Part shown: one piece after another, positions 1 through 64,000 of the stretch
How the letters are laid out: every line of letters begins with the position of its first letter
Position numbering within the stretch: position 1 is the first letter of the stretch
Position numbers and translations under genes: made by a program
Notes under the pieces: model-generated
What the model saw: only the letters and a program-made list of their open reading frames with translations
Database searches by the model: none
What the model was told of the DNA's origin: nothing
NCBI RefSeq assembly: GCF_964355755.1
Contig: NC_092673.1
Span: forward strand, 16,464,948-16,528,947
DNA length: 64,000 nucleotides
DNA from: Antedon mediterranea
Taxonomy: Eukaryota > Animalia > Echinodermata
Direction: 5' to 3'

Positions 1-490
1 GGGGAAAGAACCCTAGGTCCTGTGGTTATATTACCAGCATAACATAATGTCACACTCATTTTGGCAAAAATACACCAGGACTAGATCAAGGATTTAGAGG
101 GGAGTGCTAATAGTAATAATAGACTGGGGAAAGAACCCTAGGCCCTGTGGTTATATTACCAGCATAACATATTGTCACACTCATTTTGGCAGAAATACAC
201 CAGGAGTAGATCCAGGATTTAGAGGGGAGTGCTAATAGTAATAATAGACTGGGGAAAGAACCCTAGAGCCTGTGGTTATATTACCTGCATAACATATTGT
301 CACACTCATTTTGGCAGAAATACACCAGGAGTAGATCCAGGATTTAGAGGAGAGGGATAATAATAGACTGGGGAAAGAAGCCTAGGCCCCGTGGTTATAT
401 TACCTGCATAACATATTGCCACACTCATTTTGGTAGAAATACACCTGGAGTAGATCCAGAATTTAGAGGGGAGGGCTAATAATAGACTGG
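1..490. repeat. Tandem repeat, 4 copies of a 119-125 bp unit (probably continues left of the window)
   Basis: GGGGAAAGAA(C/G)CCTAG recurs at 1, 126, 251 and 370. A fifth start at 489 is cut by an insertion and resumes at ~2165. Confidence 0.95.
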
Positions 491-999
491 GGACCTGTTT
501 CTGCTGCATAGAAATAACCGGTTAAAATCGGTGTGAATAAATTAAAATCGATGTGAATAAATTAATTCCATTTTCTTGGCAGCAGAAACAGGACAAATTT
601 GTGGTAACCGGTTAAAAGGCAGCGCAAAATCACCGGTTAAAAACACCAATTTAAATCGGTGTTAGAACGCCGTTTAACCGGTTATCGCTGAGCAATTCTT
701 AGCTGCAACATGAAATAACGGTTATTTGATTGACAGTTGTGACCCCGGGTCAGATACCGTCGCGTACCATGTATGTTTTCCTCGTGGTTTTGACAGTCGA
801 ACGAAGAAGTGAACATGTATGTGGATGAATGAAATCACAAGATATGTTATTCAGTTGTGGGAGAAAAAGAAAGTACGTGGAAGGATGGCAGGCAATAGAA
901 AAGATTCACAGAATAAGAGCATTCTTGCGAAAGTAAAAGAGGAATTCGGGGTGGAGTTCCGGACTACCCAAGCTAAACAATTTGAGGCGTTAATACATG

Positions 1000-1900
1000 C
1001 CCGCGAAGGGTATGGTCCTATAAACACCAAAACGGAAACAAAAGGGACTCAGAATATTGCAAATACCTACCAAACGACAATAGATAATGGTTAATTAAAT
1101 ATGAAAACCCAAATTTTATAGCAAAAATCGTTCGAATTTATGTTAAAAACGATGAATTTGCAACAAAAACTGAAACCAAACAAGCATATTTATGGCACGC
1201 CCTTAGTGCCTTTAGTAGGAGAACAATGAACAATCTTACTTTGATCGTTTTACATTTTTTAGAAAAACATCACATCGACCGAAAACAAAGGTTATCAGAG
1301 CCTTTGATAATATATTAAATATACATACATACATACATATACCATATTTAATGAGGGTGATCCATCCAGCTATTGCTGATCATTAGGGACCCTCAGAGGT
1401 TCACAAGACAAACATATACACAAGATGCTCTACAACTACATAAACAAAGTCTTATTACAAGTCTTTGGGAGTGGAGTAATTTGGTCCTTAGAAAAAATCC
1501 TGACATGTGACGGGACTCGAACCCAGGACCCTTAGAGTGGTAGCCAAGCATCATAACCACCAAGCCACAACTCCACTACAAAAACAATATGATTTAATTA
1601 AGCATAGAAATGTGTTATTATTTATGTTAGTACATAAATATACGAAATAATGTTCAATACTCATTGTTCTATTAAAGGCACTATGTGCGTGCGATATTCT
1701 ATGACTTGGATAATCTCGTTTGTTTCAAGTTTTTGAGGCTAAACTCATCGTTTTTAACATAAATTTGGACGATTTTTGCTGTAAAAGTTGGGTTTTCATA
1801 ATTAATTAATAATTATCTACTCTCGTTTGGTAGGTATTGCAACATTCTGAGTCTCGTTTTTGTTTCCGTTTGGTGTTTAACTTTAGTAGGACCGCAGTCG
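1000..1900. mobile_element. MITE with ~150 bp inverted arms nested in the Harbinger-like element
   Basis: ~1012-1160 (GGTCCTATAAACACCAAAACGGAAACAAAA...TTAAAAACGATGA) is the reverse complement of ~1743-1893. Exact ends uncertain. Confidence 0.75.
1320..1574 (-). mobile_element. tRNA-derived SINE
   Basis: Minus strand shows box A-like TGGCTTGGTGG, box B GGTTCGAGTCC, a LINE-like 3' tail and a (TATG)n end at ~1320-1340. Confidence 0.8.
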
Positions 1901-2279
1901 TTCACATGGGAAGGGCTGTGTATGCCTTTGAGGAATTAGGCTAGATGCACGACCCTCCCCATGTTATTGAAGGCGCCATGAGAATTAATTTTATTAGCGA
2001 TGGAAGTAGGCTTAAAAAAAAAAACTTGTAGACCTGGAGACAACATTTTATTATGTTATTTCGGAGCGCACAAATTGAGCATAAACGCGGTCTTGTTATT
2101 GTTATCTATTTTGAATCTATTTTAAAATACCGATTAAATTGCGTTATGCAACAGAAACAGACCCTGGGAAAAGAAGCCTAGGCCCCATGTTTCTAATCAA
2201 AATTTTAAAATGTCCTCTTTAGCCATGCTTTATAAAGTCTACCACTATTTAATTTTGCCAATTTCGGACCTCTACATAA

Positions 2280-2765
2280 AAGTTTTCGAATGTAGTTTAA
2301 AACATTCCCAGGATAGGCCTACACTCCAAACTCCAAACCGCTTCCCAAGGATAATTAAAATACTTTAAAAAGTTTCTACTACAATTCATTGCGGTAATTT
2401 TGATACCCCATATGTATGGTTACGAGCAGAAACAAACATCAAAATTGCGGAAAAGTGGGGCATTTTCACCATATTTTGGCCCCTAACTTGGATCCAAAAT
2501 GGCAGATAATGTTCAAATATAGTTTAAAACATTCCCAGTACTATTGAGGTCATTTTGTCGAACAAACATTAGTGGAGAAAAGTGAGGGATTTTGACCCCA
2601 TTTTGGCCTCTAACTTGGATTCGAGATGGCGATTCAAGATGTTCAAAAATAGTTTAGATCCTTCCCAGTACAATTGCAGTCATTTTGATACCCCGCTATG
2701 TATGAAAAAATATTTGTATAATGAAACAGACAAACAAACATACAAACTCTCACTTATAATATAGA
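2280..2765 (-). mobile_element. 5' portion of a non-autonomous Helitron-like element
   Basis: Minus strand starts A|TCTATATTATAAGTGAGAG followed by a (TTTG/TCTG)n microsatellite, with internal degenerate repeats. No CTAG end recognised. Confidence 0.45.
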
Positions 2766-4149
2766 TTTGTAGTTAATTTTAAATCATTATAAATAAATAC
2801 TATAAAATAGTAATAAATATAATTACCATTAATTGTAATAATATATTTGTAAAGAATTTTAATACATCTTAAATTATAAATAAAAAAATTGTTATACTGT
2901 ATAAATTAATATTTATCTGTGTAAATTATTATTTTTTACATTGTTATGTTGAAGACCCCTTCTGAAACAACTATCAAGCTTAAAGAGGGTGGGGATGTGA
3001 GATTACAGTTATCAATTCTAACAATAATTGATAAAATGCTTTTTAAATTTTGAATTTAATTTTGCAATTATTTCATTCTGCCATTACGATAAATACACCC
3101 GTCCATACAGTGATGAAATATCGGTATCATTAAGCAGTAGGACAATCCCCCCGAAAACGAGGCAGTTGAAATCTATGGATCATATAAGATTCAGTTTAAT
3201 GTAGGTTTGTGTTTGCTGATACAGACCAATTGCTCAATTTCAAAATTTAATGGAAAGTAGACGGACAGACAGACAGACATACATACTATTTTGTTATGTT
3301 TACAGTTTAGATACCTCAAGTTGTACACAATTAGCACACATATTTAAATTTTGTTTTCTTAAAATATTGAAACACTACTGTATTTAGTTAAATTCCTCTA
3401 CAATCTTATTGTGTTTTCATTAGTGTATATTGCAGCTATGTTGATAAGAATGTGTTAAATGAAAACATTTGGTCAAATATGTATTTGATATGTTTTTGTT
3501 GATAAGAATAGTACTGATAATGTTGAAATTGTTTGTGTTGTCAACAATGATAATAACAGTGTAATTTTAATCAAATCATGTAATAATTAGACACATGACA
3601 ATCTAAGTGTATTGTGACAAAGACAATCATATTTTCCACTCAACAACACAATTTATTGTGGATAATTTAACCCACAAGCTGTAGTTGTTTACAGGTACAA
3701 TTGATAATGATAACTATTAATGATACAAATTTATCAATCTGTGTGAACTGTAATCTTAAAATGTCTGTTTAATTCATATTTTGCAATGTCAATGTTTTCA
3801 TTCTTAATGCTGCATTTTGGGTAAAGTTTGACCTACTGTAATTAATATAATAAATATCATAGTTCAATTCACAATAACATATTTGTCTTTCTTTTGAAAA
3901 TACAGTAAATGAACAGTTTGAATAGTAAAAATAAAGAGGCAAAATACCTAGGAACTGGAAGTAGTCGGAAAGTCTTTCAATTTTTTTTTTAACTTGAAAG
4001 AACCAGTTAATTATATAGTTTGTTAAAGATGTATTGTCCCCCGAAAACATGACAAATAAATTTTAATACAATCAGATTTTGAATAGGCAATTTCACAGTT
4101 TTAATAAAGTTATTCACTTCTGTAGAAAAAAAATCATTAAAAATAATTA

Positions 4150-4330
4150 TTTCACTTATAAAAAGTCCTCTAATCCTTCCCCTTACCATACTAGACATAG
4201 ACACAACTTTGTTGAATCTCACTGTGCTACTAAACGCCACTTCTCTAGCCCTGTTCCATACTTGATCCAGTTATTAAACGAACAATGCTTAAATCTAAAT
4301 TAATGTTTGATGAATGATTGTTTATAGTGT
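4150..4330 (+). mobile_element. LINE ORF2 C-terminal relic
   Basis: Translation RHRHNFVESHCATKRHFSSPVPYLIQLLN resembles the C-terminus of CR1-group ORF2 proteins. Confidence 0.45.
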
Positions 4331-4710
4331 TCAATTTGTTTGTACATTACTAAATTATATTTTTTTATGAATGAATTTTATAATGTCTATTTGTTAAATG
4401 AGAAGTTCTATATTTTGATGTTTTTTCACTTTTAATTCAATTTTGTAAATTAAAACTCTTCAGTGTTTATGCTGCTATTTAATGTTTATATCTTTGTTAA
4501 TAAATACTAATGAATGAAAAACTTATTTGTTTATTTGTAAGGATAGTGTTTTTTTTAAAGGGGGAGATTTTATATCAAATTGTACGTGCTCATTGTGTAT
4601 TATAGGAATAATGTTCATTTCACCATGGAGAAGTTTCTCCATGATTTCACCAACCCAGAGATTGCAGCAGTGATAAAATATGTAGACAAATTGTGATTGC
4701 GCCCTCTATA

Positions 4711-7207
4711 CATAGTTGCCATTTCTGGCATTATTATGCTTTTTGGCATTATTTGGAGGCCCACGGCATCTGGCATAATGCCGCGGCATTATTTAGCCGT
4801 TTTTAGCATAATCTGGCATAATTTTGTGTTTTTTGAACAACCAAAAAAATAATATACCACAGAACAAAAATAAAATATTTTGTTTATAAATCTTCCAATT
4901 TAATACATATCACCTTATACAATATCATATCGTACAAAACAGATCTGTTCGGGTTTTCCGTACAATAGTTCTTCCATCCTTTCGTTTCGGACTTAATCGA
5001 CTCTTCGGATAGGAAGGCTGCTCGAAAACTACCGTGTGTGCGATATTATAGGCAGTACAACAAATCCGAAGAGGCTAGCTATTGGCCAATTATGTTGCTC
5101 TATTTCAGAGTTCATGCAGGTTATTGGATCCCCACGGGTGTAGAGACAATTGAACGAATTGAATGAAAGAGGTTTTGTTTTTTCAGTTCATAATTATAAA
5201 GCGGCCGCACCCCTACCCCAACCCTTAAAATGTCAATTTCTGGTAACTTAGAAGCTCTAATTTTAAAAAGAATTTCTTCTAGAGAATTTGTTTTCCATAT
5301 TTCAAATTATGTTCCATTTGCATCGTCGTAGCAACCCTATTTTTCCAAATGTTCTTCACCTCTCAGCCCCAGTAGTGGGCGAGGTAATTTTTATTTCAAA
5401 TTAAGTGCCATTTCTGCCCATCGAGCAGCTCTATTTTTCCAATTTTTTTTACCTCAGCCCCAACCATGGTGGGGCTGAGGTCCTAAGACACTTATATATT
5501 TTTATTTCCTATTTTAAATTATAATTGCCATTTTCGAACTATGGTGGGCTAAGATCCTGGAGGTACTAATAAATATATTTTTATTTCATATTTGAAATTA
5601 AGTGCTATTTCCGGCCATCGAGCAGCTCTATTTTTCTAAATTTTCCTGGAGACACTTAAAATATATTTTGATTTCCTATTTTCAATTATAATTGCCATTT
5701 TCGAACTATCGTGGGCAAATTTTCTGGCGACACTAATAAATATATTTTTATTTCATATTTTAAATTAAGTAGCATTTCCGGCCATCAGCATTTTTCCAAA
5801 TTTTCTTATCAACCATGGTGGGGCTGAGGTCCGGGAGACACTTTAATATATAATTGCCATTTTCTAATTATGGTGGGCTAAGATCCTTTCATATTTTAAA
5901 TTAAGTGCAAAGATCGAGCAGCTCTCATATCTCAGCTAAAAAATTCTAAATTTCCATATGTGTAACAGGTTTTTTTTTGTGGTGGGGGGAGGGGGGCCTG
6001 GGTTCGTGTTGGTGTCATTTGCAATTACCATTTTGGCACACCAGATATTTTTAGAATTATTAGTTATTACTCACAAAACTAAAAATATAAATTTTGAACG
6101 ACATAGGGATACAATTAGGCCCTATTTTGTGTCAGTTTGGGGTTTTACAAACGTTTATTAGACATACAACCGTTGGTGGCGCTGTTTAGGGCTGTCACAC
6201 CAAAATCAGTCCGGGCCAAAATCGGTCCGGCGGACCAGTTTTGGCTGCCAAAATCAGTCCGGGGGACCATTTATGGCTGCCAAAACCTGTCCGGCCGGAC
6301 CAATTTTGGCCGCCAAAACTGGTCCGGCCTGGATAAAATCGGTCCGGGCAGTAGGACTGTTTTTGGCCGCCAAATATGGTCCGATCTTGCAAATATATGG
6401 TGCGCAAAATGAGTCATAATGTATATATTATATCATTTAAAAAGGCCATGATTAGTCATTATAATATATTGAAAACTACGGGGTTTTATTTGTTATTTTA
6501 ATATTATAAATTAAGCCTGTTTTTTTTTACTATTAGTAGTAACTCATCAATAATTAGTACTAATTTTTAGGTTTTTTGTGTACAATTAATTCTCTGCCTT
6601 TTTTTAATCCATTTTGTTCTTTTGTTTTTTAAACATCTTCGTTTCCCCATGATGTTAAAAACAATTTAATTTATTACTAATTTATGGTTAATCAATCAAT
6701 ATCAATTCAGTACAATCATTATAAAACAATTATCCAATATTGATTAGGCTGAGGAAGGAAAAAGGCCTCAATCATAAAATAAAATCTGGCTGGCAATATC
6801 AGCGTCTCATACCCGTTGATGTGAGTGTGTGGCAGGCTGAAATATGAGTGAACACCTAAGTCATGTTTTTAGATAAAATACATTTATTTACAGTATTTAT
6901 CCGACAAGATAACTTACTTATATATATCATGGGATATTTTTCTAGCCATAAACAACTTAAAACAGCATCATAGGCCTAGTAATTCAATTAAAATCGACAG
7001 AAGAAAAACCCGGACCGATTTTGGCAGTGGCGGACTGCTTTTGGCCACAACTTTAGAGCCAAAACTGGTCCGGCCGGACCGATTTTGGCCCCGGACCATA
7101 TTTGTCGTGACAGGGCCACATTTTGGGGATCTGGCATTATTTTTCCCAATCTGGCATTATTTGAGACAGGATACGGCATAATTTAAATTTTATTGCTGGC
7201 AACGCTG
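4711..7207. mobile_element. Non-autonomous hAT element
   Basis: TIRs CATAGTTGCCA / TGGCAACGCTG, perfect 8-bp TSD CCTCTATA (4703-4710, 7208-7215), and subterminal TGGCAT(T/A)AT repeats at both ends. Confidence 0.9.
6193..7112. mobile_element. Ginger-like non-autonomous DNA transposon nested in the hAT
   Basis: Termini TGTCAC...GTGACA, 4-bp TSD GGGC (6189-6192, 7113-7116), and subterminal CCAAAA-x-GGTCCGG repeats. Confidence 0.75.
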
Positions 7208-8375
7208 CCTCTATAAAAAATCAAGTTTATCACCCACCACACGTTTTATACAGAAGAATGTCAAAAACATGGAGTAGGCCTACTTATTCTTTAGTCCATG
7301 GTCAAAAACGAGTGTTGCCAAAGTGCGAGTCAACGAGGCACGCAATGCACGCATAATACACGCAATCCATGCAATGCATGCAATCCACGACGGTAATTCA
7401 ACGGAAAAAATACCAACAGCGAGCGAGCCTTCGAATAATAATAAGCCTTCGTTTTCGTTAATATTTGTGTACAATTCATAAACATTTATGAATCACCTAC
7501 CGTTAATATAATTATGTTAACAATTTCGAATATCCAAATGCGACTTCGATGTTTACAGTTAGTTTTAGGTGGTGCCTGGTCACCGTCTAAGAAGCCTAGC
7601 TAGCTAGCCTAGCTAGGCCCTATATAGTATACTGTAGCCCGCCCGCTGGGGAGTAGAGACGGCTATTCGCTGTATGCCTAGTACGGTCTAGGCCTAGCAG
7701 CAGCTTCTATATCAACGCTGTCAATGGACGAAATACAGTAGATTACAGATATTTTAAATCTAAGTCTTGTGAAAGGTATTTTTTTCAACAAAATATCATC
7801 TAGGCCTAGCCTAGTAGGAAGCCCTATATTGTATTAGGGGCTAGACTAGGCCTGGGCTGTGTGGTGGGCCGGGTGGCGGGGAACATTTTGAAAAAAAATA
7901 ACTGCAAGCGAGCTAGACCAACAACAAGAAGGGAGCAGCAGGCAGGCTTGACTTTATTTTAGTAGTAATACTGGTAGGGTATGTTTAGAACAACATAACA
8001 TAAAATAATGATTTTATTTTATAATTACTCCTCTCTAATGTTTCATATGAACATACTAGAATATTAATATGTTTTATGGTGCCTCGCACTTTTGGTACAA
8101 TAGTGCAGTTACACTTCGTACTGACTCGCTTGAATTGTAATTAACATGGTCACGTGGGCCGTTGACTCCACTGACTCCAATGAATCCATGGCTTGCAGTT
8201 TGTCAATACCCGTCAAAAACAAGAAGTAAGTTTTGTTTCATTATCTTTATACTGTATTGTTTTAATAGCAGGGCTTTTTTTGGATTTTATATTCGTATTA
8301 TAGTCTATAGGCCCTACCTAGCTAACTAGGCTAGGCCTACTACTATAGCTAGGGCCTAGCTAGCTAGGCCTACTA

Positions 8376-9311
8376 GCCGGCCTGTGATTTTTTTTTTCGT
8401 ACATAAGTTGGGGACCCCTCATGAAACGTCACAAAAATAAACATGAATAATTCATCAGTTAAATTGTCTTGTTCCGTGTGCACCCAAGCGTATAGCAACA
8501 AGAAGTGATTACACGAACAAATTACTGCGATACGATTCTTTCTACAGTAGGCCTAGGATTCTAGGTCAATTCACGTGATTGCCTTCGCGCACTATTCTTC
8601 ACACAAAATGTGTCGAGTGACTCGTCGAGGCTAATCGACAGCTAGGCAAGACATTAAACTAAGTAGTTCATTGGACATAGCCCAAAGAAAGCTTAGACCC
8701 ACAAGAATAAAGAATGTGTATAATTTGTGTACTGTATTTTTTTAATTCTGCTATTTTATTATCAAACAATATGCATGAACTCAAAGGAACTTTAAAAATG
8801 CGCGTATATGAACACATGAGATGGGAAGATTAGACCCACGAGAATAAAAAATGTATTTTTGTGTAATGTTTAATGTTTAATTTTGCTGACTTATTACTCG
8901 GATTGTGTCATACCTACACACACGTCACACACACACACACCGTACCCACACAGCTACTACTAGAATAGACATGGGTTTAGAGACTAATAATTAGGCCTAT
9001 AGTATTAATAGAAACTATAATTTTAACACGTAATTCTTTAGTAATAAATTATATTAAAAACACCATAAACAAAGGCTGATTATTTCGACAATCCACACAA
9101 AACGCCGCTATTCTTCTATGAAATCGCACGCCGCAACAACAGCGGAGATAGGCCTAGAATCGTACCGCACTTGTGTAATCACTTCTTGTTGCTATACGCT
9201 TGGGTGCACACGGAACAAGACAATTTAACTGATGAATTATTCATGTTTATTTTGTGACGTTTCATGAGGGGGACCCCAACTTATGTACGGAAAAAAAAAT
9301 CGCAGCCGGCC
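8376..9311. mobile_element. MITE with ~140 bp near-perfect TIRs
   Basis: 8376-8514 is the reverse complement of ~9173-9311 (CGTACATAAGTTGGGG...AAGAAGTGATTACAC). TA-containing flanks. Confidence 0.9.
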
Positions 9312-9634
9312 TAGTCTAGGCTTAGCCATCTACGTACTACTACTACTACGCGCTAGTTCCGTTTCGCACATGTCTTTTATTTCAACTCCAAATGTGTTAA
9401 GGAACTTTATACTGAATACCACACCTTAGAATTAGGCCTCATAAGTACTTTTAGGATGGAGAATCACAGAAAAAGTAACAAATAAATCCTTTAAATTGAT
9501 GAATTTACAGACATGTTTTTTCTTGCACACAGTTTGTGAATTTCGCATACTCCATGTTCAATATTGTGATGTTTCTATGAAGCGCCAAAAGAGCAACTAT
9601 AATAGAGGGCTAAAAAGGCAGTGGAATGCGTATA

Positions 9635-10305
9635 CCGTAAAACCTCGGGCCCATGGGCTTAAACCTCGAAAAGAAGCCCATCTCGAAAAAGAAGCCCCCT
9701 CTACAGTTTGCAGAAGTACTCTCGAAAAAAAGCCCATCTCGAAATGAGGCCCCCTGGGCTTCTTTTTGAGATAGACTACTACAAGCGATAGACGAATTCT
9801 TATAACAAAGTGGGTTGGCAATGCCTGGTCCATGATCATGAACACAAATCCATCGCTGCAAATTCGGTCGTTCATAAAGTGTGGGATAAATGTAGCCCTT
9901 GATGGTTCTGAAAACAAAACAAAGAAGTAAACGTCGAAGGGTTGGTTGGATATGAGATGCCATCATCGACAGACGACACTCTTAAATATTATTCCATTGT
10001 GATGACGACGATGATAACGAAATGATTGACGGTGAATCATAGGACTGTTTTTTGGCTTTTTATATTGTTTTTTAATTGGTATATTAAACATAATTTCATG
10101 GTTGAAAAAATGTCTCAAAAGTCATATTGTAGTAGAAATTCACAAAATTTACAGCATTCATTTCGAAAAGAAACCTCCCTCTACAGTTTGCAAAATCACT
10201 CTTGAAAAGAAGCCCATCTCGAATAGAAGCCCATCTCGAAAAGAAGCCCACCCAAGAGCACTAAAAAAAGAAGAAGCCCATGGGCTTCTTTTCAAGGTTT
10301 TACGG
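9635..10305. mobile_element. Tc1/mariner-pogo-like non-autonomous element
   Basis: TA|CCGTAAAACCT...AGGTTTTACGG|TA with subterminal GAAAAGAAGCCC repeats. Confidence 0.85.
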
Positions 10306-10465
10306 TATTTAATGCATCTAGGCCTATTGGTGAAAATTACGTTCAATTTCAATATATTTCGTCAATGTTAATACAACTAAAATGTTACTGTTGATACTGT
10401 ACATGGTTTTCGACAAATTCATCATCATAAGATGTAGTGTAGGTTATATACCTCAATGATCTAAA

Positions 10466-10660
10466 TCACTGTTCCGCAACCTATGGGGCGCGACCCAAAC
10501 AGAAAAAAATTTATGGTTCGCGAAATTGTTTCCGATACTGAAACTTTTTTATCAATTATACACTGATCTATATGTGAATATGCTTGGTTTGTAAGATCAA
10601 ATACGCAATGTTGGGTCGCGAAAATTCCCAAAATAGGATCATGGGGTCGCGGTCAAAAAA
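10466..10660. mobile_element. hAT/Charlie-like MITE fragment
   Basis: CACTGTTCCGCAACCT start and repeated GGGTCGCG motifs. Second TIR not found. Confidence 0.5.
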
Positions 10661-11519
10661 GTATCCCTCTTAGTCTTAGTCTGGGTATGGACTAATAAGT
10701 TATGCTGATTTAGGGTCGGTTTTTTGAAAATAGCACATTATCAGCAGTAACATGTAACAACATTTTTATTGACAAAAAATTGGAAATTAAAACGTGTATT
10801 TCATAAATAGATGGATTAAAAGTAGACGCATTCCACTGAATTTTTAACCCTCTATTATAGTTGCTCTTTTGGTGCTCCATAGAAACGAAAATATTGAACT
10901 TCGTGTATGCGAAATTCGCTAATGGTGTGCAAGAAACACGTCTGTAAAATCATCAATTTAAAGGATTACTTTAAATGGTTACTTTTTATGTGATTCTTCT
11001 TCATACAAGTACTTATGAGGCTCAATTCTAAGGTGTGGTATTCACAATAAGTTTGGAGTCGAAATTAAAACAGCTAGGGCCAGGCCTTACCTTCTCTAGG
11101 CCTACTAATCTCTCTAGTCTCTTGTACTAGGCTAGACTAGTTATGGGTGTCATAGACGGTTGATCGGGATCACAGACAATCCGGTCCAGGCGATCGGGCA
11201 GCCCAATATTGTTGAAGATTGGTACAAAAGACGATCAGGCACAAAATAGAAATGTACGGGTCTAAATGACTCTCACAACTCAAACCAATAAACAATTTTT
11301 GTGCTACCGAAGCCATCTTGGTGAGATGACAAACAGTTGTGACCAACTGAGCGTAAAAATGGAGAATATAATTATATATCACAAGAATTAGTAATCTATA
11401 GAATAATAGAAATTTGTAACAGAGCGTGGATGCCCGCCCTCATGATGTATACAGACTAAAGAAGACTTGATTTGACAGATATTATGTCATATTAAATAGA
11501 ATTATGATAATATATATAA

Positions 11520-11660
11520 ATTTGATTTCTTTTAATTTAATTTATATTGTTACATGTTTATGTCTCGTCATATTGTATTTTGTGAGGGTCCCTAGTGATC
11601 AGCTTTGGCTGGATGGACCACCCTCATAAATTATTGTTGAAATAAAAATAAATAAATAAA
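11520..11660 (+). mobile_element. LINE (or SINE) 3' tail
   Basis: GAGGGTCCCTAGTGATCAGC...GCTGGATGGACCACCCTCAT followed by (AAAT)n. Same tail as the SINE at 1320-1574. Confidence 0.6.
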
Positions 11661-12362
11661 ACATTTTATAAAACATATTTAATAACAAACTAGTGTACAT
11701 TCACTTCTACAGAAAATTATTAAATTAGTTCACAAAGAAAGACCGAACCACAATAACAAACATCTACCCAGCGTTACTCAGCATGGTCTATTCTTTGCCG
11801 CGTAATAATCTACGCCCGGTAAATTAAGTAATTTATGATATAAATGTTACATTTGATTAATATTTATTTTTTCTACTAGAAACAAGTTAAATAGATATAT
11901 TATTAAACTATCCTTCATGAAAACAAGTCAACAAAAATCTATCTGCTATGCTATGCCAGGGCTAGGTAGTGCCAGGGCTAGGTAGTGCCATTGTTAACCC
12001 ACTCACTATAGTTCATCCTCATTATCACTTTGGTAATAGCAGTGTACAATGACAGAGTATTGACATATTTCATTTTATTATCACTCTGTGTAAATATAAC
12101 CAAAATGGTAATAGTACAGAGAGTTATAAACTGCTGTGTGTTCTATTTATTATCTTTGTTTAACATTAGAATACAATGTTAATATTAAATCTATGGTAAA
12201 GATTATCTGATAACAAATTGTATAACAGGAACTCAATAATCAAAACAAACAAATCATTAATAACAATTTCTACCCTGGTTTTCTGTATAAGTGTTATAAT
12301 GAACTTGTTATCATATAAACTGTCCGACCAGAGCAATATGTAAAAAAATATATTTAGATTAT

Positions 12363-13017
12363 AAATGCATAACTAACCAATTAGTTAATGATATGACTAG
12401 AAACCTACTTAAACAAATTAATTTCCAAAAAATAAAAGTTACAGTTATTTGGCTAAAAAATATAATTTGTTATAAAGATAATAAATGTTTGCTAAAGTAT
12501 TCTGACTATATATAGACCCTGAACCAGACCAGATCAAATGTGAGAAAACAAATTACCTATCAGAGGTCCCTGAAGCCCATTCAAATAAGACCAATTTTGA
12601 CAAATATAGTCAGGGCCGTACACAGGATTTTATTTGGGTAGATGCGGATTAATATATTTTGGACCATTTTCATAATATTGAGTGAAGACGATAAGACCCT
12701 ATAAAATGTGGACCTTTTGCAATTTGGCGGGGGGGGGGGGGGCCTGCGTACGACCCTGATAGTGACCCATGAAACCCAAAAAAGAGAGCACATCAACCAG
12801 ATCTAACAAGGGATACCACATAAGACTAAATTAAAGTATTCATTGTGAATACCTGTTTTAACACCCACTTAGTGTATGTGTATCAGAATGAATGACACAA
12901 TTGCAGCAAATGCATAACTAACCAATTAGTTAATGATATAGAAACCTACTTAAACAAATTAATTTCAAACAAATAAAAGTTACAGTTATTTGGCTAAAAA
13001 ATATAATTTGTTATAAA
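12363..13017. repeat. ~110 bp direct duplication (12363-12477 and 12908-13017)
   Basis: AAATGCATAACTAACCAATTAGTTAATGATAT...ATAATTTGTTATAAA occurs twice. Confidence 0.85.
12611..12758. mobile_element. Small MITE
   Basis: TIRs CAGGGCCGTACACAGG / CCTGCGTACGACCCTG, with ATAGT on both sides. Confidence 0.7.
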
Positions 13018-13744
13018 CTAGAAATCTAGCTAGTCAACAGTAAAGTAAAAGATTAGGTCTCGTTAGAATACAGTGTGTGGTATTATGTTTGGACACTAAG
13101 AAAACCAAGTTTTTATGGAAAATCTTTATAGCCTAAATACTTCTGGGGAATTAGAAGGTGATCCACGCAAACTTCAGAAGTTTAGAAGAAAATAAAGTGC
13201 AAAGGCTTTGCACTAAAAAACCCTTATGACATTTTCTTTAAAGAAATTTAATTTCTTAATTGTAGAAACAAACCCATTTTGAGTAAGAAATAGAAAAATG
13301 TGAAACTAGAGAAATAAAAGAGGATAAATTATGTTTTTAAATAATTTTTCTGTATATAACATACTCAATGTTTGACAATTTCATAGCTAAAACAATTTTT
13401 GTCAGAGATTTTTCTTATGAAAAAAAGTAATTGTTCAGTAGGAGTTGATCAGGAATTGTGTTTCATTTCGGAATCCTTTTAGCCATGTTTGTTTTTTTAC
13501 TTGAGAAAAATGTTATGCAGATTTGTCAACAAGCTTACATTCAGAAAAACAAGGGGCCTGATTATTATTAATGACCTTGTGTATTTGTGTTTACTGTTTG
13601 CCTGTTTCCCCTAGATACAGCCAAACAAATCCTATCAAAATCATTATCGTCAGTTAAATATTAACTTTGTATTTAAACAAAAGATAAATTAAAAATCATC
13701 TGATTGTTTGAAATGTATAAAGGTTATAGAAATGTTTGGTTATT

Positions 13745-16700
13745 ACTTCCAAGGCTGTTAGTCAGGGTATTTGTGTGGGGTATTGTACTACTGTACCTTA
13801 CTTTATGATCCATTTATTAATAGACTAAAATGCACTGCTTCCCCAGGGCTGTTAGTCAGGGTATTTGTGTGGGGTATTGTACTACCTTACTTTATGATCC
13901 ATTTATTAATAGACTAAAATGCACTGCTTCCCCAGGGCTGTAGTGTTAGTCAGGGTATTTGTGTGGGATATTGTACTACCTTACTTTATGATCCATTTAT
14001 TAATAGACTAAAATGCACTGCTTCCCCAGGGCTATAATAGTCAGGGTATTTGTGTGGGGTATTGTACTACCTTACTTTATGATTCATTTATTAATAGACT
14101 AAAATACACTGCTTCCCAGCAGGGCTGTTAGTCAGGGTATTTGTGTGGGGTATTGTACTACTGTACCTTACTTTATGGTCCATTTATTAATAGACTAAAA
14201 TGAATTGCTTCCCAGCAAGGCTGTTAGTCAGGGTTTTTGTGTGTGGTATTGTACTACCTTACTTTATGATCCATTTATTAATAGACTAAAATGCACTGCT
14301 TCCCCAGGGCTGTTAGTCAGGGTATTTGTGTGGGGTATTGTAAGTACTACCTTACTTTATGATCCATTTATTAATAGACTAACATGCACTGCTTCCCCAG
14401 GGCTGTTAGACAGGGTATTTGTGTGGGGTATTGTACTACCTTACTTTATGATCCATTTATTAATAGACTAACATGCACTGCTTCCCCAGGGCTGTTAGAC
14501 AGGGTATTTGTGTGGGGTATTGTACTACCTTACTTTATGATCCATTTATTAATAGACTAAAATGCACTGCTTCCCCAGGCCTGTTAGACAGGGTATTTGT
14601 GTGGCGTATTGCACTACCTTACTTTATGATCCATTTATTAATAGACTAAAATGCACTGCTTCCCCAGGGCTGTTAGTCAGGGTATTTGTGTGGGGTATTG
14701 CACTACCTTACTTTATGATCCATTTATTAATAGACGAAAATGCACTGCTTCCCCAGGGCTGTTAGACAGGGTATTTGTGTGGGGTATTGTACTACCTTAC
14801 TTTATGATCCATTAATAGATTAAAATGCACTGCTTCCCCAGGGCTGTTAGTCAGGGTATTTGTGTGGGGTATTGTACTACCTTACTTTATGATCCATTTA
14901 TTAATAAACTAAGATGCACTGCTTTCCCAGGGCTGTTAGTCAGGGTATTTGTGTGGGGTATTGTACTACCTTACTTTATGATCCATTTATTAATAGACTA
15001 AAATGCACTGCTTCCCCAGGGCTGTTAGTCAGGGTATTTGTGTGGGGTATTGTACTACCTTACTTTATGATCCATTTATTAATAGAATAAAATGCACTGC
15101 TTCCCCAGGGCTGTTAGTCAGGGTATTTGTGTGGCGTATTGCACTACCTTACTTTATGATCCATTTATTAATAGACTAAAATGCACTGCTTCCCCAGGGC
15201 TGTTGAGTCAGGGTATTTGTGTGGGGTATTGTACTACCTTACTTTATGATCCATTTATTAATAGACTAAAATGCACTGCTTCCCCAGGGCTGTTAGTCAG
15301 GGTGTTTGTGTGGGGTATTGTACTACCTTACTTTATGATCCATTTATTATTAGACTAAAATGCACTGCTTCTCCAGGGCTGTTAGTCAGGGTATTTGTGT
15401 GGGGTATTGTACTACCTTACTTTATGATCCATTTATGAATAGACTCAAATGCACTGCTTCCCCAGGGCTGTTAGACAGGGTATTTGTGTGGCGTATTGCA
15501 CTACCTTACTTTATGATCCATTTAATAGACTAAAATGCACTGCTTCCCCAGGGCTGTTATTAGTCAGGGTATTTGTGTGGGGTATTGTACTACCTTACTT
15601 TATTATCCATTTATTAATAGACTAAAATGCACTGCTTCCCCAGGGCTGTTAGACAGGGTATTTGTGTGGGGTGGGGTATTGTACTACCTTACTTTATGAT
15701 CCATTTATTAATAGACTAAAATGCACTGCTTCCCCAGGGCTGTTAGTCAAGGGTATTTGTGTGGGGTATTGTACTACCTTACTTTATGATTCATTTATTA
15801 ATAGACTAAAATGCACTGCTTCCCCAGGGCTATAATAGTCACTGAGGGTATTTGTGTGGGATATTGTACTACCTTACTTTATGGTCCATTTATTAATAGA
15901 CTAAAATGAATTGCTTCCCAGCAAGGCTGTTAGTCAGGGTATTTGTGTGTGGTATTGCACTACCTTACTTTATGATCCATTTATTAATAGACTAAAATGC
16001 ACTGCTTCCCCAGGGCTGTTAGTCAGGGTATTTGTGTGGGGTATTGTACTACCTTACTTTATGATCCATTTATTAATAGACTAAAATGCACTGCTTCCCC
16101 AGGGCTGTTAGTCAGGGTATTTGTGTGGGGTATTGTACTACCTTACTTTATGATCCATTTATTAATAGACTAAAATGCACTGCTTCCCCAGGGCTGTTAG
16201 TCAGGGTATTTGTGTGGGGTATTGTACTACCTTACTTTATGATCCATTTATTAATAGACTAAAATGCACTGCTTCCCCGGGGCTGTTAGACAGGGTGTTT
16301 GTGTGGGGTATTGTACTACCTTACTTTATGATCCATTTATTAATAGACTAAAATGCACTTCTTCCCCAGGGCTGTTAGACAGGGTATTTGTGTGGGGTAT
16401 TGTACTACCTTACTTTATGATCCATTTATTAATAGACTAAAATGCACTGCTTCCCCAGGGCTGTTAGACAGGGTATTTGTGTGGGGTATTGCACTACCTT
16501 ACTTTATGATCCATTTATTAATAGACTAAAATGCACTGCTTTCTCAGGGCTGTTAGTCAGGGTATTTGTGTGGGGTATTGCACTACCTTACTTTATGATC
16601 CATTTATTAATAGATTAAAATGCACTGCTCCCCAGGGCTGTTAGTCAGGGTATTTGTGTGGGGTATTGTACTACCTTACTTTATGATCCATTTATTAATA

Positions 16701-17432
16701 GACTAAAATGCACTGCTTCCCCAGGGCTGTTAGTCAGGGTATTTGTGTGGGGTATTGTACTACCTTACTTTATGATCCATTTATTAATAGACTAAAATGC
16801 ACTGCTTCCCCAGGCCTGTTAGTCAGGGTATTTGTGTGGGGTATTGTACTACCTTACTTTATGATCCATTTATTAATAGACTAAAATGCACTGCTTCCCA
16901 GCAGGGCTGTTAGTCAGGGTATTTGTGTGGGGTATTGTACTACCTTACTTTATGATCCATTTATTAATAGACTAAAATGCACTGCTTCCCCAGGGCTGTT
17001 AGTCAGGGTATTTGTGTGGGGTATTGTACTACCTTACTTTATGATCCATTTATTAATAGACTAAAATGCACTGCTTCCCCAGGCCTGTTAGTCAGGGTAT
17101 TTGTGTGGGGTATTGTACTACCTTACTTTATGATCCATTTATTAATAGACTAAAATGCACTGCTTCCCAGCAGGGCTGTTAGTCAGGGTATTTGTGTGAG
17201 GTATTGTACTACCTTACTTTATGATCCATTTATTAATAGACTAAAATGCACTGCTTCCCCAGGGCTGTTAGTCAGGGTATTTGTGTGGGGTATTGTACTA
17301 CCTTACTTTATGATCCATTTATTAATAGACTAAAATGCACTGCTTCACCAGGGCTGTTAGTCAGGGTATTTGTGTGGGGTATTGTATTACTTTACTTTAT
17401 GATCCATTTATTAATAGACTAAAATGCACTGC
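13745..17432. repeat. 89-bp tandem satellite, about 41 copies
   Basis: Unit CTTCCCCAGGGCTGTTAGTCAGGGTATTTGTGTGGGGTATTGTACTACCTTACTTTATGATCCATTTATTAATAGACTAAAATGCACTG. A partial unit resumes at 21381-21433. Confidence 0.98.
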
Positions 17433-20400
17433 TGTAGTGCCGTACAGTTTATAAATGGGTTATTTAGTAAACACATCCTGGCAACGCCAAACTCGTGTAG
17501 AATACGCATGCGTGCAGGACACGCAGTAGTACCAAACAGGATATAATAAAAAGATAGAACTGCATTTATAGTGTCTACCGAATCGTCATTAAAGTCATCG
17601 TAAACAATATTACACTGGCGACGAGTAGGATCAAGTAAAAATGGAATCCACACTGGCAAACTTCCCGAACTTCAAAATACGAAATTCCGGCGACGATGCG
17701 CAAGAATTCGAAAAATACGCAGGCCGAATCGAAAATTTTTCCACGGCTATGAACATCCGGGACGACAAGAGGAAGAGAGCACTGTTGCTTCACTATGCAG
17801 GTGAGAAGGTATACGATATTTTTGGAACTTTGCAGGCAATATTTATGATGAGGCCAAACTAGCAATGAAAAACTACTTTGAGCCCAAGAAGAATATTCCA
17901 TTCGCCATCTACACCTTCCGTCAGTTAAGCCAAAATGCCAGCGAGTCGATTGACGACTACGTCACACGCTTACGTCAGGCTGCTAGGACATGCTCGTTTG
18001 CGGACGTTGATGGTGAAATAAAAATGCAAATAATATCTCACTGTTGCTCGCCAAAGCTTAGACGTGCGGCTCTACGAGATCCTACCAGTGGTGGCGCCAG
18101 CGGGGGGGGGGGCTACGGGGACTCTAGCCCCCTCGTCGGGGAGCCTAGCCCCCACGTCGGGGAACACGGGTACTTTTTGTCGGGGAATATAATATACAGT
18201 AAAAAACGTTCGCGTTCACTTCATATAGCTTCAGCGCCTAGAAAACCACGACGTTCCATTGACCGTGAGAGTACGTCAGAGGGCCATCCAGGGACCAAAA
18301 TGTGTAATGTAGTTATTTTCCAGGCGAAGTTTACCGACGGTTACCGAAGGGAACACGGGTACTTTTTGTCGGGGAATATAATATACAGTAAAAAGCGTTC
18401 GCGTTCACTTCGTAGCTAGCTTCAGCGCCTAGAAAACCGCGACGTTTCATTGACCATGAGAATACGTCAGAGTGATATTATGCACTTTATATGCATTCAT
18501 TATTGCCAGCGATCTAACTTACTACTAAACAATAGCTAGGTTCGCACTTGTCTCTGGCGGTATCCCTTTGTACGAATCGTTCAACGTTGGGTCGAGACGC
18601 GTGATATCATGTTCCATCCAGGGACCAAAATGTGTACTGTAGTTATTTTCCAGGCGAAGTTTACTGACGGTTACGTCGTGTACTGCGTCGACGTACGCTA
18701 CACTACAGCAAAAACGAATTACGTTAATTGTTCGTAAGTTCACCAGTTTTTTTAATTTACAAGTAACCTTCTGTACCGTGGGGCACCTAAAATAAATTTT
18801 TCATCCATTACTATAAACAAAAAAACATGCCATTTTCGCTTAGCCAACATCTTATTATAGCTAAGTTATTACATTTTCAATGTCCTGTATGTCATGAATT
18901 TCTCACCACTCGGAAGTCCAGATGGTACGCACGCATACACTTGGGAGGAATAAACTTATTTCCCCGACTGAAAAAGGTCTACGCTTGCGTTTTTTAAGCC
19001 TCTAGGCCTGATGTTTCCGAAGTATAAAATGCAATTTTTTGAAGACCTGCAGCTATAGTTTTAAACAGTTTTTTAGCTCAGCCCCAACAATAAAGCTGGT
19101 CATATTTCGAAGTACAAGAAGTGCATTTTCCGGGACCTAACATCTCTATTTTTCAAAACATTTCTTAGCTCAGTCACAACCTTGATAGGGACTTATATAT
19201 TTTGTTTCATGTTTTGAAGTATAGGCCTAATAAGTCCAATTTCCGGGACCTCCAACTCTATTTTTCTAAATTTTCTTTGAACTTTTATTTTTTAAATTGA
19301 AAAATATGGATTGAAACAGTCATCGCGCATCGTTTTTTTGCACGCAGTATTTTATTTATGCATTATAAAAAATGGAAAAAATGGCTACCCTAAATCTGAT
19401 TAAAATGACCTCAAATGACGCTAGAACGCGTTGCTTCCGGGGGATTCGCCCTCTGGCGCCACCCCTGGATCCTACGCTAACGCTAGACAAGATCTTGGAG
19501 TACGCGCGCGCACTCGAGGCATCGCAAAAACAAGCGTCTGAGATTGAAAGCAAAAAGGGAAATCCCCAGTACGTCAATTATTCTGCAGCGGCGACGACGA
19601 CCAGCAAGCAGAGGACACAGGCAAGCATACTGGTAGTAGTAGTAGGCATAGCTACACTTCCAAGCAAACCAAAACTAACAATATCTGTCGTAGATGTGGA
19701 GGTAACTACCCACACACTGGTTCCTGTCCAGCCATGGGCAAGTCTTGTAATTTGTGCAGCAAACCTAATCATTTTGCAAGCGTATGTATGATCTAGTGAT
19801 AGTAATGTAGCAGCCAAGTCAAGTAGGCCCCCTTCCAAAAGGGCAGTATGAATAGCGATGATCGAAAAGCTGAATCATCAGAGGATGAGTATTCTTTCTC
19901 GTTGAAAAATGAAACCAAAGCGAAGCTACCAAAAGCAACACTGAAGGTAAACAATGTTAGTTTACAATTGCTAATCGACAGCGGATCGACAGTCAACATC
20001 GTGACTGAAGACGTAGCCAAAAAGCTTAAGGTGAAAATAGGTAAAACGAACACGAAGATATATCCTTATGCTGCCGACACCCCCCTTAAAGTTTTGGGTG
20101 GATTCAACGCGATGGTGGAATCGAGCAAAAAGATTGTCCTCGCGGATTTTGTTGTTGTAAAACGTGGCCCCACTCCAATTATCGGATACATCACAGGGGT
20201 AGAGCTTGGAATCATTGACATAACATGTAGTATCCCACAACAACCCATGACGGACATAACCGCAAAATACGAGAATGTGTTCAAAGGACTGGGTAAGATG
20301 AAAGATGCAACAATCAAATTGCACATCAACCCCGACGCCAAGCCTGTTAATCAAATTCACCGCAGGATACCATTCCACCAACGCGCCGTAGTGGAAGAAT

Positions 20401-21380
20401 GCCTTGACAGAATGCTGCAAGATGAAGTTATAGAGCCAGCACCTGGACCACACACCTGGATCAATCCGATCGTACTTGTACCCAAAAGCAATGGTAAAAC
20501 GCGAATGGTTGTGGACATGCGTGAGGCAAACAAAGCGATAGGACGCGAGAGGTACTTAACGCCAACGCTAGATGATATAATTTGCAAGCTAACAGGCGCT
20601 ACCGTGTTTAGCAAAATCGACATGAACAGCGGGTACCAACAACTACTTCTGCATCCTGATTCGCGCAACATAAGTACATTCTCTACGCACAAAGGACTGT
20701 ATCATTACAAGCGATTATTTTACAGTGTCAACGCTGCGCACGAGATCTTCAATGAAAAAGTCAAAAACATGCTGAGCGGAGTACAGAACCAACTCAACAT
20801 AAGTGATGACATTATAATTTTTGGTAAAGACACTAAGGAACATGATGAAGCTTTAAATGCTGTATTTGAATGTTTGCGTGATTCTAATGTTACAGTAAAC
20901 AAAGATAAATGTGAATTTTACAAGTCAAATATCACGTTTTTTGGCATGGTTTTTTCCAAGGAGGGAATTTCCCCAGATCCTAGGAAAGTTACTGCGATCA
21001 AAGCATTAAAGGCCCCAGAATGCATTACAGAATTGCGTTCCCTTTTTGGTATGGTTAATTTTCTCAGTCGGTTCATTCCAAATTATGCCACTATTACAGC
21101 ACCTATGAATGGGGTGAAGAGCAAAACAAAGCTCTAGAAATGCTCAAGGATAAGCTCAATTCTGATTGTGTTATGGCATATTTCGACCCCACACAAACCA
21201 CCGATGTTTATGTAGACGCTAGTCCAGTGGGTCTAGCTGGAATGCAAGATGACAAAGTCGTTTTCTGTGGTAATAGGTCATTAACAGCCACTGAAAAAAG
21301 GTATTCCCAAATTGAACGGGAGGCATTGGCCATAACATGGGCGTGCCATTATTTTCGACTGTTTCTAGTTGGCAAACCAT
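17433..21380 (+). mobile_element. Ty3/Gypsy (Mag-like) LTR retrotransposon, 3'-truncated and decayed
   Basis: 5' LTR TGTAG...TTACA at 17433-17614. PBS TGGCGACGAG at 17616 (tRNA-Ser type). Frameshifted gag from 17641 with two CCHC knuckles near 19685-19785. pol from 19848 has protease IDSGS, RT ISDD and RNase H VDAS...YSQIEREALA. Integrase and 3' LTR are absent. Confidence 0.93.
18086..19467. mobile_element. Non-autonomous hAT element inserted in Gypsy gag
   Basis: TIRs CAGTGGTGGCGCCAG / CTGGCGCCACCCCTG and 8-bp TSD GATCCTAC (18078-18085, 19468-19475). Excision rejoins gag as ...ALRDPTLTLDKILEYARALE. Confidence 0.92.
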
Positions 21381-21532
21381 CTAAAATGCACTGCTTCCCC
21401 AGGGCTGTTAGTCAAGGGTACTTGTGTGGGGTATGCAGTAATACGATAGTTTAGTTTAGTTCTGTAGTTATAATGCTTTATATTTCACATGACAGAAGAT
21501 TGTAAAAATCTGTTGAATCAGTAAGTTTGTCT

Positions 21533-21735
21533 AACCTGCATAACATAATGCCACACTCATTTTGGTAGAAATACACCAGGAGTAGATCCAGGATTTAGAG
21601 GGGAGGGCTAATAATAGACTGGGGAAAGAAGCCTAGGCCCCATGGTTCTAATCAAAATTTTAAAATTTTCTCTTTCGCCATGCTTTTATAAAGTCTCCCA
21701 CCATTTAATTTTTATGATTTCGGACCTCCACATAC
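21533..21735. repeat. Single uninterrupted paralog of the window-start repeat unit plus its downstream flank
   Basis: Matches ~401-490 joined to ~2165-2277, i.e. the empty site of the 491-2164 insertion. Confidence 0.9.
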
Positions 21736-22649
21736 TAAAATGGCAGTGCGAAATAACACTTTTGGTTTTTAATAATAAATGAACAATAAATGATATCATT
21801 ATTGAATAAAGAATTGTTTATCTCATAATAAATATATTTTATTCAAAATAAAGTTCTGTTCTTATTGTAATATCCATTTTTTTTATCCATAATTGTTATT
21901 TTAAAATATTTTGTATAAAGCTGGTAGACTGCTCACAATAAAATACAGACAGTAGTTTTTGTTTGATTATGCAAAATATGATTTTTTTTAAATTAATAAT
22001 TTATAATTAGGTGATACATTTAATATCTATAGCTTCTAGTGCATTCTCCATACAAAACCAATTTCTGATAAATAAAATGAATGTGATGTGAAGTATGATT
22101 GGCTTTCCCATGGATATCTTTTTTCCTTCTTGATATACCTGAGTACCAATAATTAACCAGTATATAGGCCAATAAATAATATTATCGATAATATTATCAC
22201 AACATAAAATGGCATAGTAGGCCTCTATTAACCAAACAGAGCCTCCTAATTAGCCTTAATATAAATTGTTTTTTATACCTACAGTAAACAATTCCTGGTA
22301 ATCAAAATACATATTATTATCCTAAAGCACAAAATATTATTAACAAATATATCCACGACACTTTATTAATTTTATTTAATCAGCAAAGCATCTATTATGA
22401 ATTAAAAATATACATAGTTATGTGATGTTTTGTTCCAAAATCAATAATTCTTATAATGTACTAGCGCAAGCAAGTACTTCTGTACACTTTGCACATCAAT
22501 AATTCACCGTCAAATATGCAATTACATTTTTTAAAGTATTTGTTGCTCCTAATCTATACTTTACATGGGTTAATGGAGATAATTTTGAAAAATGTTTGAT
22601 CACATGACTTTTAAGTTTAACCCAATGTTGTAACTCTTTATATATATGG

Positions 22650-22924
22650 CTCTGGCTCCGCCCATAATTCGTTCGTTTACATTGGTTGAATATGAATTAT
22701 GATATCTTCCTAACACTATCTTTGTTTATATTAAGTTTGCAAACGATAGATAGGTAAACAAGACTTATATTTTCTATTATAGGCTAGCATGCAAGACTGA
22801 TTAGGAAGTCATGTGATGCACAGAAGCAGTGACAATTATAAACACCTTATAGTCAAGTAGCGTCTGTTGATGTAGAGCTGTTCAGTCGGACTGATTTACC
22901 AGTGGGTGGAGGATTGTTTCCAGG
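22650..22924 (+). promoter_or_regulatory. Candidate promoter and non-coding first exon of the ANK-Roco gene
   Basis: CCGCCC 22658, ATTGG 22681, ETS-like AGGAAGT 22803, TCATGTGA, TATAAA 22837, and donor-like CAGG|GTAGGG at 22924/22925. Motif-level evidence only. Confidence 0.4.
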
Positions 22925-23599
22925 GTAGGGTACCAACAATTCTGTTGTTCAGATTCAGTTGTAGTGTGAGTTTTTATATTATTTATTTAATATTTCATTT
23001 GACTTACAGAATTGTGCTTTGTTTTATGACAATTACAGGAATAGCAATACTTTGTTTGGAAATGTTGGTTTATGGCAACCAGTTGCATCCATTGAAGTGT
23101 TTCTCAACTATTTTATTTTTACAGCAAAAATTGCAATACAATAAAATTACAGATTTTAATTCGAAATTCAGAGGCTTAAAAGGTAATCTTGGTGAACACT
23201 ACAAGGGTTATCACTATCTTTTGCTCAAATTCTGCCTATGTTATCACTTACCTTTCAGACTTTTCATTTAATAGCACATAAATTGTTCAATAAACTTGTG
23301 TTAAAATGTTAATATCAAACGTACTAATGTCTGTTGTTGGAGAGTACAAAGGTCACAGAAGTTAGGCTGCTGAATATCTTGTAGTACTAAGTATATATTG
23401 AACGAAACGTGTCTGACATGAAAATAAAAAAAGGTGTATTAGCCTGATAGTACAGTGATACGCCCGTATTCTTAAACCGGACTTTAGTCGTAGTTTGAAC
23501 TTTGACTTCAAAAAGTGTTAGTTCGAGCTACAGGCTCTAGACCCCTTGATTTCTATGCTACAATTTACCCGATAAATATAGGCATATTTTGAACTTTAA

Positions 23600-23820
23600 A
23601 GGTCACTTCTTTTTAAAATTGAAAAAATGGATTGACACAGTTATTGCGCATCAGTTTTTTGCATGCAGTATTTTATTTATGCATTATGAAAAATGGAAAA
23701 AGTAGCTACCCTAAATCTGATTAAAATTGCCTCAAATGACGCTAGAACGCGTTGCTTCCAGGGGCTTCGCCATCTGGACCCCCACCGGGGGCCCTTGGCG
23801 GCCCCTCCCTGACACCCAGC
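23600..23820 (+). mobile_element. Fragment of the same hAT family as 18086-19467
   Basis: Clear similarity to ~19290-19455 (GCTACCCTAAATCTGATTAAAAT...TGACGCTAGAACGCGTTGCTTCC). Confidence 0.8.
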
Positions 23821-24042
23821 CTAGAGAGAGATTAACCAAATTATTAACCAAATAACTGATACGTTTTTCTGATACTCACAATTGCCTAGAGGGATGTTTT
23901 TGCTGTTTTTTTAGGGTGTAAAGTATAGCGGCCAAACTGAATGGCAGCCATTTGTTGTGTATTAATTAAAGAAAAGTCATAATTGCCGTTTGGGAAAATG
24001 AATCCACAAAACAATGTTTCCAGTTATTATGAACAAAATAAT

Positions 24043-24635
24043 AATCTTCATGTAGTAACACCAGCATACAGGGTCATCTTCATTCAGTAACACCAGCATA
24101 CAAGTCGTCTTCATTCAGTAACGCCAGCATACAGGTCATCTTCATTCAGTAACGCCAGCATACAGGTCATCTTCATCAGTAACACCAGCATACAGGTCAT
24201 CTTCATTCAGTAACACCAGCATACAGGTCATCTTCATTCAGTAACACCAGCATACAGGTCATCTTCATTCAGTAACACCAGCATACAGGAGTCATCTGCA
24301 TGCAGTAACACCAGCATACATCTCATCTTCATTCAGTAACACCAGCATTTATACAGGTCATCTTCATTCAGTAATATGCAGGCATACAGGTCATCTTCAT
24401 TCAGTAACGCCAGCATACAGGTTATCTTCATTCAGTATCACAGTCATCTTCATTCAGTAACACCAGCATTTATACAGGTCATCTTCATTCAGTAATATGC
24501 AGGCATACAGCTCATCTTCATTCAGTAACGCCAGCATACAGGTCATCTTCATTCAGTATCACAGTCATCTTCATTCAGTAACACCAGCATACAGGAGTCA
24601 TCTTCATGCAGTAACACCAGCATACAGGTCATCTT
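24043..24635. repeat. 31-bp minisatellite, about 18 copies
   Basis: Unit CAGTAACACCAGCATACAGGTCATCTTCATT. Confidence 0.95.
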
Positions 24636-24697
24636 TTATTCATTTAATGCAAAGGTTTCTGTCTGATGGAATTATGTTTTACATTTCATATTTTCAG

Positions 24698-24784
24698 AAG
24701 AGAATGTGTAGGCTTACTTTTACACTAGAAGCTATCGGCATTAATAATTGTTAAATGAAGACACTGTATTTTTGCAATGGAAAG
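24698..24784 (+). CDS. Exon containing the proposed start codon (ATG GAA AG| at 24777)
   Basis: TATTTTCAG acceptor and AAAG|GTACGT donor. Phase 2 matches the next exon. Confidence 0.65.
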
Positions 24785-27700
24785 GTACGTTTTTAACAAT
24801 TATTTCAAACAAAAATAACCAGCTCCAATATGTGTTGATATTATTGACATATTGAAATATGTAAAAACAAATTAAAATGTTTGAATAGTTATATTGACAT
24901 ACATATATATACATAACATACTTTATAATCAGAATTTATAGTTCAAACAAAAAGAAAACACTTTGATTTTAAGATATTCTTTTGAGAAAAATACTTCAAA
25001 CTTTCTTAAAAGATTATAAAATCCAAAATTCTTTCTTTCTTTCTTTAAAAATTATGAAATCATAAATATTACAATTAAAGGGCTTATTCTCATTAAATAT
25101 AATAATAATAATATTTCCATCAATCATCATTCTCATTAAATACACGGGTATAAATGGATTATTTCTTACATTTTGACAGGAAACATTTGGTAGAAGCTTT
25201 GTCAAGGAATGATTTGAAAACAATTAAACAAATCTGTAAGACGCAACCAGGTCTTCTGAAATCTATCGATGAGGTATAAAAACAGATATATTTTTATAAT
25301 ATTATCAAAGAAGAAATTCTTTTCATTAAAGTTTAAAATTATAGAGGATGTAATTTTCTTTAATAGTTTAAATCTTTTTTACATACTGAATTACAATTCT
25401 TTTGCATTATCACACTGATGATGGAAGCTTACCTCTATGTACTGATTAACAACATTAGGCTAAAAATAATAATATAAATACACACTGATGATGGAGGTAT
25501 AACCTGCATGTACTGATTAACCACATTAGGCTAAAAATAATAATATAAATACACACTGATGATGGAAGCTTACCTCTATTTACTGATTATCCATATTAGG
25601 CTAAAAATAATAATATAAATACACACTGATGATGGAGGTATAACCTGCATGTACTGATTATCCATATTAGGCTAAAAATAATAATATAAATACACACTGA
25701 TGATGGAAGCTTACCTCTATGTACTGATTATCCATATTAGGCTAAAAATAATAATATAAATACACACTGATGATGGAGGTATAACCTGCATGTACTGATT
25801 AACCACATTAGGCTAAAAATAATAATATAAATACACACTGATGATGGAGGTATAACCTGCATGTACTGATTATCCATATTAGGCTAAAAATAATAATATA
25901 AATACACACTGATGATGGAAGCTTACCTCTATGTACTGATTATCCATATTAGGCTAAAAATAATAATATAAATACACACTGATGATGGAGATAACCTGCA
26001 TGTACTGATTAACCACATTAGGCTAAAAATAATAATATAAATACACACTGATGATGGAGGTATAACCTGCATGTACTGATTAACAACATTAGGATAAAAA
26101 TAATAATATAAATACACACTGATGATGGGTGTATAACCTGCATGTACTGATTAACCACATTAGGCTAAAAATAATAATATAAATACACACTGATGATGGA
26201 GGTATAACCTGCATGTACTGATTAACAACATTAGGCTAAAAATAATAATATAAATACACACTGATGATGGCGGTATAACCTGCATGCACTGATTAACCAC
26301 ATTAGGCTAAAAATAATAATATAAATACACACTGATGATGGGTGTATAACCTGCATGTACTGATTAACCACATTAGGCTAAAAATAATAATATAAATACA
26401 CACTGATGATGGAGGTATAACCTGCATGTACTGATTAACCACATTAGGCTAAAAATAATAATATAAATACACACTGATGATGGGGGTATAACCTATGTAC
26501 TGATTAACCACATTAGGCTAAAAATAATAATATAAATACACACCGATGATGGGGGTATAACCTATGTACTGATTAACCACATTAGGCTAAAAATAATAAT
26601 ATAAATACACACTGATGATGGAGGTATAACCTGCATGTACTGATTAACAACATTAGGCTAAAAATAATAATATAAATACACACTGATGAAGGAGGTATAA
26701 CCTGCATGCACTGATTAACAACATTAGGCTAAAAATAATAATATAAATACACACTGATGATGGGGGTATAACCTGCATGTACTGATTAACAACATTAGGC
26801 TAAAAATAATAATATAAATACACACTGATGATGGGGGTATAACCTGCATGCACTGATTAACCACATTAGGCTAAAAATAATAATATAAATACACACTGAT
26901 GATGGGGGTATAACCTGCATGTACTGATTAACAACATTAGGCTAAAAATAATAATATAAGTACACACTGATGATGGAGGTATAACCTGCATGCACTGATT
27001 AACCACATTAGGCTAAAAATAATAATATAAATACACACTGATGATGGAGGTATAACCTGCATGTACTGATTAACCACATTAGGCTAAAAATAATAATATA
27101 AATACACACTGATGATGGGGGTATAACCTGCATGTACTGATTAACCACATCAGGCTAAAAATTATAATATAAATACACACTGATGATGGAGGTATAACCT
27201 GCATGTACTGATTATCCACATTAGGCTAAAAATAATAATATAAATACACACTGATGATGGCGGTATAACCTGCATGCACTGATTAACAACATTAGGCTAA
27301 AAATAATAATATAAATACACACTGATGATGGGGGTATAACCTGCATGTACTGATTAAAAACATTAGGCTAAAAATAATAATATAAATACACACTGATGAT
27401 GGGGGTATAACCTGCATGCACTGATTAACCACATTAGGCTAAAAATAATAATATAAATACACACTGATGATGGGGGTATAAACTGCATGTACTGATTAAC
27501 AACATTAGGCTAAAAATAATAATATAAATACACACTGATGATGGAGGTACAACCTGCATGTACTGATTAACCACATTAGGCTAAAAATAATCATCCTCAT
27601 ATATAAATAGGCCTACACACTGATGATGGGGGTATAACCTGGATCAACAACATTAGGCTAAAAACTAAAAACATTAATAGAATATGATTTTCATTAAGGC

Positions 27701-30700
27701 AAATGGTTTAAATTAAATTTGTTATCGTTAACATCTAACTTAACTTAATTATGATATTGGTTTCATTGGGTGTTAAAAATCAGTACCGAAAGTAAGCACA
27801 TTAACAAAAATCAAATTTGATTAAAACAAACCAAATAACTAAATAGTTATATATGATTTATGATAACTGATTTAAAGTGTACAGTTACCTATCATATAAC
27901 ATAAATCTTTAATTTTCTTAATGAACAAAAAAAATCTATATTTTTTATATATTCAGTCATTAATCAACAATTATTGACAATGGTCTAATTAATTGTAAAT
28001 ATGAAATAAAATGCGACAACTACTAAACAACTAAAAATGTTTATGTTAAAAAAATTAATAGAATCTGATTTTAATAAAAAAAAATAATTATTAATTAAAA
28101 ACCTGCTCCCTCCCTTACCTTACAAAAAATGCTTCTGTCAGTCTATCCAGCTAATTATAAACATGGCATTAAACTACATCTGGAGATCCGTTTCCAACCT
28201 AGGATCTTTTTGTGCAAACATTTTGCCGCAAAATGAAGAGAAATGTAAACAATGTTTTGTTAGTTTTCAAAATCTAAATTGTGTGAGTAATGCAATTTAA
28301 AAAAGAAAGGCAATATGAAATTATTCTTTTCGAACTGAATGCTTTTAAGAAAAGTTCCGTCTCTTATCTTATGACTTTTTTTGAAAAATGAATTCTCGTT
28401 AAAATATAATATACTAGTAAGTGCTCACAGATGCTTCTTGAATACATGAACTTTGGTAAATAACGGAAAATTGTCTAAGTCGCACTGTACACAAAGCAAA
28501 TAAATTCATATCTGGGGAATAAATATACACCTATTACCTTAGAAATAGTGACGTGTCTCATTCAGCATGGGGCACCAGTAGCATTGCAAAATGAGGTAAA
28601 TGTACAGGGATTTGCTAGTGTAATAGGCTAACATTCTATAGATATGCTGTGGTAAACCATTCTATTTTGTTCTACTCATTTATTAATAATGATAATTATG
28701 ATTATTTATCACAATATTTAGCAGCAATTGTTGTTGTTTGTATTGACAAAAAACAAACAATTTCACATAATGTCTGTTGTCAGTATTTATAAACTTCATT
28801 ATGATTCCTTTCCAGAATGGTGACACTCCATTACATTACTATCTGAGGCATGGATACCCTACCTTAGAAATAGTGACGTGTCTCATTCAGCATGGGGTAC
28901 CAGTAGCATTGCAAAATAAGGTAATGTACAGGGATTTGCTAGTGTAATAGGCTAACATTCTATAGATATGATGTGGTAAACCATTCACATATAAACTTCA
29001 TTATGATTCCTTTCCAGTATGGTGAAACTCCATTACATTCATATTTATGGAGTACTGTACCTACCTTAGAAATAGTGACTTGTCTCATTCAGCATGGGAC
29101 ACCAGTAGCATTGCAAAAGAAGGTAATGTACAGGGATTTGCTAGTGTAATAGGCTAACATTCTATAGATATGCTGTGGTAAACCATTCTATTTTGTTCTA
29201 CTCATTTATTAATAATGATAATTATGATTATTTATCACAATATTTAGCAGCAATTGTTGTTGTTTGTATTGACAAAAAACAAACAATTTCACATAATGTC
29301 TGTTGTCAGTATTTATAAACTTTATTATGATTCCTTTCCAGAATGGTTACACTCCATTACATTTATATCTGGAGAGTGGATATACACCTACCTTAGAAAT
29401 AGTGACGTGTCTCATTCAGCATGGGGCACCAGTAGCATTGCAAAATAAGGTAATGTACAGGGATTTGCTAGTGTAATAGGCTAACATTCTATAGATATGC
29501 TGTGGTAAACCATTCTATTTTGTTCTACTCATTTATTAATAATGATAATTATGATTATTTACCACAATATTTAGTAGCAATTGTTGTTGTTTGTATTGAA
29601 AAAAAAAAACAAACAATTTCACATAATGTCTGTTGTCAGTATTTATAAACTTTATTATGATTCCTTTCCAGTATGGTAACACTCCATTACATTCATATCT
29701 GAGGAGTGGACCTACCTTAGAAATAGTGACTTGTCTCATTCAGCATGGGGCACCATTAGCATTGCAAAATAAGGTAATGTACAGGGATTTGCTAGTGTAA
29801 TAGGCTAACATTGTATAGATATGCTGTGGTAAACCATTCTATTTTGTTCTACTCATTTATTAATAATGATAATTATGATTATTTACCACAATATTTAGTA
29901 GCAATTGTTGTTGTTTGTATTGACAAAAAACAAACAATTTCACATAATGTCTGTTGTCAATATTTATAAACTTTATTATGATTCCTTTCCAGAATGGTGA
30001 CACTCCATTACATTCATATCTGTTGAGTGTATCTACTGCACCTACCTTAGAAATAGTGACGTGTCTCATTCAGCATGGGGAACCAGTAGCATTGCAAAAT
30101 AAGGTAATGTACAGGGATTTGCTAGTGTAATAGGCTAACATTCTATAGATATGATGTGGTAAACCATTCTATTTTGTTCTACTCATTTATTAATAATGAT
30201 AATTATGATTATTTACCACAATATTTAGCAGCAATTGTTGTTGTTTGTATTGACAAAAAACAAACAATTTCACATAATGTCTGTTGTCAGTATTTATAAA
30301 CTTTATTATGATTCCTTTCCAGAATGGTGACACTCCATTACATTCATATCTGTTGAGTGTATCTACTGCACCTACCTTAGAAATAGTGACGTGTCTCATT
30401 CAGCAAGGGGAACCAGTAGCATTGCAAAATAAGGTAATGTACAGGGATTTGCTAGTGTAATAGGCTAACATTGTATAGATATGATGTGGTAAACCATTAT
30501 ATTTTGTTCTACTCATTTATTAATAATGATAATTATGATTATTTACCACAATATTTAGTAGCAATTGTTGTTGTTTGTATTGACAAAACACAAACAATTT
30601 CACATAATGTCTGTTGTCAGTATTTATAAACTCCATTATGATTCCTTTCCAGGATGGTGACACTCCATTACATTCATATCTGAGGAGTAAATTTAAACCT

Positions 30701-33700
30701 ACCTTAGAAATAGTGACTTGTCTCATTCAGCATGGGACACCAGTAGCATTGCAAAATAAGGTAAATGTACAGGGATTTGCTAGTGTAATAGGCTAACATT
30801 ATATAGATATGATGTGGTAAACCATTCTATTTTGTTCTACTCATTTATTAATAATGATAATTATGATTATTTACCACAATATTTAGCAGCAATTGTTGTT
30901 GTTTGTATTAACAAAAAACAAACAATTTCACATAATGTCTGTTGTCAGTATTTATATTACCTCATTATGATTCCTTTCCAGTTTGGTGACACTCCATTAC
31001 ATTCATATCTGAGGAATCGTGGATATCCACCTACCTTAGAAATAGTGACGTGTCTCATTCAGCATGGGACACCAGTAGCATTGCAAAATGAGGTAAATGT
31101 ACAGGGATTTGCTAGTGTAATAGGCTAACATTCTATAGATATGATGTGGTAAACCATTCTATTTTGTTCTACTCATTTATTAATAATGATAATTATGATT
31201 ATTTACCACAATATTTAGCAGCAATTGTTGTTGTTTGTATTGAAAAAAAACAAACAATTTCACATAATGTTTGTTGTCAGTATTTATAAACTTCATTATG
31301 ATTCCTTTCCAGTATGGTAACACTCCATTACATTTATATCTGAAGAGTGCATATACACCTACCTTAGAAATAGTGACGTGTCTCATTCAGCATGGGGCAC
31401 CAGTAGCATTGCAAAATGAGGTAAATGTACAGGGATTTGCTAGTGTAATAAGCTAAAATTCTTTAGATCTACTGAAATAAACTATTCAGTGAGAGAAAAA
31501 AGTAAGCCCATTAACAAAAATCAAATTTTATTAAAACAAACCAAATTAAAATAATAACTAAACAGTTATATATGATTTATGATAACTGATTTAAAGTATA
31601 CAGTTATCCATCACATAACATTAATGTTTTTTCTTAATGAACAAAAACAATCTACTTGTAATTTTTTATATTCAGGTGAATCTATATATAATCAGTATAA
31701 TTTTGTTTAAATACTTTTTACCATAAAATAAATATATATTGCTCATATGTAGCTGTAAAGATAACAACAATTGAAAATGGTCTAATTAATTATAAATATG
31801 AAATAAAATGAGACAACTACAGTATGTTGACAAATAATAGAATAGCAAACAAAAATGTTTGTGTTATTGTTAACAAAATTAATAGAATCTGATTTTAATA
31901 AAAAAGAATTATTAATTGTTAATAACTTGCTCCCTCCCTTACCTTCCAAAAAAATACTTCTGTCAGTATATCCAGCTAATTACAGTTTGAATATGGCCTT
32001 TTAAAGAGATCTTTTTCCAGCATTTTTTTTTTTGCAAATATTTTGCCACAAATGGAAGAGAAATGTAAATAATGTTTAGTTTATAGTGGTTTCCAAAATC
32101 TAAAATTGTTCGAACAATGCAATTAGACATTTTTTTATATTCAGGTGAATCAGTATAATTTTGTTTACATATTTTTGACCGTAAAACAAATATAAATTGG
32201 TCATATGTAGCTGTAAAGATAACAATGATTGACAATGGTCTAATTAATTGTAAAGATGAAATAAAATGGGACAACTACATTGATTAATAATAAAATAACA
32301 AATAAAAATGCTTATGTCAAAAAAATTAATAGAATCTGATTTTAATAAAAAAATAATTATTAATTAATAACCTGCTCCCTCCCTTACCTTACAAAAAAAT
32401 GCTTCTGTAATAGTAATAGGCTAACAATCTTTAGATCTGATCCATGGTAAGATATTCTATTTTGTTCTCATTTATCAATCATGTCAATTAGGATTATTGA
32501 CCACATTATTTAGCAGTAATTCTTGCTATGGTTTGGGTTGACAAAAAAAAACCCAATTTCACATAATGTCTGTTGTCAGTATTATACACCAACAATATTG
32601 CAAAATAAGGTAATGTACAGGGATTTGCTAGTGTAATAAGCTAACATTATATAGATCTGCTGAAGTAGACCATTTAATGAGAGAAAAAAGTAAGCACATT
32701 AACAAAAATAAAATTTGATTAAAACAAACCAAATAAAAAAATAACTAACTAGATTTAAACTCGTCACTACGGACGAGTTAGGTTATCCGCAGCGCAAAAG
32801 GCACGTGCACGTCATACGTTAGAATATTACGCGCAGAAAAACGTTTACACCATTGAAAAAATGATAGTGCGCCCTCTATTTTGCGTCACGTCTGAGTATA
32901 TACGGTATACACTATATACTATATACGTATAACCATACAGTGCAGAATAGTGAAAAGAAGTGACCAAAGTTATTAACGCTTTTGAACATGATGACGTAAT
33001 AACAATTTTAAAAATTGTAAATCATGCGAAAGATAATTGATTGACCTAAACAATATAAAAAATGGAGGGCAATGGAATACGGATAATTGGAGATGCGCTC
33101 TATTAAATGTGATGAGCTATGACGAAAGAGACAAAAATCCTATTATTTATATTCGAGTGGCCATACGATGACGTCACAATGTCCGGTTAGTCATATTGAT
33201 GCATGATTTGATATCTGCAACTCATCTACTACCAGAATATGTAATTTTAAAAAAGTTCACGACGTAGTTTAGAATTTATGACTGTTTAAAAAAAGGCATA
33301 ATTTCGACAAATTTTTGAACTTTTTCATCAAAAATGCGCGTAAAATGTTTAATTCTACGTGCTCGTATGACGTGATTTTAAGTCGAAATTGTTTGAAAGT
33401 TGGTAAATTTTCTAAAAAAGACAGGAAAAACAAAAATCAAGCAAAAAAATGATGTTTTTGCGCTACGTGCGCACGTGCGCGTAAAAAAATTGCGCACGCG
33501 TGGGAATTTTTGAAATGCTCAAAATGACATGAAACGCGTAGAAAGTTGATTAGATATTGATTTTTCGCATTTTGAAATTTTAAACGCGCGTAAATTTTTG
33601 TGAAACATGCCATTTTTAATCCATAGAAAGTTTGCGCTTGATATGACTTAAAGTTTCACCAAGTTTCAATACAAAACGACTTTTAGTTTTTAATCAATCA

Positions 33701-36700
33701 TTGAAATTCATAAAATCGCGCGTAACTTACGCTGCGCGAATCAAAGTTCATAAAAAAAAGTTTCTTGCACATCTACAGCTACAGGGCTATCTTTTGACAA
33801 AGTTATACAATCATATGTTGGCCAGAATTAGAGATACGCTGCGAACAAAATTCGTGGAAAGAAAGAAGAACATAGGAAAAAAAGGGGTTATCCGCCAAGT
33901 GCGGATAACCAAATAGTTATATGATTTATGATCTGATTTAAAGTGTACAGTTACCTATCATATGACATAAATCTTTAATTTCCTTAATGAACAAAAAAAT
34001 CTATTTTTTTTATATATTCAGTTATTAATTAACAATTATTGACAATGGTCTAATTAATTGTAAATATGAAATAAAATGCGACAACTACTAAACAACTAAA
34101 AATGTTTATTAAAAAAAATAATAGAATCTGATTTTAATAAAAAATAATTATTAATTAAAAACCTGCTCCCTCCCTTACCTTACAAAAAATGCTTCTGTCA
34201 GTCTATCCAGCTAATTATGAACATGGCCATAAAGAAATCCTTTTCCAACCTAGGATCTTTTTGTGCAAACATTTGCCACAAAATGAAATGTAAACAATGT
34301 TTTGTTAGTTTTCAAAATCTAAATTGTTTGAGTAATGCAATTTAAAAAAGAAAGGTAATATGAAATTATTCTTTTCAAACTGAATGCTTTTAAGAAAAGT
34401 TCCGTCTCTTATCTTATGACTTTTTTGGAAAAATGATTTCTCGCTAAAATATAATATACTAGTAAGTGCTCACAGATGGTTTTTAAATACATGACCTTTG
34501 GTAAATGACTGAAAATTGTTTAAATACAAAGCAAATAAAATACAGATATGTTGGAATTTATGTAGTCAAATATAATTGTCATCCTGAGAATTACCTTAAT
34601 TTTGTTTATTGCATGGTATTGTTCACCAAATTCCTGTCTTGGTACAATTGATGATGGGATGGTATCAGGCTTCATGATATGATATGATTTTCATCGAGGC
34701 AAATGGTTTAAACTAAATTTGTTATCGTTAATATCTAACTTAGCTTAATTATGATATTGGTTTCATTGGGAGTTAAAAATCAGTACCGAAAGTATGTACC
34801 AACTTTCTCTACCATTGAGTATAAATTCTAGAAGTTGCACTTAATTTACTAAAATTCATTAAACAACTTATTGGTCTCATATTGTTAACATCTAAACATT
34901 TGTTTGTACAATTTTATGAAATATGTATTTTATTAATGTTGAAATTTTGTGATTGATATTTATAAATTTACATAGGGATTTGCTGGTGTAATAGGCCAAC
35001 ATTAATTGTAATTGTTGTTTGTTTTGACAAAAAAACAAACAATTTCACATAATGTCTGTTGTCAGTATTTATAAACATCATGATTATGATTCCTTTCCAG
35101 GATGGTAATACTCCAATACATGTGTATTTTAGGAGGAGTAGATTAATACCTACCTTAAAAATAGTGACTTGTCTGATTCAGCATGGGGTCACCATGTTGT
35201 TCTAGGAATTTCCATGCTAGTTGTGTCTACATTAATCCTCATAGGTTTAGAACATTCTTCAAAAATAGGTCTTCTGACTGGTGCTGCCATCTTTGTGCAC
35301 TCCCAAAACTGAATGATTCATTCTTTAGTATCTCTTCGGATACAAATGAAAACGATGCATTGCTCAACTTGGATCCACTAGTATGTGGAATCAACAACGA
35401 TTCCAGCAGTAATTCGGACTCTATCATTGATCCTGCAGAGGTACTGAAAGGAAAAGGCATGCATTTTCTTCATGTTAATGCGCGGTCTCTACTACCCAAA
35501 ATATCTGAACTTAGAACACTTGTTGGTGGAACCAAAGTGGCAGTCATTGCTGTCACTGAAACGCACCTTGACAGTTCCATTACCGATAATGAAATACACA
35601 TCCCAGACTTCCAACTATATCGTCGAGACCGTGCCAGAGCAGGTGGTGGAGTATGTCTGTACTTCAAGTCTACCCTGGCCATTACTATGCGGTCTGACTG
35701 TGACAATGCCAACATTGAGGCACTATGGTCTGAAGTACATCTCCCAAGAACAAGGCCTATTATCGTTGGAGTCTGTTATCGGCCACCAAAACAACGTCAT
35801 GGTGAATTTATTGATGGAATGGATAACATTATGGAACAACTACCGAGAAACTCGGAGATCTACATTTTCGGAGATACAAACATGTCTAGCTTGAAAAAGG
35901 ATAGCAACTATATCAAATTCCAACAGACTCTGCACATCAGTGGAATGTCTCAAATTATGAGCGAACCCACACGCATCTGTGATTCCTGCGAATCTTGTCT
36001 TGATCATATTATCACCAACTCTTCGGACAAACTAAACAAATTCGGAGTGCTATCTATAGGCTTCAGTGATCACTTTCCTATATAGGCCACTCGTCACACA
36101 CAGCGACAAAAACACCACACGCATAAAAAGGTGAAGATTAGATCAACTAAAAACTACAATAGAGAAAAGTTTATACGTCTTCTTCAAGAGACTGATTGGG
36201 ACAATGTTCACAAGGCAGAAACCGTTGATTTTTCGTGGCAAGCCTTTTGTGTAAATTTCACAAATGTTTTGGATAAAGTTGCTCCTGTAAAAGAAGTCCG
36301 AATTAGACACTCTTCTCAGCCGTGGATGACACCTGACATACTCAAAATTATTAAGGCCAGGGATATTTATCTTAATAGATTCAAAAGAACTCGTAATTTA
36401 TTATATCGTACTGAATACTGTAAACTTAGAAATCAGGTACAAAGAAATATAAAAGAAGCAAAGCAGACTCATTTTATTGACAAGATCAATACAAATCGAC
36501 ATAACCCTAAAAAGTTATGGAAGGTTATAAAAGATCTTGGGTATCAAAATAAACAAAATGAAACTGCTTCGATTACTCTTAAAATAAATGATAAACTATG
36601 TAGTGAGCCAAACATTATTGCCAGTCACTTTAACTCGTTTTTTACAAACGTAGCATCAGATCTGGTAAGAAAGCTCCCGCAAAGGTCATACCAATTTGAT

Positions 36701-39700
36701 GTAAATTCTGAGAATTTTAAAAAATACTATGACGGTACTGACAAATTTTCCTTGCAACCTGTAAACAACGATATAGTTAAAAAGGAGATCTTGGGTCTCA
36801 GTATAAATAAAAGTACAGGTCTAGATTGCATACCCACACGTTTTTTAAGGGATGCGTCCGAAATTATTGCAACTCCCATAACACGGATTATCAATTTCTC
36901 ATTTGAAACGGAATGTTTTCCAAATGAGATGAAATTGGCTCGTGTTTGACCAATTTACAAGAAAAAAAATAATCTTGAAACTGCTAACTATAGGCCTGTC
37001 AGTATACTGTCGGTGGTGTCAAAAATTGTAGAAAAGATTGTTCACTCACAATTAAATGAGTTTTTGGAAAGGAACAAGCTTTTATATCGTTTTCAGTCTG
37101 GTTTCAGACAGTCCTTTTCAACAGATCACTGTTTAATTCACTTGACAGACTTCATTAAAACTCAAACAGCGAAAGGGAAATTTACTAGTATCTTACTTAT
37201 TGACATCCAAAAAGCTTTTGACTGCGTTATAGTCATGACTTACTTTGTAAGAAACTCAGAAAAATTGGAATCGAATCTGTCAGCTGGTTTAAATCATATC
37301 TGGAATGTAGACATCAAACAGTCAATATATTGGTGGGGCTGTTTCAGAGCCTTCAGAAATTGTATGTGGAGTGCCACAAGGGAGCATCCTGGGACCACTC
37401 CTGTTCCTCATCTACGTCAATGATATGCCTATGTCTGTCTCATCATTGTTAATGCAATATGCTGACGATAGTGCAATTGTCAATGCTCATCATGATCCTG
37501 ATATTATCAGTAAAAATCTTGCTAGGGATCTGTCTAATTGTAATAAATAGTTAATTGACAATAATTTATCACTTCACATGGGAAAAACTGAACTAATGTT
37601 GTTTGGTCCCAGGATGTCTCTCAAGAACTACACAAATTTTAGCGTCCTTTACAATGGCTATACAATTTCTTTGAATAGCTCTATAAAATACCTTGGTATC
37701 GAACTAAGCAATAGGCTTAATAGTGAATTAATTGTCTCAACAATTATTAAGAAAGTTAATGGTCATATTAAATTTGCGTATAGGAATTGTCGTAACTTTG
37801 ATCGCTGTATTCGTAAACTCATAATGGAAGCCCTGGCTCTAAGCCATATAAATTATGCTATATCATCCTGGTACTGGGGTACAACCGCGGATTCCCGTAC
37901 TAAACTTCAAAGAACACAAAATAAAGTAATTAGATTCATCTTAGGGAAACATAATAGATACCATATCACCAAAGACGATTATACTTTTCTTGGTTTATTA
38001 GATGTTAAAACCAGGGCCGAACAAATGACACTACAACACGTACAGACAATATATACAAAAAGTTGTCCAGACTTTATGTTAAATAATTTTAATAGGATAA
38101 ATCATAACCATATGGTACTAGAGGTAAAGATTGTAATTTTATTGTTCCAATGAATAACTATACTGTTAGTAAGACCCTTTTTTTTAATGCAATCACACTG
38201 TGGAACAAATTACCAATAGAATTAACAAATATTTTTACACACAATAGTTTTAAAAGGACTCTTAAGAAATTTTTATTAACAAATATGCAAATTATATAGA
38301 CCTAAAATTATGATTGACTTTTCTTGTAAATAATAGTAGATATTTTTATAATTAATGATTATCAGAATTCGGCATAAATCTAACATGTAATTAAATTAAT
38401 TTCTAATACTGTATAAAATAATAATAGATCCATATTTTTGTATAATTATTCTAATATTGTTTTATTATGTTGGGGACCCCTTTGGAAACAAGCCTCTGGG
38501 CTTAAAGGGCCATCCCCTGCTTTCCATGCTTATTTTCTTGTCTAGTCTTGTATTTTTATATTTAATGTTTCTCTTTTTATTTCATTTACATTATACTGTT
38601 TTATATATTTGTACTGTATTTGGAAAGCAATAAATATTACTTACTTACTATTACTTACTCACCAGTAGCATTGCAAAATAAGGTAATGTACAGGGATTTG
38701 CTAGTGTAATAGGCTAATATTCTATAGATCTGATGTGGTAAACCATTCTATTTTGTTCTGGTTTACCACATTATTTAGCAGTAATTTTTACTGTATTGTC
38801 TCGTATATGGTACATCTGCAGCATTGCAAAATAGGGTAATGTAGGCTTACAAAGAATTGTCAGGACAATTTCACATTTTATTGTTATCATGAGTATTTAT
38901 AAACTTGAACTTCAGTATCAATTAGCCTCCATATTAATCAATAGTATTACTACCTCAACGAGCAGCATTATTTAATCAGACTTACCGATATAGAATTCTC
39001 AAGTAAAAAATGTTTGATTGTTTTCACCTTTTTCTCTTTTTACACATAGCACATTCTAAGAAGTTTGTTTTGATTTTGATATTCATTTATAAGTCAACTA
39101 TAATTGTAATGTGTTGTTGTTTTAATATTTCATTTGTATCTTGATAGTATCCAAATATTATTTGCTTTGAAAGTTTATTGTAAAACTATTTGTTGTTTTA
39201 TATTATGGCTCAAACATTTTAACACATTTACCTACTGTTCCAAAGTAAACTTTTATTCAATTTATCTCTCTCTCTCTCTTCCATCTTTCAATGTTGAAGG
39301 CGGTAGACTATAAACGGCAGCGCTTAAGTTTTGGTTTGGATACAGGAGTTATAGGTGGCGCACTGTACAAGTTGATGTCATTTATTGGCAAATAGTAATT
39401 TCTATTCACGTCCTAATTTACAACCAATGTTAAAAAATAGTAAAGCTACGTGTTATCACATGATGCTCTTTCATCCAATCTCTAGATGGTAAATGTTTGA
39501 GCCATGACTGTATGTATGTGATGCGTATTAAAGTGTGTTATATTGTATATCAATAATTTCTCAAAAACTACTAATAGTAACTAAACCCATTTTTTAATAG
39601 GATGGAAATACACCTGTCTCTGTTTTAGAAAGTAAGAGGTGGATAGGGGACCAGAGAAAAACTGAAATTTTAAACTTCTTTAAAAGTAAGTGAAGTTTTA

Positions 39701-42700
39701 ATTATTAAAATTTTGGAATCAACTAGTTTTCATTACAAACGATAAAGATTTGATTTTTTGTCCCAAATGAAGAAGAATGTCCAGATAAAGAAAATTAACA
39801 TTTATGATATCATTCACAGGTTCAGATGGCAATAGATTAAATAATCCACTGGGATTGTAGTAAACATGGAAGTTGTGATATGTTGCAAGATGTGAAACCT
39901 TATTTTTTATGATTTGAAAATTGCAAATAAATTAGAAAAATTATTTTGCCATTACGATAAAAATACACAAAAATGCAAACTTTAAAATTCCTTTGAATTA
40001 ACAATATTGAATAAATTTGGCCACACTTTTTTTTTTATGGAACGTCATTTTTCACATCAAATCAATCTCTTTATTCATCAATACATCAAAACAATTATAC
40101 ATAAACAAAATAAAGATGTGAAGATGAAAGGGACCTCCAAGAAACCCAAAGGGACTTGTGATAAAAGGCCCACTATAAGCTAGTTACAAAAAAAACATAC
40201 AAGAAATAAATTAATAAAATTAATAAAAATCCTGTATAGACAAATACACGGGATGCGCATTGTTAAGGAATATTTGAACTTTATTAATTGCATATAAATG
40301 TAAATGTAGAATATATTTTTTTTTAAATGTAATCTATTTTATATATAATGGTATTATTTAAAATATGTATTCGCAATCGAGGCAAACAATTTACGATAGG
40401 AGGAGATAAATATTGAATTTAACAAGGCCATATAGATGGCTGCAGTCGCTTGCTCAAGTTAGTGTTTACCAACCGACCGACATAGTGAGTTGTAGAGTGG
40501 CGTTGCACGTGACTAAAAATGTAATTTTCTTGTTAAATCCCATTTTTTGTTTCCACAATGAATGAATTTTCTTCACATACTTTTAAGCCAGCTTAAGAAT
40601 ACTATTTCTCTGTATGTGAAATTAAGCATCATACATAATGTATTTTACCTTGGCTCCTACAATTGTATTATCTTACGACTTACTTCCCATGCAAATAGGC
40701 ACAAAATAATAAGTAATATTTGAGCATAAACGCTTAAATAATTTAAAAAGTTGTTATAAATTAATGAGCTTTCAGTAGAGTACTTACACACAGAATAATA
40801 GAATATTGCATTCATATTTTGTTTCTTTTTCTTCCCAACTTTTTGTTACTTTTTTCTGGGAGCCTAGGCTTAAAGTTTTATACTTTTAAGGTTTCCTTCC
40901 ACACATACTATGTTTTATTAATTATTATCTTACATGTTTATATAATTATTATTATATGTATTTTTAATATGTGTGGAGAATATTTATTTAATATCTATTG
41001 AATATTGCATAAACGAATTGAATTGAATTGCAAATAGTTATCCTTGGCTTGGTGTAGGCCTACTATAAAAGGTTGAGAATACAGAACCAAAACTGATAGT
41101 AATGTATGACAAAGTGAACAAACTTTTATAGTCTAAGGAACTTTCTTAGCCAATACATACAAGATTAAACCATTAGGTAAGAGTTAATTAAAAAATATAT
41201 TTCAAAGACCCATTCCCTACAATTTTCGACGTTTTGTAAAAATAATGCAATATTACTGTACTTTAAAAGCATTAAACCAGGTTATTCCTTGTCTTAGATG
41301 TACGTTTTATGGTAATTTATGATAAAATGAGAGAAACAATGCACTACCTAAGTAGCTCGCAGTTTATTTATTATTATAAAGTTGATTAAAATCATTAATA
41401 AACTTATATTTTTTTTCAACTTTCTGATCGTAACATTTAAAAGGAAATCTATTTTTATCCATTTCAGTGATTTGTAACCAATAACGAAAAATAGAAATAA
41501 AGCAATCAATGTTTAAGGATAGTCTGCCTAATTCTGATTTGACAGCCACGCTGTGCGCTGTTTCCAATGCCTAAAATAAATCTTGAAAAACGTGTCAGTA
41601 AATGATCAATTGGTGATAAATTCGAAAATCCCCATGTCTCACTCCCGTAAATTAAAATTGGTAAACCTTTGTCAAAAATGTGTTTCCATATATTCTCTGG
41701 TAGGTATTTTGTTTTGCTATTAATTGATTGTAAATTGATTGTAAATAGTACGTACGTTATTTGCTTTTTGCCAATTGTGTTCAATTGTGTTATTCCACTG
41801 ACCATTTGAATTGAAAACCACTTCCAAGTAAGTATACGATTTAACAACTTCCATTTTAATGTTTATCTAATACCATTTTTCATATTTTCTTAATTTTTCA
41901 CCTTTTTTAAATACCATTATTTTTTATTTGTGTACATTTACACTAAGACCCCATGTGTCACAAAATATTTCCAATATAATTATTAAATGTTGTAAGCCTT
42001 TACTGTGTCTGCGAATAGTAATAAATCAGCAGCATTATTAGCAGATGGTTTATAAAGCAATCCCCGAATGGTATTTTTTCGTTATTTTGATTTAGCTAGT
42101 AATTCATAAATATATTAAATAGAGATGATGGCAGGGGTGACCCTTGTTGTATTCCAATTGAACATTCAAATAGGAGCATTAATGAGTTTCCTATTTTTAC
42201 ATGCGCTAATAATTGGAAACTAAATAATAATATATATGACGTCATATATATTATTATTTACGACTATTCTTCTTAATTTTAATAATAGAAAATTATGATT
42301 TATACTGTCAAGTGCACGTTTGAGATCAACGAAGCAACCAATTATTCTATCCCTTTTTTTACGTAGATATTTTTGAATTATGCTGTTAAGAATGAAAATA
42401 TTATCTAATATGCGGAATCCCTTGCGAAAACCCGATTTTTCTTGTTAAATAATGTTATTGTTTTCAGTATCGTTAGTTATTCTAGTGTTAAGGATGTTTA
42501 AAAATATTTTGCCAAGAATTGGAATTAGAGAAATGCCCCTACATTAAGTACTAGGCTAGGCTTACCAAATATTTATTTTGTTTTCAAATTTAGCGCCAGC
42601 TGAACCGCCGCTAATAACTAATTGTAATGTATATTCATTACATTGGTAGTGGGCGGGGGGGCGGTGTTCTTCTAAACACCAAGCCCTTCAAAGTATAAAA

Positions 42701-45700
42701 GCTCTACCAAGTGTATAAAGTGTATATTTTACAAAATATTTATATTATACAAACATGTAGAGTGTTCATTGCATTTTATCAATAAATACATTTAGAGCAA
42801 TTATGACACATTGTACATTCTAGGCTGATTTTTATTTTTTTACAATTAATATTTACAAAAGTGTAGCGTACACACATAATGGGGAACTAATGACTGGGGA
42901 CAATGAGCACATTTTCTGAGCGTGCCTTAGTAGGACCAGAAAAACGCCCTTATTGTAAGCCTTTAAAGGTGCAATTCCAGGTCTATATTGACAAAATTGT
43001 TTGACATCAGCCTAAACCATGGCAGGGTTCGAGTTATGACAAACAGGTATAAAAACAAAATTGGTTACTGGTCATAAAACAGAATATAAATAAAAACATT
43101 CAAAAAGTTCAAAGCATATTGAAAACTTACGATAGATGTTTTTAATCGCATTTCCTACTGCCTCATTCTGAATCATACCAGTTATTCATTTCAGGATTAC
43201 TATATTTTCACTTTACCCATTGAAACCATGCTAATCAACCGTATGTTGCTATAATTTCAACGATTTAGATTCAGGATCGCTGTCAAAAAATGTTGCATAA
43301 CGTCTATATGTTTGGATGAGTTTGATTTTTTTTAGGACATAATTTAAATTAATAACTGTAGTTGTAATAACTGTATACATTGTAGTTAAAAATATACATT
43401 GTTATTATAGTATATTCAGAATGAATGATTGCTTGTACACAATCACCCACAAGTGTTTGTAAGGCTTTGTATCACACAGAGCCTTATACAACCTTATACC
43501 ATTGAAAAAAAAAAGCTATGACTTTTAATATAGTGTTTTTTATGAAAATTAAATATGTAATATTTTGGTTTTGTGCATTTTTTTAGATTTACCAAGTACT
43601 GTTGATGAGCAATTTCAAACACAATTTCAGAAACAGACAAGTGATGAACAGAAAACAAAACTTCTTAAGCCAGAGAGTGGTAAGTTTAAGAATAAGAGCT
43701 GCTGTATGTTTTATGATTGTATCTATATATAATTTAACAGAATTGTGATTAAAATGGGATTTCAGTAGAGAGAATTAGACGCTAATGTTATTTAAAAAAT
43801 CATTTCTGAGCGGTACTGTAAAAAGGCGAAAAAGTGTGCAACTGATAACAAATAACAAATGGAGAGATTTTATTTATCATAAATAATAACAGTTGATTGT
43901 TTCCATTTAAAATACTGTAATACTGGAATGAAGCTAGTTTGCAGATTTATGTGGCATGCTTGCTTGATTTTTGCTTGATTGTTGATTTTTAGGTTATATG
44001 CATTATCATGCGATTTAACGAAATCACGTTTGTAATCATATCTTCACAAGCATGAATCACTTTTAAACAAAATTTGGTACTCATAAATTTCAGGTCATTA
44101 TTTCATCATATGACAATACAATTACGTGCGTAGCGCATATAACGCATGCGTACGCGCGCTTAAAATTTCCAAAATTGTCAAAATTTATTTTCGATGAAAT
44201 TAGAGTACGTTTCAGGCAATTTTAAGCATTTAAAAAATTGCCATGAGTGCACAGATTTTTGCACGCGCACTGCTTGTTAAACGTTAATGCACGATTTCTG
44301 TTGTACAACCTTTCTTTAATAATATCATCATATTTTATTCACTTTTCAACTCGAATTTGCGTTTTCTTACGAGCACGTCAAAAGTGACAGGCTACGCACG
44401 TGTAAGTTAACAAAATGGTGAAAATATGCTAAATTAAAAAAAATAATATAGATCGTAAGAATGCTCGGGAACACATATTTTTTATTTCATTTTCTTGAAG
44501 TGTATGTATCATATGTATGATTTATTATGAAATTAAGAGTACAAAAGTTGATAAAGTCATCATTAATTGCATTTTAAAATTTAAAAAATTTATTTCGACA
44601 ATCAAAAATTTATGACATTTTCTTAGGCCGAAATAACAAACTTTAACTTTCTTCCTTCAAAATAAAAGTTCATATATTAAAGGTAAAAGTATATAGTTTG
44701 ACAGTGCATCGTTTTTTTAACATTTTTAAAGATGTCATCATAGTAAAAAATTATAATTCATTGCGGTATGTCGTAATCTATCTGCGCCAAAGTGGTTACT
44801 GCATAGTAAATACACGGAGGAATCTTTCTACAACTTTTAGTCAGTTGTGTATGGCTCGGTGGTCTGTGCTCGTGAAATAAGATTTTTTTTTATTATCCAT
44901 ATTGTTTGTTCAATTTTATTTTTTAGTGTATAGATTATACACATAATTTATCATGAAATCTAGATAAAATGTAAGTAATGTCTTTATTATTATGTAACAA
45001 TGTGATTTATGACATTATACGCAGAGGGATCTTTGATCGGATTGTGATACCGGCTATTGTATTCCCGTTAGCAAGATCCTATATTATAAACTAGATTTGA
45101 ACTCGTCACTTTGACGAGTTAGTTATCCGCACGACAAACGCCACGCGCACGTCATACGTTGGAATTTTGCACACGGAAAAAGATTATGGCTGTCATATTA
45201 TTGATGTTGTGATTCTCTGTGTTTAGAGAAGGATGCTTTAGACCAGTTCCGCCTTATTATTAGCCAATCAAAATCGTATAATTTTTAGAGGGAAAATGTT
45301 ATCCTCCTCTGAAGCCTAAAATTTGCATATCCAGTATAAAAGTAGAATGTAATAGATATTAGAGGAGAAGAGAGAATAAGATCAGAGTAGATAAACGGAA
45401 AGATGATAAAGAGAATATTAAGGCTTGACTGGTAGTGGTAGAAAGATGTATTAATCGAGTTACAAGGAATAAAAGTTCTAGTTGAGTTAAATATACTTTT
45501 TGTATGAGTTATCATTCAGTGACAGTGTACGTCGCGTGGAGTTATATATATACGCCTGAGAAAGCTCGGAACCAACTAAAATAAATTCACTACAATGGCA
45601 TTATGACCTGAATTTAAGAATATTATATGCTGTTAGTGCTGAATTCTGTCAATTTTGTGTCATATAGTATATACAGTGCAAACGGTATAATCTGTATACA

Positions 45701-48700
45701 TGTTACATACAGTGTAGAATAGGTGAAATTACGGGACCCCCCGTTTATTCCTATTTTTAACATGGCGACGGTATCAAAATGAAACACTAAGATAGCAATT
45801 TGAGAAGGAAATTATCTCAGTAACAACATATTAACGTGCAGAAGAAATTTGAATACGTGAAATATTGATGCTTGCTCTTTTAAATGTAATGAATTATGAC
45901 GCAAAAGATGAAAATACAAGTTTTTTTATTTAACTGGCCATATGATGACGTCACAACATCCGATTTGCAACATTTTCTCATGATTTCGTATCTACAATCC
46001 AATAGCTTCCAGAAAACGTTTTAATCGTGATTATCACATTTTATTTGTACGAGCTATAACAGATTAACATTTACTGTAAAGATGAAATTAATGGCACACG
46101 TAATTTAAATGTTTAGGCATGATGACGTCATACAAATTAAAATATTTTTAACTCATGCGAAGGATAGTTGATTGACCTAGACAATATCGAAATCGGGGTG
46201 AAAATGGAAAACGGATAAGTGGAGATGCGCTCTATTAAATGTGATGCGCTATGACAAAAGAGACAAAATCCCTATATTTTATATTCGAGTGGCCATACGA
46301 TGACGTCACATAGTCCAGTTAGCCATATTAATGCATGATCCGATATCTACAACTCATCAACTTCCAGAATATGTAATAACAATAATTTTCACCGTTTAGT
46401 TGAGAAGCTACGACGGTTTAAAAAAATGCATCATTTTGACGAATTTTTGAACTTTTTCATAAAAAACGCGCGCAAATTATCCAATTCGACGTGCTCGTAT
46501 GACGTAATTTTAAGCCGAAATTGTTTAAAATTTGGTAAAAGTACTGAAAAAGGCTGGAAAAACATAAATCATGCGGAAAAAGTATGTTATCAACGCTACG
46601 TGCGCACCGCGCGCGTGGTAATTTTTGACATGCTCAAAATTACATGAAACGCGTAGAAAGTTGATTAGAAATTATTTTTTCGCATTTTAACATTTTAAAC
46701 GAACGTGCGCGCGTAACTTTGTGTAAAACATGTCATTTTTAGTGCACAAAAAGTTAGCGCAAGATATAAATTAAACTTTTGCTGAGTTTCAATTTAAATT
46801 GTTATATGGTTTTCGATCTATGTTAAATACGCGAAATTCATAAAATCGCGCGTAAGTCACTTTGCGCATTTCTGACGTCATTCACAAAAGTGGCTGCACA
46901 ACTTCACGTAAATGCGCACATGTTGACAAAGTTATAAAATGTTAGCTTTACACGTTTTAGAGATAAGCTCTGCACAAAAATGACAGAAAGAAAGAAGAAT
47001 AATACAGAAAAACTAGATTTGAACTCGTCACTTTGACGAGTTCGGGTTATCCGCGCATACGCAACATGCACATACTTTAAACTATATGAACCTCGACAAT
47101 TATTATGCCATCCTATGACATGAAATAAATATGTTTACAGTGCTGAATTGTACCTATTTTGTAGCATACATTATGTTACAGTATTTACAGAATACACTGT
47201 ATGTTATATACAGTGTAGCATAGACGGAATTTCGAGACCTATCTTTTAAATCCAATTATTAACACGATGACATCATCAAATTGACATAAAAATAACACTT
47301 TTAGAAGATAATTATCTAATTAATTACATTAATACAAATTTAAAGAATTTTGGTCACGTAAAAGTGAGATGCGCTCTCGTTTAAACGCAATGAACTTTTA
47401 CGCAAGAGGTGAAAATATGACTTTTTGAATTCAACTGGCCATATGATGACGTCACAACATCTGATTGACAAAATATTCACATGAATTCGTATCTACAATC
47501 CAATAGCTTCAAGAAAACGTTTTAATAATGATTATCACTTATAACTCTGACGAGCTATAACCGATTGAAATTTACTGTAAAGATAAAAATAAGTGACCCA
47601 CGTTATTTACATTTTTAGACATGATGACGTCATAAAAATTAAAATATTTTTAACTCATGCGAGAGGGAGTTGATTGACCTAGACAGTATTAAAATATATG
47701 AGGAAATGGAATACGTATAAGCGATATGCGCTCTATTTAATGTAATGAGCAATAACGAAACAGTAAAAAAACCAATATTTTACATTTGTGTGGCCATACG
47801 ATGACGTCATAACATCCGAGGGGTAAAGATTCTGCATGAATTCATATCTACAACATATCTGCTTACATATTAAATTTTAAAAAATGGGGGTAACGGTTGA
47901 TCCTGAGGAGCTATAATAGATTCAAAGTAGGCATAATTTTGACAATATTTTGTCTTTTTTGCAACTAAAACGCACGCAAATTGTCTAAATCAACGTGTTC
48001 GTATGACGTCATTTTAATTTGAAATGATGTCAATCTTTTTTAAAATGACTAGGAAAGGCTGGAAAATCATAATTCAAGAGAAAAAAACATGATTTTCATG
48101 CACCGTGCGCACCATACGCGTAAATTTTTTCGCACGCGCGGGAATTTTTGACATGCTCAAAATGTCATGATCAGCGTAGAAAGTTGATTAGAAATTAATT
48201 TTGCGCATTTTGAAACTTTAAATGCGCGTGCGCGCGTAACTTCTTGTAAAACATGTCATTTTTAATCCATAGAAAATTGACCCATGATATGAATTATAAT
48301 TTTATTAAGTTTCATGAAACAATATTTGTTGGTTCTAAAGTTATGATCAGTTATAGAAATTCATAAAATCGCGCGTAACTTACGCAACGCGTATCTGACA
48401 TCGTCCAAAAGCTTGGCTGCACATCTACCCTTCAATGTCAATCTTTTTACCAAGTTATACAAAGTTATGTTCACAAGCAATAGAGATATGCTGGTCACAA
48501 AATCCGGGAAAGAAAGAATAACAAAGAAGATGAAAAAAAAGATATTTACAATCACATGGGTTATCCTGCAACTAAGTTGCGGATAACCAAAAAAAAAAAG
48601 ATGAAACAGGACAGTTACAAGGAGTTATCCGCTGAATGCGGATAACTAATAATTAAAGATTCTGAGAAAATCAATCAATCAATATATCTTTTAAAAATCA

Positions 48701-51700
48701 ATTATCTTTATTTAAATCAATGCATATAACCAAATTCTAGTTTTTTTTTAACTTTATTTACTCCAGATGTTTAAAAAATCTATTAAAATCTTGATTCAAT
48801 TTTCAGATATTGCTGCACGTGAATTAGATTTTCAGAAAGCATACAATGAAGCCTTGAAAGATGGATCCGTTCCAGTCAATCTTGGAATGCTTAAAGTGAT
48901 TGGGCAAGAAGGAGTTGGTAAAACATGCCTCATAAATGCATGTCTTGGAAAAGAGTAAGTAGTAGTAGTAGGACAGTGAAATGAACATTACAAAATATTT
49001 GTGAGTCAACTAAGAATTACAAACCAGCCAACTTTTATTGATTTGATTTTGATAAACTACCACTTTTTAAATATTGCAGTGATAGATAACAATAGTTGAA
49101 TAAAAACGTCTATAAATATATAAATCGGTTTCTACAATAATCATAAAACCATCAAATTTTCTATAGAATATAGAATTTGCTTTTAGGCTTGTATTTAAAA
49201 AAAAGATCATACGAATGGTCGGATAACTTGACTTCCTAAATGTATAATTAATGAATATATTAAAATGGTTTTGAAGTAAAAGGAGAAAAGTGCATGTTTT
49301 ACAGTACCTGTACTTAAAATGACTGAAGTTCATTGTTGGTTTCAAATAATTTTGCCAGATTTGAGGAAAAGCATGTACTTACAGATGGCATAGCGGTGAT
49401 AAGAACAGCAAGCACAACATGGACAGAGGCTAAAGCTGATAGTGGTAAACATGAATACAAATTAGCATATTACTCTTCCCATCATCATACGTTATGTAAC
49501 CATATTTATCAATAATTATTATCATAGACACAAACAAGTCCACAATGAAATGGAGACATAGAATGGAATTCAATAAATGTATACAACCGTAGTATGGATT
49601 CAACAGTCATATTTTCACATACATTACAATTGTTACTCTATGATCCCTTTATAACGCACACATTCTTTGATGATGTACTGTAATTGTAATTTTACTTCGA
49701 CAGTAGTAAAATATCCAAAGTATAGTCACATATGAACGTATGTGCTGAAATAATATGTACACACTTTCTCTTTCTCTACAGGTGATCCTTCAAAACAGTA
49801 TACGAAAATGGTCACTGACAAATTGAGAGCAAAGGAAACTGTAAGCGTATGTCAGTAATAATAGGGTGGTTTCGCAACCATACGAATACGATAACGAAAA
49901 CGGATACGTCACACATTTGTGAAACTTTTGAGCTGATCCCCATTTCATATTCGTAAGGCGTATTTGTGTTGACGAATATCACCAGTCATATTCGTAACTC
50001 CAAAACGAGTATAGTTTTTGATCTATTTTGCACATTTTGCATTTGAATTAGGAATGATTCATGATTATTATATAATTATGGATTTATTGAAAGTAATTTA
50101 CTAAAGTAATTCACTAAAATGCCAGGTCAATTTAGATAAATAGCAGTTTTTAAAGTCCTCACTCGCTTTGATGTTACGCTAGGCCTAGGCAGCTGGCCAA
50201 GCACCAAGCAACACATACCTGCGCTTCGCTCAAATTTACCGCAGTCATATTTTAGACGCGCCTCGATATTTCGTTGCCATGCGAAACAGATTTTTCTATG
50301 GCTTACGAAAACGAATACGTGTGCGTGACGTATCCGTTTTCGTTATCGTATTCGTAAGATTGCGAAACCTCTCTATTGAATTAAGTAGCACCTACAGGAC
50401 TATTGCAAACCAGTCACTTAGGCTTTCTTTCTAAATGAATCAATGAGGCATTATGAGTGGCTATTTCATTTTTTTGCTTCAATCCTTTTAAAATTTACTC
50501 TAAAAATTAATTTGGTTTTGATTTTGAGAGTAAATAATATTAGTTTTCTCTTATATTAAATTGTAAACAATACTGTATTTAACTTTGAATAAACATTTGT
50601 TTCTTTTTTATATCCATATATTGTTTTTGTTTTATGTGTCAGACACCACCTATAGATGATAATAATGACAACAATGATGATTACAAAACTGATGACAACA
50701 ATGATGACAAAAATGATGACAACAATGATGACAACAATGATCGTATGTAACTTTCCCTTAAATTTTAATTATTTTTACATTTTTGTAGTAAAAGCATTAA
50801 TAAATAAGTTGCAATTATCAGTTTGCAATTTCTGTCATATTAAACATCTATTGTCCCCAAAAAACATGAAAAATAAAGATTATTAAAATCAGACTTTGAA
50901 TAGATTATTTTGTAGTCAATCACTTCTGTAGAAAAAAAGGAAACACATATAAAATAACAAAAAATAAATGGTTAAATTCAAGCAAAAACCCATTGGCTGG
51001 CAGTCAATTTGACTATTTTTTGCTTAAAATTACAGTTTTTTAGGTAAATACATTTTTTTTCAATCCAATTTTTGGTCAAAGTGGATAACTATTAGGTGAC
51101 ATTAAAATTGCATATTTAAACAAATATTGTAAGAATTATTTTTTCAAGGGGACATATTTAAGTTCATAGTTATTTAAAATAATAAGATTATTAATTAGAT
51201 TTTCCAATTTAATGTAACTAAAGAAGTATAAAATTATGTTATCAGATTTATAACTTAGAGGCAACCTATCTGTGTAACAATTATGGTGACGGTAATTTAG
51301 AGAAAACATGGCAGCGGCCATCCCACTGCTAGACAGTCCACAGACGCTGTACATGCAGGCTTGATGGGCATGTTTCTTTGTTAGCAAAGTTAAACAAAGA
51401 TGAACTAAAACACTTATTAAAACCTTAAAAGGGGCTTACAAAGATGCTTATTTTTTTGTATGAATCTAGAAGAATCAAAGTGAATTCACAGTCTACACCT
51501 ACTATATAATATACATATACTAGCTTATACAAATGTGCAGTTAATAGTTTGTATATATTACTGTATCCTTTCACATCTACCGTCCCCTTTCGCTTACCGT
51601 CCCGATGCAAAAGCTCACTAATGATGATAATGAGGACAACTATACTCATAGTAATGACTTTTTAACTGACTCATTAACTATGATGATTATAGATGATTAT

Positions 51701-54700
51701 AGGACTAAAACAATGATGCTTGTTATGCCGTTTGTGGAATGACCAAAAAACTTGTTCCCACTACAGGTGCTTATACAGTTACTGAAGCTATCCCATTTGA
51801 TACAGAGCAGCAATTAGATAATGATGTAATCAAGAATGTTGTTGAGGAAAATAAGGAGACTTTGGAAGAAACATTCAACATCTGGGACCATGGGGGACAA
51901 TTAATCTACCATGGTCTACATCGGGTAAGTAGGTTTCTGTATAGACTAACATGATTGTATGGCCAAGGTATAGTTTGCTTTTTTCTTTTTTTTTCCCATT
52001 AAGCAATCGCAAACATCTTTCCATGGTACTGCATAGTAATATATATAACAATTTAATATTAAATTCTTGTCATTTGATTGGAGGATTGTGGGTCACATGA
52101 TATTCAATAGACATACTATTAAACTTTTAAGTCAGATTGCACATTCTTATGTTACACAGTGAGCAACCGAAACATGGGACGCAAGAATAGACTACCTACC
52201 TTGTCATCTGCCAAGGTAGTAAGAATAGACTGCGTGTTAAAAAATCAATCTGTATTGTCGCGTCTATAATTGTTCTACTTCTCTAATAGTTTAGGCCTTG
52301 GCCTAGCCTCTCGTTAAAAGAATAACACACCTACTTTTAACAAGAGGCTAGGCCATTGAAAAAGTAGCACTCTAATTTTAGACAGGGAGTAAAACAATTA
52401 GACACGGCACACACTACAGGTTAAGGAAATGTGATCAGTCAACAACAGCCTCTTCACTGTGTAAAATATGCGCAAAACAAAATTGCAGTATTCGCACACA
52501 TATAACGTTGCACTCTTGATGACATCATTAGGAGAGCATTTATTTATATCATGCAACCCATAATCCTCCAATCAAATAAAAGAATATACTTAGGTGTGTT
52601 ATAATATACAAATAATGAATGTTTACGAGTGCACTGGGGCAAATAATTTCATGTGATAAAAGTAGAACATTTCATCTATCACTACGCCAACTTGGTAATA
52701 ATATAGACAATACTCACACAGATAATACAACTGAATAACCGATACTTGAGGTATAACAATAATGTAACTTTATTAACAAAGCAAACAGTAAACATTCGTA
52801 TGTAAAACAACAACAACGAGGGGGCTCATATGGAGCGCCGTACGTGACATAACAGCCAAACTGGCGTGACTACCTTTTTTTTTTTTTTTCCTTTTCTCAA
52901 AAAAAAACAAAGTCAACAACAAAAACGGCAAATCGGGACAAACTGTGAATCAAATATAAAAAATTGAAAAACGAGCTTTCATCGGGTAGACTGCCCTCCA
53001 GCTTGGGGATTATTCTGCCCCACAATACTTATCAGGAATCACTTGTCAAGTACAAAATCGTTAAGATGAGTGGGTAAGCGATGACTGCGAGTAGATCGTC
53101 TGGGTTCTATCACTGGTGGTGGAATAACGACTTTATGAAGGTCGGTGAGAGGGCGGACATCATCAGAAGCAGCAGGAGTTAAGAACTCTGAGTCGGTACC
53201 AGCAGGCAATGGATCAACCTGGTAAGCGTGATCGGCTGGGGTTGACAGCTCAATAGGTATTTCTGTACGCGGTGGCTCAGGAATTTGATAATCATCATCG
53301 CTGTTCGAGTCCTCTTGGTAATAATGTTGCGATCGAGGAGATGGTGACGAGGGAACCTTGTAGCATTCCGTACGCTTGACTTTGTACGCCGTACTACGTA
53401 ACTGAGAACCGATAAATTTGCGGATATTGCACCAAGTGTTATCAACCGACGTTACGAGATAGCGATGACGGGCCTTTGACTTGTTGCGATCGGCTAAGAC
53501 GTACACAAGATCACCAACATCAATATCGGAGCTTGCTGGAAAACGGCCCGTTGGAGCCTTTGATCTTTCACTATGTGCATGATTGGCTAAACGACGTTTG
53601 TGCTGTGAGATAATTAATTGACTGTCAGACAGAGGAATTTGGTCGTTAGTAAACTGGTCGCGTTGTGTCCACATCTCCCTAGAAGAGAGACCACATGAGC
53701 GTAGTCGAGAGTTTAAGCAAGCCATAGTAATTTTGAGCATAGTTGGGGTGACTAATCCACCAGTGGGTTCTTGTGTAAGAAGTTCGTCTTCTACTTCACG
53801 TACGGCCTTTTCGGCGATTGGATTCTTATTTGGGTTTTTGGTTCTTCCTAGCTCAATCATTATTCTGTGGTGCGCTAACAACTTATCGCTGACCAACGAA
53901 GCAAATCCAGGAGCAGGGTCGGTGCGAATTACAGCGTGTGGGCCGTCAAGAGGCCTGAGCTCGATACAAAGGCGGATTAAACCGTCTCGTAGACTGTCGT
54001 GACGTTCGCTGTCGATAATGCACGCGACTGTAAATGATGTTACACACTCTCGCATCACTAGAATAAGTTGTCGTTCACGCTTAATTACATCAGCAGCGAA
54101 GGTGGTACCAACTGCATCGGGTGGGTCTCCGGTGGACTGCGGGATAACGGTATGTGGAATAGAGCGAAGGGCAGCGCAGTGGTGACATCTTGCTGAGATA
54201 CGCTCCACAGAGGCATCCATGTCGAGAGCGAAGAAATATCTACGAACGATCGTTTTAAGCTGATGGCACGAAGGGTGGTCAAAACGCAGATGAAGTGCTG
54301 TGAGAAGGCCCTCGAGGACATCACGAGGAACAACAATACATTCGCGTACGGGTGCGAGTGGCTCATCCCTACGAACGACCAAAAGACCATCCTTGGCTAT
54401 GGTAGAAAATCGTAGAAGGCGCTTGACATCTTTAATGTTTGTGATTTTTTTGTGGGGGCGAGTACCCTGAGAAAGGTGAGCGTGAGTGCGTCGTAGGACC
54501 GGACATTCAGACTGGATGGCCAGCCAGGCAGGACGACTAGTGAAAGGTAGCTTTGTGGAGCCAGATATAACGTCTTTAATGTTCACTTGGAAAACAACAG
54601 AGTCTTCGGTTTGTTGGACAAAAGAGCAGATTTGGCAAGAAGGAGCGTCACAAGGTTGTGCGTTCCTGCTCCCGAAGTCGGACGGCATATTTGCGGAACC

Positions 54701-57700
54701 TGCGAGGTGGTGAACAGATGCGTGATAGCGGCTAACAGTGGATAAGAAGGTTGAAACCCGAGGACTCACAGAGAATTCACCTCTGCACAACTTTTCGTAG
54801 GCTTGGACACATGGCTTACTGTCTGTCAAAATGTGTGCCTGATGTGCGGATTGTATGATAAATGGACTAAAGTGTTTTGTGGATGCGGCAATTGAAAGAG
54901 CTTCGACTTCACATGGTAACCAGGTCATTTGTCGTCCGCGTAGTTTAGCGCTATAAAAACCAGCGAGTAATGGTTTGCTGTCACGGGAGACATACAAGGT
55001 GGAAGCTATGCCATATTTCTTGACGGCGCCATCAGTTACAATCCACAATTGGTCACTTGCTCGTGGGATGGCAATCGTGTGTGGTGAGTTGAGGATAGAT
55101 TGCGCACTTGCGAAACTAGCGAGCAATTCGTCAGACCAGTCTATCTTCTCTTGGGATTGTCGTCCAGCGACAGCAGCTTCAAGAGGTGACAAAATAGGTG
55201 CACATCGCGGGAGAACGCGAGATAGCATCTTAAATGCGCCAATGAACGATCGTAATCCGGTCACGGTGACTGGTCTCGGGCAGCTAGATAATGTTGAGAT
55301 GCGATGAGAGCTAGCTCGGAGTGTCCCTTGGCTCCATATCCACCCAAGAATGTTAGTAGTCTTAGGACAGATAACGGTTTTGGTAGCGGATAAATGTAGT
55401 CCTGAGTTGGATAGTGCATGAAGGATTCTTCTCCATACGTTCAAGACCTCTTCAACTGTATTACCGCCGCAGTAAAGATCATCAGCGAGTTTTGTAGCTG
55501 AACCTTCTTCTAAAAAATCACCCACTACTCTGCTTAGAAGTTCTTCCAATGCGGTTTCTGACCCCGGCATGCCCATTGCGCAACGGGTATATACCCTGAC
55601 ACCGTGAAATGGAGTGACGATTCCGCAATATTTCATAGACGGTTTTGAAAGTGGAATTTGGTAGAAAGCGTTGGTAAGATCCGTTGTTATAATGTATTTC
55701 CACTGTCCGATTTTAAGAAGAGTGGAGTCGACGTCAGGCATGAGTGACGGTTGTGGTTTGCTGTACCTGCCGACATCGGCAAAGGATGTCACTAATCTGG
55801 AACCGCCGTTGGGTTTCTTCACGAGGAATGACGGATTGAGATATTCTACAGCAACTCCAACATCTTCTGGACGGGCAAAAACTCCAAGTGTTTCGAGTTC
55901 GTCGAACTTGTGTTGTAGTTCGAGGAGCTTGTCTCTTGCATACTGAGGAAGGCGACCTTTGCGTTGTGGGGGTTGGACTGGTCCCATATTTACGGTGGCA
56001 ACAAACGGGCCTACAGCACCATTATAACCTTTAAAGGAAGGGTTGAAAATGTCATCATACTCCTTGTGGAGGCTAGTAAATTGTTCGAGTATGTTGCGAG
56101 GTAGAATGCTATCCGGATCCAGCTTAATGTTATCAGAGAAGCAAGTGTGAACTGTTGTAGTGCTAAGCTTTGGTGGTTTAATCGGGGATGATGAAGTGTC
56201 AGGTAGGTTAGGTGTAAACACAGGGCTAGCTTGGCAAAACTGTTCATTGCGTGAAAGCACTTTGGGTTCGTCTGACAGGTTAGGAATGCGAATTCGTCCG
56301 GCAACGCACGATATGATACGTGGTTCAGGCCAAACATGAGATGGCAAAGATGTTTTCGAGATTGGTGCATCAACGCGAGGTTCAATAGCAACAGTGTCTA
56401 TGTGGGTGAGGTCATTTGGGAGTGAAAGTTCAATGTAACTACCTGGCCATATCACAGTGCGTGTTGAGGGAGCACGGAGAACATGAGCGCGTCTGATCGA
56501 GTGGCATTCGGACAAAGTGGTAGGCAAAGAGCCATAGATGTATGTTGTGCCATCGGCCATAACTACTTGACGCTTAGCGGGGCGGATAGAAATATCATTC
56601 TGTTCCATAAACGGTGTACCAGCGAGTAGCTCAACGTCGAGGTCCTTAACGACGAGGCCATTGAAAGTCAAGTCTTTATTGTCACGTGTAAAGGTGACGT
56701 TTGTCTCGCCCATAACCTGTAACTGCGAAGATCCATCGGCTTGGTGTGCTGATTGACTACTGGGCTTAATCTGAACGCCAAGTAAACGTGCAGTTGATTC
56801 ACGGATCATGTTGCCAGTAGCACCGCTGTCTATAGTAATATGTACGGTATTATAGCCGTGAAAGGCTTCGAGATATGGCGACTGACGTACCTGTATTCGA
56901 AGAGCTGAGGATGAACCAGATGGTGGGTCGTTGGGATCCTCGACACGGGTGGAATCCTGTTCATAGCAGTAACTGTCGTCATCGTCGAAGATGTTTGCGG
57001 CCCGGGCACGTGCCATGTAGCGGCGGTCGCGTTCCGGAAGGAACTTGCACTCACTGAGAAAGTGGCGGTCTGGTCGTCCACCTTGTTTACAAAATGGGCA
57101 GCATTTATTTGGTTTGTTATTGTATGTCTGAGTATTGAATGTCTTAGGTGGGTAGCGGGAACGCGGTGGTTGAGAAGGAAGAGAAGCTGGTCTTTGAAAC
57201 GGTAAAATCGCTGAACGCATGACTCTTGTGTCATCGGAAGTTTTGATTTCTTCTAATAGGGAAGTCATAGCTTGTGAAATTTCAGGCTTGATGGACGCCA
57301 GTGTACGTGAGCGAAGCTCTGTGCCATACCTCTGTTTGACGAGTTGGGGAAGTGAAGGGTGAACTAAGCGTAGCCATGTCAGTGTGAGTAGGTTTTCAAG
57401 TGAAGGGGTGAGTTCTTCGTCTTCCGTAATAGGTTGATTGTGGTGAGTTATAACACTGTCTGCTTGAAGAAGATTGTCATCAATGAAAGCTAGCAAACGT
57501 TGGTATAGATCCTCTGGGCGTTCATCTGGGCCCAGACTAATGTTAGCAAACTCTAAGAAATGAGCCCCACTAGATTGGAACCCGTAATGTAATCGTATGC
57601 ATTGCCAGATGCAAGGTAGTGATGTGGATGATTTTACGATAGTGTTTCTTGAGATTACAGGGCAATAGTTAGCAATTTGACCTAACATTAGTTCCAACAT

Positions 57701-60700
57701 GGTTACTTTCTGTTGTGCAGATAAAGCATTAGCTACGTTGTCTTCAAAACCATTGTCATCAGTGAACCCTCGGAGTGGGGAAGCTCTGGTTTTCTTGCCC
57801 CACGAGAAACCTTCCACCAGGAAATTGGCGAATTTAGTGTCTAATGTTAACGTGTACATGAGGTTTTGACGCCAATTCTCAAATGTGTTTATTGTTTCGT
57901 TTTTACCTAAGCACCATTGCTTGGGGGCACGATTGGATGCAGCCATTGTTGTGGTGTTTATACAAAGTGTACTGAATGAAACGTTATTCCTCTATTGACG
58001 AACGGAGAATTACAGCGACTGCAGTATGCGCCGGTCAGTTGCTCGCCTGTGGATGTGCGATAACGGCAGTATAAGTACTATAGTTATAGGGCTAGGCCTA
58101 GGTCTGCCTCCTGTGTAGACGGTAAGTCGATATTCTTGTGGGCAGTAAAATGTGTTGCGTAGGATTTTCGTCTCCCGACGCTGCCACCACGCCAACTTGG
58201 TAATAATATAGACAATACTCACACAGATAATACAACTGAATAACCGATACTTGAGGTATAACAATAATGTAACTTTATTAACAAAGCAAACAGTAAACAT
58301 TCGTATGTAAAACAACAACAACGAGGGGGCTCATATGGAGCGCCGTACGTGACATAACAGCCAAACTGGCGCTAATACATTTTTTTTTCATTGCATGAAT
58401 ATAAAATATCCATGCCTAATGTTAAAATTGGGTGTCTAGAAAACTCAGATCTAGAAAATCAATATATTATATGAGTATTATTAAAACTGATTACTCTGTG
58501 TACATTTTCTTACTAATATTGTAACATGTAGTCAACATGTAAATCATAACGGAAATACAGTGCACGTTACCGTTAAAATGTAGGCTTAAAAATTAGGTAT
58601 GTATAAGTTGGTGTGGGTACGAGTTGGTTGAGGTACGAGTTAGCCAAGTTGGGAATAGGTATGAGTTATTTTGGGTACGAGTTGACCACTTCTAGCCTAG
58701 TAGGGCCAGGCTGACCCCCTTGTGATACATTGCGATAGCGCCCACACATTGAGCCTTGAATTGAGTTTGTAATAGCTAGACTAGGCCTAAATGCTAAGCC
58801 TATATTTTAAAAGGTGTATACTGTATTTCTTTATGATTTAAGTTGTAGGCCGCTACTACAACTTATAATATTTATTATTAGTAGTAAGAAAACGTATAAT
58901 ACTGTAGTATTTCAAACAAGCTACCCTCTGATTAATAATGGAACGATCCATTTGACAATCTGGGTTTTCTAGTTTCATTCTGGAACTAGAAAACTCAGAT
59001 CTTGATATCTGAGTTTTATAGATCTAGAAAAGTCAGATATCTGAGTTTTCTTGATCTTAGCTTTCTAGACACCAGTTAAGATTACAAATTTTCAGTAGCT
59101 TTTTGCCACAAATCAAAAAATGTGTGTATACGGCCAAACAGCGTTGAAACACCGGTTTATGTCAGATCACCGAAGTTAAGCAATGTTGGGCCCGGTTGCA
59201 TTCACGGCGGGTGCTGTATACCAGAAAGCGATGGTGTAATGATAATATCAGACTAGCATGTAATAGGCATGGGTTCAAATCTATCGGTACCATACAACTG
59301 TATCCTTAGGCAAGATGCTCTCATTGCCTCGTCCTTCGGATTGGATGTAAACTCGTCTCGTGATCTGGTAGGCGCTGCACTGCTGCCTAATCCGAATTTC
59401 CTCAGTTTTCAGTTAGGCTTGAGGACAACTATTATTATAATACCTTTACCTTTTACCTTTATGAAAGTCTTTATTCATTCATTCATTCATTCATTCAATC
59501 TTTTATTTCGGAATCTCTGGTCCATAGAAAGTAAAAATTACATATACTAGATGGTACGCTCGCTTCGCTCGCGTACCATCTAGGTCGTACCCACAGCTGA
59601 TGGTTCTCGAATACACAGTAATTTCAGCGTAACAAAACTGGCGATTTCAAATGTACGTACCGCGGGACTATAATACATAGTCGTTTACAGAAACGAATAA
59701 ATAGACACGATGATTTATGTATTCAACTAAAATTAGCACCTTGAGAATTACTTCCGAAGGAGAAACTTACCACAAAATGAGTCCAAATTTTTGAATTTGT
59801 GTTTTGTATGTAACATTAGGGTTGAGGGATGGGAAAGCGGATAGGTACAAAGAGGAACAATTTTTAAATATATTCTTTATCCACTCAGTAACGAAATATT
59901 TGTTTCATGTTTTATAGGCCTATAAATAATATACCTCTAAATACAGTAAAACATTTGTCAGTATAAAGTTTATTTGTATATCTAACAGTTGAGCCTATCC
60001 ACAATCTCAGTAATAAAGTTTATTTGTATATTTTTCAACAGTACGAACATTCACAGTAAGAAATGCTCGATTCAAATGAGGACAAAAAATAGTTAGGTAT
60101 TTAATTTACAGTATTGTCAAAGTATTGCAAGTTTATTCTCAAAGGGCCCATATATTTACCTACCGTATGTGTTAAACCAAGGGCTCATAAATTTACCTAC
60201 TTGTGTTAAACCAAACTCTGGCAGAGTGAGAGATTGGGATGTTCCATTCATCGCAAATCAATACATTTGTATAATCGTATATTAAATCTATCAAAATAGT
60301 ATTTTTTTAAGAAAATCGGCCTGTCTTCAACATTATGATGCTGTACTCTAGCTGTTCAACCGGTTTTCAGCTATTAAAAACAATTATCGTAGGAGGAGAT
60401 CGGAAAATGCGAAGCCTCCTCGCATTTTTCTGGCGGATATTTTTCAAGATGGACATCCATTAGACAGTGTATACCAAGATCGGAAAACACCCCTATTTGG
60501 GGCAAATCGTTGAACCTAAATTCGTTTTAATCGTCAATAACTAATTATCTAACTTAATTTAATTAGTAAACAGGGTTACATCAGGTGGTTAAAATCAGTA
60601 CCGAAAGTACGAACCAACTTTATATACCATCGAGTAAAAATTCTAGAAGTAAGGCGCGATTTACCGAATTTTGCCCTTACGTAAATTTATATATAGATAT

Positions 60701-63700
60701 GAAATAAAATAAACAAGACTAATTACTACTACTCATCTCAGGATGGCATTCCACCTGGAGAGCATCTTCGACTTAACTAAGACGTTGCTTTTAATCGTTG
60801 AGACTAAAACATTTTCGCTTGCATTTAGTCTACCCATCAGGCCATATATTGATTTTCTTAACAATTCATAAAAAGAAGGAATTCTACATTCCGTAAACAT
60901 AAGGCTGGCACTGCAATGTCGAGGCATTTGTTGCAACAATACAATTTAAAATAATGTTTGTTCATATGTTGTCAGAATATTAATCTGTCAATATTTGAAT
61001 ATTTTTGCAGATGTTCATAACACTACAAGCACTATACATTGTTGTGTTTGATCTCAGTAAACCATTGGATGATCTTGCTACTTTCATTGATTCTACTGGA
61101 GTAAGTATTTCTAGAGCATGGCAGCAGTAAGGCATTGTGATTGAACAAGTCTTCTAATTTATAAGAACATGCATTTTATGCATTAAAATTTTAATACCTT
61201 CCAAATAAGATGTACAGTAGTAATGAATGCTTTCAAAAACTAACCATTTCAAGTTTAACTGTGGTTAAGTGTTCTCATAATGTTTTTTTTTTTACAGGAA
61301 ACGTGTAAACATCATTGGACCAATCTGCAGTTCATATTATCTTACATCCTGTCAGTTTATTCTCATAGTCGTATTGTGGAAGAAGATGAAGAGAATGAAG
61401 TTCATAAACCAACTATCCTTATTGTGGGTACACATAAGGGTAAACTTGGTGAGACTGAAGAACAACAAAATGTTGAGGTTAATGCTTCTTTTTTTTTTCT
61501 ACATTATTAAAGATAGCGATAACCAAAGATACGTTGCTGCTCTAAAAGTAAATTTAACAAAAATTAGAGTACATATTTATAACTTAAGCCATCACATAAA
61601 AAGTTTAAATTTAAATCTTACTTAAAATAAATTACAGAATTTACACATTCGTATATAGATGTAAATCTTTATTTACAAACAGGCAGAAAAGATGTTTAAA
61701 AAGATTCAAGATGTGCTTAAAACAAAACCATATGGAAAACATGTGTACCAATATTTTGCCATTGAAAACAGCCAAGAAACGACAGATAAGAGCTTTAGTG
61801 ATCTCAAACAAGTTATTGATGACCTTATGAAAGCTTTAGAAAAGGAAATTCCTTTAAAGTGGATGCGTTTTCGATGTGGACTAGATGATCTAAGGAGAGA
61901 AAAACAGCCCTCTTTTTCTTTGTGTTCTTTAGAAGAGGTAAAGGTTATTTTTTTTTTTTATTTATTTATTTATTCGGTATATAAAAATATATTACAAAAC
62001 GACAGTCAAGGACTGAAATGAAATGTATTACAAATGACTAAAAATTAGTTAAAATTGCTATAAAAATAGAAACATCTTAATAAAATTAGATATTGTACCA
62101 TACAATTAAAAACATTCTTCAAAACATTTTAGGAAATAATATTGTATAGAATATTTATCAAGTATCTATTAAAAAGAAAGTCTAAATATAATTTTCAAAA
62201 TGATCTTTATACTGGAATTTGTCATAACCATTTAAATAACAATATTCAAGATCATAATTTCATCTTTTATATATGTTGCCATTGTTTTATTTATAATTAT
62301 TACTAAATACTGACCTAATAATTGACAAAATTCCTGATAATTGCTTAGTTTTTTTTCGTGCCACTATCGAATAACATTGTTTTTAAAACATGCACAAAAA
62401 TAATAGAAAAAAGTATACTTTGTATAATTATTTATTATTACATCAATTAATATGAATTTATATATGTAACATTTATTTATATTCTCTACACTGAATTACC
62501 AAAAAGTGTTATTTACTAAAACAATTGATGCTGTTAAAGACCAAAATAATGTTGGTAATAAATACATACATACATATTACAAAAACTGAATAGGATTTCA
62601 TTAAAAAAAATCTGATTAACACTAATTTTTAAAGCTCAAAACCCTGGCAAGTAATAATGGTATTGTTGACAAAAAACCCAAATCAGTCCTGCTTATAAAC
62701 TTGCACGATCATGGTGAAATTGTTTACATGCCTGACAACGAATTACTAAGCAATAAAGCAGTGTTAGATCCAATGAGACTGGTTGAAATTGTTACGACAT
62801 TTGTAACTGTGGTTCCCCCAAAAAAACATGTAAGTAGACTCATGTAATGTCTTGCATTTGAAAAACGTGTTGCAGTAACATAATTACTCCTGTTCTGTGC
62901 TAAATTTCTTGCTGTTCTATATATAAGTATGCTGGAAGACATCATTTGCAATTGACTAAAGTTTTAATTATCTTACTTTCATTGTATTATAATTGAAAAA
63001 GTGAAAAGCACAGCAACAAACTACTGTAATTTCACAACTGCATTATACACATAACATTCATATTATTTATTTATTCATATTATAAAAGTTTACTATATTT
63101 GTTGACTATTTCCAACATCCTTCCTGCCTCCCTCTTGATTCCCTCCTGCCACTCTGTAATAACAACACAAAATATCAATTTTTTTTTAGTTCGGTATGTT
63201 TAATGAATCTTTTGATAAGCTTGACAAAGGCATACTGGAAGAAAGGTTGTTGCGAAAATTATGGAAAAAGCGTAAAATTGACGACGGAAAGAATTTTGAG
63301 TTTCTTGTAGCACTGATGATCCAATTGGGTTTCATTTGTGAAAGGAAGACAACCAGCAGCCAAAATATGGCAAGTACATCTACAGTAGGTTTTGTTCAGT
63401 TATCATTTCTAACATGTTATATTTTGCATGCAAGCATATGTGAAAAAAAGATTTTTTATATGATACCTAATTGGTGAAATTTAAAAAAAAAGATGTTTCT
63501 AATATACAGGAAATAATCTTTAGTTTTCTTTTTAAAATTAATCTAAATAGCATTTTACAAATCAAATTTCAGGAATCAGTTGTGAAGCGATCTTTTTTTG
63601 TGCCACTACGCCTTGCTTTCAAGACATCAAGTGAAGTGAAACCAGTGCCTGATGAATTTCCAGCTATCAGTATCTATTACGACTTTAAGGGATATCTTCC

Positions 63701-64000
63701 AGATGTATTGTTTCCATATATGATTATTGATTTCCTCAACAAATTTCAAAAGAACGGTGTTGACCCAATACTGTCATATAATCATGCTGAACTTTACTTT
63801 GACCAATATCATCATGTGACCTTATCTCTTGTCAAATTTGTGACTACGGAAGATGAAAGAAATTTCTTGTTAAAGGTAGGTCTACTGTATCATATATTTT
63901 CTTGTGATTATGTCATAATTTAGTCTAAGTATAAACTCAAATTCAGATATCAAAACATAAATTTTTTTTTTTTTTTCAGGTGACTATTAAAAGAACAAAT
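24777..64000 (+). CDS. Ankyrin repeat-Roc-COR (Roco family) protein, multi-exon, 3' incomplete
   Basis: Hand-built join: 24777-24784, 25180-25273, 28816-28920, 29018-29122, 29342-29449, 29672-29773, 29993-30103, 30323-30433, 30653-30760, 30982-31092, 31313-31420, 39601-39685, 43587-43679, 48807-48954, 49359-49444, 49782-49840, 50643-50742, 51767-51924, 61011-61100, 61298-61477, 61683-61937, 62635-62829, 63190-63384, 63573-63875, 63980-64000. All GT-AG, phases consistent, 3039 nt without a stop. Motifs: GxTPLH ankyrins, G1 GQEGVGKT, G2 TDGI, G3 WDHGGQ, G4 VGTHK, COR IPLKW and LHDHGEIVY...VLDP. Confidence 0.9.
25180..25273 (+). CDS. Ankyrin N-cap exon (RKHLVEALSRNDLKTIKQICKTQPGLLKSIDE)
   Basis: TTTTGACAG acceptor and GAG|GTATAA donor. 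Ends in phase 0 and reads into GxTPLH. Confidence 0.8.
25411..27660. repeat. 71-bp intronic minisatellite, about 31 copies
   Basis: Unit CACACTGATGATGGAGGTATAACCTGCATGTACTGATTAACCACATTAGGCTAAAAATAATAATATAAATA. Confidence 0.97.
27790..28503. repeat. Left copy of a ~700 bp intronic duplication
   Basis: Matches 32689-32748 joined to 33911-34540. More diverged partial copies lie at 31500-32410. Confidence 0.9.
28503..28595 (+). pseudogene. 5'-truncated ankyrin exon without acceptor (SYLGNKYTPITLEIVTCLIQHGAPVALQNE)
   Basis: 3' part of the unit and its donor are intact. The acceptor and GxTPL are replaced by flank sequence. Confidence 0.85.
28816..31420 (+). CDS. Array of 9 intact one-repeat ankyrin exons (102-111 nt, phase 0-0)
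   Basis: Each unit is ATTCCTTTCCAG|xGxTPLHxYL-variable-PTLEIVTCLIQHGxPVALQN(K/E)|GTAA. Introns are 219-222 bp except one of 97 bp. Confidence 0.95.
32410..32650 (+). pseudogene. Degenerate ankyrin unit with most of the exon deleted
   Basis: Diverged intron copy followed directly by ATTGCAAAATAAG|GTAATGTACAGGG. Confidence 0.75.
32749..33910 (-). mobile_element. Non-autonomous Helentron/Helitron2-like element
   Basis: CTAG, hairpin AACTCGTC-n6-GACGAGTT and subTIR GGTTATCCGC at one end; palindrome GGTTATCCGC-n5-GCGGATAACC at the other. Inserted in an A-run with no clear TSD. Empty site visible near 27840. Confidence 0.8.
35101..38682 (+). pseudogene. Tenth ankyrin exon (DGNTPIHVYFRRSRLIPTLKIVTCLIQHG / APVALQNK) split by a LINE
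   Basis: Acceptor at 35100, 5' part 35101-35188, 3' part 38660-38682 with intact donor. Confidence 0.9.
35189..38659 (+). mobile_element. CR1/L2-group LINE, 5'-truncated, ORF2 with stops and frameshifts
   Basis: PHD-like CxxxFHxxC...WCCxxC, APE motifs (HVNARSL, VTETHL, GGGVCLY, CYRPP, GDTN, SDH), RT motifs (QSGFR, DIQKAFD, GVPQGSILGP, YADD), and AATAAA plus (TTAC)n tail. Confidence 0.95.
39205..39506. mobile_element. Small MITE
   Basis: Inverted termini ATGGCTCAAACATTT / AAATGTTTGAGCCAT. Confidence 0.6.
39601..39685 (+). CDS. Ankyrin C-cap exon (DGNTPVSVLESKRWIGDQRKTEILNFFK)
   Basis: TTTTAATAG acceptor, phase 0 in, A|GTAAGT donor (phase 1). Confidence 0.85.
41340..42480 (-). mobile_element. 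Decayed LINE RT fragment (RTE-X-like)
   Basis: Minus-strand peptides GIQQGSPLPSSLFNIFMN, LPILIYGSETWG and AVKSELGR. Confidence 0.75.
43587..43679 (+). CDS. Linker exon (NLPSTVDEQFQTQFQKQTSDEQKTKLLKPES)
   Basis: TTTTTTAG acceptor and G|GTAAGT donor; phase 1-1, open. Confidence 0.8.
45191..45594 (+). mobile_element. Solo LTR
   Basis: TG...CA ends, perfect 5-bp TSD ATGGC (45186-45190, 45595-45599), internal TATAAAA and AATAAA. Confidence 0.8.
47013..48588 (-). mobile_element. Helentron-like element nested in the A-run near the end of the outer copy
   Basis: Same terminal hairpin, subTIR and palindrome structure; internal homology to the outer copy. Confidence 0.8.
48807..51924 (+). CDS. Roc domain N-terminal exons (G1 48807-48954; G2 49359-49444; 49782-49840; D/N-rich 50643-50742; G3 51767-51924)
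   Basis: YNEALKDGSVPVNLGMLKVIGQEGVGKTCL, HVLTDGI and FNIWDHGGQLIYHGLHR; consistent phases. Confidence 0.92.
49863..50374. mobile_element. MITE with ~50 bp TIRs (ISL2EU/Harbinger-like)
   Basis: AGGGTGGTTTCGCAACCATACGAATACGATAACGAAAACGGATACGTCAC and its reverse complement, with AT on both sides. Confidence 0.85.
50840..51160. mobile_element. Kolobok-like MITE relic
   Basis: TTAA...TATTGTCCCC / GGGGACATATTTAA ends. The left part resembles 4023-4130. Confidence 0.45.
52044..52603. mobile_element. Palindromic non-autonomous element
   Basis: ATTTGATTGGAGGATTGTGGG (52071) is inverted at CCCATAATCCTCCAATCAAAT (~52557). Confidence 0.6.
52685..58371 (-). mobile_element. Intact Gypsy-type LTR retrotransposon (Troyka-like) in a Roco intron
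   Basis: Two 182-bp LTRs (52685-52866, 58190-58371) that read identical by eye, with CG...CG ends. 3-bp TSD CTA, PBS TGGTGGCAGCG (tRNA-Leu type), and a purine tract next to the 3' LTR. Confidence 0.95.
53039..57946 (-). CDS. Gag-Pol polyprotein, 1635 aa (gag, CCHC, protease, RT, RNase H, integrase)
   Basis: CPFC...H...C knuckle, IDSGA, DLTNAFYQ and LADD, VTDGA, H..H..C..C, and integrase AADV / RTDP / IAEK. Order RT-RH-IN is Gypsy-type. Confidence 0.95.
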   Translation of the reverse strand: MAASNRAPKQWCLGKNETINTFENWRQNLMYTLTLDTKFANFLVEGFSWGKKTRASPLRGFTDDNGFEDNVANALSAQQKVTMLELMLGQIANYCPVISRNTIVKSSTSLPCIWQCIRLHYGFQSSGAHFLEFANISLGPDERPEDLYQRLLAFIDDNLLQADSVITHHNQPITEDEELTPSLENLLTLTWLRLVHPSLPQLVKQRYGTELRSRTLASIKPEISQAMTSLLEEIKTSDDTRVMRSAILPFQRPASLPSQPPRSRYPPKTFNTQTYNNKPNKCCPFCKQGGRPDRHFLSECKFLPERDRRYMARARAANIFDDDDSYCYEQDSTRVEDPNDPPSGSSSALRIQVRQSPYLEAFHGYNTVHITIDSGATGNMIRESTARLLGVQIKPSSQSAHQADGSSQLQVMGETNVTFTRDNKDLTFNGLVVKDLDVELLAGTPFMEQNDISIRPAKRQVVMADGTTYIYGSLPTTLSECHSIRRAHVLRAPSTRTVIWPGSYIELSLPNDLTHIDTVAIEPRVDAPISKTSLPSHVWPEPRIISCVAGRIRIPNLSDEPKVLSRNEQFCQASPVFTPNLPDTSSSPIKPPKLSTTTVHTCFSDNIKLDPDSILPRNILEQFTSLHKEYDDIFNPSFKGYNGAVGPFVATVNMGPVQPPQRKGRLPQYARDKLLELQHKFDELETLGVFARPEDVGVAVEYLNPSFLVKKPNGGSRLVTSFADVGRYSKPQPSLMPDVDSTLLKIGQWKYIITTDLTNAFYQIPLSKPSMKYCGIVTPFHGVRVYTRCAMGMPGSETALEELLSRVVGDFLEEGSATKLADDLYCGGNTVEEVLNVWRRILHALSNSGLHLSATKTVICPKTTNILGWIWSQGTLRASSHRISTLSSCPRPVTVTGLRSFIGAFKMLSRVLPRCAPILSPLEAAVAGRQSQEKIDWSDELLASFASAQSILNSPHTIAIPRASDQLWIVTDGAVKKYGIASTLYVSRDSKPLLAGFYSAKLRGRQMTWLPCEVEALSIAASTKHFSPFIIQSAHQAHILTDSKPCVQAYEKLCRGEFSVSPRVSTFLSTVSRYHASVHHLAGSANMPSDFGSRNAQPCDAPSCQICSFVQQTEDSVVFQVNIKDVISGSTKLPFTSRPAWLAIQSECPVLRRTHAHLSQGTRPHKKITNIKDVKRLLRFSTIAKDGLLVVRRDEPLAPVRECIVVPRDVLEGLLTALHLRFDHPSCHQLKTIVRRYFFALDMDASVERISARCHHCAALRSIPHTVIPQSTGDPPDAVGTTFAADVIKRERQLILVMRECVTSFTVACIIDSERHDSLRDGLIRLCIELRPLDGPHAVIRTDPAPGFASLVSDKLLAHHRIMIELGRTKNPNKNPIAEKAVREVEDELLTQEPTGGLVTPTMLKITMACLNSRLRSCGLSSREMWTQRDQFTNDQIPLSDSQLIISQHKRRLANHAHSERSKAPTGRFPASSDIDVGDLVYVLADRNKSKARHRYLVTSVDNTWCNIRKFIGSQLRSTAYKVKRTECYKVPSSPSPRSQHYYQEDSNSDDDYQIPEPPRTEIPIELSTPADHAYQVDPLPAGTDSEFLTPAASDDVRPLTDLHKVVIPPPVIEPRRSTRSHRLPTHLNDFVLDK
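58431..59073. mobile_element. MITE with CTAGAAAACTCAGAT subterminal repeats
   Basis: TIRs GGTGTCTAGAAA / TTTCTAGACACC. Confidence 0.7.
59126..59460 (+). mobile_element. 5S rRNA-headed SINE with a tRNA-like segment and a Deu/Nin-like central domain
   Basis: 59126-59221 aligns to animal 5S rRNA (TACGGCCA...GATCACCGAAGTTAAGCAA...GGGTGCTGTA) with an internal deletion. It is followed by GGGTTCAAATC, TCCTTAGGCAAG, GTCCTTCGGATTGGATGTAAA and a (TTTACC)n tail. Confidence 0.75.
59472..60940 (-). mobile_element. RTE-X-like LINE 3' end, interrupted by a Helitron
   Basis: ORF 60733-60939 (PRHCSASLMF...LRKSIYGLMGRLNASEN) and a (TGAA)n tail at ~59475-59497. Confidence 0.65.
59547..60697 (-). mobile_element. 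Non-autonomous Helitron
   Basis: Minus strand reads A|TCTATATAT...CTAG|T, with terminal hairpin TAGATGGTACGC-n11-GCGTACCATCTA and no TSD. Confidence 0.88.
61011..64000 (+). CDS. Roc C-terminal and COR exons (61011-61100, 61298-61477, 61683-61937, 62635-62829, 63190-63384, 63573-63875, 63980-end)
   Basis: ALYIVVFDLSKPL, PTILIVGTHK, FAIEN, EIPLKW, LHDHGEIVY, VLDP, LMIQLGFIC and FFVP; all phase 0. Confidence 0.92.

Follow-up and report, generated by a model that had tools for sequence, protein, structure and literature searches.

It is an open question how invertebrates, which lack antibodies, come by diverse receptors, and a gene of the feather star Antedon mediterranea offers a compact deuterostome test of it. 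The gene lies in the 64-kb stretch of DNA analysed here, the window, and raises the question of whether a crinoid varies a recognition surface one ankyrin exon at a time. Its near-identical ankyrin exons differ mainly at the predicted binding face and are joined to a Roco switch, and it is therefore likely to be a fast-diversifying recognition receptor. We favor the reading that this open-frame Roco gene is a germline-diversified intracellular receptor, with an ankyrin sensor, a Roc-COR switch and a predicted death-fold effector, and consider that reading probable.

Gene structure

The ANK-Roc-COR gene model comprises 25 exons from 24777 to 64000 (+) and encodes 1013 aa with no stops, and all of its introns are GT-AG. 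The domain order is N-cap, nine phase-0 ankyrin exons, C-cap, Roc and COR, and the reading frame stays open even though the gene contains a LINE and an LTR element. The initial annotation had described such a gene with fixed caps at 25180 and 39601, and both cap exons (25180-25273 and 39601-39685) were recovered in open frame. It had also described a complete Roc and a COR region; Roc exons covering G1 to G4 are indeed present, but COR runs past the window end and the gene's own C-terminus lies beyond 64000. The model begins at the N-cap, like the paralogs P0002, P0031 and P0032, and no kinase was seen before the ankyrins among upstream ORFs of at least 70 aa, judged by eye. The exons outside the ankyrin array are as follows.

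24777-24784, +: first coding bases (ATG, 8 nt, phase-2 donor); gene model, start common to A. mediterranea P0031
25180-25273, +: ankyrin N-cap exon, phase 0 at its end; residues 1-34 identical to P0031 at 32/34
39601-39685, +: ankyrin C-cap exon, entered in phase 0 and left in phase 1; gene model, 19/28 identical to P0033
43587-43679, +: linker exon; gene model, 30/31 residues identical in P0006, P0018 and P0019
48807-48954, +: Roc exon with P-loop (G1); gene model, Roc domain scan and motif check, 49/49 identical to P0006
49359-49444, +: Roc exon with switch-I region; gene model, paralog comparison
49782-49840, +: Roc insertion exon; gene model
50643-50742, +: Asp/Asn-rich low-complexity exon within Roc; gene model, similar tracts in P0007 and P0033
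51767-51924, +: Roc exon with G3; Roc match E 0.0067
61011-61100, +: Roc exon; gene model, paralog comparison
61298-61477, +: Roc exon with G4, the usual Asp replaced by Gly; gene model, motif check
61683-61937, +: Roc end and COR start; gene model, paralog comparison
62635-62829, +: COR-A exon; COR-A match E 1.2e-5
63190-63384, +: COR exon; gene model, paralog comparison
63573-63875, +: COR exon, 101 codons; identity to Roco proteins of A. mediterranea reaches 93%
63980-64000, +: beginning of one more COR exon, truncated where the window stops; gene model

The ankyrin exon array

Nine intact ankyrin exons of one repeat and 34 to 37 codons each lie at 28816-31420 (+), measuring 105, 105, 108, 102, 111, 111, 108, 111 and 108 nt in order. 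All nine are phase 0-0 and share an identical 15-nt acceptor and a GTAA donor, and 9/9 are free of stops and frameshifts. Pfam Ank matched each of the four cassette exons scanned of the nine (E 4e-7 to 4e-4), three above the cut-off and one short of it by 0.1 bit.

28816-28920, +: cassette exon 1, 35 codons; gene model, Pfam Ank
29018-29122, +: cassette exon 2, 35 codons; gene model
29342-29449, +: cassette exon 3, 36 codons; gene model, Pfam Ank
29672-29773, +: cassette exon 4, 34 codons; gene model
29993-30103, +: cassette exon 5, 37 codons; gene model
30323-30433, +: cassette exon 6, 37 codons; unit alignment
30653-30760, +: cassette exon 7, 36 codons; gene model, Pfam Ank
30982-31092, +: cassette exon 8, 37 codons; gene model
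31313-31420, +: cassette exon 9, 36 codons; gene model, Pfam Ank

Tandem Repeats Finder (TRF) gave a period of 330 bp over 7.6 copies with 94% matches, and four broken copies were found, bearing out the nine intact and several broken units of ~330 bp first proposed. The near-identical intron proposed for each unit holds for those with a full intron; that of the first unit is shortened, which places it just 202 bp from the unit that follows. Likewise, any subset of exons obtained by splicing would stay in frame, as had been claimed, whereas a new order needs DNA rearrangement. Exons 5 and 6 are one residue apart and the introns that follow them differ at 6 sites. An assembly artefact was rejected as the origin of the array because the units differ from one another and the same repeat type is present in annotated proteins. 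Four sequencing-run contig sets over 31200-44000 cover introns as well as exons, with no splice joints among the rows listed, and their depth is no measure of copy number. A search of sequencing runs listed no RNA run containing the sequence, a result that carries no information on expression.

The broken copies, mobile elements and a minisatellite of the gene are as follows.

25411-27591, unstranded: 71-bp minisatellite, 31 copies, in the intron preceding the array; TRF
28501-28596, +: 5'-truncated ankyrin exon copy without acceptor and TPLH part; unit comparison
32584-32674, +: remnant of exon 3' end (32584-32625), donor and intron start; unit comparison
35101-35194, +: tenth ankyrin exon, 5' part, acceptor intact, LINE-interrupted; unit comparison, gene model
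35195-38659, +: LINE-like retrotransposon inside the tenth exon, with an endonuclease ORF and a reverse transcriptase with stops; Exo_endo_phos E 7e-7
38660-38682, +: tenth ankyrin exon, 3' part and donor; unit comparison
38807-38843, +: remnant exon end, similar in type to the repeats in paralogs P0002 and P0052; unit comparison
52680-58388, -: Gypsy-type LTR retrotransposon in a Roc intron, with a 1650-aa open frame and 204-bp LTRs 97.5% alike; ORF, domain and repeat evidence

All four broken copies are on the same strand, and no reverse-strand (inverted) spare ankyrin exon was found within the 64-kb window. The folding energy of a unit lies ~1.7 SD below that of shuffles. The low CpG of the array (0.11) was set aside, as the 71-bp and 89-bp satellites are equally low and the copies are non-independent.

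Variation among the repeats

We compared units 2-8, the seven of nine with a full intron, using a set of sites that we take to be equivalent to the variable positions of DARPins. Segregating columns made up 8/18 at the DARPin-like codons, 9/81 in the framework and 14/217 in the intron, and nucleotide diversity (pi) was 0.21, 0.041 and 0.025, respectively, so that diversity at the binding codons is ~8-fold that of the intron. Fisher tests for the DARPin-like codons gave P values of 4e-5 against the intron and 0.002 against the framework, which are generous because the sites were picked with the alignment in view and the copies lack independence; framework and intron gave a P of 0.22. The differences concentrate in the beta-turn codons, the end of helix 1 and a variable-length loop, which agrees with the earlier suggestion of a varied recognition surface; DARPins vary at these places. 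One of the 15 distinct variant codons within the first 12 codons is synonymous, and non-synonymous change is strongly concentrated at the predicted binding face. Exon lengths fall into four classes, all multiples of 3, and intron indels are of 1, 3 and 1 nt. Over 33 alignable codons pN/pS was 0.099/0.060 (overall 1.6), a modest value.

Mean identity among the nine exons is 89% over 29 non-loop positions. The four-gamete test found 19/28 informative site pairs incompatible, and the copies therefore exchange sequence; judged from their alignment, the cassette units are mosaics of one another.

Roc-COR and the C-terminal end

Roc is followed directly by COR, and the G1 P-loop and G3 motifs are both present. 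Of the domain profiles suggested initially (Ank, Roc and COR), that for Ank exceeded its cut-off as described above, but single Roc (E 0.07 and 0.0067) and COR-A (E 1.2e-5) exons remained below theirs; the paralogs P0006 and P0018 (79% alike over the Roc-COR tandem) are above both Roc and COR cut-offs. The G4 motif of Roco proteins includes a guanine-binding Asp. This residue is Gly in the window gene, P0006, P0018, P0009 and P0024, and is retained in P0052 and Anneissia P0037. Guanine-nucleotide switching may therefore be altered, a change that concerns nucleotide specificity and not Roco homology.

DED matches were obtained in 9/20 relatives scanned, eight of them C-terminal and below the Pfam cut-off and one N-terminal and above it. 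Two full-length paralogs have a DED-like C-terminus, P0036 (E 2e-7) and P0052 (E 7e-6), both below the Pfam cut-off.

Related genes in A. mediterranea

The paralog search that the initial annotation had recommended found the closest proteins in an expanded Roco family of A. mediterranea itself, with 24/30 COR matches on one contig. The same repeat type occurs in eight A. mediterranea genes, with different loops and 2-8 copies each. In 24 repeats from eight proteins, positions 1, 3 and 8 and the loop are variable, as in the window, and the paralog framework also varies outside the loops, in helix 2 and the linker. Related homogenised arrays with different frameworks are found in genes on four contigs. 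The best-matching paralog shifts along the length of the gene, and two Roc-COR clades that are just 32% alike bear the same ankyrin module. Together with the four-gamete failures, the shifting best paralog and the paralog copy numbers support the proposal that repeats vary by gain, loss and sequence exchange, although the mosaic and copy-number arguments are weakened because many of the RefSeq models for the paralogs are incomplete and may be chimeric. A single-sequence fold of P0033 (pLDDT 38) was set aside.

Proposed mechanism and alternatives

Units would be added, removed and homogenised by gene conversion and unequal crossing-over, both inside the array and among paralogs, and selection would maintain the differences at binding-face codons. 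Each gene or allele would show an ankyrin surface of its own, framed by the constant caps, as in a DARPin library made by nature, and single-exon skipping, annotated in one paralog, is probably a second, smaller source of variation. By analogy, ligand binding may change the nucleotide or dimer state of Roc-COR, and the DED-like C-terminal domain would then be engaged in cell-death or immune signalling. We find doubtful a bolder version, in which germline exchange of hypervariable ankyrin exons among Roco loci numbering in the dozens is joined by splicing of an individual subset in every cell (at most 512 forms from this locus alone), forming an anticipatory intracellular repertoire that acts through Roc-COR on a death-effector domain. 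If this natural DARPin library reading is true, feather stars, which are invertebrate deuterostomes, would possess a variable receptor system built from repeats.

Of the alternatives, taken in falling order of probability, it is unlikely that combinatorial splicing is the main diversifier, with cells picking among the nine exons (at most 512 forms), perhaps upon challenge, like Dscam1 or Ectocarpus ROCO. Arthropod Dscam1 shares the tandem duplicated exons for a recognition domain; these are mutually exclusive Ig exons selected via RNA pairing. The Antedon exons are additive instead, and the docking signal was not found: perfect Watson-Crick antisense matches, sought in five flanking regions, were not above shuffles in four, and the fifth held a 12-nt match within a remnant of the intron itself. 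The uniform phase 0-0 and near-identical splice sites of every exon would suit such splicing, as would the dead tenth exon, which has a full acceptor and must be skipped, and the up to nine splice forms given for brown-algal ROCO genes in PMC11378527. The alternative splicing of repeats suggested at the outset has one annotated case, isoforms XP_071957837.1 and XP_071957838.1 of a paralog, which differ by one 36-aa repeat exactly at the window's exon boundary. This is, however, the single pair of its type found, and the annotation of paralogs puts as many as 8 repeats into one protein (P0052).

It is improbable that the array was diversified for a non-pathogen role, namely, self/non-self recognition, selfish-element control or developmental cell death. 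Fungal allorecognition NLRs bear the same sequence signature (PMC13449251), and many non-immune roles of Roco proteins are named in PMC11378527, but a conflict with invaders, as outlined in PMC8195603, is consistent with the expanded family, the swapped modules and the death-fold partners, and the targets are not separable by these data.

Quite improbable, in our view, are neutral repeat dynamics, in which minisatellite-like expansion in a region full of repeats caught up an ankyrin exon, in a gene that may be decaying. The region is satellite-rich and repeats therefore expand here irrespective of function; the gene or its surroundings contain three other satellites, the LINE, the LTR element and four broken units, and the pN/pS is modest. 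Such dynamics are opposed by the excess of binding-codon over intron diversity, the intact frames of all array exons and the related homogenised arrays, on different frameworks, of the four contigs. Somatic DNA rearrangement or conversion that builds differing arrays per cell, as in the VLR or SpTrf models, is highly improbable. Near-identical units are a good exchange substrate and somatic change is proposed for algal genes in PMC13449251, but the germline copy is in frame and already whole, and an inverted spare exon was not found in the window.

Comparison with known systems

By analogy, germline diversification here likely follows a receptor design known to date from brown algae and fungi, in this case ankyrin-based and in an animal. 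The initial view of an animal, ankyrin-based analogue to brown algae's ROCO proteins and to fungal NLRs is supported, with a crinoid as the animal. DAPK1 is an ANK-Roc-COR protein plus a death domain, conserved and single-copy, and unlike it the Antedon gene encodes no kinase before the ankyrins. If correct, our reading would support a role of Roco proteins as NLR-like sensors beyond the cases of LRRK2 and DAPK1.

With the brown-algal LRR-ROC-COR genes, as described in Zambounis et al. 2012 (PMC3341825) and Teng et al. 2024 (PMC11378527), the gene shares one repeat per symmetric exon upstream of Roc-COR, inactivated spare exons, predicted binding-face variation, a tandem family and splice variants, here an isoform annotation in one paralog. 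It differs in having ankyrin rather than LRR repeats, phase 0 rather than phase 2, and exons of 102-111 nt, variable in the loop, rather than a fixed 72 (PMC3341825, PMC11378527). Whole introns are homogenised, paralogs have a DED-like tail and the host is an animal, unlike in the algal genes; some of the latter have reverse-strand spare exons, none of which was found in the Antedon window. The Antedon gene is thus an analogue, not a member, of the brown-algal exon-shuffling ROCO. If our reading is true, Roc-COR was paired twice, with LRRs in brown algae and with ankyrins in crinoids, by the same exon-per-repeat device.

Among fungal NLRs, those with high internal conservation (HET-E type WD40, ANK and TPR; PMC13449251) have several features in common with the gene: near-identical repeats in which a few positions are hypervariable, ANK repeats of non-canonical length, sequence exchange both inside genes and from gene to gene, effector modules that are swapped, and transposon association. 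The repeats there are 80-100% alike with hypervariable positions, and so are those of the Antedon array. Unlike these NLRs, the Antedon gene has a Roc-COR GTPase switch and not a NACHT/NB-ARC ATPase, an N-terminal sensor and one exon per repeat. Prokaryotic AP-GTPase (Roc-COR) counter-invader systems (PMC8195603) also combine fast-evolving N-terminal repeats, Roc-COR and a variable C-terminal effector, but use LRRs in bacteria where the Antedon gene uses ankyrins. By title or abstract start, with subscription papers thinly covered, we found no description of ankyrin-cassette Roco genes in animals; proteins of this kind may be named in the supplements of PMC13449251, which list proteins with high internal conservation across taxa, and of PMC8195603.

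The array, at ~2.6 kb, can be typed in one long amplicon from DNA or cDNA. Its closest engineered counterparts are DARPins (PMC8683736, PMC8229355, PMC3602593), which share fixed N- and C-caps, self-compatible internal repeats and concave-face variable positions; the repeats of solved DARPins vary at positions equivalent to the cassette variable sites. The Antedon repeats differ in being natural, coupled to a GTPase and provided with a variable-length loop behind helix 1, a natural ankyrin binding design that merits a structure. A structure model of a paralog (pLDDT 89) superposes on DARPins with a TM of ~0.8.

Gene architecture

The ankyrin-Roc-COR gene could be modeled as 25 exons from 24777 to the end of the window, encoding 1013 aa with zero stops and GT-AG boundaries at all introns, in the order N-cap, nine repeats, C-cap, linker, Roc with an acidic insertion, and COR. 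The tandem array of one-repeat ankyrin exons with broken copies proposed in the initial annotation is borne out at 28816-31420, where nine exons, all with the same acceptor sequence and GTAA as donor, span 102 to 111 nt, every one a multiple of three. A Pfam Ank match was obtained for all four exons scanned out of the nine. Four broken exon copies flank the array, one of them split by a 3.5-kb LINE. The gene is a real Roco family member and probably active.

Duplicated segments around the array (27835-28504, 31499-32408, and 33905-34539; 75 to 91% alike) form a higher-order repeat enclosing the 330-bp units. Each 220-nt array intron carries a short inverted repeat that could form a stem (e.g., 29500-29560), and the folding energy of the unit is ∼1.7 SD below that of shuffles. 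A search for perfect Watson-Crick matches in the regions flanking the array revealed no Dscam-like docking pairing, nor was any inverted spare exon found in the window.

Variation between repeats

Across the nine exons, 21 of the 33 alignable codons are invariant at the DNA level, and the variable sites are codons 1, 3, and 8, a 3- to 6-codon loop after helix 1, and one linker codon. Diversity was calculated for units 2 to 8 only, the seven of nine with a full intron. Pi was 0.21 at DARPin-like codons (8 of 18 columns segregating), 0.041 in the framework (9/81), and 0.025 in the intron (14/217), with the DARPin position set selected once the alignment had been seen. This set is backed by alignment to solved DARPins, engineered ankyrin binders with repeats that are variable on both sides of the Gly and past helix 1, and by three papers that put the randomized positions on the concave, binding side (PMC8229355, PMC8683736, PMC3602593). 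An AlphaFold model of the paralog P0031 (pLDDT of 89, 11-row alignment) shows ankyrin helix pairs, with lower confidence in the longest loop, and matches DARPins with a TM of ∼0.8.

In the first 12 codons, one of 15 distinct variant codons is synonymous; simulation on these variants gave a P of 0.019, a generous value since copies were taken as independent. Overall pN/pS was modest (0.099/0.060). Of the 28 informative site pairs, 19 contain all four gametes; a single base separates exons 5 and 6, against six differences between their introns. The units are therefore mosaics and do not follow a simple duplication tree.

An expanded family with probable exchange between paralogs

An exon profile searched against 1.84 billion representatives, together with look-ups by name, placed this repeat type, in 2 to 8 copies, in eight A. 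mediterranea genes spread over three contigs. A homogenized array built on a different framework is present in a ninth gene, P0070, which lies on a fourth contig. The first five residues of the related protein P0033 equal the translated end of the window's intron, implying that P0033 has the same exon-intron unit. Full-length ankyrin-Roc-COR proteins are P0052 (8 repeats) and P0036 (4 repeats), both ending in a DED-like domain under the Pfam cutoff. Two annotated isoforms of a single gene, X1 (XP_071957837.1) and X2 (XP_071957838.1), differ solely in a 36-residue repeat that one of them lacks, the cut falling at the boundary that the window's exons use. Roc was matched in 19 of 163 further proteins scanned, several of which have near-identical ankyrin repeats. 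Long, partly near-identical ankyrin arrays also precede Roc in the ENA proteins P0055 (69 motif hits, mean best identity of 0.98), P0173, P0071, and P0185, possibly parallel cases in other organisms.

The 101-aa COR exon matched 30 proteins, of which 26 belong to the feather star A. mediterranea (24 on a single 36.2-Mb contig) and 4 to Anneissia japonica; the gene's own protein was absent from these 30. The closest paralog shifts along the gene, from P0031 at the N-cap (32/34) to P0006 in two Roc segments (98/98) and, downstream, P0020 (72/85), P0010 (62/65), and P0001 (94/101), which suggests exchange between paralogs, although many RefSeq models are partial.

In a 23-row Roc-COR tree of alignments spanning at least 330 query residues, the window falls within a 17-row Antedon clade (100/98), far from a clade made up of P0036 and the first Roc-COR of P0002. 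The cap and first repeat are identical to P0002 at 47 of 69 positions, compared with 124 of 393 for its first Roc-COR; a move of the ankyrin module from one Roco clade to another is therefore probable. In the wider clade of the gene, the N terminus is a DED in P0009 and a kinase in P0024, and Anneissia P0037 combines a related Roc-COR with ordinary, nonhomogenized ankyrins. P0002 has two Roc-COR tandems from different clades and is perhaps a fused model; hydrophobic stretches after COR in P0002, P0009, and P0026 look like membrane anchors.

In the G4 motif of Roc, Gly replaces Asp both in the window (exon 61298-61477) and in the four Antedon clade paralogs that were checked; Asp is retained in the other Antedon clade and in Anneissia. 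Given this replacement, nucleotide use, and with it specificity, may be altered. An Asp/Asn-rich low-complexity exon (50643-50742) lies between switch I and G3, and its counterparts in paralogs, P0013 and P0002 among them, differ greatly from it in length.

Relation to known diversifying receptors

Animal ankyrin genes probably often have single-repeat exons, and symmetric exons by themselves would then be no novelty. The initial annotation knew of no animal description of an ankyrin-cassette Roco, and the titles and opening parts of abstracts searched gave none either. Brown-algal ROCO genes encode one LRR per 72-nt phase-2 exon and show inactivated spare exons, concave-face selection, and splice variants (PMC3341825, PMC11378527); the ankyrin exons of the window gene measure 102 to 111 nt. 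Also described are fungal NLRs of high internal conservation, with near-identical WD40/ANK/TPR repeats, hypervariable sites, and intergene exchange, such proteins being said to exist in animals as well (PMC13449251); bacterial Roc-COR proteins pairing fast-evolving LRRs with variable effectors (PMC8195603); and Roco domains with TIR in Aplysia (PMC9334734).

Directly visible in the sequence are the gene's architecture and open frame, the homogenization of introns and framework, the clustering of amino-acid variation, the mosaic make-up of the units, and the expansion of the family. The best explanation, to which we lean, is a germline-diversified intracellular recognition receptor with tandem one-repeat ankyrin exons. 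A combinatorial repertoire, in which loci trade ankyrin exons in the germline and each cell splices its own subset, seems rather improbable. For the germline-diversified receptor, unequal exchange and conversion would turn units over, selection would maintain binding-face diversity, occasional exon skipping would supply extra forms, and, by analogy only, ligand binding would flip Roc-COR and engage the death-fold tail. By comparison the gene would work like algal and fungal diversifying receptors, but it is a member of neither.

Mobile elements and satellites

The window contains the following elements.

52680-58388, minus strand: Gypsy-type LTR retrotransposon in a Roc intron, single open 1650-aa frame
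35195-38659, plus strand: LINE-like element in the tenth ankyrin exon, in-frame stops
17600-21450, plus strand: older LTR element, fragmented gag-pol-like frames (from the ORF list, by eye)
1-481: 125-bp minisatellite
13749-17433: 89-bp minisatellite
24044-24635: 31-bp minisatellite
25411-27591: 71-bp minisatellite

The Gypsy-type element encodes protease, RT, RNase H, and integrase between 204-bp LTRs that are 97.5% alike. The LINE has a short target-site repeat and a simple-repeat tail, and its sequence is also present in contigs from other sequencing runs. CpG is nearly absent from the 89-bp and 71-bp minisatellites. A further repeat family, with several copies 73 to 77% alike, occupies 32750-33900 and 45050-48650, and the copy at 32750-33900 was matched by very many contigs in all four sequencing runs.

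Follow-up and report, generated by a model that had tools for sequence, protein, structure and literature searches.

An ankyrin exon array at the front of a predicted ROCO gene

The window (the whole 64,000-nucleotide stretch of Antedon mediterranea DNA that was analysed) contains, at 28816-31420, nine ankyrin repeats, each encoded by a separate exon that keeps its AG and GT signals intact and runs from phase 0 to phase 0. The nine repeat strings reported for this region by a first-pass annotation are present as given. The tandem unit is an exon plus its intron, roughly 330 bp. Exons are 102-111 nt long, every one a multiple of three, and encode repeats of 34-37 amino acids; the array introns are 219-222 nt (97 nt for the first), are ~97% alike between units, and in three of eight cases are not multiples of three. 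The array is flanked by an N-cap exon and a C-cap exon and is, by its sequence, the N-terminal front end of a predicted ankyrin-Roc-COR (ROCO) gene, with these features:

24777..24784, + strand: start codon and end of the first coding exon (M-E-R, phase 2); same start in RefSeq model P0141
25180..25273, + strand: N-cap exon of the ankyrin domain (tblastn, 88% identity over 34 aa to P0141; 68% to P0005)
28501..28595, + strand: relic ankyrin unit A0, 5'-truncated, with a distinct loop; donor present, normal acceptor and TPLH start absent
28816..28920, + strand: ankyrin exon A1, loop RHGY (Pfam Ank E=4e-7)
29018..29122, + strand: ankyrin exon A2, loop WSTV
29342..29449, + strand: ankyrin exon A3, loop ESGYT
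29672..29773, + strand: ankyrin exon A4, loop RSG
29993..30103, + strand: ankyrin exon A5, loop LSVSTA (Pfam Ank E=0.005)
30323..30433, + strand: ankyrin exon A6, duplicated recently from A5 (98.5% identity across the unit)
30653..30760, + strand: ankyrin exon A7, loop RSKFK
30982..31092, + strand: ankyrin exon A8, loop RNRGYP
31313..31420, + strand: ankyrin exon A9, loop KSAYT (Pfam Ank E=5e-6)
32413..32674, + strand: rearranged unit remnants, intron pieces and an exon 3' end (blastn)
35101..38682, + strand: tenth ankyrin exon A10, more diverged, split by a LINE (~35195-38658, 6-nt target-site duplication)
39601..39685, + strand: C-cap exon (67% to P0058)
43587..43679, + strand: linker exon (100% to P0003/P0004)
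48807..61937, + strand: Roc GTPase exons overall
48807-48954 (P-loop GQEGVGKT), 49359-49444, 49782-49840, 50643-50742, + strand: Roc exons 1-4
51767-51924 (WDHGGQ), 61011-61100, 61298-61477 (G4 = THKG), 61683-61937, + strand: Roc exons 5-8
62635-62829, 63190-63384, 63573-63875, 63980 onward, + strand: COR exons (Pfam COR-A E=1e-5)

Pfam Ank matches all three window exons tested, and the repeats carry GxTPLH and are predicted to follow the 33-residue helix-turn-helix-hairpin plan of ankyrin domains, stacked between caps (Pfam on exons; fold from a paralogue model). Each repeat occupies one symmetric exon, as in brown-algal type receptors. The LINE within A10 contains an endonuclease domain, and because it splits this exon, a working mRNA has to skip A10. 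Reading the array as bacterial or as a single ORF was rejected, since stop-containing GT-AG introns separate the units. An assembly artefact was rejected as well, because the differences between units preserve frame and the framework is common to RefSeq relatives. In four of 11 listed sequencing runs, reads summed over the array reach several times the depth of single-copy intron pieces, which is not a measure of copy number; the same runs cover introns but contain no splice joints, and are therefore uninformative on splicing.

The predicted gene model comprises 1,013 codons with no stop, and joins the N-cap, nine ankyrin exons, C-cap, Roc and COR in one frame. Its 25 exons contain no stop or frameshift, all 24 donors and all 24 acceptors are canonical, splice phases are consistent, and A. 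mediterranea RefSeq proteins match the model exon by exon. Like P0141, the model begins with the N-cap, without the N-terminal kinase of DAPK1-type ROCO proteins. An LTR element lies inside a Roc intron, and the gene extends past the window end at 64000 (COR exons 62635..64000).

Roc is followed directly by COR, the arrangement that defines ROCO proteins, and Roc-COR is found instead of the NACHT or NB-ARC domain of NLR/STAND receptors. In Pfam, the window exons match Roc weakly and COR-A at E=1e-5; the closest full relatives exceed the cut-offs for both Roc and COR. The COR exons are 86-89% identical to A. mediterranea paralogues, and the best solved-structure matches of P0003, the closest relative, are prokaryotic Roco proteins and LRRK2. 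The G1, G2 and G3 motifs are present (GQEGVGKT, LTDGI, WDHGGQ). G4, however, reads THKG and lacks the usual Asp associated with guanine specificity, so the GTP specificity of this Roc is not certain. All 17 second-clade records in which the motif was found have THKG or THKA, whereas the sister clade has THMD or THVD. Because Roc domains vary at G4-G5 (PMC6337361), THKG is compatible with ROCO membership.

Variable positions and the helix1-helix2 loop

The first-pass annotation proposed hypervariability confined to the ankyrin binding face, like a natural DARPin library. With library positions set a priori from PMC3308923 as 2, 3, 5, 10, 13 and 14, all six are variable, compared with 4 of the remaining 27 (Fisher p=1.9e-4). 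The second helix is constant across 9/9 repeats at positions 17-25. Position 33, randomised in the original DARPin design, is also invariant in the array. Because positions 28 (V/T/A/E) and 2 (K/E) vary and singletons occur at 1, 26 and 30, the C-terminal half is variable too, and "confined" overstates the case a little; positions 2, 3, 5, 10, 13, 14 and 28, together with the loop between helix 1 and helix 2, are where amino-acid change concentrates. Variable codons are interleaved with invariant G4, T6, P7, L8, H9 and Y11 within one tract. The framework is indeed near-invariant at synonymous sites, silent variation being limited to ACG/ACT (position 21) and CTG/TTA (position 12).

The variable-length segment noted after YL has only in-frame indels, with lengths of 4, 4, 5, 3, 6, 6, 5, 6 and 5 codons in A1-A9, and is located in the helix1-helix2 turn. 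Loops span 3-9 residues within the window subfamily and about 20 in one paralogue model. The DARPin register, helix limits from AlphaFold models of paralogues and PMC3308923 support placing the variable residues on one, ligand-binding face, with position 28 outside this set. This assignment is predicted and rests on homology.

Evidence for diversifying selection

In units 2-8 there are 13 amino-acid changes at 15.2 library sites, versus 17 neutral changes at ~222 intron-plus-silent sites (ratio 11, p=1e-8). Using only exon silent sites as the control, over nine units, the ratio is 5.6 (p=7e-4), and under the strictest local silent-site control it is borderline (2.9, p=0.058). Non-library codons in units 2-8 have a ratio to neutral of 0.98, largely from position 28, which is a selected, fast site outside the library set; whole-exon N/S is 1.6, not significantly above 1 (p=0.29). 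Changes in library codons fall at codon positions 1/2/3 as 8/6/2.

The comparison of site models M7 and M8 suggested in the first-pass annotation gives an LRT of 16.6 and places 23% of codons at an omega of about 8. M1a/M2a and M8a/M8 also give 16.6, a star tree gives 31-32, and none of 44 simulations with shuffled genealogies, used as a recombination null, reaches 16.6. These models were fitted with our own implementation, with relative branch lengths fixed, to nine units holding four silent changes only. Diversifying selection at library-type positions, and on a predicted ligand face as in brown-algal type receptors, is supported by counts, site models and relatives, and tempered by the borderline local control and the whole-exon N/S. 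Half of the informative site pairs (18/36) fail the four-gamete test. The units therefore recombine or convert, and the best reading of their diversity is concerted evolution in the germ line together with diversifying selection. "Library" in the clonal sense is an analogy only, as nothing shows clonal or somatic diversification.

Related genes in Antedon mediterranea

The closest relatives form an expanded gene family in this crinoid. Compared with the majority sequence of the window, six A. mediterranea repeats of the same subfamily are different at 14 of 36 library cells and at 15 of 162 other cells (p=5e-5), and none of their variable strings recurs in the window. The bias towards library positions is repeated within all three paralogues having at least four repeats, and 37 of 43 repeats have their nearest neighbour by framework in their own gene. 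RefSeq models of the same subfamily have only two or three repeats; others in A. mediterranea join 6, 8 and 13. An 8-repeat paralogue is modelled as a single ankyrin solenoid (pLDDT 82, pTM 0.79) that resembles ankyrin-B (E=3e-14, TM 0.74). DED matches occur in P0013, P0019 and P0027.

Ankyrin, C-cap and Roc are joined in one model in P0058, P0005, P0019, P0027 and P0177; for the closest ankyrin halves (P0141 and P0144) the annotated models are separate from those of the closest Roc-COR halves (P0003 and P0004). The RefSeq "uncharacterized proteins" XP_071948736.1, XP_071948802.1, XP_071947399.1 and XP_071964198.1 belong to the same family as the window gene. The ankyrin framework of XP_071948736.1 matches the window, and the linker and first Roc exons of XP_071947399.1 are 100% identical to it. 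Unlike our model, these relatives are annotated without function and are often split. No repeat of this type from outside A. mediterranea is among the matches listed (best 120 of 511, best 150 of 13,211, and 19 of 19), lists dominated by long generic ankyrin arrays that do not imply absence elsewhere. Fold searches with a short 135-aa model against PDB and viral libraries gave ankyrin/DARPin matches only at E>0.001 and no specific viral link.

Proposed function and alternative explanations

Because change is far faster at the predicted binding-face residues than elsewhere, the gene likely encodes a fast-evolving intracellular sensor. Overall, the array probably forms the ankyrin front end, with one exon per repeat, of a ROCO gene and provides the germline-diversified ligand-binding surface of such a sensor. 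Framework and introns are homogenised across units. With exon and intron so alike from unit to unit, unequal crossing-over and gene conversion would alter repeat number and reshuffle variable segments, while selection retains new surfaces. Once spliced, the repeats might stack into a single solenoid, and its groove might bind foreign or altered proteins. By analogy, ligand binding could shift the Roc-COR nucleotide and dimer cycle, and the signal could leave through a C-terminal death-fold domain, which is present in relatives and would lie beyond the window here. Skipping of single exons may add isoforms.

Splicing could instead be the main generator of diversity, with transcripts joining the N-cap, one or a few ankyrin exons and the C-cap in a cassette or mutually exclusive, Dscam-like manner. 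This is compatible with the selection signal, and we regard it as possible but on balance doubtful. All ankyrin exons are phase 0-0, so any subset keeps frame (this locus would allow up to 512 in-frame subsets), and A10 has to be skipped in any case. Isoforms X1/X2 of a paralogue in RefSeq (P0266/P0134, as annotated) are distinguished by a single whole repeat of 36 aa at the same boundary, the short same-subfamily models are also as expected, and alternative splicing is known for the LRR exons of brown-algal ROCO genes (PMC11378527). However, introns of 97-222 nt do not force exclusion, and the longer RefSeq models do join many repeats. No docking/selector-like RNA pairing was found in the array, where there are only weak AT-rich inverted matches and no distinct inverted repeat, and the intron folds no better than shuffles (z=0.19). 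Also possible is that the window copy is a recently dead or truncated paralogue whose pattern was inherited from an active ancestor, or that its ankyrin part is transcribed apart from Roc-COR, as the LINE in A10, the LTR element and the separate RefSeq halves might suggest. The intact exons and splice sites and the five models that unite ankyrin, C-cap and Roc make this unlikely.

A neutral tandem array, in which a constrained framework is homogenised while surface codons drift (omega near 1), or in which an indel-rich loop blocks conversion locally and keeps older variants, would account for the borderline local control. The acceptor-side intron flank is somewhat more variable (4/24 nt), and A2 has a double silent change beside its loop, as expected of an imported tract. 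Neutrality is nevertheless quite improbable: variable codons alternate with invariant ones inside the same tract, third positions are mostly fixed, the density of change is 11 times the intron-plus-silent level, M8a (omega=1) is rejected with no null simulation matching the data, and paralogues repeat the pattern. Somatic rearrangement or conversion among units, producing the kind of clonal repertoire that has been hypothesised for ROCO genes of brown algae, appears very remote. The relic units around the array (A0, 32413-32674 and A10) resemble inactive exons around Ectocarpus LRR arrays (PMC3341825), but such relics are also expected from germline unequal crossing-over, there is no recombination signal, and somatic recombinants are unreported even in brown algae (PMC11378527).

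Extending the preferred reading of a germline-diversified sensor, we tentatively suggest, as a rather speculative idea, that feather stars have an anticipatory repertoire of receptors based on ankyrins, in which a ROCO family of many genes carries DARPin-like modules with CDR-like loops; these would be diversified by selection and conversion, then combined by cassette splicing, and would feed a GTPase and death-fold output. Every ankyrin exon can be swapped in frame. The locus also points to a candidate immune-sensor family left uncharacterised and often split in RefSeq.

Comparison with known systems

The logic of this design is already known from brown-algal LRR-ROCO proteins and fungal NLR ankyrins; no ankyrin, deuterostome, variable-loop version of the repeat-exon ROCO design was found in the literature searched. 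Brown-algal LRR-ROCO genes (Zambounis et al., PMC3341825; Teng et al., PMC11378527) resemble the window gene in that N-terminal repeats precede Roc-COR, each repeat has its own exon, the number of repeats varies, relic exons lie close to the array, the repeats show diversifying selection, the family is expanded and a role in immunity is a candidate. Their repeats are 24-aa type I LRRs in phase 2 exons, whereas those of this crinoid animal are ankyrins in phase 0. The window gene also differs in its dedicated N-cap and C-cap exons, intron homogeneity of ~97% and variable-length loop, with no opposite-strand exons seen, and its relatives differ in their death-fold tails. Judged from sequence, the window gene is predicted to work like these exon-shuffled receptors but is not one of them, being ankyrin rather than LRR. 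It carries the combination of shuffled repeat exons and a ROCO GTPase, known from brown algae, over to ankyrins in a deuterostome animal.

Fungal NLR-like proteins with conserved ankyrins, in the portion of Dyrka et al. 2014 (PMC4986451) considered here, likewise have ankyrin repeats that are nearly identical and polymorphic in number, with positive selection acting on the inner helix and the hairpin and one of the sites lying away from the concave face. They have a NACHT/NB-ARC ATPase and C-terminal repeats, compared with a Roc-COR GTPase and N-terminal repeats in the window, and that portion describes no exon-per-repeat structure or variable-length loop. Among animal ROCO proteins (DAPK1, LRRK1/2, MFHAS1 and the Trichoplax expansion; PMC6337361, PMC11378527), the Roc-COR tandem is shared, and DAPK1 ends in a death domain as relatives of the window gene end in death folds. 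Unlike them, the part in the window has no kinase or LRR, and has hypervariable exon cassettes in an expanded, mosaic family.

DARPins and artificial ankyrin libraries (PMC3308923, PMC8683736) share the N-cap, internal modules, C-cap, constant framework and variable positions 2, 3, 5, 10, 13 and 14, such that nature has varied the same six positions that engineers randomised. The window array is natural and germline-encoded rather than a selected clonal library, has YL in place of AA on helix 1, varies at position 28 but not 33, and adds 1-4 residues to the helix1-helix2 turn. This natural length variation suggests the turn as a possible site for binder design.

Ankyrin cassettes in a ROCO gene

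Every one of the nine ankyrin peptides quoted in the first-pass annotation is found at 28816-31420, in separate exons (A1 to A9) and not in a single reading frame. This array is a real feature. Its exons are 102-111 nt long, lie between a CAG acceptor and a GT donor, run from phase 0 to phase 0, and sit in a tandem unit (exon plus adjoining intron) of ~330 bp. The introns measure 219-222 nt, apart from one of 97 nt; the seven long ones diverge by a mean of 2.9% (21 pairs). The loop following YL varies from 3 to 6 codons. All exon lengths are divisible by three; those of 3 of the 8 introns are not. The array is flanked by relic ankyrin sequences:

28501-28595, relic ankyrin unit, 5'-truncated
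32413-32674, unit remnants
from 35101, tenth ankyrin exon, split by a LINE

The LINE (35195-38658) has an endonuclease domain, a TTAC-repeat tail and a 6-nt target-site duplication, and its ORF is broken into several pieces.

Exons of the gene model were set by eye from splice sites; 25 of them join into 1,013 codons with zero stops. Their order is start, N-cap, nine repeats, C-cap, linker, Roc and COR, with the 3' end outside the window; it is an ankyrin-cassette ROCO gene. A single Roc exon used as query retrieved 16 proteins, all from the crinoid Antedon mediterranea (top identity 84%) and all containing COR-A and/or Roc. The A. mediterranea paralogue P0141 (RefSeq) shares the start and the framework of the model, and P0058 has the identical order of repeat, C-cap, linker and Roc. 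Across the linker and the first Roc exons, identity to paralogues P0003/P0004 is 100%; later exons are best matched by different paralogues (73-96% identity), so the ROCO family is mosaic. Judged by these identities, the window probably comes from Antedon or a near relative among the feather stars. The RefSeq first exon of P0003/P0004 matches 41509-41596, which is intronic in our model, suggesting that their annotation misses upstream ankyrin exons. Exon 50643-50742, within the Roc domain, is Asp/Asn-rich, of low complexity and very different in length between paralogues.

Among the matches listed over all searches are at least 30 A. mediterranea records, spread over six contigs; the window's repeat type is in 13 of 30, with 2-13 repeats per record. 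Paralogue model P0020 (XP_071943401.1) has 13 repeats, four of them with aromatic-rich helix1-helix2 inserts of 18-23 residues (6-8 in the rest), which would form CDR3-like loops if this gene model is right. A distinct expanded group, on contigs of 0.5-4.5 Mb, comprises P0021, P0024-P0026 and other ENA proteins; these are long ankyrin-Roc proteins in which the repeats resemble one another but are of a different type.

The window carries several other repeats:

13749-17433, satellite, 89 bp x 41, upstream
17865-21454, LTR retrotransposon, fragmented, with gag, protease and reverse transcriptase, 5' of the gene
24044-24635, satellite, 31 bp x 19
25411-27591, satellite, 71 bp x 31, within the intron that follows the N-cap exon
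32953-33883, 45635-47002 and 47139-48539, non-coding interspersed repeat, three copies of ~0.9-1.4 kb, 73-77% alike
52680-58388 (minus-strand ORF 53039-57946), apparently intact LTR retrotransposon in a Roc intron

The last encodes a 1,635-aa gag-pol, and its terminal repeats are 97.5% alike over 204 nt. The interspersed repeat has very high read depth in all four sequencing runs examined.

Variation and selection on the repeat surface

Repeat positions were numbered by register with DARPins. Our a-priori set was positions 2, 3, 5, 10, 13 and 14, which are randomised in a published ankyrin library and are said there to point outward on one surface (PMC3308923). All six vary among the nine exons, vs 4 of 27 other positions (Fisher p=1.9e-4). 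Singleton changes account for three of those four; the true exception is position 28, after the second helix, with four residues. The first-pass claim that variation is confined to the binding face, like a natural DARPin library, is slightly too strong. In AlphaFold models of paralogues, positions 10, 13 and 14 lie on helix 1, positions 3 and 5 lie immediately before it, and the variable loop falls in the helix1-helix2 turn. An eight-repeat paralogue is predicted to form one solenoid (pLDDT 82, pTM 0.79; TM 0.74 to ankyrin-B), and by homology the variable residues probably occupy one face.

A tree-free count test (minimum changes per column) found 13 amino-acid changes over 15.2 sites in library codons of units 2-8, 11 times the density in introns plus silent sites (p=1e-8); for the remaining 27 codons this ratio is 0.98. 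Over all nine units the ratio to exon silent sites only is 5.6 (p=7e-4). With silent sites from the same 12-codon tract as the reference, it is 2.9 (p=0.058). N/S for the entire exon is 1.6, non-significant (p=0.29). Site models in our own implementation, the check proposed for the claimed selection, gave an LRT of 16.6 in each of M1a/M2a, M7/M8 and M8a/M8 and put 23% of codons at omega ~8; they picked sites 13, 3, 5, 28, 14, 10 and 2. Of 44 null simulations in which genealogies were reshuffled every four codons, not one gave an LRT this high. Six same-subfamily A. mediterranea repeats differ from the window majority in 14/36 library cells vs 15/162 others (p=5e-5), and no variable string is common to these six and the window. 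Library positions are also more variable in all three paralogues with at least four repeats (p=0.002, 0.03 and 0.02; 25 columns). Diversifying selection at the variable sites is well supported, although not proven, with nine units and four silent changes. The earlier inference was largely right, but incomplete.

Origin of the diversity

Half of the informative site pairs (18 of 36) fail the four-gamete test; among the nine sites, two represent a single indel marker. A5/A6 is a recent duplicate, and for 37 of 43 repeats the nearest framework neighbour is in the same gene (0.84 within vs 0.71 between). These patterns are best read as germline concerted evolution, in which unequal crossing-over and conversion would homogenise the units and selection would exempt the repeat surface. 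There is no sign of somatic rearrangement. Splicing might contribute as well: every subset of ankyrin exons keeps frame, and one paralogue has two RefSeq isoforms, X1 and X2, that are distinguished by one whole repeat at the same boundary. Other paralogue models join 6-13 repeats, and a search for docking-type pairing found none; we consider combinatorial splicing of the cassettes rather unlikely.

Likely function and known systems

Death-effector-domain matches occur in relatives P0013, P0019 and P0027, and a further four have weak ones; the C-terminus of the window's own gene lies beyond the window edge, and the death-fold tail is known from relatives only. The combination of a variable N-terminal solenoid for binding, a switch of the Roc-COR type and a death-fold tail (the last in relatives) suggests an intracellular sensor. 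Prokaryotic AP-GTPase/COR proteins with fast-evolving LRRs are described as counter-invader systems (PMC8195603). The Roc G4 motif (exon 61298-61477) is THKG, without the usual guanine-contacting Asp. G4 is THKG or THKA in all 17 records of the window's A. mediterranea clade in which the motif was found, and THMD or THVD in the sister clade; the G4-G5 region is reported to be variable in Roc domains (PMC6337361). Relative P0005 has two tandem Roc-COR units, one per G4 type.

In the open-access literature, to which the search was confined, we found no paper on an ankyrin-cassette ROCO family in crinoids or echinoderms. Published accounts describe the DARPin architecture (PMC8683736, PMC8229355), brown-algal ROCO genes that carry a single LRR per exon and show shuffling, diversifying selection and alternative splicing (PMC3341825, PMC11378527), and fungal NLR ankyrins with conserved repeats and selection on the concave face (PMC4986451). 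The window's gene works like the brown-algal ROCO receptors and the fungal NLR ankyrins, but belongs to neither receptor family.

Follow-up and report, generated by a model that had tools for sequence, protein, structure and literature searches.

A probably recombining ankyrin exon array in a feather-star Roco gene, with diversity concentrated at predicted binding-face codons

The tandem ankyrin exons of an Antedon mediterranea gene for a Roco protein differ mainly at codons of the predicted ankyrin binding face, a stronger signal than the conserved introns and mosaic units that an earlier, sequence-only reading of this DNA had placed in its title. The units of the array do not fit a single tree, and exchange between repeats by gene conversion or unequal crossover is supported. 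As a whole explanation we consider it reasonably likely that the array forms the ankyrin-repeat front of an ANK-Roc-COR (Roco) gene with one repeat per phase-0 exon, that it recombines while selection keeps its predicted binding face diverse, and that the product serves inside the cell as a variable sensor, probably an immune one.

Within the window, as we call the whole 64,000-nucleotide stretch analysed, the gene model comprises 24 exons of consistent phase that encode 1006 amino acids (Table 1), and the gene continues past the window edge after the COR exons. Pfam Ank (PF00023) matched all four of the array exons scanned (E 4e-7 to 5e-3, three above the cut-off); the exons carry the TPLH motif and, judged from a model of relative P0034, the helix-turn-helix repeat fold, and their best PDB sequence matches are DARPins. 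The Roc region has P-loop and WD-GQ-type motifs, and four of the linker and Roc exons are 100% identical to P0006. Pfam Roc was weak on single exons (E 0.07 and 0.0067) and strong on the near-identical relatives P0032 (E 3e-14) and P0002 (E 1e-24); GTP binding and hydrolysis are predicted functions of this domain. COR follows directly, with a Pfam COR-A match on exon 62635 (E 1.2e-5) that falls under the curated cut-off because the exon is a domain fragment; PF16095 is present in relatives.

Table 1. Features of the ANK-Roc-COR gene model, in window positions.
Feature	Position	Strand	Remarks
Predicted first coding exon piece (ATG, MER)	24777..24784	+	Phase-consistent model; start shared by relatives P0031, P0033, P0002
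Ankyrin-domain N-terminal capping exon	25180..25273	+	29/31 residues identical to P0031
5'-truncated ankyrin exon	28505..28595	+	670 bp copied (91%) from the intron at 33905-34539 in place of the exon front
Nine introns	28596..31312	+	Eight of 219-222 bp and one 97-bp deleted copy
Near-identical intron starts	28596, 29123, 29450, 29774, 30104, 30434, 30761, 31093	+	219-222 bp
Nine intact ankyrin exons, phase 0	28816..31420	+	One repeat each; 102-111 nt
Array exons 1-5	28816-28920, 29018-29122, 29342-29449, 29672-29773, 29993-30103	+	Phase 0
Array exons 6-9	30323-30433, 30653-30760, 30982-31092, 31313-31420	+	Phase 0
Degenerate repeat-unit remnant, most of exon deleted	32413..32674	+	82-91% to unit
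Tenth, more diverged ankyrin exon, LINE-split	35101..38682	+	Pieces 35101-35194 and about 38660-38682
Ankyrin-domain C-terminal capping exon	39601..39685	+	Gene model; 19/28 identical to P0032
Linker and Roc GTPase exons (43587, 48807, 49359, 49782, 50643, 51767)	43587..51924	+	P-loop GQEGVGKT, WDHGGQ motif
End of Roc and COR exons (61011, 61298, 61683, 62635, 63190, 63573)	61011..63875	+	80-93% to 14 A. mediterranea proteins

The intact array exons fall into four length classes, all multiples of 3, and so keep the frame. All nine array introns are GT..AG, and eight of them bear out the near-identity claimed earlier, with a mean pairwise difference of 2.3% (range 0.5-3.7%); the ninth (28921-29017), a 97-bp copy with an internal deletion, departs from the claimed length. 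The loops between helix 1 and helix 2 span 9-18 nt (3-6 codons) at a mean pairwise identity of 56% (range 39-100%), in keeping with their description as barely alignable except that exons 29993 and 30323 carry identical loops. Within exons hypervariability is confined to the loop and a few codons, and against these the introns are indeed more conserved; the framework codons, which differ by 2.1-2.6%, are on a par with the introns. Unit statistics come from eight of the nine units, with the 97-bp-intron unit, length-variable loops, gap columns and the truncated and LINE-broken exons set aside. A weak in-frame AG at 28495-28496 could rescue the truncated exon, and the LINE-like insertion in the tenth exon has the 5-bp repeat CACCA at both ends; this exon is predicted to be skipped in splicing.

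To locate the diversity we used reference positions 2, 3, 5, 10 and 13, those randomised in the ANK-N5C library (PMC4308713). All five vary, as against 5 of the 28 other positions (P 0.001). By simple counts rather than a codon model, and with only about 23 synonymous sites, pN is 0.315 at these positions, compared with an overall pS of 0.049 and an intron difference of 0.023; alternative codons comprise 21 replacement and 2 silent ones, and a Nei-Gojobori count over all 33 aligned codons (pN 0.083 vs pS 0.049) is weak alone. Position 28 is hypervariable (four residues) and lies outside the library binding positions; position 33 is invariant. In the modelled domain of P0034, a stand-in for the window's own spliced protein, the loop sits between the two helices (pLDDT 89) and the structure matches ankyrin-B and DARPins; a single-sequence fold of P0031 was uninformative (pLDDT 47). 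Together the counts suggest likely diversifying selection at the predicted binding-face codons and loop. Diverged loops can also block conversion and go on diverging without selection.

Neutral, minisatellite-like turnover, in which the 330-bp unit is converted like any tandem repeat and a change-tolerant loop escapes conversion, with neither selection for diversity nor a sensor, strikes us as rather unlikely. It would suit a window rich in tandem arrays and an array with broken exons on its flanks, and an intronic, non-coding 71-bp minisatellite of the same gene has similar diversity (3.8%) and is partly mosaic (3 of 15 pairs incompatible with all 23 units, a mean of 0.52 in subsets of eight), so that mosaicism alone is ordinary. 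What it does not readily accommodate is that single variable codons are flanked by invariant ones, that replacement diversity at five positions named beforehand exceeds synonymous and intron levels by a factor of 6-13, that the frame is kept in all four exon lengths, and that a second subfamily, built on another framework, varies at these positions too.

Evidence for exchange comes from one haplotype of 8-9 units. Incompatibility affects 42 of its 78 informative site pairs, and even the most parsimonious of the 10,395 possible trees requires 12 extra steps, against a free-shuffle level of 10.8. A single duplication tree with recurrent mutation, which the sequence-only reading had itself set against exchange, was simulated, and none of 600 clonal simulations reached 12 extra steps (maximum 10), even with only 30 mutable sites. 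Introns alone need 4 extra steps on 6 sites, a level attained in 0 of 300 clonal simulations at each of three settings and in 8 of 300 when only 25 sites were mutable. Identical tracts of 91-198 nt, the longest of them intronic, join non-adjacent units. The homoplasy tests, whether run on whole units or introns, and the shared tracts support the gene conversion or unequal crossover proposed earlier; a single haplotype gives no time scale by which to call it frequent. Two of the observations originally offered for it carry less weight. The two framework sites singled out, 19 nt apart, do occur in all four combinations (ACG+GCA in exon 29342, ACT+GCA in 29672, ACT+ACA in 29018 and 30653, ACG+ACA in 30982), but the second has four alleles (GCA, ACA, GTA, GAA) and recurrent mutation could therefore explain that one ACG/ACT by GCA/ACA pair; and the donor variants said to reassort show three of four combinations, which fits a tree and is thus no evidence of reassortment.

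The manner of exchange appears to differ from the shuffling of variable cassettes first envisaged. Incompatible sites occur inside exons (19 nt apart) as well as inside introns, and a PHI-like version of the PHI test suggested at the outset was not significant, incompatibility not rising with distance (p 0.25-0.52). Because of the within-exon sites and the flat distance profile, the data point to short tracts located at any point along the 330-bp unit rather than to whole-cassette swaps between intron arms. In its strong form the intron-arm model makes the introns dedicated homology arms between which whole exons are swapped, possibly somatically, and we regard it as unlikely. The introns do make up about two thirds of each unit and are 97.7% alike, and the longest shared tracts lie in them; a similar role has been put forward as a hypothesis for the MaSp2 introns of spiders (PMC9779670), as has somatic shuffling for the ROCO genes of Ectocarpus (PMC3341825). 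However, the introns, which are not singled out for a special role, show no more uniformity than the exon framework, and incompatibilities fall within both without a distance trend. Reverse-strand donor exons are absent from the window at E < 0.1, and Teng et al. note somatic recombinant loci as unreported even in brown algae (PMC11378527).

The closest named relatives form an expanded A. mediterranea family of 26 proteins, 24 of them on one contig. Their frameworks agree closely inside a subfamily (0.84-0.94) and differ from one subfamily to another (0.65), 28 repeats hold 26 distinct loops, and DED domains occur in P0034, P0009 and P0030. In the annotation of another assembly most relatives are fragments without most repeats, and gene catalogues probably hide the family. 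The array's variable sites recur in contigs of four runs from three organisms; the best run holds 0.41 of the array's sampled words and none reaches half, and for that reason the unit order is that of the assembly and is not confirmed by reads. None of the listed runs that contain these words is recorded as RNA. A 32-letter exon pattern had no matches in metagenome contigs. Contigs of run X5, taken for RNA only by guess, contain exon-to-exon joins of array-type exons and also cover introns and the LINE, and loose ends of three of them resemble the end of the N-terminal capping exon joined to an ankyrin exon start; these RNA joins may come from paralogues rather than from the window's gene. The 15 joints listed (there were 114 further joints) include none that splices the last array exon to the capping exon, and no splice over the LINE-broken exon was among the listed matches of contigs aligned to 31300-44000.

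A decaying copy, its array relaxed and the gene turning into a pseudogene, is a very unlikely account. Broken copies do surround the array (a truncated exon, an exon split by the LINE, and two remnants), a LINE and an LTR element lie in introns, and many relatives are annotated as fragments; yet the 1006 codons hold no stop or frameshift, splice sites are canonical at 24 of 24 modelled exons, and silent and intron divergence is low against high, specific replacement. An exchange-free history, with a single duplication tree and repeated mutation at a few hot sites, is already largely refuted and is highly improbable, for although the PHI-like result and two codons with four or five alleles would fit it, homoplasy exceeds the clonal expectation in whole units and in introns alone. 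It is equally hard to credit that mis-joined reads of many near-identical copies created the mosaic, as 496 contigs of run X1 aligning to one unit and the incomplete word coverage of every listed run might allow, when, unit order aside, both alleles of the two framework sites occur in contigs of all four runs, the same design recurs in predicted proteins of another assembly, and the frame is intact in 9 of 9 exons.

On the favoured reading of a recombining array under selection, recombination between 330-bp units would even out introns and framework and mix variants, through germline short-tract gene conversion and unequal crossover within the array and probably also with unit-sharing paralogues. 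Symmetric phase-0 exons would allow units to be gained, lost or skipped with the frame unbroken, and the replacement excess would arise from selection, not just from escape from homogenisation. Ligand binding at the ankyrin face would then switch the Roc-COR GTPase and a C-terminal effector outside the window, for which death-effector-type domains, as in some relatives, are candidates. A far bolder and doubtful extension is that feather stars carry a natural DARPin-like repertoire of clustered ANK-Roco death-domain sensors. Genes of this family would trade exon-sized ankyrin modules, internally and with one another, via shared near-identical introns and framework, fast enough to give binding surfaces specific to an animal or even a cell lineage. 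If true, an echinoderm would have a variable receptor system that depends on recombination and takes its modules from ankyrin, not LRR or Ig. The favoured reading, if true, would provide an animal case, with a different repeat, of a design that has been proposed for Roco receptors in brown algae and NLR receptors in fungi, and the array would offer a PCR-sized locus for asking by what means invertebrate deuterostomes vary their non-self sensors and whether they do so in the germline only. Searches of the open-licence literature, supplements aside, turned up no account of this crinoid family, nor of a comparable ankyrin exon array in any animal.

Among animal Roco proteins, DAPK1 and LRRK1/2 likewise carry ankyrin repeats N-terminal of Roc-COR; they are conserved single-copy kinases with diverged repeats, whereas the in-window part of the feather-star gene is without kinase or LRR. 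By analogy, the array works like the brown-algal LRR-Roco and fungal ankyrin NLR arrays and is a member of neither. Brown-algal ROCO genes (Ectocarpus, PMC3341825; four species, PMC11378527) share with it N-terminal repeats on a Roco protein, one per symmetric exon upstream of Roc-COR, membership of an expanded family whose genes are clustered, variation placed on the concave face and a proposed, unproven immune role. There the repeat is an LRR in a phase-2 exon of fixed 72 nt; here it is an ankyrin repeat in a phase-0 exon whose length varies through the loop, and the introns are near-identical along the array. In the Ectocarpus type, inactivated repeat exons lie in introns and occur on the reverse strand too, whereas the broken copies seen here are all on the coding strand. 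Repeat exons of that type are also alternatively spliced; the contig joins seen here do not identify the exons or the gene involved. An origin independent of brown-algal ROCO is likely, the host being an animal.

Fungal NLRs with highly conserved ANK, TPR or WD repeats (Podospora hnwd, PMC2873952; PMC4986451) are marked by concerted evolution within and between genes, which the array may share given the homoplasy support for exchange, and by diversifying selection at few binding positions, which the simple counts above also suggest here; in the fungi five selected ankyrin positions lie on the concave face and repeat-number polymorphism has been shown. Their repeats exceed 85% identity, and the mean column identity here is 83% with the loop and 94% in the helix-2 framework. 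They differ in being STAND (NACHT or NB-ARC) ATPases with C-terminal repeats; the feather-star gene has a Roc-COR GTPase and N-terminal repeats in their own exons, bounded by homogenised introns. In Argiope MaSp2 silk genes (PMC9779670), regularly spaced introns bound the protein repeats, are 97.6% alike within the gene and are proposed to guide recombination. Eight of the nine introns here show the same trait, but the MaSp2 coding units are homogenised too, whereas here chosen codons and the loop are diversified. With DARPins and ANK-N5C (PMC4308713) the array shares a constant ankyrin framework and its sites of variation; it differs in being natural, in the states of positions 28 and 33, and in a variable-length loop that replaces the short helix 1-helix 2 turn, a route of diversification unused by designed ankyrin libraries and a source of natural loop variants usable for binder design.

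The array at the front of the gene has a period of ~330 bp and, when split at its splice signals, yields phase-0 exons of 102, 105, 105, 108, 108, 108, 111, 111 and 111 nt, each encoding one ankyrin repeat. Pfam Ank matches were obtained for all four array exons scanned, and a profile built from the nine exons had its top PDB sequence matches in DARPins. The surrounding gene model starts with an ATG at 24777 and runs to 63875 in 24 exons, with 1006 stop-free codons, consistent phases and canonical GT-AG sites, and assumes skipping of two damaged ankyrin exons. A Roc GTPase and then a COR domain follow 3' of the ankyrin domain, and the window edge cuts the gene, the 3' part lying beyond it. Pfam matches to Roc and COR were weak for the window's single exons and strong for near-identical relatives.

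Features of the array, the gene and its surroundings within the window
Feature	Coordinates	Strand	Remarks
Array exons	28816-31420		nine
Array introns	28596 to 31312		nine; eight of 219-222 bp, one of 97 bp
Damaged ankyrin exon	28505-28595		front lost, replaced by 670-bp copy of downstream intron sequence
Damaged ankyrin exon	starts 35101		split by LINE-like element
5'-truncated LINE-like element	35195-38659		inserted in ankyrin exon; endonuclease and reverse transcriptase frames with a few stops
Asp/Asn-rich low-complexity exon	50643-50742		within Roc domain; length of corresponding segment differs greatly among relatives
LTR retrotransposon	52680-58388	-	in intron between Roc exons; uninterrupted 1650-aa ORF (53039-57991); 204-bp terminal repeats, 97.5% alike
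89-bp satellite	13749-17433 and 21381-21434		41 copies
Broken LTR-type element	17430-21380		satellite sequence picks up again after it
High-copy non-coding element	32750-33900, 46118-46999, 47586-48539		three diverged copies (73-77%); matched by very many run contigs
Minisatellite, 125 bp	1-481
Minisatellite, 31 bp	24044-24635
Minisatellite, 71 bp	25411-27591		~31 copies; non-coding, in intron directly before array
Duplicated 670-bp segment	27835-28504 and 33905-34539		91%; either side of array; more shared pieces at 31499-32757

The intact frame and similar terminal repeats of the LTR retrotransposon point to a probably recent insertion, and the broken LTR-type element seems to have inserted into the last 89-bp satellite unit.

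Mean difference among the eight full-length introns is 2.3%, compared with 4.1% for the last 63 nt of the array exons and 9.6% for their first 30 nt; the exon loops, which lie between the two ankyrin helices, vary from 9 to 18 nt and are 56% identical, although one pair is identical. With a few hypervariable codons set aside, the exon framework differs by 2.1-2.6%, which is the intron level. The sequence-only reading had proposed that introns act as homology arms shuffling variable exon cassettes, and the four codon combinations it described at two framework sites (ACG/ACT and GCA/ACA, 19 nt apart) are all present in the array exons. The donor variants, which it read as reassorting, show three of four combinations and prove nothing.

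Recombination was assessed on loop-to-loop units, of which eight of nine were kept, leaving out the short-intron unit and the loops. Incompatibility affected 42 of 78 pairs of informative sites and showed no rise with distance (PHI-like p 0.25-0.52; 8 units). Across all 10,395 trees, the lowest step count was 29, against a minimum of 17. This excess of 12 steps is what freely shuffled columns give (mean 10.8), and it was attained in none of 600 clonal simulations, even at 30 mutable sites (maximum 10). The introns alone showed 4 extra steps on 6 sites, a homoplasy matched in 0/300 simulations each at 219, 100 and 50 mutable sites and in 8/300 at 25. Units that are non-adjacent in the assembled order share identical tracts (198 nt at two units apart, 148 nt at three), the first and last exon ends have an identical 91-nt tract in common, and the nearest-neighbour unit switches along each unit. 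Because of the tree homoplasy, the simulations and the tracts between non-adjacent units, exchange between repeats, in short tracts and in exon and intron alike, is well supported, and this part of the earlier proposal stands; introns as homology arms and somatic shuffling of repeats are unproven. The 71-bp minisatellite, taken as a control with 23 of 30 units (those of length 71), is itself partly mosaic (3/15 incompatible pairs; mean 0.52 in 8-unit subsets), and mosaicism as such is therefore ordinary in tandem arrays. The flanking 670-bp duplication suggests larger unequal exchanges that would have truncated the first exon.

Independent sequencing runs contained the array in part (11 runs, the best with 0.41 of sampled words and none reaching half). 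Contigs were compared by single unit in four of these, representing three coded organisms; all four carry both alleles of the two framework sites, and further letters at the same codons. In run X5, tentatively taken as RNA, some contigs join exon end to exon start and three have loose ends resembling the N-cap exon, which supports the family's splice sites rather than those of the window's copy. No splice over the LINE-broken exon was present among the 15 joints listed (there were 114 more) when 12.7 kb downstream was compared with run contigs; the LINE-like element itself has ~99% identical contigs in X5 and in a second run, X1.

Variation among the exons is concentrated at the predicted binding face. 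A designed ankyrin library is described as randomising positions 2, 3, 5, 10 and 13, which lie on the beta-turn and the first helix and make up its binding surface (PMC4308713); we inferred the exon numbering from the capping sequence in that source and from DARPin alignments. Among the nine exons, amino acids vary at 5/5 library positions versus 5/28 other aligned codons (P 0.001), and replacement diversity is 0.315 at the five positions versus 0.037 at other codons; the diversity of silent sites is 0.049 and that of introns 0.023. Alternative codons comprise 21 replacement and 2 silent changes, as simple counts that are not tree-aware. The length-variable loop follows ankyrin position 14 and, in the ankyrin-domain model of the related predicted protein P0034 (pLDDT 89; ankyrin-B and DARPin folds), lies between two helices. 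Diversifying selection on this face is likely. Diverged loops may instead escape conversion, with no selection needed; this, the use of counts that ignore the tree, and the position 28 codon, which has four alleles outside the library's binding positions, count against the reading of selection.

A search with a COR exon retrieved 30 feather-star proteins, of which 26 belong to Antedon mediterranea, 24 of these being on one contig, and 4 to Anneissia japonica. None of the 30 is recorded as the protein of the window itself, whose source is likely a feather star. Repeat searches found A. mediterranea proteins of the same design. A set of 28 repeats, made up of 9 from the window and another 19 drawn from 7 proteins, contains 26 different loops, 3-9 residues long. 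The framework has an identity of 0.94 among the window's repeats, 0.84 among those of P0034 and 0.65 when the two groups are compared, a sequence pattern that is indicative of concerted evolution in subfamilies. Four Roc exons of the window show full identity to predicted protein P0006 and later exons are closest to other paralogues, which may reflect gene-level mosaicism or incomplete annotation. P0034 has the architecture ANK x8-Roc-COR-DED; among it and relatives P0002, P0009 and P0024 the Roc-COR core is joined to differing ends (ankyrin, DED, or a kinase with Death). P0002 carries the Roc-COR unit twice, perhaps through a fusion made in annotation.

Searches of the open-access literature, main texts only, found no prior description of this family. 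The locus is both a Roco protein and an ankyrin protein. Roc-COR proteins are treated as conflict-system switches in PMC8195603, which also covers death-domain protein expansions in marine invertebrates; the parts consulted held no mention of the ANK-Roco family. The iterated introns of spider MaSp2 genes are given as 97.6% alike (PMC9779670). Brown-algal ROCO genes are described as encoding each LRR in its own 72-nt exon and as having inactivated exons and selected concave-face sites, and somatic recombination there is proposed rather than reported (PMC3341825, PMC11378527); the window's locus works alike but, without LRR, falls outside that group. Fungal NLR repeats, ankyrins included, are described as combining concerted evolution with selection at few binding positions, and highly conserved repeats of this kind as rare in animals (0.8%) (PMC4986451, PMC2873952); here too the locus works alike but lacks the STAND ATPase that membership requires. 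Analogy with such systems would point to an immune role for the gene.
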